DNA from: Eledone cirrhosa
Lineage: Eukaryota
Direction of reading: 5' to 3'
DNA length: 64,000 nt
NCBI GenBank assembly: GCA_964016885.1
Contig: OZ024744.1
Location: forward strand, 131,626,001 to 131,690,000
Each line of letters opens with the position of its first letter. Positions within the stretch are counted from its first letter, which is position 1. Positions 1 through 64,000 of this stretch are shown here, one piece after another. The translations under genes were made by a program, and so were the position numbers. The notes under the pieces are model-generated. The model ran no database searches. It had not been told where the DNA came from and saw only the letters and a program-made list of their open reading frames with translations.

Positions 1-1467
1 TTAAGTTAAGTTGGGGTTAAGTTAAATTGGGGGTAAGTTAAGTTGGGGGTAAGTTAAGTTGGGGGCAAGTTAAGTTGGGGTTCAGTTAAGTTGGGGTTAA
101 ATTAAGTTGGGGTTAAGTTTAGTTGGTGTTAAGTTAAGTTGGGGTTTATTTAAGTTGGGGTTAATTAAGTTGGGGTTAAGTTAAGTTGGGGTTAAGTTAA
201 GTTGGGGTTTAGTTAAGTTGGGGTTCAGTTAAGTTGGGGTTAAGTTAAGTTTGGGTTAAGTTGGGGTTAAATTAATTTGGGGTTAAGTTAAGTTGGGGTT
301 TAGTTTAGTTGGGGTTAAGTTAAGTTGGGGTTAATTTAAGTTGGGGTTAATTTAAGTTGCGGGTAATTTAAGTTGGGGTTAAGTTAAGTTGGGGTTAAGT
401 TAGTTGGGGTTAAGTTAAGTTGGGGTTAAGTTAAGTTGGGGTTAAGTTATGTTGGGGGTAAGTTAAGTTGGGGGTAAGTTAAGTTGGGGTTAAGTTAAGT
501 TGGGGTTAAGTTAAGTTAGGGTTAAGTTAAGTTGGGGTTAAGTTAAGTTGGGGTTAAGTTAAATTGGGGTTAAGTTAAGTTGGGGTTGAGTTAAGTTGGG
601 GTTAAGTTAAGTTGGGGTTATGTTAAGTTGGGGTTAAGTTAAGTTGCGGTTAAGTTAAGTTGGGGTTAAGTTGGGGTTAAGTTAAGTGGTGGTTATGTTA
701 AGTTGGGGTTAAGTTAAGTTGGGGTTAATTTAAATTGGGGTTAAGTTAACTTTGTGGTTAAGTTAAGTTGGGGCTAAATTAAGTTGGGGCCAAGTTAAGT
801 TGGGGATAAGTTAAGTTGGGGTTCAGTTAAGTTGGGGTTAAGTTAAGTTTGGGTTAAGTTGGGGTTAAATTAAGTTGGGGTTAAGTTAAGTTGGGGTTTA
901 GTTAAGTTGGGGTTAAGTTAAGTTGGGGTTAATTTAAGTTGGGGTTAAGTTAAGTGGTGGTTATGTTAAGTTGGGGTTAAGTTAAGTTGGGGTTAATTTA
1001 AATTGGGGTTAAGTTAACTTTGTGGTTAAGTTAAGTTGGGGTTAAGTTAAGTTGGGGTTAAGTTAAGTTGGGGTTCAGTTAAGTTGCGGTTAAGTTAAGT
1101 TGCGGTTAAGTTAAGTTGGGGTTAAGTTAAGTTGGGGTTAAGTTAAGTTGGGGTCAAGTTAAGCTGGGGTTAAGTTAAGTTGGGGTTAAGTTAAGTTGGT
1201 TAGTTAAGTTGAGTTTAAGTTAAGCTGGGGTTAATTTAAGTTGGGTTTAAGTTAAGTTGGGGTTAAGTTAAGTTGGGGTTAAGTTAAGTTGGGGTTAAGT
1301 TAATTTGGGGTTCAGTTAAGTTGGGGTTAAGTCAAGTTGGGGTTAAGTTGGGGTTAAATTAATTTGGGGTTAAGTTAAGTTGGGGTTAAGTTAAGTTGGG
1401 GTTAAGTTAAGTTGGGGTTAAGTTAAGTTGGGGTTAAGTTAATTTGTGGTTAAGTTAAGTTGGGGTT

Positions 1468-1893
1468 AACCCCAACTTCACTCAACCCCACCTTAACTCA
1501 ACCCCAACTTAACTTAACCCCAACTTCACTGAACCCCAACTTAACTTAACCCCAACTTCACTCAACCCCAACTTAACTCAACCCCAACTTAACTTAACCC
1601 CAACTTAACTTAACCCAAACTTAACTTAACCCCGACTTAACTTAACTTCGACTTAACTTAATCCCAACTTAACTTAACCCAAACTTAACTTAACCCCAAC
1701 TTAACTTAACCACAAATTAACTTAACCCCAACTTAAATTAACCCCAACTTAAATTAACCCCAACTTAACTTAACCCCAACTTAACTTAACCCCAACTTAA
1801 CTCACACCCAACTTAACTTACCCCCAACTTAACTTAACCCCAACTTAGACTTAACCCAAACTTTACTTAACCCCAACTTAACTTAACCCCAAA
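1468..1893 (-). repeat. Inverted satellite island 1 (426 bp, left-domain type)
   Basis: Strand switch at ggggtt|aacccc (1467/1468) to (CCCCAACTTAACTTAA)n, back at ccccaaa|ttcgggg (1893/1894). Carries cttcgac, ccacaaatt, ctcacaccc, ttagactt, aaactttac. Confidence 0.97.
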
Positions 1894-4800
1894 TTCGGGG
1901 TTAAGTTAAGTTGGGGTTAAGTTAAGTTAGGCTTAACTTAAGTTGGGGTTAAGTTAAGTTGGGGGTAAGTTAAGTTCTGGGTAAGTTAAGTTGGGGTTAA
2001 GTTAAGTTGGGGTTAAGTTGGGGTTAATTTAAGTTAGGGTTAAGTTAAGTTGGGGTTGAGTTAAGTTGGGGTTAAGTTAAGTTGGGGTTAAGTTAAGTTG
2101 GGGTCAAGTTAAGTTGGGGTTAAAATTAAGTTGGGGTTAAGTCAAGTTGGGGTTAAGTTAAGTTGGGGTTAATTTAGTTGGGGTTAAGTTAAGTTGGGGC
2201 TAAGTTAAGTTGGGGCTAAGTTAAGTTGGGGCTAAGTTAAGTTGGGGTTAAGTTAAGTTGGGGTTAAGTTAAGTTGGGGTTAATTTAAATTGGGGTTAAG
2301 TTAACTTTGTGGTTAAGTTAAGTTGGGGTTAAGTTAAGTTGGGGCTAAGTTAAGTTGGGGTTAAGTTAAGTTGGGGTTAAGTTAAGTTGGGGTTGAGTTA
2401 AGTTGGGGTTGAGTGAAGTTGGGGTTAATTTAAGTTGGGGTTAAATTAAGTTGGCGTTAAGTTAAGTTGGGGTTGAGTTAAGTTGGGGTTGAGTTAATTT
2501 AGGGTTAAGTTAAGTTGGGGTTAAGTTAAGTTGGGTTTAAGTTAAGTTGGGGTTAAATTAAGTTGGGGTTAAATTAAGTTGGGGTTAAGTTAAGTTGGGG
2601 TTTAGTTAAGTTGGAGTTAAGTTAAGTTGGGGTTAATTTAAGTTGGGGTTAAGTTAAGTTGGTGTTAAGTTAAGTGGTGGTTATGTTAAGTTGGGGTTAA
2701 GTTAAGTTGGGGTTAATTTAAATTGGGGTTAAGTTAACTTTGTGGTTAAGTTAAGTTGGGGTTAAGTTAAGTTGGGGTTAAGTTAAGTTGGGGTTGAGTT
2801 AAGTTGGGGTTGAGTTAATTTAGGGTTAAGTTAAGTTGGGCTTAAGTTAAGTTGGGTTTAAGTTAAGTTGGGGTTAAATTAAGTTGGGGTTAAGTTAAGT
2901 TGGGGGTAAGTTAAGTTGGGGGTAAGTTAAGTTGGGGTTAAGTTAAGTTGGGGTTAAATTAAGTTGGGGTTAAGTTTAGTTGGTGTTAAGTTAAGTTGGG
3001 GTTTATTTAAGTTGGGGTTAATTAAGTTGGGGTTAAGTTAAGTTGGGGTTAAGTTAAGTTGGGGTTAATTTAAGTTGGGGTTGAGTTAAGTTGGGGTTAA
3101 GTTAAGTTGGGTTTATATTAAGTTGGGGTTAAGTTAAGTTGGGGTTAAGTTAAGTTGGGGTTCAGTTAAGTTGCGGTTAAGTTAAGTTGGGGTTAAGTTA
3201 AGTTGGGGTTAAGTTAAGTTGGGGTTAAGTTAAGTTGGGGTTAATTTAAGTTGGTGTTAAGTTAAGTTGGGGCTGAGTTAAGTTGGGGCTGAGTTAAGTT
3301 GGGGTTAAGTTAAGTTGGGGTTGAGTTAAGTTGGGGTTAAGTTAAGTTGGGGTTAAGTTAAGTTGGGGTTAAGTTAAGTTGGGTTTAAGTTAAATTGGGG
3401 TTTAGTTAAGTTGGGGTTCAGTTAAGTTGGGGTTAAGTTAAGTTTGGGTTAAGTTGGGGTTAAATTAATTTGGGGTTAAGTTAAGTTGGGGTTTAGTTTA
3501 GTTGGGGTTAAGTTAAGTTGGGGTTAATTTAAGTTGGGGTTAAGTTAAGTTGCGGGTAATTTAAGTTGGGATTAAGTTAAGTTGGGGTTAAGTTAAGATG
3601 GGGTTAAGTTAAGTTGGGGTTAAGTTAAGTTGGGGTTAAGTTAAATTGGGGGTAAGTTAAGTTGGGGGTAAGTTAAGTTGGGGGCAAGTTAAGTTGGGGT
3701 TCAGTTAAGTTGGGGTTAAATTAAGTTGGGGTTAAGTTTAGTTGGTGTTAAGTTAAGTTGGGGTTTATTTAAGTTGGGGTTAATTAAGTTGGGGTTAAGT
3801 TAAGTTGGGGTTAAGTTAAGTTGGGGTTTAGTTAAGTTGGGGTTCAGTTAAGTTGGGGTTAAGTTAAGTTTGGGTTAAGTTGGGGTTAAATTAATTTGGG
3901 GTTAAGTTAAGTTGGGGTTTAGTTTAGTTGGGGTTAATATAAGTTGCGGGTAATTTAAGTTGGGGTTAAGTTAAGTTGGGGTTAAGTTAGTTGGGGTTAA
4001 GTTAAGTTGGGGTTAAGTTAAGTTGGGGTTAAGTTATGTTGGGGGTAAGTTAAGTTGGGGGTAAGTTAAGTTGGGGTTAAGTTAAGTTGGGGTTAAGTTA
4101 AGTTAGGGTTAAGTTAAATTGGGGTTAAGTTAAGTTGGGGTTAAGTTAAATTGGGGTTAAGTTAAGTTGGGGTTGAGTTAAGTTGGGGTTAAGTTAAGTT
4201 GGGGTTATGTTAAGTTGGGGTTAAGTTAAGTTGCGGTTAAGTTAAGTTGGGGTTAAGTTGGGGTTAAGTTAAGTGGTGGTTATGTTAAGTTGGGGTTAAG
4301 TTAAGTTGGGGTTAATTTAAATTGGGGTTAAGTTAACTTTGTGGTTAAGTTAAGTTGGGGCTAAATTATGTTGGGGCCAAGTTAAGTTGGGGCTAAGTTA
4401 AGTTGGGGTTCAGTTAAGTTGGGGTTAAGTTAAGTTTGGGTTAAGTTGGGGTTAAATTAAGTTGGGGTTAAATTAAGTTGGGGTTAAGTTTAGTTGGTGT
4501 TAAGTTAAGTTGGGGTTTATTTAAGTTGGGGTTAATTAAGTTGGGGTTAAGTTAAGTTGGGGTTAAGTTAAGTTGGGGTTAATTTAAGTTGGGGTTGAGT
4601 TAAGTTGGGGTTAAGTTAAGTTGGGTTTATATTAAGTTGGGGTTAAGTTAAGTTGGGGTTAAGTTAAGTTGGGGTTCAGTTAAGTTGCGGTTAAGTTAAG
4701 TTGGGGTTAAGTTAAGTTGGGGTTAAGTTAAGTTGGGGTTAAGTTAAGTTGGTGTTAAGTTAAGTTGGGGCTGAGTTAAGTTGGGGCTGAGTTAAGTTGG

Positions 4801-6583
4801 GGTTAAGTTAAGTTGGGGTTGAGTTAAGTTGGGGTTAAGTTAAGTTGGGGTTAAGTTAAGTTGGGGTTAAGTTAAGTTGGGTTTAAGTTAAGTTGGGGTT
4901 TAGTTAAGTTGGGGTTCAGTTAAGTTGGGGTTAAGTTAAGTTTGGGTTAAGTTGGGGTTAAATTAATTTGGGGTTAAGTTAAGTTGGGGTTTAGTTTAGT
5001 TGGGGTTAAGTTAAGTTGGGGTTAATTTAAGTTGGGGTTAAGTTAAGTTGCGGGTAATTTAAGTTGGGATTAAGTTAAGTTGGGGTTAAGTTAAGATGGG
5101 GTTAAGTTAAGTTGGGGTTAAGTTAAGTTGGGGTTAAGTTAAATTGGGGGTAAGTTAAGTTGGGGGTAAGTTAAGTTGGGGGCAAGTTAAGTTGGGGTTC
5201 AGTTAAGTTGGGGTTAAATTAAGTTGGGGTTAAGTTTAGTTGGTGTTAAGTTAAGTTGGGGTTTATTTAAGTTGGGGTTAATTAAGTTGGGGTTAAGTTA
5301 AGTTGGGTTAAGTTAAGTTGGGGTTTAGTTAAGTTGGGGTTCAGTTAAGTTGGGGTTAAGTTAAGTTTGGGTTAAGTTGGGGTTAAATTAATTTGGGGTT
5401 AAGTTAAGTTGGGGTTTAGTTTAGTTGGGGTTAAGTTAAGTTGGGGTTAATTTAAGTTGGGGTTAATTTAAGTTGCGGGTAATTTAAGTTGGGGTTAAGT
5501 TAAGTTGGGGTTAAGTTAGTTGGGGTTAAGTTAAGTTGGGGTTAAGTTAAGTTGGGGTTAAGTTATGTTGGGGGTAAGTTAAGTTGGGGGTAAGTTAAGT
5601 TGGGGTTAAGTTAAGTTGGGGTTAAGTTAAGTTAGGGTTAAGTTAAGTTGGGGTTAAGTTAAGTTGGGGTTAAGTTAAATTGGGGTTAAGTTAAGTTGGG
5701 GTTGAGTTAAGTTGGGGTTAAGTTAAGTTGGGGTTATGTTAAGTTGGGGTTAAGTTAAGTTGCGGTTAAGTTAAGTTGGGGTTAAGTTGGGGTTAAGTTA
5801 AGTGGTGGTTATGTTAAGTTGGGGTTAAGTTAAGTTGGGGTTAATTTAAATTGGGGTTAAGTTAACTTTGTGGTTAAGTTAAGTTGGGGCTAAATTAAGT
5901 TGGGGCCAAGTTAAGTTGGGGCTAAGTTAAGTTGGGGTTCAGTTAAGTTGGGGTTAAGTTAAGTTTGGGTTAAGTTGGGGTTAAATTAAGTTGGGGTTAA
6001 GTTAAGTTGGGGTTTAGTTAAGTTGGGGTTAAGTTAAGTTGGGGTTAATTTAAGTTGGGGTTAAGTTAAGTGGTGGTTATGTTAAGTTGGGGTTAAGTTA
6101 AGTTGGGGTTAATTTACATTGGGGTTAAGTTAACTTTGTGGTTAAGTTAAGTTGGGGTTAAGTTAAGTTGGGGTTAAGTTAAGTTGGGGTTCAGTTAAGT
6201 TGCGGTTAAGTTAAGTTGCGGTTAAGTTAAGTTGGGGTTAAGTTAAGTTGGGGTTAAGTTAAGTTGGGGTCAAGTTAAGCTGGGGTTAAGTTAAGTTGGG
6301 GTTAAGTTAAGTTGGTTAGTTAAGTTGAGTTTAAGTTAAGCTGGGGTTAATTTAAGTTGGGTTTAAGTTAAGTTGGGGTTAAGTTAAGTTGGGGTTAAGT
6401 TAAGTTGGGGTTAAGTTAATTTGGGGTTCAGTTAAGTTGGGGTTAAGTCAAGTTGGGGTTAAGTTGGGGTTAAATTAATTTGGGGTTAAGTTAAGTTGGG
6501 GTTAAGTTAAGTTGGGGTTAAGTTAAGTTGGGGTTAAGTTAAGTTGGGGTTAAGTTAATTTGTGGTTAAGTTAAGTTGGGGTT

Positions 6584-7009
6584 AACCCCAACTTCACTCA
6601 ACCCCACCTTAACTCAACCCCAACTTAACTTAACCCCAACTTCACTCAACCCCAACTTAACTTAACCCCAACTTCACTCAACCCCAACTTAACTCAACCC
6701 CAACTTAACTTAACCCCAACTTAACTTAACCCTAACTTAACTTAACCCCGACTTAATTTAACTTCGACTTAACTTAATCCCAACTTAACTTAACCCCAAC
6801 TTAACTTAACCCCAACTTAACTTAACCACAAATTAACTTAACCCCAACTTAAATTAACCCCAACTTAAATTAACCCCAACTTAACTTAACCCCAACTTAA
6901 CTTAACCCCAACTTAACTCACACCCAACTTAACTTACCCCCAACTTAACTTAACCCCAACTTAGACTTAACCCAAACTTTACTTAACCCCAACTTAACTT
7001 AACCCCAAA
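6584..7009 (-). repeat. Inverted island 2 (426 bp)
   Basis: Same entry and exit junctions and internal variant order as island 1. Confidence 0.97.
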
Positions 7010-10000
7010 TTCGGGGTTAAGTTAAGTTGGGGTTAAGTTAAGTTAGGCTTAACTTAAGTTGGGGTTAAGTTAAGTTGGGGGTAAGTTAAGTTCTGGGTAA
7101 GTTAAGTTGGGGTTAAGTTAAGTTGGGGTTAAGTTGGGGTTAATTTAAGTTAGGGTTAAGTTAAGTTGGGGTTGAGTTAAGTTGGGGTTAAGTTAAGTTG
7201 GGGTTAAGTTAAGTTGGGGTCAAGTTAAGTTGGGGTTAAAATTAAGTTGGGGTTAAGTCAAGTTGGGGTTAAGTTAAGTTGGGGTTAATTTAGTTGGGGT
7301 TAAGTTAAGTTGGGGCTAAGTTAAGTTGGGGCTAAGTTAAGTTGGGGCTAAGTTAAGTTGGGGTTAAGTTAAGTTGGGGTTAAGTTAAGTTGGGGTTAAT
7401 TTAAATTGGGGTTAAGTTAACTTTGTGGTTAAGTTAAGTTGGGGTTAAGTTAAGTTGGGGCTAAGTTAAGTTGGGGTTAAGTTAAGTTGGGGTTAAGTTA
7501 AGTTGGGGTTGAGTTAAGTTGGGGTTGAGTGAAGTTGGGGTTAATTTAAGTTGGGGTTAAATTAAGTTGGCGTTAAGTTAAGTTGGGGTTGAGTTAAGTT
7601 GGGGTTGAGTTAATTTAGGGTTAAGTTAAGTTGGGGTTAAGTTAAGTTGGGTTTAAGTTAAGTTGGGGTTAAATTAAGTTGGGGTTAAATTAAGTTGGGG
7701 TTAAGTTAAGTTGGGGTTTAGTTAAGTTGGAGTTAAGTTAAGTTGGGGTTAATTTAAGTTGGGGTTAAGTTAAGTTGGTGTTAAGTTAAGTGGTGGTTAT
7801 GTTAAGTTGGGGTTAAGTTAAGTTGGGGTTAATTTAAATTGGGGCTAAGTTAACTTTGTGGTTAAGTTAAGTTGGGGTTAAGTTAAGTTGGGGTTAAGTT
7901 AAGTTGGGGTTGAGTTAAGTTGGGGTTGAGTTAATTTAGGGTTAAGTTAAGTTGGGCTTAAGTTAAGTTGGGTTTAAGTTAAGTTGGGGTTAAATTAAGT
8001 TGGGGTTAAGTTAAGTTGGGGGTAAGTTAAGTTGGGGGCAAGTTAAGTTGGGGTTAAGTTAAGTTGGGGTTAAATTAAGTTGGGGTTAAGTTTAGTTGGT
8101 GTTAAGTTAAGTTGGGGTTTATTTAAGTTGGGGTTAATTAAGTTGGGGTTAAGTTAAGTTGGGGTTAAGTTAAGTTGGGGTTAATTTAAGTTGGGGTTGA
8201 GTTAAGTTGGGGTTAAGTTAAGTTGGGTTTATATTAAGTTGGGGTTAAGTTAAGTTGGGGTTAAGTTAAGTTGGGGTTCAGTTAAGTTGCGGTTAAGTTA
8301 AGTTGGGGTTAAGTTAAGTTGGGGTTAAGTTAAGTTGGGGTTAAGTTAAGTTGGGGTTAATTTAAGTTGGTGTTAAGTTAAGTTGGGGCTGAGTTAAGTT
8401 GGGGCTGAGTTAAGTTGGGGTTAAGTTAAGTTGGGGTTGAGTTAAGTTGGGGTTAAGTTAAGTTGGGGTTAAGTTAAGTTGGGGTTAAGTTAAGTTGGGT
8501 TTAAGTTAAGTTGGGGTTTAGTTAAGTTGGGGTTCAGTTAAGTTGGGGTTAAGTTAAGTTTGGGTTAAGTTGGGGTTAAATTAATTTGGGGTTAAGTTAA
8601 GTTGGGGTTTAGTTTAGTTGGGGTTAAGTTAAGTTGGGGTTAATTTAAGTTGGGGTTAAGTTAAGTTGCGGGTAATTTAAGTTGGGATTAAGTTAAGTTG
8701 GGGTTAAGTTAAGATGGGGTTAAGTTAAGTTGGGGTTAAGTTAAGTTGGGGTTAAGTTAAATTGGGGGTAAGTTAAGTTGGGGGTAAGTTAAGTTGGGGG
8801 CAAGTTAAGTTGGGGTTCAGTTAAGTTGGGGTTAAATTAAGTTGGGGTTAAGTTTAGTTGGTGTTAAGTTAAGTTGGGGTTTATTTAAGTTGGGGTTAAT
8901 TAAGTTGGGGTTAAGTTAAGTTGGGGTTAAGTTAAGTTGGGGTTTAGTTAAGTTGGGGTTCAGTTAAGTTGGGGTTAAGTTAAGTTTGGGTTAAGTTGGG
9001 GTTAAATTAATTTGGGGTTAAGTTAAGTTGGGGTTTAGTTTAGTTGGGGTTAATATAAGTTGCGGGTAATTTAAGTTGGGGTTAAGTTAAGTTGGGGTTA
9101 AGTTAGTTGGGGTTAAGTTAAGTTGGGGTTAAGTTAAGTTGGGGTTAAGTTATGTTGGGGGTAAGTTAAGTTGGGGGTAAGTTAAGTTGGGGTTAAGTTA
9201 AGTTGGGGTTAAGTTAAGTTAGGGTTAAGTTAAGTTGGGGTTAAGTTAAGTTGGGGTTAAGTTAAATTGGGGTTAAGTTAAGTTGGGGTTGAGTTAAGTT
9301 GGGGTTAAGTTAAGTTGGGGTTATGTTAAGTTGGGGTTAAGTTAAGTTGCGGTTAAGTTAAGTTGGGGTTAAGTTGGGGTTAAGTTAAGTGGTGGTTATG
9401 TTAAGTTGGGGTTAAGTTAAGTTGGGGTTAATTTAAATTGGGGTTAAGTTAACTTTGTGGTTAAGTTAAGTTGGGGCTAAATTATGTTGGGGCCAAGTTA
9501 AGTTGGGGCTAAGTTAAGTTGGGGTTCAGTTAAGTTGGGGTTAAGTTAAGTTTGGGTTAAGTTGGGGTTAAATTAAGTTGGGGTTAAGTTAAGTTGGGGT
9601 TTAGTTAAGTTGGGGTTAAGTTAAGTTGGGGTTAATTTAAGTTGGGGTTAAGTTAAGTCGTGGTTATGTTAAGTTGGGGTTAAGTTAAGTTGGGGTTAAT
9701 TTAAATTGGGGTTAAGTTAACTTTGTGGTTAAGTTAAGTTGGGGTTAAGTTAAGTTGGGGTTAAGTTAAGTTGGGGTTCAGTTAAGTTGCGGTTAAGTTA
9801 AGTTGCGGTTAAGTTAAGTTGGGGTTAAGTTAAGTTGGGGTTAAGTTAAGTTGGGGTCAAGTTAAGCTGGGGTTAAGTTAAGTTGGGGTTAAGTTAAGTT
9901 GGTTAGTTAAGTTGAGTTTAAGTTAAGCTGGGGTTAATTTAAGTTGGGTTTAAGTTAAGTTGGGGTTAAGTTAAGTTGGGGTTAAGTTAAGTTGGGGTTA

Positions 10001-10154
10001 AGTTAATTTGGGGTTCAGTTAAGTTGGGGTTAAGTCAAGTTGGGGTTAAGTTGGGGTTAAATTAATTTGGGGTTAAGTTAAGTTGGGGTTAAGTTAAGTT
10101 GGGGTTAAGTTAAGTTGGGGTTAAGTTAATTTGTGGTTAAGTTAAGTTGGGGTT

Positions 10155-10580
10155 AACCCCAACTTCACTCAACCCCACCTTAACTCAACCCCAACTTAAC
10201 TTAACCCCAACTTCACTCAACCCCAACTTAACTTAACCCCAACTTCACTCAACCCCAACTTAACTCAACCCCAACTTAACTTAACCCCAACTTAACTTAA
10301 CCCTAACTTAACTTAACCCCGACTTAACTTAACTTCGACTTAACTTAATCCCAACTTAACTTAACCCCAACTTAACTTAACCCCAACTTAACTTAACCAC
10401 AAATTAACTTAACCCCAACTTAAATTAACCCCAACTTAAATTAACCCCAACTTAACTTAACCCCAACTTAACTTAACCCCAACTTAACTCACACCCAACT
10501 TAACTTACCCCCAACTTAACTTAACCCCAACTTAGACTTAACCCAAACTTTACTTAACCCCAACTTAACTTAACCCCAAA
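10155..10580 (-). repeat. Inverted island 3 (426 bp)
   Basis: Same junctions and markers as island 1. Confidence 0.97.
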
Positions 10581-13500
10581 TTCGGGGTTAAGTTAAGTTG
10601 GGGTTAAGTTAAGTTAGGCTTAACTTAAGTTGGGGTTAAGTTAAGTTGGGGGTAAGTTAAGTTCTGGGTAAGTTAAGTTGGGGTTAAGTTAAGTTGGGGT
10701 TAAGTTGGGGTTAATTTAAGTTAGGGTTAAGTTAAGTTGGGGTTGAGTTAAGTTGGGGTTAAGTTAAGTTGGGGTTAAGTTAAGTTGGGGTCAAGTTAAG
10801 TTGGGGTTAAAATTAAGTTGGGGTTAAGTCAAGTTGGGGTTAAGTTAAGTTGGGTTTAATTTAGTTGGGGTTAAGTTAAGTTGGGGCTAAGTTAAGTTGA
10901 GGCTAAGTTAAGTTGGGGCTAAGTTAAGTTGGGGTTAAGTTAAGTTGGGGTTAAGTTAAGTTGGGGTTAATTTAAATTGGGGTTAAGTTAACTTTGTGGT
11001 TAAGTTAAGTTGGGGTTAAGTTAAGTTGGGGCTAAGTTAAGTTGGGGTTAAGTTAAGTTGGGGTTAAGTTAAGTTGGGGTTGAGTTAAGTTGGGGTTGAG
11101 TGAAGTTGGGGTTAATTTAAGTTGGGGTTAAATTAAGTTGGCGTTAAGTTAAGTTGGGGTTGAGTTAAGTTGGGGTTGAGTTAATTTAGGGTTAAGTTAA
11201 GTTGGGGTTAAGTTAAGTTGGGGTTAAGTTAAGTTGGGTTTAAGTTAAATTGGGGTTTAGTTAAGTTGGGGTTCAGTTAAGTTGGGGTTAAGTTAAGTTT
11301 GGGTTAAGTTGGGGTTAAATTAATTTGGGGTTAAGTTAAGTTGGGGTTTAGTTTAGTTGGGGTTAAGTTAAGTTGGGGTTAATTTAAGTTGGGGTTAAGT
11401 TAAGTTGCGGGTAATTTAAGTTGGGATTAAGTTAAGTTGGGGTTAAGTTAAGATGGGGTTAAGTTAAGTTGGGGTTAAGTTAAGTTGGGGTTAAGTTAAA
11501 TTGGGGGTAAGTTAAGTTGGGGGTAAGTTAAGTTGGGGGCAAGTTAAGTTGGGGTTCAGTTAAGTTGGGGTTAAATTAAGTTGGGGTTAAGTTTAGTTGG
11601 TGTTAAGTTAAGTTGGGGTTTATTTAAGTTGGGGTTAATTAAGTTGGGGTTAAGTTAAGTTGGGGTTAAGTTAAGTTGGGGTTTAGTTAAGTTGGGGTTC
11701 AGTTAAGTTGGGGTTAAGTTAAGTTTGGGTTAAGTTGGGGTTAAATTAATTTGGGGTTAAGTTAAGTTGGGGTTTAGTTTAGTTGGGGTTAATATAAGTT
11801 GCGGGTAATTTAAGTTGGGGTTAAGTTAAGTTGGGGTTAAGTTAGTTGGGGTTAAGTTAAGTTGGGGTTAAGTTAAGTTGGGGTTAAGTTATGTTGGGGG
11901 TAAGTTAAGTTGGGGGTAAGTTAAGTTGGGGTTAAGTTAAGTTGGGGTTAAGTTAAGTTAGGGTTAAGTTAAATTGGGGTTAAGTTAAGTTGGGGTTAAG
12001 TTAAATTGGGGTTAAGTTAAGTTGGGGTTGAGTTAAGTTGGGGTTAAGTTAAGTTGGGGTTATGTTAAGTTGGGGTTAAGTTAAGTTGCGGTTAAGTTAA
12101 GTTGGGGTTAAGTTGGGGTTAAGTTAAGTGGTGGTTATGTTAAGTTGGGGTTAAGTTAAGTTGGGGTTAATTTAAATTGGGGTTAAGTTAACTTTGTGGT
12201 TAAGTTAAGTTGGGGCTAAATTATGTTGGGGCCAAGTTAAGTTGGGGCTAAGTTAAGTTGGGGTTCAGTTAAGTTGGGGTTAAGTTAAGTTTGGGTTAAG
12301 TTGGGGTTAAATTAAGTTGGGGTTAAATTAAGTTGGGGTTAAGTTTAGTTGGTGTTAAGTTAAGTTGGGGTTTATTTAAGTTGGGGTTAATTAAGTTGGG
12401 GTTAAGTTAAGTTGGGGTTAAGTTAAGTTGGGGTTAATTTAAGTTGGGGTTGAGTTAAGTTGGGGTTAAGTTAAGTTGGGTTTATATTAAGTTGGGGTTA
12501 AGTTAAGTTGGGGTTAAGTTAAGTTGGGGTTCAGTTAAGTTGCGGTTAAGTTAAGTTGGGGTTAAGTTAAGTTGGGGTTAAGTTAAGTTGGGGTTAAGTT
12601 AAGTTGGTGTTAAGTTAAGTTGGGGCTGAGTTAAGTTGGGGCTGAGTTAAGTTGGGGTTAAGTTAAGTTGGGGTTGAGTTAAGTTGGGGTTAAGTTAAGT
12701 TGGGGTTAAGTTAAGTTGGGGTTAAGTTAAGTTGGGTTTAAGTTAAGTTGGGGTTTAGTTAAGTTGGGGTTCAGTTAAGTTGGGGTTAAGTTAAGTTTGG
12801 GTTAAGTTGGGGTTAAATTAATTTGGGGTTAAGTTAAGTTGGGGTTTAGTTTAGTTGGGGTTAAGTTAAGTTGGGGTTAATTTAAGTTGGGGTTAAGTTA
12901 AGTTGCGGGTAATTTAAGTTGGGATTAAGTTAAGTTGGGGTTAAGTTAAGATGGGGTTAAGTTAAGTTGGGGTTAAGTTAAGTTGGGGTTAAGTTAAATT
13001 GGGGGTAAGTTAAGTTGGGGGTAAGTTAAGTTGGGGGCAAGTTAAGTTGGGGTTCAGTTAAGTTGGGGTTAAATTAAGTTGGGGTTAAGTTTAGTTGGTG
13101 TTAAGTTAAGTTGGGGTTTATTTAAGTTGGGGTTAATTAAGTTGGGGTTAAGTTAAGTTGGGTTAAGTTAAGTTGGGGTTTAGTTAAGTTGGGGTTCAGT
13201 TAAGTTGGGGTTAAGTTAAGTTTGGGTTAAGTTGGGGTTAAATTAATTTGGGGTTAAGTTAAGTTGGGGTTTAGTTTAGTTGGGGTTAAGTTAAGTTGGG
13301 GTTAATTTAAGTTGGGGTTAATTTAAGTTGCGGGTAATTTAAGTTGGGGTTAAGTTAAGTTGGGGTTAAGTTAGTTGGGGTTAAGTTAAGTTGGGGTTAA
13401 GTTAAGTTGGGGTTAAGTTATGTTGGGGGTAAGTTAAGTTGGGGGTAAGTTAAGTTGGGGTTAAGTTAAGTTGGGGTTAAGTTAAGTTAGGGTTAAGTTA

Positions 13501-14438
13501 AGTTGGGGTTAAGTTAAGTTGGGGTTAAGTTAAATTGGGGTTAAGTTAAGTTGGGGTTGAGTTAAGTTGGGGTTAAGTTAAGTTGGGGTTATGTTAAGTT
13601 GGGGTTAAGTTAAGTTGCGGTTAAGTTAAGTTGGGGTTAAGTTGGGGTTAAGTTAAGTGGTGGTTATGTTAAGTTGGGGTTAAGTTAAGTTGGGGTTAAT
13701 TTAAATTGGGGTTAAGTTAACTTTGTGGTTAAGTTAAGTTGGGGCTAAATTAAGTTGGGGCCAAGTTAAGTTGGGGCTAAGTTAAGTTGGGGTTCAGTTA
13801 AGTTGGGGTTAAGTTAAGTTTGGGTTAAGTTGGGGTTAAATTAAGTTGGGGTTAAGTTAAGTTGGGGTTTAGTTAAGTTGGGGTTAAGTTAAGTTGGGGT
13901 TAATTTAAGTTGGGGTTAAGTTAAGTGGTGGTTATGTTAAGTTGGGGTTAAGTTAAGTTGGGGTTAATTTACATTGGGGTTAAGTTAACTTTGTGGTTAA
14001 GTTAAGTTGGGGTTAAGTTAAGTTGGGGTTAAGTTAAGTTGGGGTTCAGTTAAGTTGCGGTTAAGTTAAGTTGCGGTTAAGTTAAGTTGGGGTTAAGTTA
14101 AGTTGGGGTTAAGTTAAGTTGGGGTCAAGTTAAGCTGGGGTTAAGTTAAGTTGGGGTTAAGTTAAGTTGGTTAGTTAAGTTGAGTTTAAGTTAAGCTGGG
14201 GTTAATTTAAGTTGGGTTTAAGTTAAGTTGGGGTTAAGTTAAGTTGGGGTTAAGTTAAGTTGGGGTTAAGTTAATTTGGGGTTCAGTTAAGTTGGGGTTA
14301 AGTCAAGTTGGGGTTAAGTTGGGGTTAAATTAATTTGGGGTTAAGTTAAGTTGGGGTTAAGTTAAGTTGGGGTTAAGTTAAGTTGGGGTTAAGTTAAGTT
14401 GGGGTTAAGTTAATTTGTGGTTAAGTTAAGTTGGGGTT

Positions 14439-14864
14439 AACCCCAACTTCACTCAACCCCACCTTAACTCAACCCCAACTTAACTTAACCCCAACTTCAC
14501 TCAACCCCAACTTAACTTAACCCCAACTTCACTCAACCCCAACTTAACTCAACCCCAACTTAACTTAACCCCAACTTAACTTAACCCTAACTTAACTTAA
14601 CCCCGACTTAATTTAACTTCGACTTAACTTAATCCCAACTTAACTTAACCCCAACTTAACTTAACCCCAACTTAACTTAACCACAAATTAACTTAACCCC
14701 AACTTAAATTAACCCCAACTTAAATTAACCCCAACTTAACTTAACCCCAACTTAACTTAACCCCAACTTAACTCACACCCAACTTAACTTACCCCCAACT
14801 TAACTTAACCCCAACTTAGACTTAACCCAAACTTTACTTAACCCCAACTTAACTTAACCCCAAA
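14439..14864 (-). repeat. Inverted island 4 (426 bp)
   Basis: Same junctions; shares the private gacttaattta variant with island 2 (offset 7,855). Confidence 0.97.
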
Positions 14865-17800
14865 TTCGGGGTTAAGTTAAGTTGGGGTTAAGTTAAGTTA
14901 GGCTTAACTTAAGTTGGGGTTAAGTTAAGTTGGGGGTAAGTTAAGTTCTGGGTAAGTTAAGTTGGGGTTAAGTTAAGTTGGGGTTAAGTTGGGGTTAATT
15001 TAAGTTAGGGTTAAGTTAAGTTGGGGTTGAGTTAAGTTGGGGTTAAGTTAAGTTGGGGTTAAGTTAAGTTGGGGTCAAGTTAAGTTGGGGTTAAAATTAA
15101 GTTGGGGTTAAGTCAAGTTGGGGTTAAGTTAAGTTGGGGTTAATTTAGTTGGGGTTAAGTTAAGTTGGGGCTAAGTTAAGTTGGGGCTAAGTTAAGTTGG
15201 GGCTAAGTTAAGTTGGGGTTAAGTTAAGTTGGGGTTAAGTTAAGTTGGGGTTAATTTAAATTGGGGTTAAGTTAACTTTGTGGTTAAGTTAAGTTGGGGT
15301 TAAGTTAAGTTGGGGCTAAGTTAAGTTGGGGTTAAGTTAAGTTGGGGTTAAGTTAAGTTGGGGTTGAGTTAAGTTGGGGTTGAGTGAAGTTGGGGTTAAT
15401 TTAAGTTGGGGTTAAATTAAGTTGGCGTTAAGTTAAGTTGGGGTTGAGTTAAGTTGGGGTTGAGTTAATTTAGGGTTAAGTTAAGTTGGGGTTAAGTTAA
15501 GTTGGGTTTAAGTTAAGTTGGGGTTAAATTAAGTTGGGGTTAAATTAAGTTGGGGTTAAGTTAAGTTGGGGTTTAGTTAAGTTGGAGTTAAGTTAAGTTG
15601 GGGTTAATTTAAGTTGGGGTTAAGTTAAGTTGGTGTTAAGTTAAGTGGTGGTTATGTTAAGTTGGGGTTAAGTTAAGTTGGGGTTAATTTAAATTGGGGC
15701 TAAGTTAACTTTGTGGTTAAGTTAAGTTGGGGTTAAGTTAAGTTGGGGTTAAGTTAAGTTGGGGTTGAGTTAAGTTGGGGTTGAGTTAATTTAGGGTTAA
15801 GTTAAGTTGGGCTTAAGTTAAGTTGGGTTTAAGTTAAGTTGGGGTTAAATTAAGTTGGGGTTAAGTTAAGTTGGGGGTAAGTTAAGTTGGGGGCAAGTTA
15901 AGTTGGGGTTAAGTTAAGTTGGGGTTAAATTAAGTTGGGGTTAAGTTTAGTTGGTGTTAAGTTAAGTTGGGGTTTATTTAAGTTGGGGTTAATTAAGTTG
16001 GGGTTAAGTTAAGTTGGGGTTAAGTTAAGTTGGGGTTAATTTAAGTTGGGGTTGAGTTAAGTTGGGGTTAAGTTAAGTTGGGTTTATATTAAGTTGGGGT
16101 TAAGTTAAGTTGGGGTTAAGTTAAGTTGGGGTTCAGTTAAGTTGCGGTTAAGTTAAGTTGGGGTTAAGTTAAGTTGGGGTTAAGTTAAGTTGGGGTTAAG
16201 TTAAGTTGGGGTTAATTTAAGTTGGTGTTAAGTTAAGTTGGGGCTGAGTTAAGTTGGGGCTGAGTTAAGTTGGGGTTAAGTTAAGTTGGGGTTGAGTTAA
16301 GTTGGGGTTAAGTTAAGTTGGGGTTAAGTTAAGTTGGGGTTAAGTTAAGTTGGGTTTAAGTTAAGTTGGGGTTTAGTTAAGTTGGGGTTCAGTTAAGTTG
16401 GGGTTAAGTTAAGTTTGGGTTAAGTTGGGGTTAAATTAATTTGGGGTTAAGTTAAGTTGGGGTTTAGTTTAGTTGGGGTTAAGTTAAGTTGGGGTTAATT
16501 TAAGTTGGGGTTAAGTTAAGTTGCGGGTAATTTAAGTTGGGATTAAGTTAAGTTGGGGTTAAGTTAAGATGGGGTTAAGTTAAGTTGGGGTTAAGTTAAG
16601 TTGGGGTTAAGTTAAATTGGGGGTAAGTTAAGTTGGGGGTAAGTTAAGTTGGGGGCAAGTTAAGTTGGGGTTCAGTTAAGTTGGGGTTAAATTAAGTTGG
16701 GGTTAAGTTTAGTTGGTGTTAAGTTAAGTTGGGGTTTATTTAAGTTGGGGTTAATTAAGTTGGGGTTAAGTTAAGTTGGGGTTAAGTTAAGTTGGGGTTT
16801 AGTTAAGTTGGGGTTCAGTTAAGTTGGGGTTAAGTTAAGTTTGGGTTAAGTTGGGGTTAAATTAATTTGGGGTTAAGTTAAGTTGGGGTTTAGTTTAGTT
16901 GGGGTTAATATAAGTTGCGGGTAATTTAAGTTGGGGTTAAGTTAAGTTGGGGTTAAGTTAGTTGGGGTTAAGTTAAGTTGGGGTTAAGTTAAGTTGGGGT
17001 TAAGTTATGTTGGGGGTAAGTTAAGTTGGGGGTAAGTTAAGTTGGGGTTAAGTTAAGTTGGGGTTAAGTTAAGTTAGGGTTAAGTTAAGTTGGGGTTAAG
17101 TTAAGTTGGGGTTAAGTTAAATTGGGGTTAAGTTAAGTTGGGGTTGAGTTAAGTTGGGGTTAAGTTAAGTTGGGGTTATGTTAAGTTGGGGTTAAGTTAA
17201 GTTGCGGTTAAGTTAAGTTGGGGTTAAGTTGGGGTTAAGTTAAGTGGTGGTTATGTTAAGTTGGGGTTAAGTTAAGTTGGGGTTAATTTAAATTGGGGTT
17301 AAGTTAACTTTGTGGTTAAGTTAAGTTGGGGCTAAATTATGTTGGGGCCAAGTTAAGTTGGGGCTAAGTTAAGTTGGGGTTCAGTTAAGTTGGGGTTAAG
17401 TTAAGTTTGGGTTAAGTTGGGGTTAAATTAAGTTGGGGTTAAGTTAAGTTGGGGTTTAGTTAAGTTGGGGTTAAGTTAAGTTGGGGTTAATTTAAGTTGG
17501 GGTTAAGTTAAGTGGTGGTTATGTTAAGTTGGGGTTAAGTTAAGTTGGGGTTAATTTAAATTGGGGTTAAGTTAACTTTGTGGTTAAGTTAAGTTGGGGT
17601 TAAGTTAAGTTGGGGTTAAGTTAAGTTGGGGTTCAGTTAAGTTGCGGTTAAGTTAAGTTGCGGTTAAGTTAAGTTGGGGTTAAGTTAAGTTGGGGTTAAG
17701 TTAAGTTGGGGTCAAGTTAAGCTGGGGTTAAGTTAAGTTGGGGTTAAGTTAAGTTGGTTAGTTAAGTTGAGTTTAAGTTAAGCTGGGGTTAATTTAAGTT

Positions 17801-18009
17801 GGGTTTAAGTTAAGTTGGGGTTAAGTTAAGTTGGGGTTAAGTTAAGTTGGGGTTAAGTTAATTTGGGGTTCAGTTAAGTTGGGGTTAAGTCAAGTTGGGG
17901 TTAAGTTGGGGTTAAATTAATTTGGGGTTAAGTTAAGTTGGGGTTAAGTTAAGTTGGGGTTAAGTTAAGTTGGGGTTAAGTTAATTTGTGGTTAAGTTAA
18001 GTTGGGGTT

Positions 18010-18435
18010 AACCCCAACTTCACTCAACCCCACCTTAACTCAACCCCAACTTAACTTAACCCCAACTTCACTCAACCCCAACTTAACTTAACCCCAACTT
18101 CACTCAACCCCAACTTAACTCAACCCCAACTTAACTTAACCCCAACTTAACTTAACCCTAACTTAACTTAACCCCGACTTAACTTAACTTCGACTTAACT
18201 TAATCCCAACTTAACTTAACCCCAACTTAACTTAACCCCAACTTAACTTAACCACAAATTAACTTAACCCCAACTTAAATTAACCCCAACTTAAATTAAC
18301 CCCAACTTAACTTAACCCCAACTTAACTTAACCCCAACTTAACTCACACCCAACTTAACTTACCCCCAACTTAACTTAACCCCAACTTAGACTTAACCCA
18401 AACTTTACTTAACCCCAACTTAACTTAACCCCAAA
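18010..18435 (-). repeat. Inverted island 5 (426 bp)
   Basis: Same junctions; copy of island 3 at offset 7,855. Confidence 0.97.
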
Positions 18436-21400
18436 TTCGGGGTTAAGTTAAGTTGGGGTTAAGTTAAGTTAGGCTTAACTTAAGTTGGGGTTAAGTTAAG
18501 TTGGGGGTAAGTTAAGTTCTGGGTAAGTTAAGTTGGGGTTAAGTTAAGTTGGGGTTAAGTTGGGGTTAATTTAAGTTAGGGTTAAGTTAAGTTGGGGTTG
18601 AGTTAAGTTGGGGTTAAGTTAAGTTGGGGTTAAGTTAAGTTGGGGTCAAGTTAAGTTGGGGTTAAAATTAAGTTGGGGTTAAGTCAAGTTGGGGTTAAGT
18701 TAAGTTGGGTTTAATTTAGTTGGGGTTAAGTTAAGTTGGGGCTAAGTTAAGTTGAGGCTAAGTTAAGTTGGGGCTAAGTTAAGTTGGGGTTAAGTTAAGT
18801 TGGGGTTAAGTTAAGTTGGGGTTAATTTAAATTGGGGTTAAGTTAACTTTGTGGTTAAGTTAAGTTGGGGTTAAGTTAAGTTGGGGCTAAGTTAAGTTGG
18901 GGTTAAGTTAAGTTGGGGTTAAGTTAAGTTGGGGTTGAGTTAAGTTGGGGTTGAGTGAAGTTGGGGTTAATTTAAGTTGGGGTTAAATTAAGTTGGCGTT
19001 AAGTTAAGTTGGGGTTGAGTTAAGTTGGGGTTGAGTTAATTTAGGGTTAAGTTAAGTTGGGGTTAAGTTAAGTTGGGTTTAAGTTAAGTTGGGGTTAAAT
19101 TAAGTTGGGGTTAAATTAAGTTGGGGTTAAGTTAAGTTGGGGTTTAGTTAAGTTGGAGTTAAGTTAAGTTGGGGTTAATTTAAGTTGGGGTTAAGTTAAG
19201 TTGGTGTTAAGTTAAGTGGTGGTTATGTTAAGTTGGGGTTAAGTTAAGTTGGGGTTAATTTAAATTGGGGTTAAGTTAACTTTGTGGTTAAGTTAAGTTG
19301 GGGTTAAGTTAAGTTGGGGTTAATTTAAGTTGGGGTTGAGTTAAGTTGGGGTTGAGTTAATTTAGGGTTAAGTTAAGTTGGGCTTAAGTTAAGTTGGGTT
19401 TAAGTTAAGTTGGGGTTAAATTAAGTTGGGGTTAAGTTAAGTTGGGGGTAAGTTAAGTTGGGGGCAAGTTAAGTTGGGGTTAAGTTAAGTTGGGGTTAAA
19501 TTAAGTTGGGGTTAAGTTTAGTTGGTGTTAAGTTAAGTTGGGGTTTATTTAAGTTGGGGTTAATTAAGTTGGGGTTAAGTTAAGTTGGGGTTAAGTTAAG
19601 TTGGGGTTAATTTAAGTTGGGGTTGAGTTAAGTTGGGGTTAAGTTAAGTTGGGTTTATATTAAGTTGGGGTTAAGTTAAGTTGGGGTTAAGTTAAGTTGG
19701 GGTTCAGTTAAGTTGCGGTTAAGTTAAGTTGGGGTTAAGTTAAGTTGGGGTTAAGTTAAGTTGGGGTTAAGTTAAGTTGGTGTTAAGTTAAGTTGGGGCT
19801 GAGTTAAGTTGGGGCTGAGTTAAGTTGGAGTTAAGTTAAGTTGGGGTTGAGTTAAGTTGGGGTTAAGTTAAGTTGGGGTTAAGTTAAGTTGGGGTTAAGT
19901 TAAGTTGGGTTTAAGTTAAGTTGGGGTTTAGTTAAGTTGGGGTTCAGTTAAGTTGGGGTTAAGTTAAGTTTGGGTTAAGTTGGGGTTAAATTAATTTGGG
20001 GTTAAGTTAAGTTGGGGTTAATTTAAGTTGGGGTTAAGTTAAGTTGCGGGTAATTTAAGTTGGGATTAAGTTAAGTTGGGGTTAAGTTAAGATGGGGTTA
20101 AGTTAAGTTGGGGTTACGTTAAGTTGGGGTTAAGTTAAATTGGGGGTAAGTTAAGTAGGGGGTAAGTTAAGATGGGGTTAAGTTAAGTTGGGGTTAAGTT
20201 AAGTTAGGGTTAAGTTAAGTTGGGGTTGAGTTCAGTTGGGGTTAAGTTAAGTTGGGGTTATGTTAAGTTGGGGTTAAGTTAAGTTGCGGTTAAGTTAAGT
20301 TGGGGTTAAGTTAAGTTGGGGTTAAGTTAAATTGGGGTTAAGTTAAGTTGGGGTTGAGTTAAGTTGGGGTTAAGTTAAGTTGGGGTTATGTTAAGTTGGG
20401 GTTAAGTTAAGTTGCGGTTAAGTTAAGTTGGGGTTAAGTTGGGGTTAAGTTAAGTTGGTGTTAAGTTAAGTTGGTGTTAAGTTAAGTTGGGGTTAAGTTA
20501 AGTTGGGGTTAATTTAAATTGGGGTTAAGTTAACTTTGTGGTTAAGTTAAGTTGGGGCTAAATTAAGTTGGGGCTAAGTTAAGTTGGGTCTAAGTTAAGT
20601 TGGGGTTCAGTTAAGTTGGGGTTAAGTTAAGTTTGGGTTAAGTTGGGTTTAAGTTAAGTTGGGGTTAAGTTAAGTTGGGGTTAATTTAAGTTGGGGTTAA
20701 GTTAAGTTGGGGTTAAGTTAAGTGGTGGTTATGTTAAGTTGGGGTTAAGTTAAGTTGGGGTTAATTTAAATTGGGGTTAAGTTAACTTTGTGGTTAAGTT
20801 AAGTTGGGGTTAAGTTAAGTTGGGGTTAAGTTAAGTTGGGGTTCAGTTAAGTTGCGGTTAAGTTAAGTTGGGGTTAAGTTAAGTTGGGGTCAAGTTAAGC
20901 TGGGGTTAAGTTAAGTTGGGGTTAAGTTAAGTTGGTTAGTTAAGTTGAGTTTAAGTTAAGTTGGGGTTAATTTAAGTTGGGTTTAAGTTAAGTTGGGGTT
21001 AAGTTAAGTTGGGGTTAAGTTAAGTTGGGGTTCAGTTAAGTTGGGGTTAAGTTAAGTTGGGGTTAAGATGGGGTTAAATTAAGTTGGGGTTAAGTTAAGT
21101 TGGGGTTAAGTTAAGTTGGGGTTGAGTCGGGGTTAAGTTAAGTCGGGGTTATGTTAAGTTAGGGTTAAGTTAAGTTTGAGTTAAGTTAAGTTGGGGTGAG
21201 TTAAGTTGGGGTTGAGTTAAATTGGGGTGGTGTTAAGTTGGGGTTGAGTTAAGTTGGTGTTGAGTTAAGTTGGGGTTAAGTTAAGTTGCAGTTAAGTTAA
21301 GTTGAGGTTAAGTTAAGTAGGGGTTAAGTTAAGTTGGGGTTAAGTTAAGTTGGGGCTAAGTTAAGTTGGGGCTAAGTTAAGTTGGGGCTAAGTTAAGTTG

Positions 21401-22516
21401 GGGTTCAGTTAAGTTGGGGTTAAGTTAAGTTTGGGTTAAGTTGGGGTTAAATTAAGTTGGGGTTAAGTTAAGTTGGGGTTTAGTTAAGTTGGGGTTAAGT
21501 TAAGTTGGGGTTAATTTAAGTTGGGGTTAAGTTAAGTTGGTGTTAAGTTAAGTGGTGGTTATGTTAAGTTGGGGTTAAGTTAAGTTGGGGTTAATTTAAA
21601 TTGGGGTTAAGTTAACTTTGTGGTTAAGTTAAGTTGGGGTTAAGTTAAGTTGGGGTTAAGTTAAGTTGGGGTTGAGTTTAGTTGGGGTTGAGTGAAGTTG
21701 GGGTTAAGTTAAGTTGGGGTTAATTTATGTTGGGGTTAAGTTAAGTCGGGGTTAAGTTAAGTTGGGGTTGAGGTAAGTTGGGGTTAATTTAAGTTGGGGC
21801 TAAGTTAATTTGTGGTTAAGTTAAGTTGGGGTTAAGTTAAGTTGGGGTTAAGTTAAGTTGGGGTTGAGTTAAGTTGGGGTTGAGTTAATTTAGGGTTAAG
21901 TTAAGTTGGGGTTAAGTTAAGTTGGGTTTAAGTTAAGTTGGGGTTAAATTAAGTTGGGGTTAAGTTAAGTTGGGGGTAAGTTAAGTTGGGGGCAAGTTAA
22001 GTTGGGGTTAAGTTAAGTTGGGGTTAAATTAAGTTGGGGTTAAGTTTACTTGGTGTTAAGTTAAGTTGGGGTTTATTTAAGTTGGGGTCAACTTAAATTG
22101 GGGTTAAGTTAAGTTGGGGTTAAGTTAAGTTGGGGTTAAGTTAAGTTGGGGTTAAGTTAAGTTGGTGTTAAGTTAAGTTGGGGCTAAGTTAAGTTGGGGC
22201 TGAGTTAAGTTGGGGCTGAGTTAAGTTGGGGTTAAGTTAAGTTGGGGTTGAGTTAAGTTGGGGTTAAGTTAAGTTGGGGTTAATTTAAGTTGGGGTTGAG
22301 TTAAGTTGGGGTTAAGTTAAGTTGGGTTTATATTAAGTTGGGGTTACGTTAAGTTGGGGTTAAGTTAATTTGGGGTTCAGTTAAGTTGGGGTTAAGTCAA
22401 GTTGGGGTTAAGTTGGGGTTAAATTAATTTGGGGTTAAGTTAAGTTGGGGTTAAGTTAAGTTGGGGTTAAGTTAAGTTGGGGTTAAGTTAATTTGTGGTT
22501 AAGTTAAGTTGGGGTT

Positions 22517-22942
22517 AACCCCAACTTCACTCAACCCCACCTTAACTCAACCCCAACTTAACTTAACCCCAACTTCACTCAACCCCAACTTAACTTAACC
22601 CCAACTTCACTCAACCCCAACTTAACTCAACCCCAACTTAACTTAACCCCAACTTAACTTAACCCTAACTTAACTTAACCCCGACTTAACTTAACTTCGA
22701 CTTTACTTAATCCCAACTTAACTTAACCCCAACTTAACTTAACCCCAACTTAACTTAACCACAAATTAACTTAACCCCAACTTAAATTAACCCCAACTTA
22801 AATTAACCCCAACTTAACTTAACCCCAACTTAACTTAACCCCAACTTAACTCACACCCAACTTAACTTACCCCCAACTTAACTTAACCCCAACTTAGACT
22901 TAACCCAAACTTTACTTAACCCCAACTTAACTTAACCCCAAA
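22517..22942 (-). repeat. Inverted island 6 (426 bp)
   Basis: Same junctions; private cttcgactttac variant and a 5-bp TTAAG loss just downstream of the exit. Confidence 0.97.
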
Positions 22943-25900
22943 TTCGGGGTTAAGTTAAGTTGGGGTTAAGTTAGGCTTAACTTAAGTTGGGGTTAAGTTA
23001 AGTTGGGGGTAAGTTAAGTTCTGGGTAAGTTAAGTTGGGGTTAAGTTAAGTTGGGGTTAAGTTGGGGTTAATTTAAGTTAGGGTTAAGTTAAGTTGGGGT
23101 TGAGTTAAGTTGGGGTTAAGTTAAGTTGGGGTTAAGTTAAGTTGGGGTCAAGTTAAGTTGGGGTTAAAATTAAGTTGGGGTTAAGTCAAGTTGGGGTTAA
23201 GTTAAGTTGGGGTTAATTTAGTTGGGGTTAAGTTAAGTTGGGGCTAAGTTAAGTTGGGGCTAAGTTAAGTTGGGGCTAAGTTAAGTTGGGGTTAAGTTAA
23301 GTTGGGGTTAAGTTAAGTTGGGGTTAATTTAAATTGGGGTTAAGTTAACTTTGTGGTTAAGTTAAGTTGGGGTTAAGTTAAGTTGGGGCTAAGTTAAGTT
23401 GGGGTTAAGTTAAGTTGGGGTTAAGTTAAGTTGGGGTTGAGTTAAGTTGGGGTTGAGTGAAGTTGGGGTTAATTTAAGTTGGGGTTAAATTAAGTTGGCG
23501 TTAAGTTAAGTTGGGGTTGAGTTAAGTTGGGGTTGAGTTAATTTAGGGTTAAGTTAAGTTGGGGTTAAGTTAAGTTGGGTTTAAGTTAAGTTGGGGTTAA
23601 ATTAAGTTGGGGTTAAATTAAGTTGGGGTTAAGTTAAGTTGGGGTTTAGTTAAGTTGGAGTTAAGTTAAGTTGGGGTTAATTTAAGTTGGGGTTAAGTTA
23701 AGTTGGTGTTAAGTTAAGTGGTGGTTATGTTAAGTTGGGGTTAAGTTAAGTTGGGGTTAATTTAAATTGGGGTTAAGTTAACTTTGTGGTTAAGTTAAGT
23801 TGGGGTTAAGTTAAGTTGGGGTTAATTTAAGTTGGGGTTGAGTTAAGTTGGGGTTGAGTTAATTTAGGGTTAAGTTAAGTTGGGCTTAAGTTAAGTTGGG
23901 TTTAAGTTAAGTTGGGGTTAAATTAAGTTGGGGTTAAGTTAAGTTGGGGGTAAGTTAAGTTGGGGGCAAGTTAAGTTGGGGTTAAGTTAAGTTGGGGTTA
24001 AATTAAGTTGGGGTTAAGTTTAGTTGGTGTTAAGTTAAGTTGGGGTTTATTTAAGTTGGGGTTAATTAAGTTGGGGTTAAGTTAAGTTGGGGTTAAGTTA
24101 AGTTGGGGTTAAGTTAAGTTGGGTTTATATTAAGTTGGGGTTAAGTTAAGTTGGGGTTAAGTTAAGTTGGGGTTCAGTTAAGTTGCGGTTAAGTTAAGTT
24201 GGGGTTAAGTTAAGTTGGGGTTAAGTTAAGTTGGGGTTAAGTTAAGTTGGTGTTAAGTTAAGTTGGGGCTGAGTTAAGTTGGGGCTGAGTTAAGTTGGAG
24301 TTAAGTTAAGTTGGGGTTGAGTTAAGTTGGGGTTAAGTTAAGTTGGGGTTAAGTTAAGTTGGGGTTAAGTTAAGTTGGGTTTAAGTTAAGTTGGGGTTTA
24401 GTTAAGTTGGGGTTCAGTTAAGTTGGGGTTAAGTTAAGTTTGGGTTAAGTTGGGGTTAAATTAATTTGGGGTTAAGTTAAGTTGGGGTTAATTTAAGTTG
24501 GGGTTAAGTTAAGTTGCGGGTAATTTAAGTTGGGATTAAGTTAAGTTGGGGTTAAGTTAAGATGGGGTTAAGTTAAGTTGGGGTTAAGTTAAGTTGGGGT
24601 TAAGTTAAATTGGGGGTAAGTTAAGTAGGGGGTAAGTTAAGATGGGGTTAAGTTAAGTTGGGGTTAAGTTAAGTTAGGGTTAAGTTAAGTTGGGGTTGAG
24701 TTCAGTTGGGGTTAAGTTAAGTTGGGGTTATGTTAAGTTGGGGTTAAGTCAAGTTGCGGTTAAGTTAAGTTGGGGTTAAGTTAAGTTGGGGTTAAGTTAA
24801 ATTGGGGTTAAGTTAAGTTGGGGTTGAGTTAAGTTGGGGTTAAGTTAAGTTGGGGTTATGTTAAGTTGGGGTTAAGTTAAGTTGCGGTTAAGTTAAGTTG
24901 GGGTTAAGTTGGGGTTAAGTTAAGTTGGTGTTAAGTTAAGTTGGTGTTAAGTTAAGTTGGGGTTAAGTTAAGTTGGGGTTAATTTAAATTGGGGTTAAGT
25001 TAACTTTGTGGTTAAGTTAAGTTGGGGCTAAATTAAGTTGGGGCTAAGTTAAGTTGGGTCTAAGTTAAGTTGGGGTTCAGTTAAGTTGGGGTTAAGTTAA
25101 GTCTGGGTTAAGTTGGGTTTAAGTTAAGTTGGGGTTAAGTTAAGTTGGGGTTAATTTAAGTTGGGGTTAAGTTAAGTTGGGGTTAAGTTAAGTGGTGGTT
25201 ATGTTAAGTTGGGGTTAAGTTAAGTTGGGGTTAATTTAAATTGGGGTTAAGTTAACTTTGTGGTTAAGTTAAGTTGGGGTTAAGTTAAGTTGGGGTTAAG
25301 TTAAGTTGGGGTTCAGTTAAGTTGCCGTTAAGTTAAGTTGGGGTTAAGTTAAGTTGGGGTCAAGTTAAGCTGGGGTTAAGTTAAGTTGGGGTTAAGTTAA
25401 GTTGGTTAGTTAAGTTGAGTTTAAGTTAAGTTGGGGTTAATTTAAGTTGGGTTTAAGTTAAGTTGGGGTTAAGTTAAGTTGGGGTTAAGTTAAGTTGGGG
25501 TTCAGTTAAGTTGGGGTTAAGTTAAGTTGGGGTTAAGATGGGGTTAAATTAAGTTGGGGTTAAGTTAAGTTGGGGTTAAGTTAAGTTGGGGTTAAGTCGG
25601 GGTTAAGTTAAGTCGGGGTTATGTTAAGTTAGGGTTAAGTTAAGTTTGAGTTAAGTTAAGTTGGGGTGAGTTAAGTTGGGGTTGAGTTAAATTGGGGTGG
25701 AGTTAAGTTGGGGTTGAGTTAAGTTGGTGTTGAGTTAAGTTGGGGTTAAGTTAAGTTGCAGTTAAGTTAAGTTGAGGTTAAGTTAAGTAGGGGTTAAGTT
25801 AAGTTGGGGTTAAGTTAAGTTGGGGCTAAGTTAAGTTGGGGCTAAGTTAAGTTGGGGCTAAGTTAAGTTGGGGTTCAGTTAAGTTGGGGTTAAGTTAAGT

Positions 25901-28900
25901 TTGGGTTAAGTTGGGGTTAAATTAAGTTGGGGTTAAGTTAAGTTGGGGTTTAGTTAAGTTGGGGTTAAGTTAAGTTGGGGTTAATTTAAGTTGGGGTTAA
26001 GTTAAGTTGGTGTTAAGTTAAGTGGTGGTTATGTTAAGTTGGGGTTAAGTTAAGTTGGGGTTAATTTAAATTGGGGTTAAGTTAACTTTGTGGTTAAGTT
26101 AAGTTGGGGTTAAGTTAAGTTGGGGTTAAGTTAAGTTGGGGTTGAGTTAAGTTGGGGTTGAGTGAAGTTGGGGTTAAGTTAAGTTGGGGTTAATTTATGT
26201 TGGGGTTAAGTTAAGTCGGGGTTAAGTTAAGTTGGGGTTGAGGTAAGTTGGGGTTAATTTAAGTTGGGGCTAAGTTAATTTGTGGTTAAGTTAAGTTGGG
26301 GTTAAGTTAAGTTGGGGTTAAGTTAAGTTGGGGTTGAGTTAAGTTGGGGTTGAGTTAATTTAGGGTTAAGTTAAGTTGGGGTTAAGTTAAGTTGGGTTTA
26401 AGTTAAGTTGGGGTTAAATTAAGTTGGGGTTAAGTTAAGTTGGGGGTAAGTTAAGTTGGGCGCAAGTTAAGTTGGGGTTAAGTTAAGTTGGGGTTAAATT
26501 AAGTTGGGGTTAAGTTTACTTGGTGTTAAGTTAAGTTGGGGTTTATTTAAGTTGGGGTCAACTTAAATTGGGGTTAAGTTAAGTTGGGGTTAAGTTAAGT
26601 TGGGGTTAAGTTAAGTTGGGGTTAAGTTAAGTTGGTGTTAAGTTAAGTTGGGGCTAAGTTAAGTTGGGGCTGAGTTAAGTTGGGGCTGAGTTAAGTTGGG
26701 GTTAAGTTAAGTTGGGGTTGAGTTAAGTTGGGGTTAAGTTAAGTTGGGGTTAATTTAAGTTGGGGTTGAGTTAAGTTGGGGTTAAGTTAAGTTGGGTTTA
26801 TATTAAGTTGGGGTTAAGTTAAGTTGGGGTTAAGTTAAGTTGGGGTTCAGTTAAGTTGCGGTTAAGTTAAGTTGGGGTTAAGTTAAGTTGGGATTAAATT
26901 AAGTTGGGGTTAAGTTAAGTTGGGGTTAAGTTGAGTTGGGGTTAAGTTAAGTTGGTGTTAAGTTAAGTTGGGGCTGAGTTAAGTTGGGGCTGAGTTAAGT
27001 TGGGGTTAAGTTAAGTTGGGGTTGAGTTAAGTTGGGGTTCAGTTAAGTTGGGGTTAAGTTAAGCTGGGGTTAAGTTAAGTTGGGGTTAAGTTAAGTTGGG
27101 GTTTAATTAAGTTGGGGTTCAGTTAAGTTGGGGTTAAGTAAAGTTTGGGTTAAGTTGGGGTTAAATTAATTTGGGGTTAAGTTAAGTTGGGGTTTAGTTT
27201 AGTTGGGGTTAAGTTAAGTTGGGGTTAATTTAAGTTGGGCTTAAGTTAAGTTGCGGGTAATTTAAGTTGGGGTTAAGTTAAGTTGGGGTTAAGTTAAGTT
27301 GGGGTTAAGTTAAGTTGGGGTTAAGTTAAGTTGGGGTTAAGTTAAGTTGGGTTAAGTTAAGTTGGGGGTAAGTTAAGTTGGGGGTAAGTTAAGTTGGGGT
27401 TAAGTTAAGTTAGGGTTAAGTTAAGTTGGGGTTGAGTTAAGTTGGGGTTAAGTTAAGTTGGAGTTATGTTAAGTTGGGGTTAAGTTAAGTTGCGGTTAAG
27501 TTAAGTTGTGGTTAAGTTAAGTTGGGGTTAAGTTATATTGGGGTTAAGTTAAGTTGGGGTTGAGTTAAGTTGGGGTTAAGTTAAGTTGGGGTTATGTTAA
27601 GTTGGGGTTAAGTTAAGTTGCGGTTAAGTTAAGTTGGGGTTAAGTTGGCGTTAAGTTAAGTGGTGGTTATGTTAAGTTGGGGTTAAGTTAAGTTGGGGGT
27701 AAGTTAAGTTGGGGGTAAGTTAAGTTGGGGTTAAGTTAAGTTAGGGTTAAGTTAAGTTGGGGTTGAGTTAAGTTGGGGTTAAGTTAAGTTGGGGTTATGT
27801 TAAGTTGGGGTTAAGTTAAGTTGCGGTTAAGTTAAGTTGGGGTTAAGTTAAGTTGGGATTAAGTTAAATTGGGGTTAAGTTAAGTTGGGGTTGAGTTAAG
27901 TTGGGGTTAAGTTAAGTTGGGGTTATGTTAAGTTGGGGTTAAGTTGGCGTTAACTTAAGTGGTGGTTATGTTAAGTTGGGGTTAAGTTAAGTTGGGGTTA
28001 ATTTAAATTGGGGTTAAGTTAACTTTGTGGTTAAGTTAAGTTGGGGCTAAATTAAGTTGGGGCTAAGTTAAGTTGGGGCTAAGTTAAGTTGGGGTTCAGT
28101 TAAGTTGGGGTTAAGTTAAGTTTGGGTTAAGTTGGGGTTAAATTAAGTTGGGGTTAAGTTAAGTTGGGGTTTAGTTAAGTTGGGGTTAAGTTAAGTTGGG
28201 GTTAATTTAAGTTGGGGTTAAGTTAAGTTGGGGTTAAGTTAAGTGGTGGTTATGTTAAGTTGGGGTTAAGTTAAGTTGGGGTTAATTTAAATTGGGGTTA
28301 AGTTAACTTTGTGGTTAAGTTAAGTTGGGGTTCAGTTAAGTTGGGGTTAAGTTAAGTTGGGGTTCAGTTAAGTTGCGGTCAAGTTAAGCTGGGGTTAAGT
28401 TAAGTTGGGGTTAAGTTAAGTTGGTTAGTTAAGTTGAGTTTAAGTTAAGTTGGGGTTAAGTTAAGTTGGGGTTCAGTTAAGTTGCGGTTAAGTTAAGTTG
28501 GGGTTAAGTTAAGTTGGGATTAAGTTAAGTTGGGGTTAAGTTAAGTTGGGGTTAAGTTAAGTTGGTGTTAAGTTAAGTTGGGGCTGAGTTAAGTTGGGGC
28601 TGAGTTAAGTTGGGGTTAAGTTAAGTTGGGGTTGAGTTAAGTTGGGGTTCAGTTAAGTTGGGGTTAAGTTAAGTTGGGGTTAAGTTAAGTTGGGGTTAAG
28701 TTAAGTTGGGGTTTAATTAAGTTGGGGTTCAGTTAAGTTGGGGTTAAGTAAAGTTTGGGTTAAGTTGGGGTTAAATTAATTTGGGGTTAAGTTAAGTTGG
28801 GGTTTAGTTTAGTTGGGGTTAAGTTAAGTTGGGGTTAATTTAAGTTGGGCTTAAGTTAAGTTGCGGGTAATTTAAGTTGGGGTTAAGTTAAGTTGGGGTT

Positions 28901-30227
28901 AAGTTAAGTTGGGGTTAAGTTAAGTTGGGGTTAAGTTAAGTTGGGGTTAAGTTAAGTTGGGTTAAGTTAAGTTGGGGGTAAGTTAAGTTGGGGGTAAGTT
29001 AAGTTGGGGTTAAGTTAAGTTAGGGTTAAGTTAAGTTGGGGTTGAGTTAAGTTGGGGTTAAGTTAAGTTGGAGTTATGTTAAGTTGGGGTTAAGTTAAGT
29101 TGCGGTTAAGTTAAGTTGTGGTTAAGTTAAGTTGGGGTTAAGTTATATTGGGGTTAAGTTAAGTTGGGGTTGAGTTAAGTTGGGGTTAAGTTAAGTTGGG
29201 GTTATGTTAAGTTGGGGTTAAGTTAAGTTGCGGTTAAGTTAAGTTGGGGTTAAGTTGGCGTTAAGTTAAGTGGTGGTTATGTTAAGTTGGGGTTAAGTTA
29301 AGTTGGGGGTAAGTTAAGTTGGGGGTAAGTTAAGTTGGGGTTAAGTTAAGTTAGGGTTAAGTTAAGTTGGGGTTGAGTTAAGTTGGGGTTAAGTTAAGTT
29401 GGGGTTATGTTAAGTTGGGGTTAAGTTAAGTTGCGGTTAAGTTAAGCTGGGGTTAAGTTAAGTTGGGGTTAAGTTAAATTGGGGTTAAGTTAAGTTGGGG
29501 TTGAGTTAAGTTGGGGTTAAGTTAAGTTGGGGTTATGTTAAGTTGGGGTTAAGTTAAGTTGGGGTTAATTTAAATTGGGGTTAAGTTAACTTTGTGGTTA
29601 AGTTAAGTTGGGGCTAAATTAAGTTGGGGCTAAGTTAAGTTGGGGCTAAGTTAAGTTGGGGTTCAGTTAAGTTGGGGTTAAGTTAAGTTTGGGTTAAGTT
29701 GGGGTTAAATTAAGTTGGGGTTAAGTTAAGTTGGGGTTTAGTTAAGTTGGGGTTAAGTTAAGTTGGGGTTAATTTAAGTTGGGGTTAAGTTAAGTGGTGG
29801 TTATGTTAAGTTGGGGTTAAGTTAAGTTGGGATTAATTTAAATTGGGGTTAAGTTAACTTTGTGGTTAAGTTAAGTTGGGGTTCAGTTAAGTTGGGGTTA
29901 AGTTAAGTTGGGGTTCAGTTAAGTTGCGGTCAAGTTAAGCTGGGGTTAAGTTAAGTTGGGGTTAAGTTAAGTTGGTTAGTTAAGTTGCGTTTAAGTTAAG
30001 TTGGGGTTAATTTAAGTTGGGTTTAAGTTAAGTTGGCGTTAAGTTAAGTTGGGGTTAAGTTAAGTTGGGGTTAAGTTAATTTGGGGTTCAGTTAAGTTGG
30101 GGTTAAGTCAAGTTGGGGTTAAGTTGGGGTTAAATTAATTTAGGGTTAAGTTAAGTTGGGGTTAAGTTAAGTTGGGGTTAAGTTAAGTTGGGGTTAAGTT
30201 AATTTGTGGTTAAGTTAAGTTGGGGTT

Positions 30228-30652
30228 AACCCCAACTTCACTCAACCCCACCTTAACTCAACCCCAACTGAACTTAACCCCAACTTCACTCAACCCCAAC
30301 TTAACTTAACCCCAACTTCACTCAACCCCAACTTAACTCAACCCCAACTTAACTTAACCCCAACTTAACTTAACCCTAACTTAACTTAACCCCGACTTAA
30401 CTTAACTTCGACTTAACTTAACCCCAACTTAACTTAACCCCAACTTAACTTAACCCCAACTTAACTTAACCACAAATTAACTTAACCCAAACTTAAATTA
30501 ACCCCAACTTAAATTAACCCCAACTTAACTTAACCCCAACTTAACTTAACCCCAACTTAACTCACACCCAACTTAACTTACCCCCAACTTAACTTAACCC
30601 CAACTTGACTTAACCCCAACTTAACTTAACCCCAACTTAACTTAACCCCAAA
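30228..30652 (-). repeat. Inverted island 7 (425 bp, right-domain long type)
   Basis: Same junctions; ttgactt instead of ttagactt, aactgaac variant near the entry. Confidence 0.97.
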
Positions 30653-31961
30653 TTCGGGGTTAAGTTAAGTTGGGGTTAAGTTAAGTTAGGCTTAACTTAA
30701 GTTGGGGTTAAGTTAAGTTAGGGTTAAGTTAAGTTGGGTTTAAGTTAAGTTGGGGTTAAATTAAGTTGGGGTTAAGTTAAGTTGGGGGTAAATTAAGTTG
30801 GGGGCAAGTTAAGTTGGGGTTCAGTTAAGTTGGGGTTAAATTAAGTTGGGGTTAAGTTTAGTTGGTGTTAAGTTAAGTTGGGGTTAATTTAAGTTGGGGT
30901 TGAGTTAAGTTGGGGTTAAGTTAAGTTGGGTTTATATTAAGTTGGGGTTAAGTTAAGTTGAGGTTCAGTTAAGTTGCGGTTAAGTTAAGTTGGGGTTAAG
31001 TTAAGTTGGGGTTAAGTTAAGTTGGGGTTAAGTTAAGTTGGTGTTAAGTTAAGTTGGGGCTGAGTTAAGTTGGGGCTGAGTTAAGTTGGGGTTAAGTTAA
31101 GTTGGGGTTGAGTTAAGTTGGGGTTAAGTTAAGTTGGGTTTAAGTTAAGTTGGGGTTAAGTTAAGTTGGGGTTAAGTTAAGTTGGGGTTTAGTTAAGTTG
31201 GGGTTCAGTTAAGTTGGGGTTAAGTTAAGTTGGGGTTAAGTTAAGTTGGGGTTAAGTTAAGTTGGGGTTAAGTTAAGGTAGGGTTAAGTTAAGTTGGGGT
31301 TGAGTTAAGTTGTGGTTAAGTTAAGTTGGGGTTATGTTAAGTTGGGGTTAAGTTAAGTTGCGGTTAAGTTAAGTTGGGGTTAAGTTAAGTTGGGGTTAAG
31401 TTAAATTGGGGTTGAGTTAAATTGGGGTTAAGTTAAGTTGGGGTTAAGTTGGGGTTAAGTTAAGTGGTGGTTATGTTAAGTTGGGGTTAAGTTAAGTTGG
31501 GGTTAATTTAAATTGGGGTTAAGTTAACTTTGTGGTTAAGTTAAGTTGGGGTTAAGTTAAGTTGGGGTTGAGTTAAGTTGGGGTTCAGTTAAGTTGCGGT
31601 TAAGTTAAGTTGCGGTTAAGTTAAGTTGGGGTTAAGTTAAGTTGGGGTTAAGTTAAGTTGGGGTCAAGTTAAGCTGGGGTTAAGTTAAGTTGGGGTTAAG
31701 TTAAGTTGGTTAGTTAAGTTGAGTTTAAGTTAAGTTGGGGTTAATTTAAGTTGGGTTTAAGTTAAGTTGGGGTTAAGTTAAGTTGGGGTTAAGCTAAGTT
31801 GGGGTTAAGTTAATTTGGGGTTCAGTTAAGTTGGGGTTAAGTCAAGTTGGGGTTAAGTTGTGGTTAAATTAATTTGGGGTTAAGTTAAGTTGGGGTTAAG
31901 TTAAGTTGGGGTTAAGTTAAGTTGGGGTTAAGTTAATTTGTGGTTAAGTTAAGTTGGGGTT

Positions 31962-32322
31962 AACCCCAACTTCACTCAACCCCACCTTAACTCAACCCCA
32001 ACTTAACTTAACCCCAACTTCACTCAACCCCAACTTAACTCAACCCCAACTGAACTTAACCCCAACTTAACTTAACCCTAACTTAACTTAACCCCGACTT
32101 AACTTAACTTCGACTTAACTTAACCCCAACTTAACTTAACCCCAACTTAACTTAACCCCAACTTAACTTAACCACAAATTAAGTTAACCCCAACTTAAAT
32201 TAACCCCAACTTAAATTAACCCCAACTTAACTTAACCCCAACTTAACTTACCCCCAACTTAACTTAACCCCAACTTGACTTAACCCAAACTTAACTTAAC
32301 CCCAACTTAACTTAACCCCAAA
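31962..32322 (-). repeat. Inverted island 8 (361 bp, short type)
   Basis: Same junctions; 64 bp (4 monomers) shorter than island 7; has ccacaaattaagttaacc, lacks ctcacaccc. Confidence 0.96.
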
Positions 32323-35300
32323 TTCGGGGTTAAGTTAAGTTGGGGTTAAGTTAAGTTAGGCTTAACTTAAGTTGGGGTTAAGTTAAGTTGGGGGTAAGTT
32401 AAGTTCTGGGTAAGTTAAGTTGGGGTTAAGTTGGGGTTAATTTAAGTTAGGGTTAAGTTAAGTTGGGGTTAAGTTAAGTTGGGGTTAAATTAAGTTGGGG
32501 TTAAGTTTACTTGGTGTTAAGTTAAGTTGGGGTTTATTTAAGTTGGGGTCAACTTAAATTGGGGTTAAGTTAAGTTGGGGTTAAGTTAAGTTGGGGTTAA
32601 GTTAAGTTGGGGTTAAGTTAAGTTGGTGTTAAGTTAAGTTGGGGCTAAGTTAAGTTGGGGCTGAGTTAAGTTGGGGCTGAGTTAAGTTGGGGTTAAGTTA
32701 AGTTGGGGTTGAGTTAAGTTGGGGTTAAGTTAAGTTGGGGTTAATTTAAGTTGGGGTTGAGTTAAGTTGGGGTTAAGTTAAGTTGGGTTTATATTAAGTT
32801 GGGGTTAAGTTAAGTTGGGGTTAAGTTAAGTTGGGGTTCAGTTAAGTTGCGGTTAAGTTAAGTTGGGGTTAAGTTAAGTTGGGATTAAATTAAGTTGGGG
32901 TTAAGTTAAGTTGGGGTTAAGTTAAGTTGGGGTTAAGTTAAGTTGGTGTTAAGTTAAGTTGGGGCTGAGTTAAGTTGGGGCTGAGTTAAGTTGGGGTTAA
33001 GTTAAGTTGGGGTTGAGTTAAGTTGGGGTTCAGTTAAGTTGGGGTTAAGTTAAGCTGGGGTTAAGTTAAGTTGGGGTTAAGTTAAGTTGGGGTTTAATTA
33101 AGTTGGGGTTCAGTTAAGTTGGGGTTAAGTAAAGTTTGGGTTAAGTTGGGGTTAAATTAATTTGGGGTTAAGTTAAGTTGGGGTTTAGTTTAGTTGGGGT
33201 TAAGTTAAGTTGGGGTTAATTTAAGTTGGGCTTAAGTTAAGTTGCGGGTAATTTAAGTTGGGGTTAAGTTAAGTTGGGGTTAAGTTAAGTTGGGGTTAAG
33301 TTAAGTTGGGGTTAAGTTAAGTTGGGGTTAAGTTAAGTTGGGTTAAGTTAAGTTGGGGGTAAGTTAAGTTGGGGGTAAGTTAAGTTGGGGTTAAGTTAAG
33401 TTAGGGTTAAGTTAAGTTGGGGTTGAGTTAAGTTGGGGTTAAGTTAAGTTGGAGTTATGTTAAGTTGGGGTTAAGTTAAGTTGCGGTTAAGTTAAGTTGT
33501 GGTTAAGTTAAGTTGGGGTTAAGTTATATTGGGGTTAAGTTAAGTTGGGGTTGAGTTAAGTTGGGGTTAAGTTAAGTTGGGGTTATGTTAAGTTGGGGTT
33601 AAGTTAAGTTGCGGTTAAGTTAAGTTGGGGTTAAGTTGGCGTTAAGTTAAGTGGTGGTTATGTTAAGTTGGGGTTAAGTTAAGTTGGGGGTAAGTTAAGT
33701 TGGGGGTAAGTTAAGTTGGGGTTAAGTTAAGTTAGGGTTAAGTTAAGTTGGGGTTGAGTTAAGTTGGGGTTAAGTTAAGTTGGGGTTATGTTAAGTTGGG
33801 GTTAAGTTAAGTTGCGGTTAAGTTAAGTTGGGGTTAAGTTAAGTTGGGGTTAAGTTAAATTGGGGTTAAGTTAAGTTGGGGTTGAGTTAAGTTGGGGTTA
33901 AGTTAAGTTGGGGTTATGTTAAGTTGGGGTTAAGTTGGCGTTAACTTAAGTGGTGGTTATGTTAAGTTGGGGTTAAGTTAAGTTGGGGTTAATTTAAATT
34001 GGGGTTAAGTTAACTTTGTGGTTAAGTTAAGTTGGGGCTAAATTAAGTTGGGGCTAAGTTAAGTTGGGGCTAAGTTAAGTTGGGGTTCAGTTAAGTTGGG
34101 GTTAAGTTAAGTTTGGGTTAAGTTGGGGTTAAATTAAGTTGGGGTTAAGTTAAGTTGGGGTTTAGTTAAGTTGGGGTTAAGTTAAGTTGGGGTTAATTTA
34201 AGTTGGGGTTAAGTTAAGTTGGGGTTAAGTTAAGTGGTGGTTATGTTAAGTTGGGGTTAAGTTAAGTTGGGGTTAATTTAAATTGGGGTTAAGTTAACTT
34301 TGTGGTTAAGTTAAGTTGGGGTTCAGTTAAGTTGGGGTTAAGTTAAGTTGGGGTTCAGTTAAGTTGCGGTCAAGTTAAGCTGGGGTTAAGTTAAGTTGGG
34401 GTTAAGTTAAGTTGGTTAGTTAAGTTGAGTTTAAGTTAAGTTGGGGTTAAGTTAAGTTGGGGTTCAGTTAAGTTGCGGTTAAGTTAAGTTGGGGTTAAGT
34501 TAAGTTGGGATTAAGTTAAGTTGGGGTTAAGTTAAGTTGGGGTTAAGTTAAGTTGGTGTTAAGTTAAGTTGGGGCTGAGTTAAGTTGGGGCTGAGTTAAG
34601 TTGGGGTTAAGTTAAGTTGGGGTTGAGTTAAGTTGGGGTTCAGTTAAGTTGGGGTTAAGTTAAGTTGGGGTTAAGTTAAGTTGGGGTTAAGTTAAGTTGG
34701 GGTTTAATTAAGTTGGGGTTCAGTTAAGTTGGGGTTAAGTAAAGTTTGGGTTAAGTTGGGGTTAAATTAATTTGGGGTTAAGTTAAGTTGGGGTTTAGTT
34801 TAGTTGGGGTTAAGTTAAGTTGGGGTTAATTTAAGTTGGGCTTAAGTTAAGTTGCGGGTAATTTAAGTTGGGGTTAAGTTAAGTTGGGGTTAAGTTAAGT
34901 TGGGGTTAAGTTAAGTTGGGGTTAAGTTAAGTTGGGGTTAAGTTAAGTTGGGTTAAGTTAAGTTGGGGGTAAGTTAAGTTGGGGGTAAGTTAAGTTGGGG
35001 TTAAGTTAAGTTAGGGTTAAGTTAAGTTGGGGTTGAGTTAAGTTGGGGTTAAGTTAAGTTGGAGTTATGTTAAGTTGGGGTTAAGTTAAGTTGCGGTTAA
35101 GTTAAGTTGTGGTTAAGTTAAGTTGGGGTTAAGTTATATTGGGGTTAAGTTAAGTTGGGGTTGAGTTAAGTTGGGGTTAAGTTAAGTTGGGGTTATGTTA
35201 AGTTGGGGTTAAGTTAAGTTGCGGTTAAGTTAAGTTGGGGTTAAGTTGGCGTTAAGTTAAGTGGTGGTTATGTTAAGTTGGGGTTAAGTTAAGTTGGGGG

Positions 35301-36233
35301 TAAGTTAAGTTGGGGGTAAGTTAAGTTGGGGTTAAGTTAAGTTAGGGTTAAGTTAAGTTGGGGTTGAGTTAAGTTGGGGTTAAGTTAAGTTGGGGTTATG
35401 TTAAGTTGGGGTTAAGTTAAGTTGCGGTTAAGTTAAGCTGGGGTTAAGTTAAGTTGGGGTTAAGTTAAATTGGGGTTAAGTTAAGTTGGGGTTGAGTTAA
35501 GTTGGGGTTAAGTTAAGTTGGGGTTATGTTAAGTTGGGGTTAAGTTAAGTTGGGGTTAATTTAAATTGGGGTTAAGTTAACTTTGTGGTTAAGTTAAGTT
35601 GGGGCTAAATTAAGTTGGGGCTAAGTTAAGTTGGGGCTAAGTTAAGTTGGGGTTCAGTTAAGTTGGGGTTAAGTTAAGTTTGGGTTAAGTTGGGGTTAAA
35701 TTAAGTTGGGGTTAAGTTAAGTTGGGGTTTAGTTAAGTTGGGGTTAAGTTAAGTTGGGGTTAATTTAAGTTGGGGTTAAGTTAAGTTGGGGTTAAGTTAA
35801 GTGGTGGTTATGTTAAGTTGGGGTTAAGTTAAGTTGGGGTTAATTTAAATTGGGGTTAAGTTAACTTTGTGGTTAAGTTAAGTTGGGGTTCAGTTAAGTT
35901 GGGGTTAAGTTAAGTTGGGGTTCAGTTAAGTTGCGGTCAAGTTAAGCTGGGGTTAAGTTAAGTTGGGGTTAAGTTAAGTTGGTTAGTTAAGTTGCGTTTA
36001 AGTTAAGTTGGGGTTAATTTAAGTTGGGTTTAAGTTAAGTTGGCGTTAAGTTAAGTTGGGGTTAAGTTAAGTTGGGGTTAAGTTAATTTGGGGTTCAGTT
36101 AAGTTGGGGTTAAGTCAAGTTGGGGTTAAGTTGGGGTTAAATTAATTTAGGGTTAAGTTAAGTTGGGGTTAAGTTAAGTTGGGGTTAAGTTAAGTTGGGG
36201 TTAAGTTAATTTGTGGTTAAGTTAATTGGGGTT

Positions 36234-36658
36234 AACCCCAACTTCACTCAACCCCACCTTAACTCAACCCCAACTGAACTTAACCCCAACTTCACTCAAC
36301 CCCAACTTAACTTAACCCCAACTTCACTCAACCCCAACTTAACTCAACCCCAACTTAACTTAACCCCAACTTAACTTAACCCTAACTTAACTTAACCCCG
36401 ACTTAACTTAACTTCGACTTAACTTAACCCCAACTTAACTTAACCCCAACTTAACTTAACCCCAACTTAACTTAACCACAAATTAACTTAACCCAAACTT
36501 AAATTAACCCCAACTTAAATTAACCCCAACTTAACTTAACCCCAACTTAACTTAACCCCAACTTAACTCACACCCAACTTAACTTACCCCCAACTTAACT
36601 TAACCCCAACTTGACTTAACCCCAACTTAACTTAACCCCAACTTAACTTAACCCCAAA
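36234..36658 (-). repeat. Inverted island 9 (425 bp, long type)
   Basis: As island 7; 1-bp deletion just upstream of the entry (gttaattgggg). Confidence 0.96.
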
Positions 36659-37823
36659 TTCGGGGTTAAGTTAAGTTGGGGTTAAGTTAAGTTAGGCTTA
36701 ACTTAAGTTGGGGTTAAGTTTAGTTGGTGTTAAGTTAAGTTGGGGTTAATTTAAGTTGGGGTTGAGTTAAGTTGGGGTTAAGTTAAGTTGGGTTTATATT
36801 AAGTTGGGGTTAAGTTAAGTTGAGGTTCAGTTAAGTTGCGGTTAAGTTAAGTTGGGGTTAAGTTAAGTTGGGGTTAAGTTAAGTTGGGGTTAAGTTAAGT
36901 TGGTGTTAAGTTAAGTTGGGGCTGAGTTAAGTTGGGGCTGAGTTAAGTTGGGGTTAAGTTAAGTTGGGGTTGAGTTAAGTTGGGGTTAAGTTAAGTTGGG
37001 TTTAAGTTAAGTTGGGGTTAAGTTAAGTTGGGGTTAAGTTAAGTTGGGGTTTAGTTAAGTTGGGGTTCAGTTAAGTTGGGGTTAAGTTAAGTTGGGGTTA
37101 AGTTAAGTTGGGGTTAAGTTAAGTTGGGGTTAAGTTAAGGTAGGGTTAAGTTAAGTTGGGGTTGAGTTAAGTTGGGGTTAAGTTAAGTTGGGGTTATGTT
37201 AAGTTGGGGTTAAGTTAAGTTGCGGTTAAGTTAAGTTGGGGTTAAGTTAAGTTGGGGTTAAGTTAAATTGGGGTTGAGTTAAATTGGGGTTAAGTTAAGT
37301 TGGGGTTAAGTTGGGGTTAAGTTAAGTGGTGGTTATGTTAAGTTGGGGTTAAGTTAAGTTGGGGTTAATTTAAATTGGGGTTAAGTTAACTTTGTGGTTA
37401 AGTTAAGTTGGGGTTAAGTTAAGTTGGGGTTGAGTTAAGTTGGGGTTCAGTTAAGTTGCGGTTAAGTTAAGTTGCGGTTAAGTTAAGTTGGGGTTAAGTT
37501 AAGTTGGGGTTAAGTTAAGTTGGGGTCAAGTTAAGCTGGGGTTAAGTTAAGTTGGGGTTAAGTTAAGTTGGTTAGTTAAGTTGAGTTTAAGTTAAGTTGG
37601 GGTTAATTTAAGTTGGGTTTAAGTTAAGTTGGGGTTAAGTTAAGTTGGGGTTAAGCTAAGTTGGGGTTAAGTTAATTTGGGGTTCAGTTAAGTTGGGGTT
37701 AAGTCAAGTTGGGGTTAAGTTGTGGTTAAATTAATTTGGGGTTAAGTTAAGTTGGGGTTAAGTTAAGTTGGGGTTAAGTTAAGTTGGGGTTAAGTTAATT
37801 TGTGGTTAAGTTAAGTTGGGGTT

Positions 37824-38184
37824 AACCCCAACTTCACTCAACCCCACCTTAACTCAACCCCAACTTAACTTAACCCCAACTTCACTCAACCCCAACTTAA
37901 CTCAACCCCAACTGAACTTAACCCCAACTTAACTTAACCCTAACTTAACTTAACCCCGACTTAACTTAACTTCGACTTAACTTAACCCCAACTTAACTTA
38001 ACCCCAACTTAACTTAACCCCAACTTAACTTAACCACAAATTAAGTTAACCCCAACTTAAATTAACCCCAACTTAAATTAACCCCAACTTAACTTAACCC
38101 CAACTTAACTTACCCCCAACTTAACTTAACCCCAACTTGACTTAACCCAAACTTAACTTAACCACAACTTAACTTAACCCCAAA
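37824..38184 (-). repeat. Inverted island 10 (361 bp, short type)
   Basis: As island 8. Confidence 0.96.
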
Positions 38185-41100
38185 TTCGGGGTTAAGTTAA
38201 GTTGGGGTTAAGTTAAGTTAGGCTTAACTTAAGTTGGGGTTAAGTTAAGTTGGGGGTAAGTTAAGTTCTGGGTAAGTTAAGTTGGGGTTAAGTTGGGGTT
38301 AATTTAAGTTAGGGTTAAGTTAAGTTGGGGTTAAGTTAAGTTGGGGTTAAATTAAGTTGGGGTTAAGTTTACTTGGTGTTAAGTTAAGTTGGGGTTTATT
38401 TAAGTTGGGGTCAACTTAAATTGGGGTTAAGTTAAGTTGGGGTTAAGTTAAGTTGGGGTTAAGTTAAGTTGGGGTTAAGTTAAGTTGGTGTTAAGTTAAG
38501 TTGGGGCTAAGTTAAGTTGGGGCTGAGTTAAGTTGGGGCTGAGTTAAGTTGGGGTTAAGTTAAGTTGGGGTTGAGTTAAGTTGGGGTTAAGTTAAGTTGG
38601 GGTTAATTTAAGTTGGGGTTGAGTTAAGTTGGGGTTAAGTTAAGTTGGGTTTATATTAAGTTGGGGTTAAGTTAAGTTGGGGTTAAGTTAAGTTGGGGTT
38701 CAGTTAAGTTGCGGTTAAGTTAAGTTGGGGTTAAGTTAAGTTGGGATTAAATTAAGTTGGGGTTAAGTTAAGTTGGGGTTAAGTTAAGTTGGGGTTAAGT
38801 TAAGTTGGTGTTAAGTTAAGTTGGGGCTGAGTTAAGTTGGGGCTGAGTTAAGTTGGGGTTAAGTTAAGTTGGGGTTGAGTTAAGTTGGGGTTCAGTTAAG
38901 TTGGGGTTAAGTTAAGCTGGGGTTAAGTTAAGTTGGGGTTAAGTTAAGTTGGGGTTTAATTAAGTTGGGGTTCAGTTAAGTTGGGGTTAAGTAAAGTTTG
39001 GGTTAAGTTGGGGTTAAATTAATTTGGGGTTAAGTTAAGTTGGGGTTTAGTTTAGTTGGGGTTAAGTTAAGTTGGGGTTAATTTAAGTTGGGCTTAAGTT
39101 AAGTTGCGGGTAATTTAAGTTGGGGTTAAGTTAAGTTGGGGTTAAGTTAAGTTGGGGTTAAGTTAAGTTGGGGTTAAGTTAAGTTGGGGTTAAGTTAAGT
39201 TGGGTTAAGTTAAGTTGGGGGTAAGTTAAGTTGGGGGTAAGTTAAGTTGGGGTTAAGTTAAGTTAGGGTTAAGTTAAGTTGGGGTTGAGTTAAGTTGGGG
39301 TTAAGTTAAGTTGGAGTTATGTTAAGTTGGGGTTAAGTTAAGTTGCGGTTAAGTTAAGTTGTGGTTAAGTTAAGTTGGGGTTAAGTTATATTGGGGTTAA
39401 GTTAAGTTGGGGTTGAGTTAAGTTGGGGTTAAGTTAAGTTGGGGTTATGTTAAGTTGGGGTTAAGTTAAGTTGCGGTTAAGTTAAGTTGGGGTTAAGTTG
39501 GCGTTAAGTTAAGTGGTGGTTATGTTAAGTTGGGGTTAAGTTAAGTTGGGGGTAAGTTAAGTTGGGGGTAAGTTAAGTTGGGGTTAAGTTAAGTTAGGGT
39601 TAAGTTAAGTTGGGGTTGAGTTAAGTTGGGGTTAAGTTAAGTTGGGGTTATGTTAAGTTGGGGTTAAGTTAAGTTGCGGTTAAGTTAAGTTGGGGTTAAG
39701 TTAAGTTGGGGTTAAGTTAAATTGGGGTTAAGTTAAGTTGGGGTTGAGTTAAGTTGGGGTTAAGTTAAGTTGGGGTTATGTTAAGTTGGGGTTAAGTTGG
39801 CGTTAACTTAAGTGGTGGTTATGTTAAGTTGGGGTTAAGTTAAGTTGGGGTTAATTTAAATTGGGGTTAAGTTAACTTTGTGGTTAAGTTAAGTTGGGGC
39901 TAAATTAAGTTGGGGCTAAGTTAAGTTGGGGCTAAGTTAAGTTGGGGTTCAGTTAAGTTGGGGTTAAGTTAAGTTTGGGTTAAGTTGGGGTTAAATTAAG
40001 TTGGGGTTAAGTTAAGTTGGGGTTTAGTTAAGTTGGGGTTAAGTTAAGTTGGGGTTAATTTAAGTTGGGGTTAAGTTAAGTTGGGGTTAAGTTAAGTGGT
40101 GGTTATGTTAAGTTGGGGTTAAGTTAAGTTGGGGTTAATTTAAATTGGGGTTAAGTTAACTTTGTGGTTAAGTTAAGTTGGGGTTCAGTTAAGTTGGGGT
40201 TAAGTTAAGTTGGGGTTCAGTTAAGTTGCGGTCAAGTTAAGCTGGGGTTAAGTTAAGTTGGGGTTAAGTTAAGTTGGTTAGTTAAGTTGAGTTTAAGTTA
40301 AGTTGGGGTTAAGTTAAGTTGGGGTTCAGTTAAGTTGCGGTTAAGTTAAGTTGGGGTTAAGTTAAGTTGGGATTAAGTTAAGTTGGGGTTAAGTTAAGTT
40401 GGGGTTAAGTTAAGTTGGTGTTAAGTTAAGTTGGGGCTGAGTTAAGTTGGGGCTGAGTTAAGTTGGGGTTAAGTTAAGTTGGGGTTGAGTTAAGTTGGGG
40501 TTCAGTTAAGTTGGGGTTAAGTTAAGTTGGGGTTAAGTTAAGTTGGGGTTAAGTTAAGTTGGGGTTTAATTAAGTTGGGGTTCAGTTAAGTTGGGGTTAA
40601 GTAAAGTTTGGGTTAAGTTGGGGTTAAATTAATTTGGGGTTAAGTTAAGTTGGGGTTTAGTTTAGTTGGGGTTAAGTTAAGTTGGGGTTAATTTAAGTTG
40701 GGCTTAAGTTAAGTTGCGGGTAATTTAAGTTGGGGTTAAGTTAAGTTGGGGTTAAGTTAAGTTGGGGTTAAGTTAAGTTGGGGTTAAGTTAAGTTGGGGT
40801 TAAGTTAAGTTGGGTTAAGTTAAGTTGGGGGTAAGTTAAGTTGGGGGTAAGTTAAGTTGGGGTTAAGTTAAGTTAGGGTTAAGTTAAGTTGGGGTTGAGT
40901 TAAGTTGGGGTTAAGTTAAGTTGGAGTTATGTTAAGTTGGGGTTAAGTTAAGTTGCGGTTAAGTTAAGTTGTGGTTAAGTTAAGTTGGGGTTAAGTTATA
41001 TTGGGGTTAAGTTAAGTTGGGGTTGAGTTAAGTTGGGGTTAAGTTAAGTTGGGGTTATGTTAAGTTGGGGTTAAGTTAAGTTGCGGTTAAGTTAAGTTGG

Positions 41101-42096
41101 GGTTAAGTTGGCGTTAAGTTAAGTGGTGGTTATGTTAAGTTGGGGTTAAGTTAAGTTGGGGGTAAGTTAAGTTGGGGGTAAGTTAAGTTGGGGTTAAGTT
41201 AAGTTAGGGTTAAGTTAAGTTGGGGTTGAGTTAAGTTGGGGTTAAGTTAAGTTGGGGTTATGTTAAGTTGGGGTTAAGTTAAGTTGCGGTTAAGTTAAGC
41301 TGGGGTTAAGTTAAGTTGGGGTTAAGTTAAATTGGGGTTAAGTTAAGTTGGGGTTGAGTTAAGTTGGGGTTAAGTTAAGTTGGGGTTATGTTAAGTTGGG
41401 GTTAAGTTAAGTTGGGGTTAATTTAAATTGGGGTTAAGTTAACTTTGTGGTTAAGTTAAGTTGGGGCTAAATTAAGTTGGGGCTAAGTTAAGTTGGGGCT
41501 AAGTTAAGTTGGGGTTCAGTTAAGTTGGGGTTAAGTTAAGTTTGGGTTAAGTTGGGGTTAAATTAAGTTGGGGTTAAGTTAAGTTGGGGTTTAGTTAAGT
41601 TGGGGTTAAGTTAAGTTGGGGTTAATTTAAGTTGGGGTTAAGTTAAGTTGGGGTTAAGTTAAGTGGTGGTTATGTTAAGTTGGGGTTAAGTTAAGTTGGG
41701 GTTAATTTAAATTGGGGTTAAGTTAACTTTGTGGTTAAGTTAAGTTGGGGTTCAGTTAAGTTGGGGTTAAGTTAAGTTGGGGTTCAGTTAAGTTGCGGTC
41801 AAGTTAAGCTGGGGTTAAGTTAAGTTGGGGTTAAGTTAAGTTGGTTAGTTAAGTTGCGTTTAAGTTAAGTTGGGGTTAATTTAAGTTGGGTTTAAGTTAA
41901 GTTGGCGTTAAGTTAAGTTGGGGTTAAGTTAAGTTGGGGTTAAGTTAATTTGGGGTTCAGTTAAGTTGGGGTTAAGTCAAGTTGGGGTTAAGTTGGGGTT
42001 AAATTAATTTAGGGTTAAGTTAAGTTGGGGTTAAGTTAAGTTGGGGTTAAGTTAAGTTGGGGTTAAGTTAATTTGTGGTTAAGTTAAGTTGGGGTT

Positions 42097-42521
42097 AACC
42101 CCAACTTCACTCAACCCCACCTTAACTCAACCCCAACTGAACTTAACCCCAACTTCACTCAACCCCAACTTAACTTAACCCCAACTTCACTCAACCCCAA
42201 CTTAACTCAACCCCAACTTAACTTAACCCCAACTTAACTTAACCCTAACTTAACTTAACCCCGACTTAACTTAACTTCGACTTAACTTAACCCCAACTTA
42301 ACTTAACCCCAACTTAACTTAACCCCAACTTAACTTAACCACAAATTAACTTAACCCAAACTTAAATTAACCCCAACTTAAATTAACCCCAACTTAACTT
42401 AACCCCAACTTAACTTAACCCCAACTTAACTCACACCCAACTTAACTTACCCCCAACTTAACTTAACCCCAACTTGACTTAACCCCAACTTAACTTAACC
42501 CCAACTTAACTTAACCCCAAA
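42097..42521 (-). repeat. Inverted island 11 (425 bp, long type)
   Basis: As island 7. Confidence 0.96.
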
Positions 42522-43686
42522 TTCGGGGTTAAGTTAAGTTGGGGTTAAGTTAAGTTAGGCTTAACTTAAGTTGGGGTTAAGTTTAGTTGGTGTTAAGTTA
42601 AGTTGGGGTTAATTTAAGTTGGGGTTGAGTTAAGTTGGGGTTAAGTTAAGTTGGGTTTATATTAAGTTGGGGTTAAGTTAAGTTGAGGTTCAGTTAAGTT
42701 GCGGTTAAGTTAAGTTGGGGTTAAGTTAAGTTGGGGTTAAGTTAAGTTGGGGTTAAGTTAAGTTGGTGTTAAGTTAAGTTGGGGCTGAGTTAAGTTGGGG
42801 CTGAGTTAAGTTGGGGTTAAGTTAAGTTGGGGTTGAGTTAAGTTGGGGTTAAGTTAAGTTGGGTTTAAGTTAAGTTGGGGTTAAGTTAAGTTGGGGTTAA
42901 GTTAAGTTGGGGTTTAGTTAAGTTGGGGTTCAGTTAAGTTGGGGTTAAGTTAAGTTGGGGTTAAGTTAAGTTGGGGTTAAGTTAAGTTGGGGTTAAGTTA
43001 AGGTAGGGTTAAGTTAAGTTGGGGTTGAGTTAAGTTGGGGTTAAGTTAAGTTGGGGTTATGTTAAGTTGGGGTTAAGTTAAGTTGCGGTTAAGTTAAGTT
43101 GGGGTTAAGTTAAGTTGGGGTTAAGTTAAATTGGGGTTGAGTTAAATTGGGGTTAAGTTAAGTTGGGGTTAAGTTGGGGTTAAGTTAAGTGGTGGTTATG
43201 TTAAGTTGGGGTTAAGTTAAGTTGGGGTTAATTTAAATTGGGGTTAAGTTAACTTTGTGGTTAAGTTAAGTTGGGGTTAAGTTAAGTTGGGGTTGAGTTA
43301 AGTTGGGGTTCAGTTAAGTTGCGGTTAAGTTAAGTTGCGGTTAAGTTAAGTTGGGGTTAAGTTAAGTTGGGGTTAAGTTAAGTTGGGGTCAAGTTAAGCT
43401 GGGGTTAAGTTAAGTTGGGGTTAAGTTAAGTTGGTTAGTTAAGTTGAGTTTAAGTTAAGTTGGGGTTAATTTAAGTTGGGTTTAAGTTAAGTTGGGGTTA
43501 AGTTAAGTTGGGGTTAAGCTAAGTTGGGGTTAAGTTAATTTGGGGTTCAGTTAAGTTGGGGTTAAGTCAAGTTGGGGTTAAGTTGTGGTTAAATTAATTT
43601 GGGGTTAAGTTAAGTTGGGGTTAAGTTAAGTTGGGGTTAAGTTAAGTTGGGGTTAAGTTAATTTGTGGTTAAGTTAAGTTGGGGTT

Positions 43687-44079
43687 AACCCCAACTTCAC
43701 TCAACCCCACCTTAACTCAACCCCAACTTAACTTAACCCCAACTTCACTCAACCCCAACTTAACTCAACCCCAACTGAACTTAACCCCAACTTAACTTAA
43801 CCCTAACTTAACTTAACCCCGACTTAACTTAACTTCGACTTAACTTAACCCCAACTTAACTTAACCCCAACTTAACTTAACCCCAACTTAACTTAACCAC
43901 AAATTAAGTTAACCCCAACTTAAATTAACCCCAACTTAAATTAACCCCAACTTAACTTAACCCCAACTTAACTTAACCCCAACTTAACTCACACCCAACT
44001 TAACTTACCCCCAACTTAACTTAACCCCAACTTGACTTAACCCAAACTTAACTTAACCCCAACTTAACTTAACCCCAAA
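43687..44079 (-). repeat. Inverted island 12 (393 bp, short type)
   Basis: Short type retaining the ctcacaccc unit (32 bp longer than islands 8 and 10). Confidence 0.96.
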
Positions 44080-47000
44080 TTCGGGGTTAAGTTAAGTTGG
44101 GGTTAAGTTAAGTTAGGCTTAACTTAAGTTGGGGTTAAGTTAAGTTGGGGGTAAGTTAAGTTCTGGGTAAGTTAAGTTGGGGTTAAGTTGGGGTTAATTT
44201 AAGTTAGGGTTAAGTTAAGTTGGGGTTAAGTTAAGTTGGGGTTAAATTAAGTTGGGGTTAAGTTTACTTGGTGTTAAGTTAAGTTGGGGTTTATTTAAGT
44301 TGGGGTCAACTTAAATTGGGGTTAAGTTAAGTTGGGGTTAAGTTAAGTTGGGGTTAAGTTAAGTTGGGGTTAAGTTAAGTTGGTGTTAAGTTAAGTTGGG
44401 GCTTAGTTAAGTTGGGGCTGAGTTAAGTTGGGGCTGAGTTAAGTTGGGGTTAAGTTAAGTTGGGGTTGAGTTAAGTTGGGGTTAAGTTAAGTTGGGGTTA
44501 ATTTAAGTTGGGGTTGAGTTAAGTTGGGGTTAAGTTAAGTTGGGTTTATATTAAGTTGGGGTTAAGTTAAGTTGGGGTTAAGTTAAGTTGGGGTTCAGTT
44601 AAGTTGCGGTTAAGTTAAGTTGGGGTTAAGTTAAGTTGGGATTAAATTAAGTTGGGGTTAAGTTAAGTTGGGGTTAAGTTAAGTTGGGGTTAAGTTAAGT
44701 TGGTGTTAAGTTAAGTTGGGGCTGAGTTAAGTTGGGGCTGAGTTAAGTTGGGGTTAAGTTAAGTTGGGGTTGAGTTAAGTTGGGGTTCAGTTAAGTTGGG
44801 GTTAAGTTAAGCTGGGGTTAAGTTAAGTTGGGGTTAAGTTAAGTTGGGGTTTAATTAAGTTGGGGTTCAGTTAAGTTGGGGTTAAGTAAAGTTTGGGTTA
44901 AGTTGGGGTTAAATTAATTTGGGGTTAAGTTAAGTTGGGGTTTAGTTTAGTTGGGGTTAAGTTAAGTTGGGGTTAATTTAAGTTGGGCTTAAGTTAAGTT
45001 GCGGGTAATTTAAGTTGGGGTTAAGTTAAGTTGGGGTTAAGTTAAGTTGGGGTTAAGTTAAGTTGGGGTTAAGTTAAGTTGGGGTTAAGTTAAGTTGGGT
45101 TAAGTTAAGTTGGGGGTAAGTTAAGTTGGGGGTAAGTTAAGTTGGGGTTAAGTTAAGTTAGGGTTAAGTTAAGTTGGGGTTGAGTTAAGTTGGGGTTAAG
45201 TTAAGTTGGAGTTATGTTAAGTTGGGGTTAAGTTAAGTTGCGGTTAAGTTAAGTTGTGGTTAAGTTAAGTTGGGGTTAAGTTATATTGGGGTTAAGTTAA
45301 GTTGGGGTTGAGTTAAGTTGGGGTTAAGTTAAGTTGGGGTTATGTTAAGTTGGGGTTAAGTTAAGTTGCGGTTAAGTTAAGTTGGGGTTAAGTTGGCGTT
45401 AAGTTAAGTGGTGGTTATGTTAAGTTGGGGTTAAGTTAAGTTGGGGGTAAGTTAAGTTGGGGGTAAGTTAAGTTGGGGTTAAGTTAAGTTAGGGTTAAGT
45501 TAAGTTGGGGTTGAGTTAAGTTGGGGTTAAGTTAAGTTGGGGTTATGTTAAGTTGGGGTTAAGTTAAGTTGCGGTTAAGTTAAGTTGGGGTTAAGTTAAG
45601 TTGGGGTTAAGTTAAATTGGGGTTAAGTTAAGTTGGGGTTGAGTTAAGTTGGGGTTAAGTTAAGTTGGGGTTATGTTAAGTTGGGGTTAAGTTGGCGTTA
45701 ACTTAAGTGGTGGTTATGTTAAGTTGGGGTTAAGTTAAGTTGGGGTTAATTTAAATTGGGGTTAAGTTAACTTTGTGGTTAAGTTAAGTTGGGGCTAAAT
45801 TAAGTTGGGGCTAAGTTAAGTTGGGGCTAAGTTAAGTTGGGGTTCAGTTAAGTTGGGGTTAAGTTAAGTTTGGGTTAAGTTGGGGTTAAATTAAGTTGGG
45901 GTTAAGTTAAGTTGGGGTTTAGTTAAGTTGGGGTTAAGTTAAGTTGGGGTTAATTTAAGTTGGGGTTAAGTTAAGTTGGGGTTAAGTTAAGTGGTGGTTA
46001 TGTTAAGTTGGGGTTAAGTTAAGTTGGGGTTAATTTAAATTGGGGTTAAGTTAACTTTGTGGTTAAGTTAAGTTGGGGTTCAGTTAAGTTGGGGTTAAGT
46101 TAAGTTGGGGTTCAGTTAAGTTGCGGTCAAGTTAAGCTGGGGTTAAGTTAAGTTGGGGTTAAGTTAAGTTGGTTAGTTAAGTTGAGTTTAAGTTAAGTTG
46201 GGGTTAAGTTAAGTTGGGGTTCAGTTAAGTTGCGGTTAAGTTAAGTTGGGGTTAAGTTAAGTTGGGATTAAGTTAAGTTGGGGTTAAGTTAAGTTGGGGT
46301 TAAGTTAAGTTGGTGTTAAGTTAAGTTGGGGCTGAGTTAAGTTGGGGCTGAGTTAAGTTGGGGTTAAGTTAAGTTGGGGTTGAGTTAAGTTGGGGTTCAG
46401 TTAAGTTGGGGTTAAGTTAAGTTGGGGTTAAGTTAAGTTGGGGTTAAGTTAAGTTGGGGTTTAATTAAGTTGGGGTTCAGTTAAGTTGGGGTTAAGTAAA
46501 GTTTGGGTTAAGTTGGGGTTAAATTAATTTGGGGTTAAGTTAAGTTGGGGTTTAGTTTAGTTGGGGTTAAGTTAAGTTGGGGTTAATTTAAGTTGGGCTT
46601 AAGTTAAGTTGCGGGTAATTTAAGTTGGGGTTAAGTTAAGTTGGGGTTAAGTTAAGTTGGGGTTAAGTTAAGTTGGGGTTAAGTTAAGTTGGGGTTAAGT
46701 TAAGTTGGGTTAAGTTAAGTTGGGGGTAAGTTAAGTTGGGGGTAAGTTAAGTTGGGGTTAAGTTAAGTTAGGGTTAAGTTAAGTTGGGGTTGAGTTAAGT
46801 TGGGGTTAAGTTAAGTTGGAGTTATGTTAAGTTGGGGTTAAGTTAAGTTGCGGTTAAGTTAAGTTGTGGTTAAGTTAAGTTGGGGTTAAGTTATATTGGG
46901 GTTAAGTTAAGTTGGGGTTGAGTTAAGTTGGGGTTAAGTTAAGTTGGGGTTATGTTAAGTTGGGGTTAAGTTAAGTTGCGGTTAAGTTAAGTTGGGGTTA

Positions 47001-47991
47001 AGTTGGCGTTAAGTTAAGTGGTGGTTATGTTAAGTTGGGGTTAAGTTAAGTTGGGGGTAAGTTAAGTTGGGGGTAAGTTAAGTTGGGGTTAAGTTAAGTT
47101 AGGGTTAAGTTAAGTTGGGGTTGAGTTAAGTTGGGGTTAAGTTAAGTTGGGGTTATGTTAAGTTGGGGTTAAGTTAAGTTGCGGTTAAGTTAAGCTGGGG
47201 TTAAGTTAAGTTGGGGTTAAGTTAAATTGGGGTTAAGTTAAGTTGGGGTTGAGTTAAGTTGGGGTTAAGTTAAGTTGGGGTTATGTTAAGTTGGGGTTAA
47301 GTTAAGTTGGGGTTAATTTAAATTGGGGTTAAGTTAACTTTGTGGTTAAGTTAAGTTGGGGCTAAATTAAGTTGGGGCTAAGTTAAGTTGGGGCTAAGTT
47401 AAGTTGGGGTTCAGTTAAGTTGGGGTTAAGTTAAGTTTGGGTTAAGTTGGGGTTAAATTAAGTTGGGGTTAAGTTAAGTTGGGGTTTAGTTAAGTTGGGG
47501 TTAAGTTAAGTTGGGGTTAATTTAAGTTGGGGTTAAGTTAAGTTGGGGTTAAGTTAAGTGGTGGTTATGTTAAGTTGGGGTTAAGTTAAGTTGGGGTTAA
47601 TTTAAATTGGGGTTAAGTTAACTTTGTGGTTAAGTTAAGTTGGGGTTCAGTTAAGTTGGGGTTAAGTTAAGTTGGGGTTCAGTTAAGTTGCGGTCAAGTT
47701 AAGCTGGGGTTAAGTTAAGTTGGGGTTAAGTTAAGTTGGTTAGTTAAGTTGCGTTTAAGTTAAGTTGGGGTTAATTTAAGTTGGGTTTAAGTTAAGTTGG
47801 CGTTAAGTTAAGTTGGGGTTAAGTTAAGTTGGGGTTAAGTTAATTTGGGGTTCAGTTAAGTTGGGGTTAAGTCAAGTTGGGGTTAAGTTGGGGTTAAATT
47901 AATTTAGGGTTAAGTTAAGTTGGGGTTAAGTTAAGTTGGGGTTAAGTTAAGTTGGGGTTAAGTTAATTTGTGGTTAAGTTAAGTTGGGGTT

Positions 47992-48416
47992 AACCCCAAC
48001 TTCACTCAACCCCACCTTAACTCAACCCCAACTGAACTTAACCCCAACTTCACTCAACCCCAACTTAACTTAACCCCAACTTCACTCAACCCCAACTTAA
48101 CTCAACCCCAACTTAACTTAACCCCAACTTAACTTAACCCTAACTTAACTTAACCCCGACTTAACTTAACTTCGACTTAACTTAACCCCAACTTAACTTA
48201 ACCCCAACTTAACTTAACCCCAACTTAACTTAACCACAAATTAACTTAACCCAAACTTAAATTAACCCCAACTTAAATTAACCCCAACTTAACTTAACCC
48301 CAACTTAACTTAACCCCAACTTAACTCACACCCAACTTAACTTACCCCCAACTTAACTTAACCCCAACTTGACTTAACCCCAACTTAACTTAACCCCAAC
48401 TTAACTTAACCCCAAA
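47992..48416 (-). repeat. Inverted island 13 (425 bp, long type)
   Basis: As island 7. Confidence 0.96.
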
Positions 48417-49725
48417 TTCGGGGTTAAGTTAAGTTGGGGTTAAGTTAAGTTAGGCTTAACTTAAGTTGGGGTTAAGTTAAGTTAGGGTTAAGTTAAGTTG
48501 GGTTTAAGTTAAGTTGGGGTTAAATTAAGTTGGGGTTAAGTTAAGTTGGGGGTAAATTAAGTTGGGGGCAAGTTAAGTTGGGGTTCAGTTAAGTTGGGGT
48601 TAAATTAAGTTGGGGTTAAGTTTAGTTGGTGTTAAGTTAAGTTGGGGTTAATTTAAGTTGGGGTTGAGTTAAGTTGGGGTTAAGTTAAGTTGGGTTTATA
48701 TTAAGTTGGGGTTAAGTTAAGTTGAGGTTCAGTTAAGTTGCGGTTAAGTTAAGTTGGGGTTAAGTTAAGTTGGGGTTAAGTTAAGTTGGGGTTAAGTTAA
48801 GTTGGTGTTAAGTTAAGTTGGGGCTGAGTTAAGTTGGGGCTGAGTTAAGTTGGGGTTAAGTTAAGTTGGGGTTGAGTTAAGTTGGGGTTAAGTTAAGTTG
48901 GGTTTAAGTTAAGTTGGGGTTAAGTTAAGTTGGGGTTAAGTTAAGTTGGGGTTTAGTTAAGTTGGGGTTCAGTTAAGTTGGGGTTAAGTTAAGTTGGGGT
49001 TAAGTTAAGTTGGGGTTAAGTTAAGTTGGGGTTAAGTTAAGGTAGGGTTAAGTTAAGTTGGGGTTGAGTTAAGTTGGGGTTAAGTTAAGTTGGGGTTATG
49101 TTAAGTTGGGGTTAAGTTAAGTTGCGGTTAAGTTAAGTTGGGGTTAAGTTAAGTTGGGGTTAAGTTAAATTGGGGTTGAGTTAAATTGGGGTTAAGTTAA
49201 GTTGGGGTTAAGTTGGGGTTAAGTTAAGTGGTGGTTATGTTAAGTTGGGGTTAAGTTAAGTTGGGGTTAATTTAAATTGGGGTTAAGTTAACTTTGTGGT
49301 TAAGTTAAGTTGGGGTTAAGTTAAGTTGGGGTTGAGTTAAGTTGGGGTTCAGTTAAGTTGCGGTTAAGTTAAGTTGCGGTTAAGTTAAGTTGGGGTTAAG
49401 TTAAGTTGGGGTTAAGTTAAGTTGGGGTCAAGTTAAGCTGGGGTTAAGTTAAGTTGGGGTTAAGTTAAGTTGGTTAGTTAAGTTGAGTTTAAGTTAAGTT
49501 GGGGTTAATTTAAGTTGGGTTTAAGTTAAGTTGGGGTTAAGTTAAGTTGGGGTTAAGCTAAGTTGGGGTTAAGTTAATTTGGGGTTCAGTTAAGTTGGGG
49601 TTAAGTCAAGTTGGGGTTAAGTTGTGGTTAAATTAATTTGGGGTTAAGTTAAGTTGGGGTTAAGTTAAGTTGGGGTTAAGTTAAGTTGGGGTTAAGTTAA
49701 TTTGTGGTTAAGTTAAGTTGGGGTT

Positions 49726-50118
49726 AACCCCAACTTCACTCAACCCCACCTTAACTCAACCCCAACTTAACTTAACCCCAACTTCACTCAACCCCAACTT
49801 AACTCAACCCCAACTGAACTTAACCCCAACTTAACTTAACCCTAACTTAACTTAACCCCGACTTAACTTAACTTCGACTTAACTTAACCCCAACTTAACT
49901 TAACCCCAACTTAACTTAACCCCAACTTAACTTAACCACAAATTAAGTTAACCCCAACTTAAATTAACCCCAACTTAAATTAACCCCAACTTAACTTAAC
50001 CCCAACTTAACTTAACCCCAACTTAACTCACACCCAACTTAACTTACCCCCAACTTAACTTAACCCCAACTTGACTTAACCCAAACTTAACTTAACCCCA
50101 ACTTAACTTAACCCCAAA
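49726..50118 (-). repeat. Inverted island 14 (393 bp, short type)
   Basis: As island 12. Confidence 0.96.
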
Positions 50119-53100
50119 TTCGGGGTTAAGTTAAGTTGGGGTTAAGTTAAGTTAGGCTTAACTTAAGTTGGGGTTAAGTTAAGTTGGGGGTAAGTTAAGT
50201 TCTGGGTAAGTTAAGTTGGGGTTAAGTTGGGGTTAATTTAAGTTAGGGTTAAGTTAAGTTGGGGTTGAGTTAAGTTGGGGTTAAGTTAAGTTGGGGTTAA
50301 GTTAAGTTGGGGTCAAGTTAAGTTGGGGTTAAAATTAAGTTGGGGTTAAGTCAAGTTGGGGTTAAGTTAAGTTGGGGTTAATTTAGTTGGGGTTAAGTTA
50401 AGTTGGGGCTAAGTTAATTTGGGGCTAAGTTAAGTTGGGGCTAAGTTAAGTTGGGGTTAAGTTAAGTTGGGGTTAAGTTAAGTTGGGGTTAATTTAAATT
50501 GGGGTTAAGTTAACTTTGTGGTTAAGTTAAGTTGGGGTTAAGTTAAGTTGGGGCTAAGTTAAGTTGGGGTTAAGTTAAGTTGGGGTTAAGTTAAGTTGGG
50601 GTTGAGTTAAGTTGGGGTAGAGTGAAGTTGGGGTTAAGTTAAGTTGGGGTTAAGTTAAGTTGGCGTTAAGTTAAGTTGGGGTTGAGTTAAGTTGGGGTTG
50701 AGTTAATTTAGGGTTAAGTTAAGTTGGGGTTAAGTTAAGTTGGGTTTAAGTTAAGTTGGGGTTAAATTAAGTTGGGGTTAAATTAAGTTGGGGTTAAGTT
50801 AAGTTGGGGGTAAGTTAAGTTGGGGTTAAGTTAAGTTGGGGTTCAGTTAAGTTAGGGTTAAGTTAAGTTTGGGTTAAGTTGGGGTTAAATTAAGTTGGGG
50901 TTAAGTTAAGTTGGGGTTTAGTTAAGTTGGAGTTAAGTTAAGTTGGGGTTAATTTAAGTTGGTGTTAAGTTAAGTGGTGGTTATGTTAAGTTGGGGTTAA
51001 GTTAAGTTGGGGTTAATTTAAATTGGGGTTAAGTTAACTTTGTGGTTAAGTTAAGTTGGGGTTAAGTTAAGTTGGGGTTAAGTTAAGTTGGGGTTAAGTT
51101 AAGTCGAAGTTAAGTTAAGTCGGGGTTAAGTTAAGTTGGGGTTGAGTGAAGTTGGGGTTAAGTTAAGTTGGGGTTAATTTAAGTTGGGGTTAAGTTAAGT
51201 CGGGGTTAAGTTAAGTTGGGGTTGAGTTAAGTTGGGGTTAATTTAAGTTGGGGCTAAGTTAATTTGGGTTTAAGTTAAGTTGGGGTTAAATTAAGTTGGG
51301 GTTAAGTTAAGTTGGGGGTAAGTTAAGTTGGGGGCAAGTTAAGTTGGGGTTCAGTTAAGTTGGGGTTAAATTAAGTTGGGGTTAAGTTTAGTTGGTGTTA
51401 AGTTAAGTTGGGGTTTATTTAAGTTGGGGTTAATTAAGTTGGGGTTAAGTTAAGTTGGGGTTAAGTTAAGTTGGGGTTAATTTAAGTTGGGGTTGAGTTA
51501 AGTTGGGGTTAAGTTAAGTTGGGTTTATATTAAGTTGGGGTTAAGTTAAGTTGGGGTTAAGTTAAGTTGGGGTTCAGTTAAGTTGCGGTTAAGTTAAGTT
51601 GGGGTTAAGTTAAGTTGGGGTTAAGTTAAGTTGGGGTTAAGTTAAGTTGGGGTTAAGTTAAGTTGGTGTTAAGTTAAGTTGGGGCTGAGTTAAGTTGGGG
51701 CTGAGTTAAGTTGGGGTTAAGTTAAGTTGGGGTTGAGTTAAGTTGGGGTTAAGTTAAGTTGGGGTTAAGTTAAGTTGGGGTTCAGTTAAGTTGGGGTTAA
51801 GTTAAGTTTGGGTTAAGTTGGGGTTAAATTAATTTGGGGTTAAGTTAAGTTGGGGTTTAGTTTAGTTGGGGTTAATTTAAGTTGGGGTTAAGTTAAGTTG
51901 CGGGTAATTTAAGTTGGGGTTAAGTTAAGTTGGAGTTAAGTTAAGTTGGGGTTAAGTTAAGTTGGGGTTAAGCTAAGTTGGGGGTAAGTTAAGTTGGGGG
52001 TAAGTTAAGTTGGGGTTAAGTTAAGTTGGGGTTAAGTTAAGTTAGGGTTAAGTTAAGTTGGGGTTGAGTTAAGTTGAGGTTAAGTTAAGTTGGGGTTATG
52101 TTAAGTTGGGGTTAAGTTAAGTTGCGGTTAAGTTAAGTTGGGGTTAAGTTAAGTTGGGGTTAAGTTAAATTGGGGTTAAGTTAAGTTGGGGTTGAGTTAA
52201 GTTGGGGTTAAGTTAAGTTGGGGTTATGTTAAGTTGGGGTTAATTTAAGTTGCGGTTAAGTTAAGTTGGGGTTAAGTTGGGGTTAAGTTAAGTGGTGGTT
52301 ATGTTAAGTTGGGGTTAAGTTAAGTTGGGTTTAATTTAAATTGGGGTTAAGTTAACTTTGTGGTTAAGTTAAGTTGGGGCTAAATTAAGTTGGGGCTAAG
52401 TTAAGTTGGGGCTAAGTTAAGTTGGGGTTCAGTTAAGTTGGGGTTAAGTTAAGTTTGGGTTAAGTTGGGGTTAAATTAAGTTGGGGTTAAGTTAAGTTGG
52501 GGTTTAGTTAAGTTGGGGTTAAGTTAAGTTGGGGTTAATTTAAGTTGGGGTTAAGTTAAGTGGTGGTTATGTTAAGTTGGGGTTAAGTTAAGTTGGGGTT
52601 AATTTAAATTGGGGTTAAGTTAACTTTGTGGTTAAGTTAAGCTGGGGTTAAGTTAAGTTGGGGTTAAGTTAAGTTGGTTAGTTAAGTTGAGTTTAAGTTA
52701 AGTTGGGGTTAATTTAAGTTGGGTTTAAGTTAAGTTGGGGTTAAGTTAAGTTGGGGTTAAGTTAAGTTGGGGTTCAGTTAAGTTGGGGTTAAGTTAAGTT
52801 GGGGTTAAGATGGGGTTAAATTAAGTTGGGGTTAAGTTAAGTTGGGGTTAAGTTAAGTTGGGGTTAAGTTAAGTCGGGGTTAAGTTAAGTCGGGGTTATG
52901 TTAAGTTAGGGTTAAGTTAAGTTTGAGTTAAGTTAAGTTGGGGTGAGTTAAGTTGGGGTTGAGTTAAATTGGGGTGGAGTTAAGTTGGGGTTGAGTTAAG
53001 TTGGTGTTGAGTTAAGTTGGGGTTAAGTTAAGTTGCAGTTAAGTTAAGTTGAGGTTAAGTTAAGTAGGGGTTAAGTTAAGTTGGGGTTAAGTTAAGTTGG

Positions 53101-55812
53101 GGCTAAGTTAATTTGGGGCTAAGTTAAGTTGGGGCTAAGTTAAGTTGGGGTTCAGTTAAGTTGGGGTTAAGTTAAGTTTGGGTTAAGTTGGGGTTAAATT
53201 AAGTTGGGGTTAAGTTAAGTTGGGGTTTAGTTAAGTTGGGGTTAAGTTAAGTTGGGGTTAATTTAAGTTGGGGTTAAGTTAAGTTGGTGTTAAGTTAAGT
53301 GGTGGTTATGTTAAGTTGGGGTTAAGTTAAGTTGGGGTTAATTTAAATTGGGGTTAAGTTAACTTTGTGGTTAAGTTAAGTTGGGGTTAAGTTAAGTTGG
53401 GGTTAAGTTAAGTTGGGGTTGAGTTAAGTTGGGGTTGAGTGAAGTTGGGGTTAAGTTAAGTTGGGGTTAATTTATGTTGGGGTTAAGTTAAGTCGGGGTT
53501 AAGTTAAGTTGGGGTTGAGGTAAGTTGGGGTTAATTTAAGTTGGGGCTAAGTTAATTTGTGGTTAAGTTAAGTTGGGGTTAAGTTAAGTTGGGGTTAAGT
53601 TAAGTTGGGGTTGAGTTAAGTTGGGGTTGAGTTAATTTAGGGTTAAGTTAAGTTGGGGTTAAGTTAAGTTGGGTTTAAGTTAAGTTGGGGTTAAATTAAG
53701 TTGGGGTTAAGTTAAGTTGGGGGTAAGTTAAGTTGGGGGCAAGTTAAGTTGGGGTTAAGTTAAGTTGGGGTTAAATTAAGTTGGGGTTAAGTTTACTTGG
53801 TGTTAAGTTAAGTTGGGGTTTATTTAAGTTGGGGTCAACTTAAGTTGGGGTTAAGTTAAGTTGGGGTTAAGTTAAGTTGGTGTTAAGTTAAGTTGGGGCT
53901 AAGTTAAGTTGGGGCTGAGTTAAGTTGGGGCTGAGTTAAGTTGGGGTTAAGTTAAGTTGGGGTTAATTTAAGTTGGGGTTAATTTAAGTTGGGGTTGAGT
54001 TAAGTTGGGGTTAAGTTAAGTTGGGTTTATATTAAGTTGGGGTTAAGTTAAGTTGGGGTTAAGTTAAGTTGGGGTTCAGGTAAGTTGCGGTTAAGTTAAG
54101 TTGGGGTTAAGTTAAGTTGGGATTAAGTTAAGTTGGGGTTAAGTTAAGTTGGGGTTAAGTTAAGTTGGGGTTAAGTTAAGTTGGTGTTAAGTTAAGTTGG
54201 GGCTGAGTTAAGTTGGGGCTGAGTTAAGTTGGGGTTAAGTTAAGTTGGGGTTGAGTTAAGTTGGGGTTCAGTTAAGTTGGGGTTAAGTTAAGTTGGGGTT
54301 AAGTTAAGTTGGGGTTAAGTTAAGTTGGGGTTTAATTAAGTTGGGGTTAAGTAAAGTTTGGGTTAAGTTGGGGTTAAATTAATTTGGGGTTAAGTTAAGT
54401 TGGGGTTTAGTTTAGTTGGGGTTAAGTTAAGTTGGGGTTAATTTAAGTTGGGCTTAAGTTAAGTTGCGGGTAATTTAAGTTGGGGTTAAGTTAAGTTGGG
54501 GTTAAGTTAAGTTGGGGTTAAGTTAAGTTGGGGTTAAGTTAAGTTGGGGTTAAGTTAAGTTGGGTTAAGTTAAGTTGGGGGTAAGTTAAGTTGGGGGTAA
54601 GTTAAGTTGGGGTTAAGTTAAGTTAGGGTTAAGTTAAGTTGGAGTTGAGTTAAGTTGGGGTTAAGTTAAGTTGGAGTTATGTTAAGTTGGGGTTAAGTTA
54701 AGTTGCGGTTAAGTTAAGTTGTGGTTAAGTTAAGTTGGGGTTAAGTTATATTGGGGTTAAGTTAAGTTGGGGTTGATTTAAGTTGGGGTTAAGTTAAGTT
54801 GGGGTTATGTTAAGTTGGGGTTAAGTTAAGTTGCGGTTAAGTTAAGTTGGGGTTAAGTTGGCGTTAAGTTAAGTGGTGGTTATGTTAAGTTGGGGTTAAG
54901 TTAAGTTGGGGGTAAGTTAAGTTGGGGGTAAGTTAAGTTGGGGTTAAGTTAAGTTAGGGTTAAGTTAAGTTGGGGTTGAGTTAAGTTGGGGTTAAGTTAA
55001 GTTGGGGTTATGTTAAGTTGGGGTTAAGTTAAGTTGCGGTTAAGTTAAGTTGGGGTTAAGTTAAGTTGGGGTTAAGTTAAATTGGGGTTAAGTTAAGTTG
55101 GGGTTGAGTTAAGTTGGGGTTAAGTTAAGTTGGGGTTATGTTAAGTTGGGGTTAAGTTGGCGTTAAGTTAAGTGGTGGTTATGTTAAGTTGGGGTTAAGT
55201 TAAGTTGGGGTTAATTTAAATTGGGGTTAAGTTAACTTTGTGGTTAAGTTAAGTTGGGGCTAAATTAAGTTGGGGCTAAGTTAAGTTGGGGCTAAGTTAA
55301 GTTGGGGTTCAGTTAAGTTGGGGTTAAGTTAAGTTTGGGTTAAGTTGGGGTTAAATTAAGTTGGGGTTAAGTTAAGTTGGGGTTTAGTTAAGTTGGGGTT
55401 AAGTTAAGTTGGGGTTAATTTAAGTTGGGGTTAAGTTAAGTTGGGGTTAAGTTAAGTGGTGGTTATGTTAAGTTGGGGTTAAGTTAAGTTGGGGTTAATT
55501 TAAATTGGGGTTAAGTTAACTTTGTGGTTAAGTTAAGTTGGGGTTTAGTTAAGTTGGGGTTAAGTTAAGTTGGGGTTAAGTTAAGTTGGGGTTCAGTTAA
55601 GTTGCGGTCAAGTTAAGATGGGGTTAAGTTAAGTTGGGGTTAAGTTAAGTTGGGGTTAAGTTAATTTGGGGTTCAGTTAAGTTGGGGTTAAGTCAAGTTG
55701 GGGTTAAGTTGGGGTTAAATTAATTTAGGGTTAAGTTAAGTTGGGGTTAAGTTAAGTTGGGGTTAAGTTAAGTTGGGGTTAAGTTAATTTGTGGTTAAGT
55801 TAAGTTGGGGTT

Positions 55813-56237
55813 AACCCCAACTTCACTCAACCCCACCTTAACTCAACCCCAACTGAACTTAACCCCAACTTCACTCAACCCCAACTTAACTTAACCCCAA
55901 CTTCACTCAACCCCAACTTAACTCAACCCCAACTTAACTTAACCCCAACTTAACTTAACCCTAACTTAACTTAACCCCGACTTAACTTAACTTCGACTTA
56001 ACTTAACCCCAACTTAACTTAACCCCAACTTAACTTAACCCCAACTTAACTTAACCACAAATTAACTTAACCCAAACTTAAATTAACCCCAACTTAAATT
56101 AACCCCAACTTAACTTAACCCCAACTTAACTTAACCCCAACTTAACTCACACCCAACTTAACTTACCCCCAACTTAACTTAACCCCAACTTGACTTAACC
56201 CCAACTTAACTTAACCCCAACTTAACTTAAACCCAAA
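55813..56237 (-). repeat. Inverted island 15 (425 bp, long type)
   Basis: As island 7; exit reads acccaaattcgggg (one substitution). Confidence 0.96.
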
Positions 56238-57546
56238 TTCGGGGTTAAGTTAAGTTGGGGTTAAGTTAAGTTAGGCTTAACTTAAGTTGGGGTTAAATTA
56301 AGTTAGGGTTAAGTTAAGTTGGGTTTAAGTTAAGTTGGGGTTAAATTAAGTTGGGGTTAAGTTAAGTTGGGGGTAAATTAAGTTGGGGGCAAGTTAAGTT
56401 GGGGTTCAGTTAAGTTGGGGTTAAATTAAGTTGGGGTTAAGTTTAGTTGGTGTTAAGTTAAGTTGGGGTTAATTTAAGTTGGGGTTGAGTTAAGTTGGGG
56501 TTAAGTTAAGTTGGGTTTATATTAAGTTGGGGTTAAGTTAAGTTGGGGTTCAGTTAAGTTGCGGTTAAGTTAAGTTGGGGTTAAGTTAAGTTGGGGTTAA
56601 GTTAAGTTGGGGTTAAGTTAAGTTGGTGTTAAGTTAAGTTGGGGCTGAGTTAAGTTGGCGCTGAGTTAAGTTGGGGTTAAGTTAAGTTGGGGTTGAGTTA
56701 AGTTGGGGTTAAGTTAAGTTGGGTTTAAGTTAAGTTGGGGTTAAGTTAAGTTGGGGTTAAGTTAAGTTGGGGTTTAGTTAAGTTGGGGTTCAGTTAAGTT
56801 GGGGTTAAGTTAAGTTGGGGTTAAGTTAAGTTGGGGTTAAGTTAAGTTGGGGTTAAGTTAAGGTAGGGTTAAGTTAAGTTGGGGTTGAGTTAAGTTGGGG
56901 TTAAGTTAAGTTGGGGTTATGTTAAGTTGGGGTTAAGTTAAGTTGCGGTTAAGTTAAGTTGGGGTTAAGTTAAGTTGGGGTTAAGTTAAATTGGGGTTGA
57001 GTTAAATTGGGGTTAAGTTAAGTTGGGGTTAAGTTGGGGTTAAGTTAAGTGGTGGTTATGTTAAGTTGGGGTTAAGTTAAGTTGGGGTTAATTTAAATTG
57101 GGGTTAAGTTAACTTTGTGGTTAAGTTAAGTTGGGGTTAAGTTAAGTTGGGGTTGAGTTAAGTTGGGGTTCAGTTAAGTTGCGGTTAAGTTAAGTTGCGG
57201 TTAAGTTAAGTTGGGGTTAAGTTAAGTTGGGGTTAAGTTAAGTTGGGGTCAAGTTAAGCTGGGGTTAAGTTAAGTTGGGGTTAAGTTAAGTTGGTTAGTT
57301 AAGTTGAGTTTAAGTTAAGTTGGGGTTAATTTAAGTTGGGTTTAAGTTAAGTTGGGGTTAAGTTAAGTTGGGGTTAAGCTAAGTTGGGGTTAAGTTAATT
57401 TGGGGTTCAGTTAAGTTGGGGTTAAGTCAAGTTGGGGTTAAGTTGTGGTTAAATTAATTTGGGGTTAAGTTAAGTTGGGGTTAAGTTAAGTTGGGGTTAA
57501 GTTAAGTTGGGGTTAAGTTAATTTGTGGTTAAGTTAAGTTGGGGTT

Positions 57547-57875
57547 AACCCCAACTTCACTCAACCCCACCTTAACTCAACCCCAACTTAACTTAACCCC
57601 AACTTCACTCAACCCCAACTTAACTCAACCCCAACTGAACTTAACCCCAACTTAACTTAACCCTAACTTAACTTAACCCCGACTTAACTTAACCACAAAT
57701 TAAGTTAACCCCAACTTAAATTAACCCCAACTTAAATTAACCCCAACTTAACTTAACCCCAACTTAACTTAACCCCAACTTAACTCACACCCAACTTAAC
57801 TTACCCCCAACTTAACTTAACCCCAACTTGACTTAACCCAAACTTAACTTAACCCCAACTTAACTTAACCCCAAA
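57547..57875 (-). repeat. Inverted island 16 (329 bp, shortest type)
   Basis: 393-bp type minus 64 bp including the cttcgac unit (reads ccccgacttaacttaaccacaaat). Confidence 0.96.
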
Positions 57876-60099
57876 TTCGGGGTTAAGTTAAGTTGGGGTT
57901 AAGTTAAGTTAGGCTTAACTTAAGTTGGGGTTAAGTTAAGTTGGGGGTAAGTTAAGTTCTGGGTAAGTTAAGTTGGGGTTAAGTTGGGGTTAATTTAAGT
58001 TAGGGTTAAGTTAAGTTGGGGTTGAGTTAAGTTGGGGTTAAGTTAAGTTGGGGTTAAGTTAAGTTGGGGTCAAGTTAAGTTGGGGTTAAAATTAAGTTGG
58101 GGTTAAGTCAAGTTGGGGTTAAGTTAAGTTGGGGTTAATTTAGTTGGGGTTAAGTTAAGTTGGGGCTAAGTTAATTTGGGGCTAAGTTAAGTTGGGGCTA
58201 AGTTAAGTTGGGGTTAAGTTAAGTTGGGGTTAAGTTAAGTTGGGGTTAATTTAAATTGGGGTTAAGTTAAGTTGGGGTTAAGTTAAGTTGGGGCTAAGTT
58301 AAGTTGGGGTTAAGTTAAGTTGGGGTTAAGTTAAGTTGGGGTTGAGTTAAGTTGGGGTTGAGTGAAGTTGGGGTTAAGTTAAGTTGGCGTTAAGTTAAGT
58401 TGGGGTTGAGTTAAGTTGGGGTTGAGTTAATTTAGGGTTAAGTTAAGTTGGGGTTAAGTTAAGTTGGGTTTAAGTTAAGTTGGGGTTAAATTAAGTTGGG
58501 GTTAAATTAAGTTGGGGTTAAGTTAAGTTGGGGGTAAGTTAAGTTGGGGTTAAGTTAAGTTGGGGTTCAGTTAAGTTAGGGTTAAGTTAAGTTTGGGTTA
58601 AGTTGGGGTTAAATTAAGTTGGGGTTAAGTTAAGTTGGGGTTTAGTTAAGTTGGAGTTAAGTTAAGTTGGGGTTAATTTAAGTTGGGGTTAAGTTAAGTT
58701 GGTGTTAAGTTAAGTGGTGGTTATGTTAAGTTGGGGTTAAGTTAAGTTGGGGTTAATTTAAATTGGGGTTAAGTTAACTTTGTGGTTAAGTTAAGTTGGG
58801 GTTAAGTTAAGTTGGGGTTAAGTTAAGTTGGGGTTGAGTTAAGTTGGGGTTGAGTGAAGTTGGGGTTAAGTTAAGTTGGGGTTAATTTAAGTTGGGGTTA
58901 AGTTAAGTCGGGGTTAAGTTAAGTTGGGGTTGAGTTAAGTTGGTGTTAATTTAAGTTGGGGCTAAGTTAATTTGTGGTTAAGTTAAGTTGGGGTTAAGTT
59001 AAGTTGGGGTTAAGTTAAGTTGGGGTTGAGTTAAGTTGGGGTTAAGTTAAGTTGGGGTTATGTTAAGTTGGGGTTAAGTTAAGTTGCGGTTAAGTTAAGT
59101 TGGGGTTAAGTTGGCGTTAAGTTAAGTGGTGGTTATGTTAAGTTGGGGTTAAGTTAAGTTGGGGGTAAGTTAAGTTGGGGGTAAGTTAAGTTGGGGTTAA
59201 GTTAAGTTAGGGTTAAGTTAAGTTGGGGTTGAGTTAAGTTGGGGTTAAGTTAAGTTGGGGTTATGTTAAGTTGGGGTTAAGTTAAGTTGCGGTTAAGTTA
59301 AGCTGGGGTTAAGTTAAGTTGGGGTTAAGTTAAATTGGGGTTAAGTTAAGTTGGGGTTGAGTTAAGTTGGGGTTAAGTTAAGTTGGGGTTATGTTAAGTT
59401 GGGGTTAAGTTAAGTTGGGGTTAATTTAAATTGGGGTTAAGTTAACTTTGTGGTTAAGTTAAGTTGGGGCTAAATTAAGTTGGGGCTAAGTTAAGTTGGG
59501 GCTAAGTTAAGTTGGGGTTCAGTTAAGTTGGGGTTAAGTTAAGTTTGGGTTAAGTTGGGGTTAAATTAAGTTGGGGTTAAGTTAAGTTGGGGTTTAGTTA
59601 AGTTGGGGTTAAGTTAAGTTGGGGTTAATTTAAGTTGGGGTTAAGTTAAGTTGGGGTTAAGTTAAGTGGTGGTTATGTTAAGTTGGGGTTAAGTTAAGTT
59701 GGGGTTAATTTAAATTGGGGTTAAGTTAACTTTGTGGTTAAGTTAAGTTGGGGTTCAGTTAAGTTGGGGTTAAGTTAAGTTGGGGTTCAGTTAAGTTGCG
59801 GTCAAGTTAAGCTGGGGTTAAGTTAAGTTGGGGTTAAGTTAAGTTGGTTAGTTAAGTTGCGTTTAAGTTAAGTTGGGGTTAATTTAAGTTGGGTTTAAGT
59901 TAAGTTGGCGTTAAGTTAAGTTGGGGTTAAGTTAAGTTGGGGTTAAGTTAATTTGGGGTTCAGTTAAGTTGGGGTTAAGTCAAGTTGGGGTTAAGTTGGG
60001 GTTAAATTAATTTAGGGTTAAGTTAAGTTGGGGTTAAGTTAAGTTGGGGTTAAGTTAAGTTGGGGTTAAGTTAATTTGTGGTTAAGTTAAGTTGGGGTT

Positions 60100-60524
60100 A
60101 ACCCCAACTTCACTCAACCCCACCTTAACTCAACCCCAACTGAACTTAACCCCAACTTCACTCAACCCCAACTTAACTTAACCCCAACTTCACTCAACCC
60201 CAACTTAACTCAACCCCAACTTAACTTAACCCCAACTTAACTTAACCCTAACTTAACTTAACCCCGACTTAACTTAACTTCGACTTAACTTAACCCCAAC
60301 TTAACTTAACCCCAACTTAACTTAACCCCAACTTAACTTAACCACAAATTAACTTAACCCAAACTTAAATTAACCCCAACTTAAATTAACCCCAACTTAA
60401 CTTAACCCCAACTTAACTTAACCCCAACTTAACTCACACCCAACTTAACTTACCCCCAACTTAACTTAACCCCAACTTGACTTAACCCCAACTTAACTTA
60501 ACCCCAACTTAACTTAACCCCAAA
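60100..60524 (-). repeat. Inverted island 17 (425 bp, long type)
   Basis: As island 7. Confidence 0.96.
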
Positions 60525-61833
60525 TTCGGGGTTAAGTTAAGTTGGGGTTAAGTTAAGTTAGGCTTAACTTAAGTTGGGGTTAAGTTAAGTTAGGGTTAAG
60601 TTAAGTTGGGTTTAAGTTAAGTTGGGGTTAAATTAAGTTGGGGTTAAGTTAAGTTGGGGGTAAATTAAGTTGGGGGCAAGTTAAGTTGGGGTTCAGTTAA
60701 GTTGGGGTTAAATTAAGTTGGGGTTAAGTTTAGTTGGTGTTAAGTTAAGTTGGGGTTAATTTAAGTTGGGGTTGAGTTAAGTTGGGGTTAAGTTAAGTTG
60801 GGTTTATATTAAGTTGGGGTTAAGTTAAGTTGAGGTTCAGTTAAGTTGCGGTTAAGTTAAGTTGGGGTTAAGTTAAGTTGGGGTTAAGTTAAGTTGGGGT
60901 TAAGTTAAGTTGGTGTTAAGTTAAGTTGGGGCTGAGTTAAGTTGGGGCTGAGTTAAGTTGGGGTTAAGTTAAGTTGGGGTTGAGTTAAGTTGGGGTTAAG
61001 TTAAGTTGGGTTTAAGTTAAGTTGGGGTTAAGTTAAGTTGGGGTTAAGTTAAGTTGGGGTTTAGTTAAGTTGGGGTTCAGTTAAGTTGGGGTTAAGTTAA
61101 GTTGGGGTTAAGTTAAGTTGGGGTTAAGTTAAGTTGGGGTTAAGTTAAGGTAGGGTTAAGTTAAGTTGGGGTTGAGTTAAGTTGGGGTTAAGTTAAGTTG
61201 GGGTTATGTTAAGTTGGGGTTAAGTTAAGTTGCGGTTAAGTTAAGTTGGGGTTAAGTTAAGTTGGGGTTAAGTTAAATTGGGGTTGAGTTAAATTGGGGT
61301 TAAGTTAAGTTGGGGTTAAGTTGGGGTTAAGTTAAGTGGTGGTTATGTTAAGTTGGGGTTAAGTTAAGTTGGGGTTAATTTAAATTGGGGTTAAGTTAAC
61401 TTTGTGGTTAAGTTAAGTTGGGGTTAAGTTAAGTTGGGGTTGAGTTAAGTTGGGGTTCAGTTAAGTTGCGGTTAAGTTAAGTTGCGGTTAAGTTAAGTTG
61501 GGGTTAAGTTAAGTTGGGGTTAAGTTAAGTTGGGGTCAAGTTAAGCTGGGGTTAAGTTAAGTTGGGGTTAAGTTAAGTTGGTTAGTTAAGTTGAGTTTAA
61601 GTTAAGTTGGGGTTAATTTAAGTTGGGTTTAAGTTAAGTTGGGGTTAAGTTAAGTTGGGGTTAAGCTAAGTTGGGGTTAAGTTAATTTGGGGTTCAGTTA
61701 AGTTGGGGTTAAGTCAAGTTGGGGTTAAGTTGTGGTTAAATTAATTTGGGGTTAAGTTAAGTTGGGGTTAAGTTAAGTTGGGGTTAAGTTAAGTTGGGGT
61801 TAAGTTAATTTGTGGTTAAGTTAAGTTGGGGTT

Positions 61834-62162
61834 AACCCCAACTTCACTCAACCCCACCTTAACTCAACCCCAACTTAACTTAACCCCAACTTCACTCAAC
61901 CCCAACTTAACTCAACCCCAACTGAACTTAACCCCAACTTAACTTAACCCTAACTTAACTTAACCCCGACTTAACTTAACCACAAATTAAGTTAACCCCA
62001 ACTTAAATTAACCCCAACTTAAATTAACCCCAACTTAACTTAACCCCAACTTAACTTAACCCCAACTTAACTCACACCCAACTTAACTTACCCCCAACTT
62101 AACTTAACCCCAACTTGACTTAACCCAAACTTAACTTAACCCCAACTTAACTTAACCCCAAA
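61834..62162 (-). repeat. Inverted island 18 (329 bp, shortest type)
   Basis: Same 64-bp deletion as island 16. Confidence 0.96.
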
Positions 62163-64000
62163 TTCGGGGTTAAGTTAAGTTGGGGTTAAGTTAAGTTAGG
62201 CTTAACTTAAGTTGGGGTTAAGTTAAGTTGGGGGTAAGTTAAGTTCTGGGTAAGTTAAGTTGGGGTTAAGTTGGGGTTAATTTAAGTTAGGGTTAAGTTA
62301 AGTTGGGGTTGAGTTAAGTTGGGGTTAAGTTAAGTTGGGGTTAAGTTAAGTTGGGGTCAAGTTAAGTTGGGGTTAAAATTAAGTTGGGGTTAAGTCAAGT
62401 TGGGGTTAAGTTAAGTTGGGGTTAATTTAGTTGGGGTTAAGTTAAGTTGGGGCTAAGTTAATTTGGGGCTAAGTTAAGTTGGGGCTAAGTTAAGTTGGGG
62501 TTAAGTTAAGTTGGGGTTAAGTTAAGTTGGGGTTAATTTAAATTGGGGTTAAGTTAACTTTGTGGTTAAGTTAAGTTGGGGTTAAGTTAAGTTGGGGCTA
62601 AGTTAAGTTGGGGTTAAGTTAAGTTGGGGTTAAGTTAAGTTGGGGTTGAGTTAAGTTGGGGTTGAGTGAAGTTGGGGTTAAGTTAAGTTGGCGTTAAGTT
62701 AAGTTGGGGTTGAGTTAAGTTGGGGTTGAGTTAATTTAGGGTTAAGTTAAGTTGGGGTTAAGTTAAGTTGGGTTTAAGTTAAGTTGGGGTTAAATTAAGT
62801 TGGGGTTAAATTAAGTTGGGGTTAAGTTAAGTTGGGGGTAAGTTAAGTTGGGGTTAAGTTAAGTTGGGGTTCAGTTAAGTTAGGGTTAAGTTAAGTTTGG
62901 GTTAAGTTGGGGTTAAATTAAGTTGGGGTTAAGTTAAGTTGGGGTTTAGTTAAGTTGGAGTTAAGTTAAGTTGGGGTTAATTTAAGTTGGGGTTAAGTTA
63001 AGTTGGTGTTAAGTTAAGTGGTGGTTATGTTAAGTTGGGGTTAAGTTAAGTTGGGGTTAATTTAAATTGGGGTTAAGTTAACTTTGTGGTTAAGTTAAGT
63101 TGGGGTTAAGTTAAGTTGGGGTTAAGTTAAGTTGGGGTTGAGTTAAGTTGGGGTTGAGTGAAGTTGGGGTTAAGTTAAGTTGGGGTTAATTTAAGTTGGG
63201 GTTAAGTTAAGTCGGGGTTAAGTTAAGTTGGGGTTGAGTTAAGTTGGTGTTAATTTAAGTTGGGGCTAAGTTAATTTGTGGTTAAGTTAAGTTGGGGTTA
63301 AGTTAAGTTGGGGTTAAGTTAAGTTGGGGTTGAGTTAAGTTGGGGTTGAGTTAATTTAGGGTTAAGTTAAGTTGGGGTTAAGTTAAGTTGGGTTTAAGTT
63401 AAGTTGGGGTTAAATTAAGTTGGGGTTAAGTTAAGTTGGGGGTAAGTTAAGTTGGGGGCAAGTTAAGTTGGGGTTCAGTTAAGTTGGGGTTAAATTAAGT
63501 TGGGGTTAAGTTTAGTTGGTGTTAAGTTAAGTTGGGGTTTATTTAAGTTGGGGTTAATTAAGTTGGGGTTAAGTTAAGTTGGGGTTAAGTTAAGTTGGGG
63601 TTAATTTAAGTTGGGGTTGAGTTAAGTTGGGGTTAAGTTAAGTTGGGTTTATATTAAGTTGGGGTTAAGTTAAGTTGGGGTTAAGTTAAGTTGGGGTTCA
63701 GTTAAGTTGCGGTTAAGTTAAGTTGGGGTTAAGTTAAGTTGGGGTTAAGTTAAGTTGGGGTTAAGTTAAGTTGGGGTTAAGTTAAGTTGGTGTTAAGTTA
63801 AGTTGGGGCTGAGTTAAGTTGGGGCTGAGTTAAGTTGGGGTTAAGTTAAGTTGGGGTTGAGTTAAGTTGGGGTTAAGTTAAGTTGGGGTTAAGTTAAGTT
63901 GGGGTTAAGTTAAGTTGGGGTCAAGTTAAGCTGGGGTTAAGTTAAGTTGGGGTTAAGCTAAGTTGGGGTTAAGTTAATTTGGGGTTCAGTTAAGTTGGGG

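Follow-up and report, generated by a model that had tools for sequence, protein, structure and literature searches.

The window, the whole 64,000-nt stretch of DNA analysed here, is probably a heterochromatic satellite located elsewhere than at the tip made by telomerase. It is a non-coding array whose 16-bp unit is arranged in kb-scale ordered duplications, with a copied 330–427-bp inversion in each higher-order unit, and it probably grew through out-of-register recombination or break-induced copying. The TTAAGTTAAGTTGGGG array was apparently a satellite with higher-order repeats that is undescribed so far.

TRF reported a single tandem array over positions 1–64000 with a period of 16, 4037 copies (about 4,030) and the consensus TTAAGTTAAGTTGGGG, in agreement with an earlier note on this DNA that had described an array of this 16-mer of at least 64 kb. 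Monomer decomposition gave 4,020 units and left 195 bases of the window unassigned. Most units (3,779) were 16 bp long, 142 had a length of 11 bp and 47 one of 15 bp, and the other 52 were junction units. The 16-bp monomers, of 123 types, showed a mean identity of 94.4% to the consensus (about 5.6% divergence; n = 3,779); 1,498 of them (39.6%) were perfect, and the longest perfect run comprised 4 units. The divergence per 8-kb bin was 0.055–0.058, flat over all eight bins without any purity gradient. The strand asymmetry pointed out in the earlier note was also found, as the plus consensus contained no C, the GC skew was about 0.9 outside the inverted blocks described below, and one polarity covered 88.6% of the window. 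The mean G4Hunter score of 1.125 was inside the range of four listed telomere motifs (0.8–1.82). TTAA occurred at 6,564 sites, with a largest gap between sites of at most 43 bp. The longest stop-free frame in the window had only 54 codons, no Rfam match was obtained, and no second component was detected besides the 16-bp satellite.

Recent changes in the monomers looked neutral: 91 led away from the consensus and 26 towards it, the mutation rate of G was about double that of A or T, and the G-run was not spared. Constraint on the second pentamer was considered, as old variants were skewed (97 versus 27), but is not claimed here because recent variants showed no such skew (26 versus 24).

The order of the monomers was highly repetitive at the kb scale. 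The window was parsed into 536 LZ77 factors, compared with 2,253–2,256 in three monomer shuffles, and its longest exact copy extended over 6,291 bp, compared with at most 109 bp in the same shuffles, confirming the kb-scale, variant-ordered duplications proposed earlier. Higher-order diagonals took in 96% of the 4,020 monomers at 92–98% monomer-type identity, and no diagonal at offsets 1–599 passed in the monomer shuffle. The monomers fell into 220–577 homology classes depending on the threshold, with 279 at the middle threshold, and all 64 kb were derivable from a few kb of diverged monomers. As in satellites with higher-order repeats, non-coding monomers ran head to tail over tens of kb, and multi-monomer blocks were far more alike than adjacent monomers.

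The inversions recorded in the earlier note were identified as 18 blocks with a total of 7,284 bp, or 11.4% of the window (Table 1), separated by forward stretches of 1.2–7.3 kb. The left junction of block 1 was a 22-bp perfect palindrome centred on the TTAA at 1466–1469, and the right junction was centred on AATT near 1892. The left junction was identical over 100 bp in 17 of the 18 blocks. The 18 blocks with one common junction therefore represented one old inversion copied 18 times, that is, all of them descended from a single event, a point that the earlier note had not made. Fold-back was rejected as the origin of the inverted block, whose best forward match had only 6 of 28 variant sites in common. 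An ITS formed by end-to-end fusion has a single head-to-head junction between long arms and lacks a return junction; this candidate was also rejected, as a return junction followed 330–427 bp on from every one of the 18 head-to-head junctions. Copies of the left junction differed by a mean of 0.22 per 80 bp, the lowest value among 23 control anchors (0.22–7.52) and tied by an anchor that overlaps this same junction, while copies of the right junction differed by 1.61 per 80 bp, mid-range among the anchors. This was at most a weak sign of selection on the inversion junction, too weak to claim.

Table 1. Coordinates of the array, the inverted blocks and the main exact copies in the window
Feature	Position	Strand	Remarks
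16-bp unit TTAAGTTAAGTTGGGG array	1..64000	+ (G-rich strand)	continues past both window ends
Inverted block 1	1466..1892	-	427 bp, about 26 monomers
Inverted block 2	6582..7008	-	same sequence as block 4
Inverted block 3	10153..10579	-	same sequence as block 5
Inverted block 4	14437..14863	-	same sequence as block 2
Inverted block 5	18008..18434	-	same sequence as block 3
Inverted block 6	22515..22941	-	
Inverted block 7	30226..30651	-	426 bp; same sequence as blocks 9, 11, 13, 17
Inverted block 8	31960..32321	-	362 bp, short type
Inverted block 9	36232..36657	-	same as block 7; sole copy with 1-base left-flank deletion
Inverted block 10	37822..38183	-	362 bp
Inverted block 11	42095..42520	-	same sequence as block 7
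Inverted block 12	43685..44078	-	394 bp; same sequence as block 14
Inverted block 13	47990..48415	-	same sequence as block 7
Inverted block 14	49724..50117	-	394 bp; same sequence as block 12
Inverted block 15	55811..56230	-	420 bp
Inverted block 16	57545..57874	-	330 bp; same sequence as block 18
Inverted block 17	60098..60523	-	same sequence as block 7
Inverted block 18	61832..62161	-	330 bp; same sequence as block 16
Longest exact duplication, 6,291 bp	11223..17513 = 3368-9658	+	two inversion-bearing units per higher-order period of 7,855 bp
Exact copy, 3,920 bp	38168..42087 = 32306-36225	+	period 5,862 bp
Exact copy, 4,061 bp	44418..48478 = 38523-42583	+	period 5,895 bp
Exact copy, 2,937 bp	59044..61980 = 46936-49872	+	offset 12,108 bp

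It is very improbable that the higher-order pattern and the repeated inversion are assembly artefacts of a simpler array. The exact identity across 6,291, 4,061 and 3,920 bp is consistent with such artefacts, but the 18 blocks represented 10 different sequences, whose differences were nested and alternating, and the junction-to-junction spacing ranged from 1,590 to 7,711 bp; plain mis-joining would not produce such varied blocks and spacings. Furthermore, three runs of one sample, which is maybe the source of the window and not independent of it, contained 0.60–0.63 of the sampled words of positions 1300–6700, where perfect-repeat words accounted for only 0.12 of the query positions. The small word shares of 0.13, 0.10 and 0.06 in three other organisms (B, C and D) carried no evidential weight, and none of the runs listed as containing such words was of RNA. 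That the longest exact copies could partly be assembly products was counted against the satellite interpretation.

The recurrent 11-mer and TTAGGG of the earlier note were indeed present, in 89 exact copies and 92 occurrences, respectively, but the 11-mer was seldom adjacent to itself, and TTAGGG was no commoner than comparable variants. The 11-mer formed only 9 neighbour pairs, whereas 1,000 random placements gave 69 on average and never fewer than 59. TTAGGG corresponded to a G13-to-A change in the 16-mer, counted 115 times versus 137, 134, 164 and 120 times for the other G-run changes. The 11-mers were a few deletions of one pentamer spread by copying, and both variants were a few copied mutations rather than second repeat types. 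Their reading as signs of telomere kinship was therefore not supported. TTAGGTT was absent from both strands of the window, leaving no relic of a TTAGG pentamer; G occupied the two diagnostic unit positions in 6 and 0 of the 3,779 monomers; and no tandems of TTAGG, TTGGGG or the Bombus type were found in the window.

The window has a short unit in tandem and a G-rich strand in common with telomerase-made tracts, but such tracts also keep one orientation and contain long perfect runs that become purer at one end. Telomerase adds in one direction only. The window contained the 18 inverted blocks, and it was not a telomerase-written tract because perfect monomers were few, runs did not exceed 4 units and there was no gradient. 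An active tract made by a sloppy or multi-template telomerase is hardly conceivable and was already contradicted by the observations. The telomere-like unit with its length variants, along with the multiple telomerase RNA paralogues reported for Andrena (10.1101/2025.04.29.651168), would suit such an enzyme. Against it, blocks were reversed in spite of unidirectional synthesis, variants repeated in a fixed kb-long order, there were 123 types of 16-bp monomer, and the neighbour pairs of the 11-mer numbered 9, not about 69. The ordered kb duplications and the copied inversion junction supported the earlier view of a stretch maintained by recombination and not written by telomerase.

The TeloBase motif table did not contain the 16-mer, which the earlier note had not recognised as a described motif, and neither the 16-mer nor its 14-base part was found among the papers listed by a literature text search; a sub-string match in PMC7966213 was an unrelated probe. 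TTAAG did not appear in the main texts of the literature searched, although the supplements of PMC9841428 or a 2022 insect telomere preprint could list a closer motif. TeloBase table S1 (PMC10767889) lists, with no species named, the 16-bp motif TTAGGTTAGGTTCGGG, presumably hymenopteran judging from its place in the list, which has the same 5+5+6 build as TTAAGTTAAGTTGGGG and differs by three substitutions; the earlier note had not mentioned it. The probability of such likeness to listed motifs by chance was 0.001 in a composition-matched and 0.018 in an architecture-matched null, uncorrected for the choice among about 540 motifs. The Bombus motif TTAGGTTGGGG, reported as confirmed by TRAP (PMC9841428), was two events away from the 16-mer, one G-to-A change and one pentamer duplication. 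Insect telomere motifs are given as 1–11 nt in one review (PMC12036569). Short terminal repeats of 16 and 22 bp in the sciarid fly Rhynchosciara may be a further parallel; one review searched made no mention of them.

A 37-base perfect-repeat pattern gave no match in metagenome and viral contigs, and 25 loci (19, 5 and 1) matched a looser 11-bp-doublet pattern without containing the 16-mer; 24 of them held just 2–4 core copies. The remaining one, metagenome contig L001, ended in a 15-bp array with the G strand outward, whose unit was 2–3 edits from the 16-mer and retained TAGG. Only the 4-base spacer of this unit is news because the search pattern forced 11 shared bases. Among the literature matches listed for the unit, none was on repeats by title. 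Comparison of the unique flank (L001:1-1700) with runs X1, X4, X5 and X6 gave only seven pieces of 31–42 bases at below 90% identity and did not establish a link between the contig and the window's organism. The terminal position of the array on this contig and the motif likeness above chance in both nulls were counted against the satellite interpretation.

These likenesses bear on whether the 16-mer is the present telomerase motif of the species, with variant-free 16-mers capping the ends and the window as an old proximal or interstitial derivative of this telomere that was amplified by recombination; we regard this as unlikely. The build common to TTAGGTTAGGTTCGGG, the two events from the Bombus motif, the strong strand asymmetry, the G4Hunter score and the TAGG of the 15-bp array favour this explanation, whereas the missing TTAGGTT, the near absence of the diagnostic G, a purity that does not rise across 64 kb and the motif lengths reported for insects disfavour it, and the 15-bp array was 1 of 25 loci found with a pattern that forced 11 bases. 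Rather unlikely, though a shade easier to entertain, is that TTAAGTTAAGTTGGGG belongs to a family of TTAGG-derived compound motifs as a so far undescribed 16-nt telomere repeat based on TTAAG, with the TAGG 15-mer as an intermediate; the repeat might still be templated by telomerase or might have taken over end maintenance through recombination, and hairpins seeded by the copied 0.4-kb inversion might drive expansion.

Alternatively, telomerase may have been lost and the chromosomes may be capped by the satellite itself through recombination-based extension, a mode put forward for gall wasps and some scarab beetles; this is distinctly unlikely. The structure of the window is what recombination-based extension would leave, and the single polarity of 88.6% of it also agrees with such a role. 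Most long satellite blocks, however, lie away from chromosome ends. Precedents are reported in Cynipoidea, where TERT was missing in 23 genomes and a 62-nt terminal satellite is a candidate (PMC9841428), and in Cetonia aurata, with a terminal satellite of about 64 nt (PMC13023368), but the terminal satellites compared have longer units of 62–111 bp.

For the satellite interpretation, a non-terminal placement is likely; both array ends were outside the window. In the order that we infer, a homogeneous 16-mer array would have formed and then aged through point mutation, one template-switch-like event at a self-complementary TTAA would have set about 26 monomers in reverse, and the resulting 1.6–1.7-kb inversion-bearing unit would have been duplicated, acquired further copies inside it and formed pairs with periods of 4.3, 5.9 and 7.9 kb. 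The odds are about even between two origins of the monomer itself, a compound telomere repeat of the TTAGG type that decayed or slippage from a TTAAG pentamer.

The window resembled the compound insect motifs of Bombus (TTAGGTTGGGG, PMC9841428) and TeloBase (TTAGGTTAGGTTCGGG, PMC10767889) in combining one or more pentamers with a G-rich hexamer and in strand asymmetry. Unlike these, it had TTAAG in place of TTAGG without any TTAGG relic, and was heavily diverged with higher-order copies and inversions. The macro-dyads of TmSat1 and TmSat2 reported in Tribolium madens (PMC13081366) have orientation switches, predicted hairpins and conserved, multiply copied inversion sites, as the window does with its identical left junctions, but their inverted sub-arrays extend over several to tens of kb, are near-symmetric and are built of two satellites that derive from a 110-bp element, whereas the window had short blocks of one satellite. 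Large non-terminal telomere-like blocks to which the window can be likened are also reported as pericentromeric telomere-variant blocks in Cycas (PMC9827991) and as heterochromatic ITS (PMC9693754). The Cycas blocks include TTTAAGG, a G-to-A variant of the same kind as TTAGG to TTAAG, but the canonical motif is still their commonest unit, while the window had no known canonical motif in tandem. In Arabidopsis centromeres, telomere-like satellites with higher-order structure are described to arise (CenTel; 10.64898/2026.05.10.723265), demonstrating that telomere-like motifs can come from satellites and not from telomeres. Telomere-like motifs are amplified in place in higher-order blocks in both cases, although a CenTel unit is a mosaic of about 500 bp made up of CEN178 and telomere islands, accompanied by transposons, and the window had a single component.

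As a satellite, the window would provide a clean record of array evolution in which a single inversion marks the lineage across 18 duplications. Conserved inversion sites, by the account in PMC13081366 confined so far to the Tribolium macro-dyads, can result from the copying of one event. Telomere-motif finders could mistake such an abundant, strand-asymmetric 16-mer for a telomere. Should TTAAGTTAAGTTGGGG turn out to be a telomere motif instead, a TTAAG-based 16-mer would join the known compound motifs of the insect type, and telomere-to-satellite conversion would have a direct example.

The repeat TTAAGTTAAGTTGGGG occupied the whole window as a single tandem array with a period of 16 and 4,037 copies (TRF), as the earlier note had proposed for an array of at least 64 kb. 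The GC content was 37% across the window, and the GC skew was about 0.9 outside the reversed blocks. Dynamic-programming decomposition into monomers gave 4,020 units in total, leaving 195 bases unassigned. The mean identity of the monomers to the consensus was 94.4%, with 1,498 of the 3,779 being perfect, and runs of perfect monomers were limited to 4 units. As the divergence from the consensus was 0.055-0.058 in each of the eight 8-kb bins, the window showed no gradient. The longest stop-free frame had 54 codons, and no Rfam family matched the window.

Location and size of the features in the window and in the matched loci of other collections
Feature	Location	Size or count	Remark
Tandem array	1-64,000	period 16
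16-bp units	window	3,779	123 types
11-bp units	window	142
15-bp units	window	47
Junction units	window	52
Main higher-order period	window left	7,855 bp
Main higher-order period	window middle	5,862-6,039 bp
Main higher-order period	window right	~4,290 bp
Strict alternation of inverted blocks	30226-62161	long, 420-426 bp; short, 330-394 bp
15-bp tandem array	L001:1935-2330	26.6 copies	end of AT-rich metagenome contig
Degenerate 16-bp tandem repeat	L014:1352-1530		consensus TTTAGGGTTAAAGGA-like units
Inverted-repeat-bounded element	L022:2001-2128		Elusimicrobiota assembly; follows apparent tRNA end

The array was built by extensive copying. The LZ77 parse of the window required 536 factors, in contrast to 2,253-2,256 in three monomer shuffles, and the longest exact earlier copy was 6,291 bp, compared to at most 109 bp in the shuffles, confirming the kilobase-scale duplications with ordered variants noticed earlier. 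A set of 127 diagonals, with monomer-type identities of 92-98%, covered 96% of the monomers at least once. Joining of homologous monomer positions resulted in 220-577 classes depending on the threshold (279 at the middle one), indicating that the 64 kb was derived from roughly 3.5-9 kb; no diagonal at offsets of 1-599 passed in the shuffled control. It is very improbable that this higher-order structure arose as an artefact of assembly. Growth of large interstitial telomeric blocks has been attributed to unequal crossing-over, slippage or conversion in the accessible text of PMC9693754.

The inversions were also present, as 18 reversed blocks of 330-427 bp each (7,284 bp in sum) with 10 distinct sequences. 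The left junctions were identical across 100 bp in 17 of the 18 blocks, the other having a one-base deletion, and a 9-base core of the right junction was common to all 18, so the blocks go back to a single inversion event predating the duplications that spread it. The junctions were spaced at 1,590-7,711 bp, and the alternation of long and short blocks from 30 kb on is a second-level repeat of two inversion-bearing units. At the left junction, the self-complementary TTAA within the unit was the centre of a 22-bp perfect palindrome; the right junction formed a near-palindrome around AATT. Calculated from the monomer phases, the two junctions leave either a deficit of 14 bases or a surplus of 2, modulo 16. 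Since the two junctions do not sum to a clean flip, they fit template switching, by which the reversed block would have been placed before the array duplications. Fold-back of the flank was ruled out as the origin of the block, the best forward match sharing 6 of the 28 variant sites. The fold predicted for the strand across the left junction, as single-stranded DNA only, was -354.6 kcal/mol versus -66 for an inversion-free stretch of equal length. The left junction showed 0.22 differences per 80 bp, the lowest among 23 control anchors with a tie at one overlapping anchor, and the right junction was mid-range at 1.61; junction conservation beyond background was weak.

Two hallmarks of a telomerase tract were missing from the window, namely a single orientation and long perfect runs becoming purer towards one end, in line with the earlier statement that telomerase does not write such sequence, and an active tract is extremely improbable. 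The window behaved as a satellite with higher-order repeats in each feature examined. A macro-dyad of the Tribolium type was rejected, the reversed blocks being only 330-427 bp and of one satellite; the satellites of Tribolium madens have conserved inversion sites as well but multi-kilobase, near-symmetric arms, according to the accessible text of PMC13081366. An end-to-end fusion site was rejected as each head-to-head junction has a return junction 330-427 bp on.

The recurrent 11-mer and TTAGGG variants existed in 89 and 92 exact copies, respectively, but were not supported as signs of telomere kinship. The 11-mer formed 9 neighbour pairs against a mean of 69 and a minimum of 59 upon random placement (1,000 draws), and its contexts fell into about four families, indicating that a small number of deletions of a single pentamer had been copied. 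TTAGGG corresponded to a G13-to-A change, counted 115 times and no commoner than the other G-run changes (137, 134, 164 and 120). TTAGGTT was absent from the window, and G occurred at unit position 4 in 6 and at position 9 in none of the 3,779 monomers. The accessible text on Cycas describes pericentromeric blocks carrying a G-to-A telomere variant alongside the canonical motif (PMC9827991). Recent changes within homology classes were directed away from the consensus in 91 cases and towards it in 26; G mutated at about twice the rate of A or T, the G run not being spared, and the two pentamers were hit equally (26 and 24). It is unlikely that the species' own telomerase uses a 16-nt motif of which the window is an aged derivative. 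Old variants were 3.6 times commoner in positions 1-5 (97) than in the identical positions 6-10 (27), which may reflect early copying alone, or else drift or past constraint.

Neither the 16-mer nor the 11-mer was listed among the about 540 motifs, given without species, of the TeloBase table (PMC10767889 supplement), so the 16-mer indeed matches no described motif there. The table includes TTAGGTTGGGG, TTAAG, TTGGGG and the 16-bp TTAGGTTAGGTTCGGG, from which the window unit differs by 3 substitutions. Equal closeness was reached by 2,102 of 2,000,000 composition-matched permutations (0.001) and by 0.018 of 300,000 random 5+5+6 units, both uncorrected for the choice among ~540 motifs. The Bombus motif, confirmed by FISH and TRAP in the accessible text of PMC9841428, is converted to the window unit by one substitution and one pentamer duplication. 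The G4Hunter score was 1.125 for the unit and 0.8-1.82 for four listed motifs; quadruplex patterns with standard loops were absent, 535 matches appeared once loops of up to 12 were allowed, and the quadruplex evidence was neutral on telomere likeness. The 16-mer or its description was not found in the literature searched; subscription papers or supplements may hold a closer motif, and TTAAG was not found in the accessible parts of PMC8977481, PMC13421425, PMC12036569, PMC12134996, PMC13277930, 10.1101/2025.04.29.651168 and 10.1101/2025.05.20.653629.

Three sequencing runs, all from a single sample (organism A) that may be the source, contained a fraction of 0.60-0.63 of the sampled window words. 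A doublet of the 11-bp core, used as the search pattern in three collections, detected 25 loci, all lacking the 16-mer. The array of locus L001 had units of TAGGTTAAGTTGGGG near its inner edge and TAGGTCAAGTTGGGG farther outward, which differ from the window unit by 2 and 3 edits and retain TAGG. It degenerated inward with the G strand facing the contig end, had no long frames in the flank, and may mark a telomere junction, or the edge of a satellite, in a different eukaryote. L001 is a lead only, because the pattern forces 11 bases common to it and the window unit and because repeats are frequent at the ends of short-read contigs. The minus frame of this array can also be read as a pentapeptide repeat. 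The 16-bp repeat of L014 lies near a 27-bp repeat that contains the 11-bp core; the contig is AT-rich and carries simple repeats. Three GC-rich loci (L017, L018 and L022) share small inverted-repeat-bounded elements with the core inside, possibly one short palindromic family unrelated to the window.

Terminal satellites have been proposed where TERT is missing, in the accessible texts of PMC9841428 and PMC13023368; a telomerase-independent terminal satellite is quite improbable for the window. A centromeric satellite of Arabidopsis can give rise to telomere-like domains, as stated in the accessible text of 10.64898/2026.05.10.723265. The window is probably a non-terminal satellite amplified by recombination, and the chances that its 16-bp monomer had a telomeric origin are about even.

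What the first reader, a model, noticed from the sequence alone, without database searches (positions are those of the whole stretch)
1468..62162. Eighteen inverted islands with identical breakpoints: one inversion amplified as part of the higher-order repeat
Seen: 18 strand switches with the same entry and exit junctions and the same internal variant order, starts spaced 1.6-7.7 kb apart, sizes 426 (x6), 425 (x6), 393 (x2), 361 (x2), 329 (x2). Apart from one 1-bp indel, size differences are multiples of 16. Inference: a single origin followed by amplification. Each island is complementary to both flanks, giving near-zero-spacer quasi-palindromes with arms of several hundred bp, which are normally unstable. 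Their retention every few kb suggests they either drive array turnover (fold-back, template switching, breakage) or are functional. This periodic inverted-island organisation is the most distinctive feature of the window.
Basis: partly seen in the sequence, partly recalled or inferred. Interest (0 to 1): 0.85.

Follow-up and report, generated by a model that had tools for sequence, protein, structure and literature searches.

The report
Amplified inversion fossils in satellite DNA
Eighteen short back-to-front stretches in a 16-letter satellite repeat are copies of one old inversion, likely a replication copying error at a self-complementary four-letter word in the repeat unit, which was likely multiplied as a passenger to hundreds of copies and appears now and then to seed larger flips.

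Summary
Observation confirmed: 18 minus-strand islands with the stated starts, sizes and junctions in a pure 16-bp satellite. They belong to one family with at least 850 entry junctions in this genome; 259 lie in 864 gap-free kb around the window. Island sequence tracks flank sequence, and copy number, spacing and flank sharing match ordinary point-variant markers, so they spread like passengers; spacing is not periodic. Two independent, rarer island families (3 and 30 copies) carry a mirror copy of their upstream flank, and 7 of 8 independent in-array junctions sit on the monomer's palindromic TTAA (about 8-11% expected). That points to replication template switching; for the window family the origin is inferred, since no mirror signal remains. 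Arms are only 86-88% identical, like random monomers, and the palindrome tips are not eroded. Islands do bound 5 of 7 in-contig ends of larger inverted segments, so they likely seed inversions occasionally. No evidence of function. Known analogues: Tribolium conserved inversion sites and human HSat3/beta-satellite strand switches.

The parts
1..64000 (+). 16-bp satellite array (G-rich strand on +), an irregular mosaic of nested higher-order blocks; part of an array sampled from about 127.0 to 135.2 Mb of contig C28
1468..1893 (-). island 1 (426 bp)
6584..7009 (-). island 2 (426 bp)
10155..10580 (-). island 3 (426 bp)
14439..14864 (-). island 4 (426 bp)
18010..18435 (-). island 5 (426 bp)
22517..22942 (-). 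island 6 (426 bp)
30228..30652 (-). island 7 (425 bp, type A)
31962..32322 (-). island 8 (361 bp, type B)
36234..36658 (-). island 9 (425 bp, type A)
37824..38184 (-). island 10 (361 bp, type B)
42097..42521 (-). island 11 (425 bp, type A)
43687..44079 (-). island 12 (393 bp, type B)
47992..48416 (-). island 13 (425 bp, type A)
49726..50118 (-). island 14 (393 bp, type B)
55813..56237 (-). island 15 (425 bp, type A, one extra change near the exit)
57547..57875 (-). island 16 (329 bp, type B)
60100..60524 (-). island 17 (425 bp, type A)
61834..62162 (-). island 18 (329 bp, type B)
1457..1478 (.). example entry junction: 22-bp perfect palindrome centred on the monomer's first TTAA (same at every island; 16 bp at island 9)
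1887..1900 (.). example exit junction: imperfect palindrome, not TTAA-centred; holds the window's ApoI site type
1926..1942 (+). example of the diagnostic variant pair 2-3 monomers downstream of every exit, co-amplified with the island
30228..47991 (+). three near-identical 5.9-6.0 kb higher-order units, each with one type A and one type B island (2 mismatches between neighbours)

Best explanation
The 18 islands are copies of one old short inversion in a 16-bp satellite, likely made by a replication template switch at the monomer's self-complementary TTAA and likely multiplied as a passenger when kilobase higher-order blocks were duplicated. Shown: one family, shared junctions, co-inheritance with flanks, marker-like abundance and spacing. 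Inferred step 1 (origin): a nascent strand ending in TTAA re-primed on the opposite parental strand at another TTAA a few monomers ahead, copied backwards 150-230 nt or more, then returned. This is the 3-1-2-4 event of the four-point model; its product (mirror copy plus inverted spacer) is seen directly in the rarer family F3 and, with a less clear spacer, in F2, and is extrapolated to the window family, whose mirror arm has been overwritten. Inferred step 2 (spread): unequal exchange or break-induced duplication of 1-8 kb blocks carried island plus flanks; gains and losses of whole monomers changed island length from about 120 to 520 bp. Inferred step 3 (persistence): about 13% arm divergence keeps duplex cruciforms short, so the islands are tolerated. 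Inferred step 4 (side effect): an island is homologous in inverted orientation to the whole array, so an occasional exchange between an island and array DNA flips kilobase to half-megabase segments and reuses the island junctions as the new boundaries.
For: One family: same entry, related exits (central form 392 exact matches, window form 148+2), same downstream marker and shared private variants at 124.6, 130.2-131.8, 132.0-132.8 and 135.0 Mb of C28. Co-inheritance: Mantel rho 0.48 on 70 of 259 islands, 0 of 999 permutations; rho 0.66 within 100 kb. Passenger behaviour against 26 control markers: 258 copies (controls 120-406), upstream sharing 0.28 (0.34 +/- 0.10), downstream 0.39 (0.33 +/- 0.09), spacing CV 0.67 (0.58-1.14). 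Independent origins: F2 on C18 (3 copies, 148 bp) and F3 on C28 128.56-129.60 Mb (30 of the 34 matches) mirror their upstream flank (F2 3 of 3 copies, 0 of 299 local windows as good; F3 4 of 4 tested, 0 of 406). TTAA overlap at 7 of 8 independent in-array junctions (7 of 9 with an orphan outside arrays) versus 20 of 256 breakpoint pairs (20 of 182 detectable head-to-head); binomial P about 1e-7 to 5e-5. Junction reuse at 131,323,659, 131,326,142, 132,857,192, 133,355,371 and 128,584,731.
Against: The window family shows no mirror signal: 0 of 18 window islands beat the null, and only 1 of 34 length classes in the 864 kb did. Its exit junction is not TTAA-centred (1-nt overlap), so its own origin by template switching is an extrapolation. 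The two block-scale TTAA junctions (131,964,579; 132,859,239) join non-adjacent sequence with no mirror, which fits end joining or long-range switching equally well. The 2.6-kb secondary inversion is not a clean reciprocal exchange. Island spacing CV is at the low end of the controls, and only 3 of 260 spacings are under 900 bp. Entry arms are longer than random pairs (median 11 versus 4), which does not exclude some maintenance. Junctions with mutated flanks escape exact-pattern searches.
Confidence: 0.7

Rival explanations
1. Same history of amplification, but the founding inversions were made by breakage and microhomology-mediated joining (or a TTAA-cutting transposase-like nuclease), not by polymerase template switching.
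For: TTAA is self-complementary, so cut ends rejoin in either orientation; the two block junctions show no mirror copy; the window family's exit has a 1-nt overlap and can be read as a TTAA junction that lost 4 central bases (my reading). That piggyBac elements use TTAA is recalled, not from a call.
Against: In-place flipping makes no duplication, yet F2 and F3 duplicate the adjacent upstream variants in mirror order; the window family's breakpoint phases do not restore an intact array when re-inverted (arithmetic); upstream flanks of subfamilies stay homologous, so there are no new insertion sites.
Confidence: 0.13
2. The islands are selected or self-promoting: fold-back DNA or hairpin RNA at the junctions organises heterochromatin, or breaks there accelerate local amplification.
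For: Single-stranded DNA across a junction folds at -82 to -84 kcal/mol per 200 nt versus about -10 for plain array; the abstract of PMC10164571 reports that in single-stranded DNA only heterology beyond 25% suppresses instability; TT|AA centre kept in 259 of 259 (finder biased to that centre); one family reached 850 or more copies; islands bound larger inversions.
Against: Island-free stretches of the same satellite at 127.0, 128.5, 129.5, 130.0, 131.82-131.96, 133.36-133.8, 134.4 and 135.2 Mb; marker-like abundance and flank sharing; density varies from 48 to 6 per 100 kb; one secondary inversion per 259 islands.
Confidence: 0.13
3. Sequencing fold-back chimeras or misassembly created the islands.
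For: Adjacent 5.9-kb units differ by only 2 mismatches, so the exact copy number may be wrong; several larger polarity changes sit at N gaps; long reads were not examined.
Against: Window islands carry monomer variants absent from the window's + strand (18 vs 0, 16 vs 0, 16 vs 0, 15 vs 1), so they are not fold-backs of local reads; they form diverged subfamilies (mean 4.5%, max 10.3%) tied to their flanks; the 864 kb has no N.
Confidence: 0.03

Closest known systems
Tribolium macro-dyad symmetries with conserved inversion sites (T. madens TmSat1/TmSat2, PMC13081366; T. freemani TfSat01, bioRxiv 10.1101/2024.12.02.626372; passages read)
   Same: Thousands of near-identical inversion junctions of a few types; truncated opposed monomers with no foreign DNA; predicted hairpins; function versus spread left open by the authors.
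   Different: There: multi-kb, roughly symmetric subarrays of 110-700 bp monomers on many chromosomes with two intermingled satellites. Here: 0.1-0.5 kb islands (11% of the window) in a one-directional 16-bp array, both junctions inherited together; young families expose the origin. The passages read propose ectopic recombination, and 'template switch' and 'microhomolog' occur 0 times in PMC13081366.
Strand-switch-rich human arrays: HSat3B5 on chr9 and beta-satellite (bioRxiv 10.1101/2021.07.12.452052; 10.64898/2026.07.22.740206; PMC13684623; passages)
   Same: [quoted passage not shown]
   Different: The passages seen do not trace the switches to one junction family or to a monomer palindrome; scaling with array length across individuals cannot be tested here.
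Short-range template switching, four-point model, event 3-1-2-4 (PMC5453318; passages)
   Same: Inverted repeat plus inverted spacer from one switch-and-return, as in F3 and probably F2.
   Different: Described in unique, masked human and chimp sequence as short mutation clusters; here 150-230 nt events inside a satellite, later amplified.
Cichlid centroids (PMC13652916; passages)
   Same: Satellite blocks in alternating orientation.
   Different: Built round two 15-kb transposon-like elements per centromere; no foreign sequence in the islands here.

Membership tests
Tribolium-type macro-dyad symmetry | Conserved inversion junctions of few types, in many copies | tested here: met
   18 of 18 in window; 850 or more genome-wide
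Tribolium-type macro-dyad symmetry | No extraneous sequence at the junction | tested here: met
   (a few copies at 132.7 Mb have an AT-rich repeat replacing the entry)
Tribolium-type macro-dyad symmetry | Multi-kb subarrays tending to symmetry | tested here: not met
   islands 123-524 bp in a one-directional array; 11.4% of window
Tribolium-type macro-dyad symmetry | Same junction on non-homologous chromosomes | tested here: inconclusive
   listed matches start on C28 with none on lower-numbered contigs; lists are cut at 100
Tribolium-type macro-dyad symmetry | (Peri)centromeric location | not testable with these tools
   array lies in the last 10 Mb of a 136.5-Mb scaffold; no chromatin data
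Strand-switch-rich satellite array (HSat3B5/beta-satellite type) | Hundreds of orientation switches scattered in a simple satellite | tested here: met
   261 minus segments in 864 kb, irregular spacing
Strand-switch-rich satellite array (HSat3B5/beta-satellite type) | Switch number scales with array length across individuals | not testable with these tools
   one assembly only
Four-point template-switch event (3-1-2-4) | Insert is the reverse complement of adjacent sequence (families F2, F3) | tested here: met
   0 of 299 and 0 of 406 local windows match as well
Four-point template-switch event (3-1-2-4) | Insert is the reverse complement of adjacent sequence (window family) | tested here: not met
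   0 of 18 window islands; may be overwritten, so it is not filed as a shown member
Four-point template-switch event (3-1-2-4) | Comparison with the unmutated ancestral allele | not testable with these tools
   no pre-event allele identified
TTAA-specific (piggyBac-like) non-autonomous element (features recalled) | Dispersed insertions with new flanks and TTAA duplication at both ends | tested here: not met
   flanks co-inherited; window family exit lacks TTAA

The most novel reading that the evidence does not exclude
A satellite whose monomer holds a palindromic 4-mer is an inversion generator: template switches at TTAA repeatedly plant short inverted islands, block duplication multiplies them, and amplified islands then act as ready-made recombination handles that set the kilobase to half-megabase polarity map of the array. 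If so, conserved inversion sites in satellites need no function, and their positions are predictable from the monomer sequence.
Probability: 0.4. Interest if true: 0.6.

Novelty: new variant of a known kind. Interest (0 to 1): 0.42.

Why it matters
Conserved inversion sites in satellite arrays have been proposed to be structural or centromeric signals. This array holds the whole series in one genome: young families that still show how the inversion was made, an old family amplified like any neutral marker, and larger flips bounded by island junctions. It gives a neutral null model and a testable prediction (junctions fall on monomer palindromes) for other satellites, and a ready assay, since ApoI cuts only at exits in this window.

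Tried and rejected
Periodicity: raw CV 0.67 was the lowest of 27 markers, but after limiting spacings to 450-15,000 bp it fell inside the control range; rejected. Erosion of the palindrome tip: not seen (arm of 2 bp or less in 9 of 259 versus 36% of random pairs; median 9 over 63 distinct haplotypes). Clean in-place inversion for the window family: breakpoint phases do not fit. Pre-insertion allele: the downstream marker occurs without an island in 8 of 200 cases in the 864 kb, in mixed contexts, so no ancestor could be reconstructed. Transposon-like insertion: rejected, as flanks are co-inherited. Rfam on six neighbouring samples: 0 matches. Sequencing runs for a 131-bp exit stretch: three runs of one sample and one study hold 5-8 of 9 sampled words and may be the assembly's own source, so not counted as support; no RNA holder listed. 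An orphan 50-bp palindrome on C18 outside any array is not TTAA-centred and is counted in the 7-of-9 figure; a 40-bp call on C18 and similar short calls look like point variants and were left out. Earlier findings of the scan: none. Paper supplements were not read; they may hold junction-level detail for HSat3 and Tribolium.
Full report
What the window is. The 64 kb is one 16-bp satellite, at C28:131,626,001-131,690,000 of a 3.0-Gb genome; C28 is 136.5 Mb. Samples show the satellite at 127.0-135.2 Mb but not at 126.85 or 135.4 Mb, with other arrays on C2 and C18. 64,581 exact dimer matches at 5.7 per kb suggest roughly 11 Mb in all (rough). The organism was not identified and the monomer was in no paper searched.

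Observation. All 18 islands, their sizes, junctions and variant order are as reported. The entry is a zero-spacer palindrome on the monomer's first TTAA; the exit is an imperfect palindrome; a variant pair follows 2-3 monomers later. The array is an irregular mosaic of nested blocks; islands 7-12 sit in three 5.9-6.0 kb units that differ by 2 mismatches, and island subtypes go with specific flanks. Perfect arms are 11 bp (entry) and 2 bp (exit); full-arm identity is 0.856 and 0.877 against 0.871 for random array pairs; single strands would fold at -82 to -84 kcal/mol per 200 nt against about -10. G-tracts are 12 nt apart: 471 long-loop quadruplex-like matches on +, none with loops of 7 or less; whether they stall forks is untested.

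One family. The 864 gap-free kb around the window hold 261 minus segments, 259 of them islands under 600 bp. The entry 17-mer has 850 forward and 788 reverse matches. Exit forms differ by single bases from a central form with 392 exact matches; the window's form has 148+2. Copies at 124.6, 130.2-130.9, 132.0-132.8, 132.8-133.35 and 135.0 Mb share entry, exit type, downstream marker and private variants. Islands diverge 4.5% on average, 10.3% at most, and their distances follow flank distances (70 of 259 sampled, rho 0.48, 0 of 999 permutations). Window islands hold variants absent from the window's + strand, which rules out read fold-back.

Passenger or driver. Against 26 point-variant markers in the same 864 kb, islands are ordinary in number, flank sharing and spacing once domain gaps are removed. 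Against my reading: their CV is at the low end, close spacings are rare (3 of 260 under 900 bp, partly because the island itself must be duplicated whole), and entry arms are longer than random pairs. No tip deletions were seen in 259 entries. Long stretches of the same satellite have no islands.

Origin. Gap-tolerant searches for other junction phases found family F2 on C18 (3 copies), family F3 on C28 (30 copies), two block junctions and one orphan. F2 and F3 have TTAA at both ends and repeat the rare variants of their upstream flank in mirror order (0 of 299 and 0 of 406 local windows score as well). F3 adds about four monomers with their own variants between arm and junction, an inverted spacer, matching event 3-1-2-4 of the four-point model (PMC5453318, passages), which I read as an inter-strand switch ahead of the fork. 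Of 8 independent in-array junctions 7 overlap by TTAA; chance is 20 of 256 breakpoint pairs, or 20 of 182 for detectable head-to-head pairs. The exception is the window family's exit. That family has lost any mirror signal (0 of 18), so its origin by the same route is inferred.

Secondary inversions. At 131,323,659-131,326,141 a 2.5-kb segment is flipped with an island junction at each end and a whole island in + orientation inside. Minus blocks end at island exits at 132,857,192 and 133,355,371, the latter closing a block that begins near 132.86 Mb (interior only sampled), and an 820-bp flip at 128,584,731 uses an F3 entry. Two block ends are new TTAA junctions. So 5 of 7 in-contig boundaries seen reuse an island junction; three others lie at N gaps and were left out. 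Only about 1.5 Mb of the satellite was read in full, so this is a sample.

Comparison. Conserved inversion sites in thousands of copies are known in Tribolium (PMC13081366, 10.1101/2024.12.02.626372; passages), and hundreds of strand switches in human HSat3B5 and beta-satellite, read as by-products of expansion (passages). This case fails the multi-kb symmetry feature of macro-dyads and differs in showing origin, amplification and reuse in one array. Searches listed no paper tracing satellite inversion junctions to a monomer palindrome; the library is partial and supplements were not read. PMC10164571 (abstract only) indicates that 13% divergence would not protect single-stranded DNA, consistent with rare island-seeded events.

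Verdict. Real, single-origin and amplified; most likely a neutral fossil of template switching with a modest side effect on array polarity; function unsupported and untested. New variant of a known kind; interest 0.42.

Noticed in passing
L163-L166, L199-L202 (C28:128.56-129.60 Mb): Independent island family F3: 30 copies, 217-233 bp, TTAA at both ends, mirror copy of the upstream flank plus inverted spacer.
   Followed up: yes
L134-L136 (C18:10.129, 10.132, 10.189 Mb): Independent island family F2: 3 copies, 148 bp, perfect palindromes at both ends (20-bp and 10-bp arms), mirror of the upstream flank.
   Followed up: yes
C28:131,384,959; 131,396,907; 131,482,943: Three exits have become perfect palindromes (EcoRI site) by one more substitution; could be quasi-palindrome correction or chance.
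   Followed up: no
L094:1350-5000 and C28:132.0-132.8, 124.63-124.64, 128.56-128.59 Mb: An AT-rich degenerate repeat is interspersed in the satellite and co-amplified with it; at 132.7 Mb it replaces the entry of several islands.
   Followed up: partly
C28:124.60-124.69 Mb (L111-L121): A gap-bounded 95-kb block of the same subfamily as 132.0-132.8 Mb lies in reverse orientation 2 Mb outside the main array; possibly a scaffolding placement error.
   Followed up: partly
L159 (C18:33,633,36x): Isolated 50-bp head-to-head palindrome of the satellite in unique DNA next to a TA-rich microsatellite.
   Followed up: no
L128, L129, L204 (C28:125.2, 126.0, 126.85 Mb): GC-rich, partly tandem sequence beside the array, reminiscent of an rDNA spacer (impression only); no Rfam match in L128 and L129.
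   Followed up: partly
L100, L101, L102, L110, L125, L127, L130: Several unrelated satellites fill the distal 18 Mb and both ends of C28; no telomeric repeat was evident among the commonest words of the end samples.
   Followed up: no
window 1926-1942 and after every exit: The downstream variant pair equals a 6-bp micro-inversion around a TTAA, or two independent point changes; not resolved.
   Followed up: partly

What the first reader, a model, noticed from the sequence alone, without database searches (positions are those of the whole stretch)
51035..51150. Island-specific signature found once in forward orientation: probable conversion between inverted and forward repeats
Seen: 51,090-51,125 reads ggggttaagttaagTCGAAGttaagttaagTCGGGG, the exact reverse complement of the island marker ccccgacttaacttaacttcgacttaacttaacccc. 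As in the island reverse complement, it follows tgtgg plus three consensus units. The homologous forward segments (~58,780-58,860, ~63,080-63,160) lack these two units. It is the only forward TCGAAG I found. Inference: the tract was copied from an island by hairpin-mediated template switching or gene conversion, or it is a relic of the pre-inversion allele.
Basis: partly seen in the sequence, partly recalled or inferred. Interest (0 to 1): 0.7.

Follow-up and report, generated by a model that had tools for sequence, protein, structure and literature searches.

The report
Inverted-island patch copied into satellite array
In a 16-base satellite array, one short forward-reading stretch carries a marker otherwise seen only in the array's inverted islands, and it was likely copied across orientation by gene conversion, an ordinary repeat-turnover event that a rare marker happens to make visible.

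Summary
The window is one 16-bp satellite with 18 inverted islands. GTCGAAG occurs 17 times: 16 on the minus strand, one in each of 16 of 18 islands, and once forward at 51,103. Bases 51,039-51,137 (99 bp) match 10 of 18 islands exactly in reverse complement, the longest forward-to-island match in the window. Five homologous forward segments, not two, lack the marker, and flank variants nest the marked copy with two of them, so it is a gain: one unit replaced by three (+32 bp), tract 33-99 bp. A forward-only insertion lies 67 bp from the island-only marker, so the site is a mosaic. Best reading: homology-directed copying from an island (about 0.75 in all), more likely by strand invasion than by hairpin fold-back; the sequence cannot separate the two or name the donor. 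A relic allele needs at least two identical losses (0.05). A same-orientation donor outside the window and an assembly artefact remain untested. Short conversion tracts in satellites and conversion between inverted repeats are known; this is one well-marked case. Interest 0.25.

The parts
51039..51137 (+). Maximal converted tract: 99 bp identical to the reverse complement of 10 of 18 islands
51096..51128 (+). Minimal tract under a one-step model (33 bp): first to last base that differs from the sister copies
   Evidence: 57-bp shared prefix with sister; suffix identity resumes at 51,129
51094..51109 (+). Marker unit M1 (ends TCGAAG; three substitutions from consensus), 1 of 3,575 forward units
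51110..51125 (+). Marker unit M2 (ends TCGGGG), 11 forward copies, 16 in islands
51029..51045 (+). 17-bp TGTGG unit with the forward-only C insertion (63 forward, 0 in islands); left limit of the tract
49728..50119 (-). Nearest inverted island
49844..49942 (-). Nearest candidate donor (1,097 bp from the tract)
48142..48240 (-). Equally matching candidate donor (2.8 kb)
55963..56061 (-). Equally matching candidate donor (about 4.9 kb downstream); seven more at 30,378, 32,080, 36,384, 37,942, 42,247, 43,805, 60,250
58769..58913 (+). Sister forward segment without the marker (model of the pre-event state)
63073..63217 (+). Sister forward segment without the marker
53354..53498 (+). Outgroup forward segment without the marker
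26077..26221 (+). Outgroup forward segment without the marker
21607..21751 (+). Outgroup forward segment without the marker
1..64000 (+). 16-bp satellite array, about 4,037 copies, kilobase-scale higher-order duplications, 18 inverted islands (7,254 bp, 11.3%)

Best explanation
The stretch at 51,039-51,137 is a forward satellite segment carrying an island-only marker that was likely copied in from an inverted island by homology-directed gene conversion, most likely by strand invasion of the island duplex. Shown: the match, the mosaic and the absence of the marker in five homologues. Inferred steps: a free 3' end in the TGTGG-plus-three-consensus run paired with the 57-bp identical run of an island (which, being inverted, offers its other strand as template), copied M1, M2 and 3-12 more bases, and re-annealed to its own molecule two units out of register, giving +32 bp. 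A full 80-bp conversion followed by a 48-bp slippage deletion gives the same sequence and cannot be told apart. No function is implied; it is a footprint of array turnover.
For: 99-bp exact reverse-complement match to 10 of 18 islands, longest of all forward positions; next best are 85 bp, at four of the five marker-free homologues, so this segment family was already the best exact island match. Marker absent from 5 of 5 homologues. All 7 sites that separate the two homologue groups put the marked copy with 58,769/63,073, on both sides of the tract (for 2 of the 7 only 63,073 could be compared), and the states it shares with them upstream are the derived ones by comparison with other sub-repeats. 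The forward-only C insertion (63 forward units, 0 in islands) sits 67 bp from the island-only AA; none of the other 62 is followed by M1. The marker lies in the island's own register after TGTGG plus three consensus units, a context held by 21 of 3,575 units, 21 of 1,328 positions after one consensus unit and 21 of 123 after three. Tract size 33-99 bp and donors 1-5 kb away are like the satellite conversions seen in Arabidopsis mutation-accumulation lines (mean 58.5 bp, median 16 units; 10.1101/2025.06.02.657473, passages).
Against: One event only: no second multi-marker island-to-forward tract among 55 clusters of private unit words, and no forward-to-island multi-marker tract among 18 islands. 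The donor cannot be named (10 identical candidates). Only 64 kb of the array was seen, so a same-orientation donor elsewhere is not excluded. The register argument is weak if entry needs three consensus units (21 of 123). No reads were available. Strand invasion over fold-back is a judgement, not a test result.
Confidence: 0.55

Rival explanations
1. Same donor class, hairpin route: a long single strand (resected break or stalled fork) folded back so that the nearest island (49,844-49,942) templated its own downstream 3' end across a 1.1-kb loop.
For: The nearest exact donor is 1,097 bp away; the order of switch points (3-2-1-4 in the four-point notation of PMC7954356, passages) allows intra-strand switching. 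51,039 is the only perfect 57-nt anchor between 47,000 and 53,000. One of three modelled pre-event folds pairs the island with 51,039-51,106 in the right register. Two independent short perfect inverted repeats (10-bp arms, 4-5-nt loops) show that fold-back-type switching likely acts here at short range.
Against: Snap-back at the island junctions predicts tracts near 49,576 or 50,363, not 51,106. The other two modelled folds pair the island elsewhere (50,515, or a different register). The stretch holding that island is identical over 3,602 bp to 59,056-62,657 while the tract's block is more diverged, so today's neighbour island may postdate the tract. Documented short-range switches span tens to hundreds of nucleotides, median copied length 12.
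Confidence: 0.2
2. Ordinary same-orientation conversion from a donor outside the window: an island lying in an oppositely oriented block, or a forward paralogue that kept the marker.
For: The array runs off both ends of the window. Large satellite arrays can hold multi-kilobase inverted sub-arrays (PMC13081366, passages).
Against: No forward donor in 51 kb to the left or 13 kb to the right, whereas exact inverted donors lie at 1-5 kb; satellite conversion donors in Arabidopsis are mostly near.
Confidence: 0.12
3. Assembly or polishing artefact: island-derived reads placed on the most island-like forward segment wrote the marker in.
For: The site belongs to the forward family with the best exact island match; a 99-bp match is within short-read length; single occurrence; no reads seen.
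Against: The four equally matching homologues are unaltered; large duplications in the window show 0-10 mismatches over kilobases with private variants kept apart, which suggests accurate long reads; islands are assembled, so their reads have perfect targets.
Confidence: 0.06
4. Relic of the pre-inversion allele: the forward ancestor had the marker and other forward copies lost it.
For: The segment family is island-like on both sides (57-bp and 85-bp matches); the tract lies in an old single-copy block rich in private changes; the marked copy equals the island minus one 48-bp deletion.
Against: Needs two independent, identical 80-bp losses (sister pair and outgroup trio) plus a non-nested 48-bp loss, against one gain; none of the other 62 C-insertion units has the marker; the forward tandem TCGGGG-TCGGGG-A units at 21,122, 25,591 and 52,864, a possible true paralogue of the island core, carry GG not AA (that homology is weak, reached by 1-10 of 40 shuffles).
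Confidence: 0.05
5. Independent mutation: a forward TCGGGG pair was copied locally and a GG-to-AA change then arose again by chance.
For: Forward TCGGGG tandem exists 1.8 kb downstream at 52,864.
Against: About a dozen private substitutions in the 5.2-kb block (read off) give roughly 0.0008 per specific base change; two specific changes in one of 13 C-bearing units come to about 1e-5, or below 1e-4 as one tandem event (my arithmetic, approximate). The unit is 1 of 3,575 forward.
Confidence: 0.02

Closest known systems
Non-allelic gene conversion in satellite arrays (Arabidopsis CEN178; 10.1101/2025.06.02.657473, abstract, outline and passages seen)
   Same: Cluster of linked variants matching a nearby donor exactly, in monomer register; tract of tens of bases; whole-unit length change.
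   Different: Donor here is in the opposite orientation; the word 'inverted' has 0 occurrences in that main text (supplements not seen). Monomer is 16 bp; event inferred from paralogues, not from pedigrees.
Template switching under the four-point model (Loytynoja and Goldman; Walker et al., PMC7954356, passages seen)
   Same: Reverse-complement templated patch with net length gain; switch order 3-2-1-4 or 1-4-3-2.
   Different: Donor at 1.1 kb or more, outside their +/-100-nt search; 57 bp of prior identity instead of micro-homology; copied length 33-99 nt against a median of 12 (maximum 128).
Arm-to-arm gene conversion in palindromes and conversion between inverted repeats (Y-chromosome palindromes, yeast inverted-repeat assays; recalled, not read here)
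   Same: Non-reciprocal transfer between inverted homologous sequences on one chromosome.
   Different: No defined arm pair: every forward unit is a potential partner, and the tract is not at a mirror position.
Satellite macro-dyad symmetries with conserved inversion sites (Tribolium madens, PMC13081366, passages seen)
   Same: Orientation switches inside a satellite array with near-identical junctions amplified many times (18 of 18 islands share the left junction type and the AAATTCGGGG right junction).
   Different: Inverted parts here are only 328-425 bp and ride inside higher-order duplications; 'conversion' has 0 occurrences in that main text.

Membership tests
Non-allelic gene conversion tract | Several linked variants match an identifiable paralogous donor exactly | tested here: met
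   99-bp exact match incl. four island-type bases, 10 of 18 islands
Non-allelic gene conversion tract | Recipient state is derived, flanks keep recipient-type variants | tested here: met
   5 of 5 homologues lack it; 7 of 7 group-splitting sites nest the copy; C insertion kept
Non-allelic gene conversion tract | Non-reciprocal: donor unchanged, no crossover | tested here: inconclusive
   No island carries the forward allele and the DNA between islands and tract is not inverted, but the actual donor molecule is unknown
Non-allelic gene conversion tract | Prior homology between donor and recipient | tested here: met
   57 bp 5' and 85 bp in a second register
Non-allelic gene conversion tract | Dependence on recombination machinery; direct parent-offspring observation | not testable with these tools
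   No reads, pedigrees or mutants
Short-range template switch (four-point model) | Copied fragment is a reverse complement of existing sequence | tested here: met
Short-range template switch (four-point model) | Template within tens to hundreds of nucleotides | tested here: not met
   Nearest donor 1,097 bp against the range in PMC7954356
Hairpin or cruciform arm-to-arm correction | Recipient at the mirror position of the donor about the symmetry centre | tested here: not met
   Mirror positions 49,576 and 50,363 against 51,106
Hairpin or cruciform arm-to-arm correction | Fold of the pre-event strand favours the donor-recipient register | tested here: inconclusive
   1 of 3 modelled folds
Satellite macro-dyad symmetry (Tribolium type) | Multi-kilobase inverted sub-arrays | tested here: not met
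   Islands are 328-425 bp
Satellite macro-dyad symmetry (Tribolium type) | Conserved inversion junctions | tested here: met
   11-bp-arm palindrome in 17 of 18 left junctions, same right junction in 18 of 18

The most novel reading that the evidence does not exclude
Short inverted islands serve as recurring in-cis fold-back templates in a G-rich satellite: a stalled or broken strand anneals to an island a kilobase away and copies from it, so islands feed variants into the forward array, and their private markers give a direct natural measure of cross-orientation versus same-orientation repair in satellite DNA.
Probability: 0.15. Interest if true: 0.55.

Novelty: new member of a known kind. Interest (0 to 1): 0.25.

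Why it matters
Most conversion inside a satellite is invisible because donors and recipients look alike. Here orientation-specific markers show that sequence likely moves from inverted islands into the forward array, so orientation is no barrier to homogenisation. With the full array and several haplotypes, counting such tracts would give a rate and a distance profile that separate strand invasion from fold-back. As a single tract it is a clean illustration of a known process.

Tried and rejected
Source and prior description: a 32-nt consensus dimer found 0 matches in bacterial and archaeal genomes; five 16-nt rotations found 0 papers; shorter 11-13-nt motifs gave 14 listings whose titles and abstract starts are unrelated to this satellite (none opened). 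No eukaryotic genome collection or reads were on hand, and viral and metagenome contig collections stayed unchecked, so the organism is unknown. Searches for a published cross-orientation conversion tract inside a satellite listed no paper that shows one by title or abstract start; only four papers were opened, so this is not proof of absence, and bioRxiv supplements (donor tables of the Arabidopsis study) were not seen. Unit-level alignment to find the forward ancestor of the island: with the tract left out, best scores (17-18) were reached by 1-10 of 40 shuffles, so no ancestor is established; the null was inflated by the tract itself and was discarded. Folding the present-day strand pairs tract and island in 2 of 3 windows but is circular; duplex energies along 50,125-51,400 did not single out the site. 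MAFFT did not open the unit gap and was not used for boundaries. Clustering of three indels round the tract was considered as one complex event and rejected: the whole 50.6-55.8 kb block is single-copy and rich in private changes. A reciprocal link between the forward gain and the 64-bp loss in islands 57,545/61,832 was rejected: they lie in different copies. Proximity of the nearest island is not evidence, since islands recur every 1.3-7.3 kb.

Full report
Setting. The whole window is one tandem array of a 16-bp unit, about 4,037 copies at 87% match, strongly G-skewed except at regular dips. The dips are 18 inverted islands of 328-425 bp, 7,254 bp or 11.3% of the window. They descend from one inversion: 17 of 18 have the same 11-bp-arm palindrome at the left junction and 18 of 18 the same right junction. 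They were multiplied inside kilobase-scale duplications with 0-10 mismatches. The consensus dimer is absent from bacterial and archaeal genomes and the unit was not found in print; a eukaryotic satellite is my inference, and the organism is unknown.

Observation. GTCGAAG has 17 matches, 16 minus and 1 plus at 51,103. Parsed into units, the site reads: TGTGG unit with a C insertion, three consensus units, M1 (ends TCGAAG), M2 (ends TCGGGG), one consensus unit, then the TTGAGTGAAG unit. M1 is 1 of 3,575 forward units. Two islands (57,545, 61,832) lack the marker through a 64-bp deletion.

Tract limits. The forward strand matches island reverse complements exactly from 51,039 to 51,137, 99 bp, for 10 islands; the six left-hand islands match 20-44 bp because of their own variants. 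On the left the C insertion at 51,038, found in 63 forward units and no island, is kept; on the right the island's A at unit position 13 is not taken. Against the sister copy, identity ends after 57 bp and resumes at 51,129, so a one-step tract spans at least 51,096-51,128 (33 bp). One unit became three, +32 bp.

Gain or relic. Five forward segments share this context and all read three consensus units, TTGAG unit, TTGAGTGAAG unit. They form two groups. All 7 sites that split the groups place the marked copy with 58,769 and 63,073, three upstream and four downstream of the tract (58,769 could not be compared at two). The upstream shared states are derived, as other sub-repeats carry the alternative, so the root is not on the marked copy's branch. 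A relic would need two independent identical 80-bp losses and a separate 48-bp loss; a gain needs one event, or two. None of the other 62 C-insertion units is followed by M1. Independent origin comes to about 1e-5 to 1e-4 by rough arithmetic on the private substitutions.

Homology direction. The marker sits in the island's own register. That context is held by 21 of 3,575 units, 21 of 1,328 after one consensus unit and 21 of 123 after three, so the test is suggestive, not strong. Four of the five marker-free homologues hold the next-longest exact island match (85 bp) in a second register, so the site was island-like on both sides before the event. A variant-weighted alignment did not establish a forward ancestor of the island above shuffled controls (1-10 of 40 shuffles reached the best score).

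Mechanism. Inferred: a 3' end in the consensus run paired with an island, copied M1, M2 and 3-12 more bases, and returned two units out of register through a 9-bp shared stretch of the next unit. A two-sided 80-bp conversion followed by a 48-bp deletion gives the same letters, and unit deletions are common in this block (16 bp at 50,949, 112 bp near 51,265). An invading end can use either orientation of a duplex (established knowledge of synthesis-dependent strand annealing, recalled), so no hairpin is needed. Simple snap-back at island junctions predicts 49,576 or 50,363, not 51,106. Fold-back across a 1.1-kb loop stays possible: 51,039 is the only perfect 57-nt anchor between 47,000 and 53,000, and 1 of 3 modelled pre-event folds takes that register. 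Against it, 46,948-50,613 equals 59,056-62,657 with 0 mismatches in 3,602 aligned bases apart from the 64-bp gap, while the block beyond is more diverged, so the neighbouring island may be younger than the tract. Short fold-back-type footprints do exist: two independent multi-substitution variants create perfect 10-bp-arm inverted repeats with 4- and 5-nt loops, which random double or triple substitutions did in 19 and 55 of 20,000 trials.

Results against the reading. It is one event: no other island-only unit type occurs forward, none among 55 private clusters looks like a second tract, and no island shows a multi-marker forward tract. The donor is one of ten or lies outside the window. Reads were not available.

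Comparison. In Arabidopsis mutation-accumulation lines, clustered centromere mutations trace to donors at a median 16 units with mean tract 58.5 bp (10.1101/2025.06.02.657473; abstract, outline and passages seen); inverted donors are not mentioned in the main text by word search, supplements unseen. Gene conversion and out-of-register re-initiation are standard models for satellites (PMC8997354, passages). Reverse-complement template switches are well described at short range, median 12 nt copied, search space +/-100 nt (PMC7954356, passages); this tract fails the distance criterion. Inverted sub-arrays with conserved junctions are known from Tribolium at multi-kilobase scale (PMC13081366, passages). 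Conversion between palindrome arms and between inverted repeats in yeast is recalled, not read; one search listed one paper, not opened. Searches listed no report of this exact case by title or abstract start.

Verdict. Real in the sequence, best read as a non-allelic conversion tract copied from an inverted island (0.75 for island-templated copying: 0.55 strand invasion, 0.20 fold-back). New member of a known kind; interest 0.25.

Noticed in passing
window 22,075-22,098 (also 26,545, 32,536, 38,398, 44,293; partial at 53,824): A three-substitution unit makes a perfect inverted repeat (10-bp arms, 4-nt loop) that mirrors even the upstream unit's private variant: likely a short-range template switch, one origin, five copies.
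   Followed up: partly
window 1,917-1,941 and after 17 of 18 islands: Two adjacent G-to-C changes 30-45 bp after each island make a perfect inverted repeat (10-bp arms, 5-nt loop), likely a second short template-switch footprint at the island border.
   Followed up: partly
window 57,549-57,876 and 61,836-62,163: These two islands lost 64 bp (three consensus units plus M1), the same four units involved in the forward gain; the deletion is the only difference in a 3.6-kb duplication. Two events are too few to call a hot spot.
   Followed up: partly
window about 50,613: Abrupt change from zero divergence (46,948-50,613 versus 59,056-62,657) to about six differences in the next 1.2 kb: likely a recent recombination junction between a young amplified block and an old single-copy block.
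   Followed up: partly
window 21,122-21,260, 25,591-25,730, 52,864-53,007: The only forward tandem TCGGGG-TCGGGG units, followed by an A-13 unit and G-3 units as in the island core; possible true pre-inversion paralogue, weak by shuffle test.
   Followed up: partly
islands, e.g. window 49,808-49,823 versus 48,026-48,041: The same island-enriched variant (C at unit position 8) sits at different unit positions in the two right-hand island types, and island 1,466 has two private T-13 units: likely conversion within islands.
   Followed up: no
window 1-64,000: Nested higher-order structure with three regimes: about 3.6-5.1 kb steps with one island (1-23 kb), about 5.9 kb steps with two islands (30-50 kb), about 4.3 kb steps with two islands (55.6-64 kb).
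   Followed up: no
window 1-64,000: The unit contains a G4 run on one strand, so islands switch the G-rich strand; G-quadruplex or fork-stalling effects are conceivable but were not tested.
   Followed up: no
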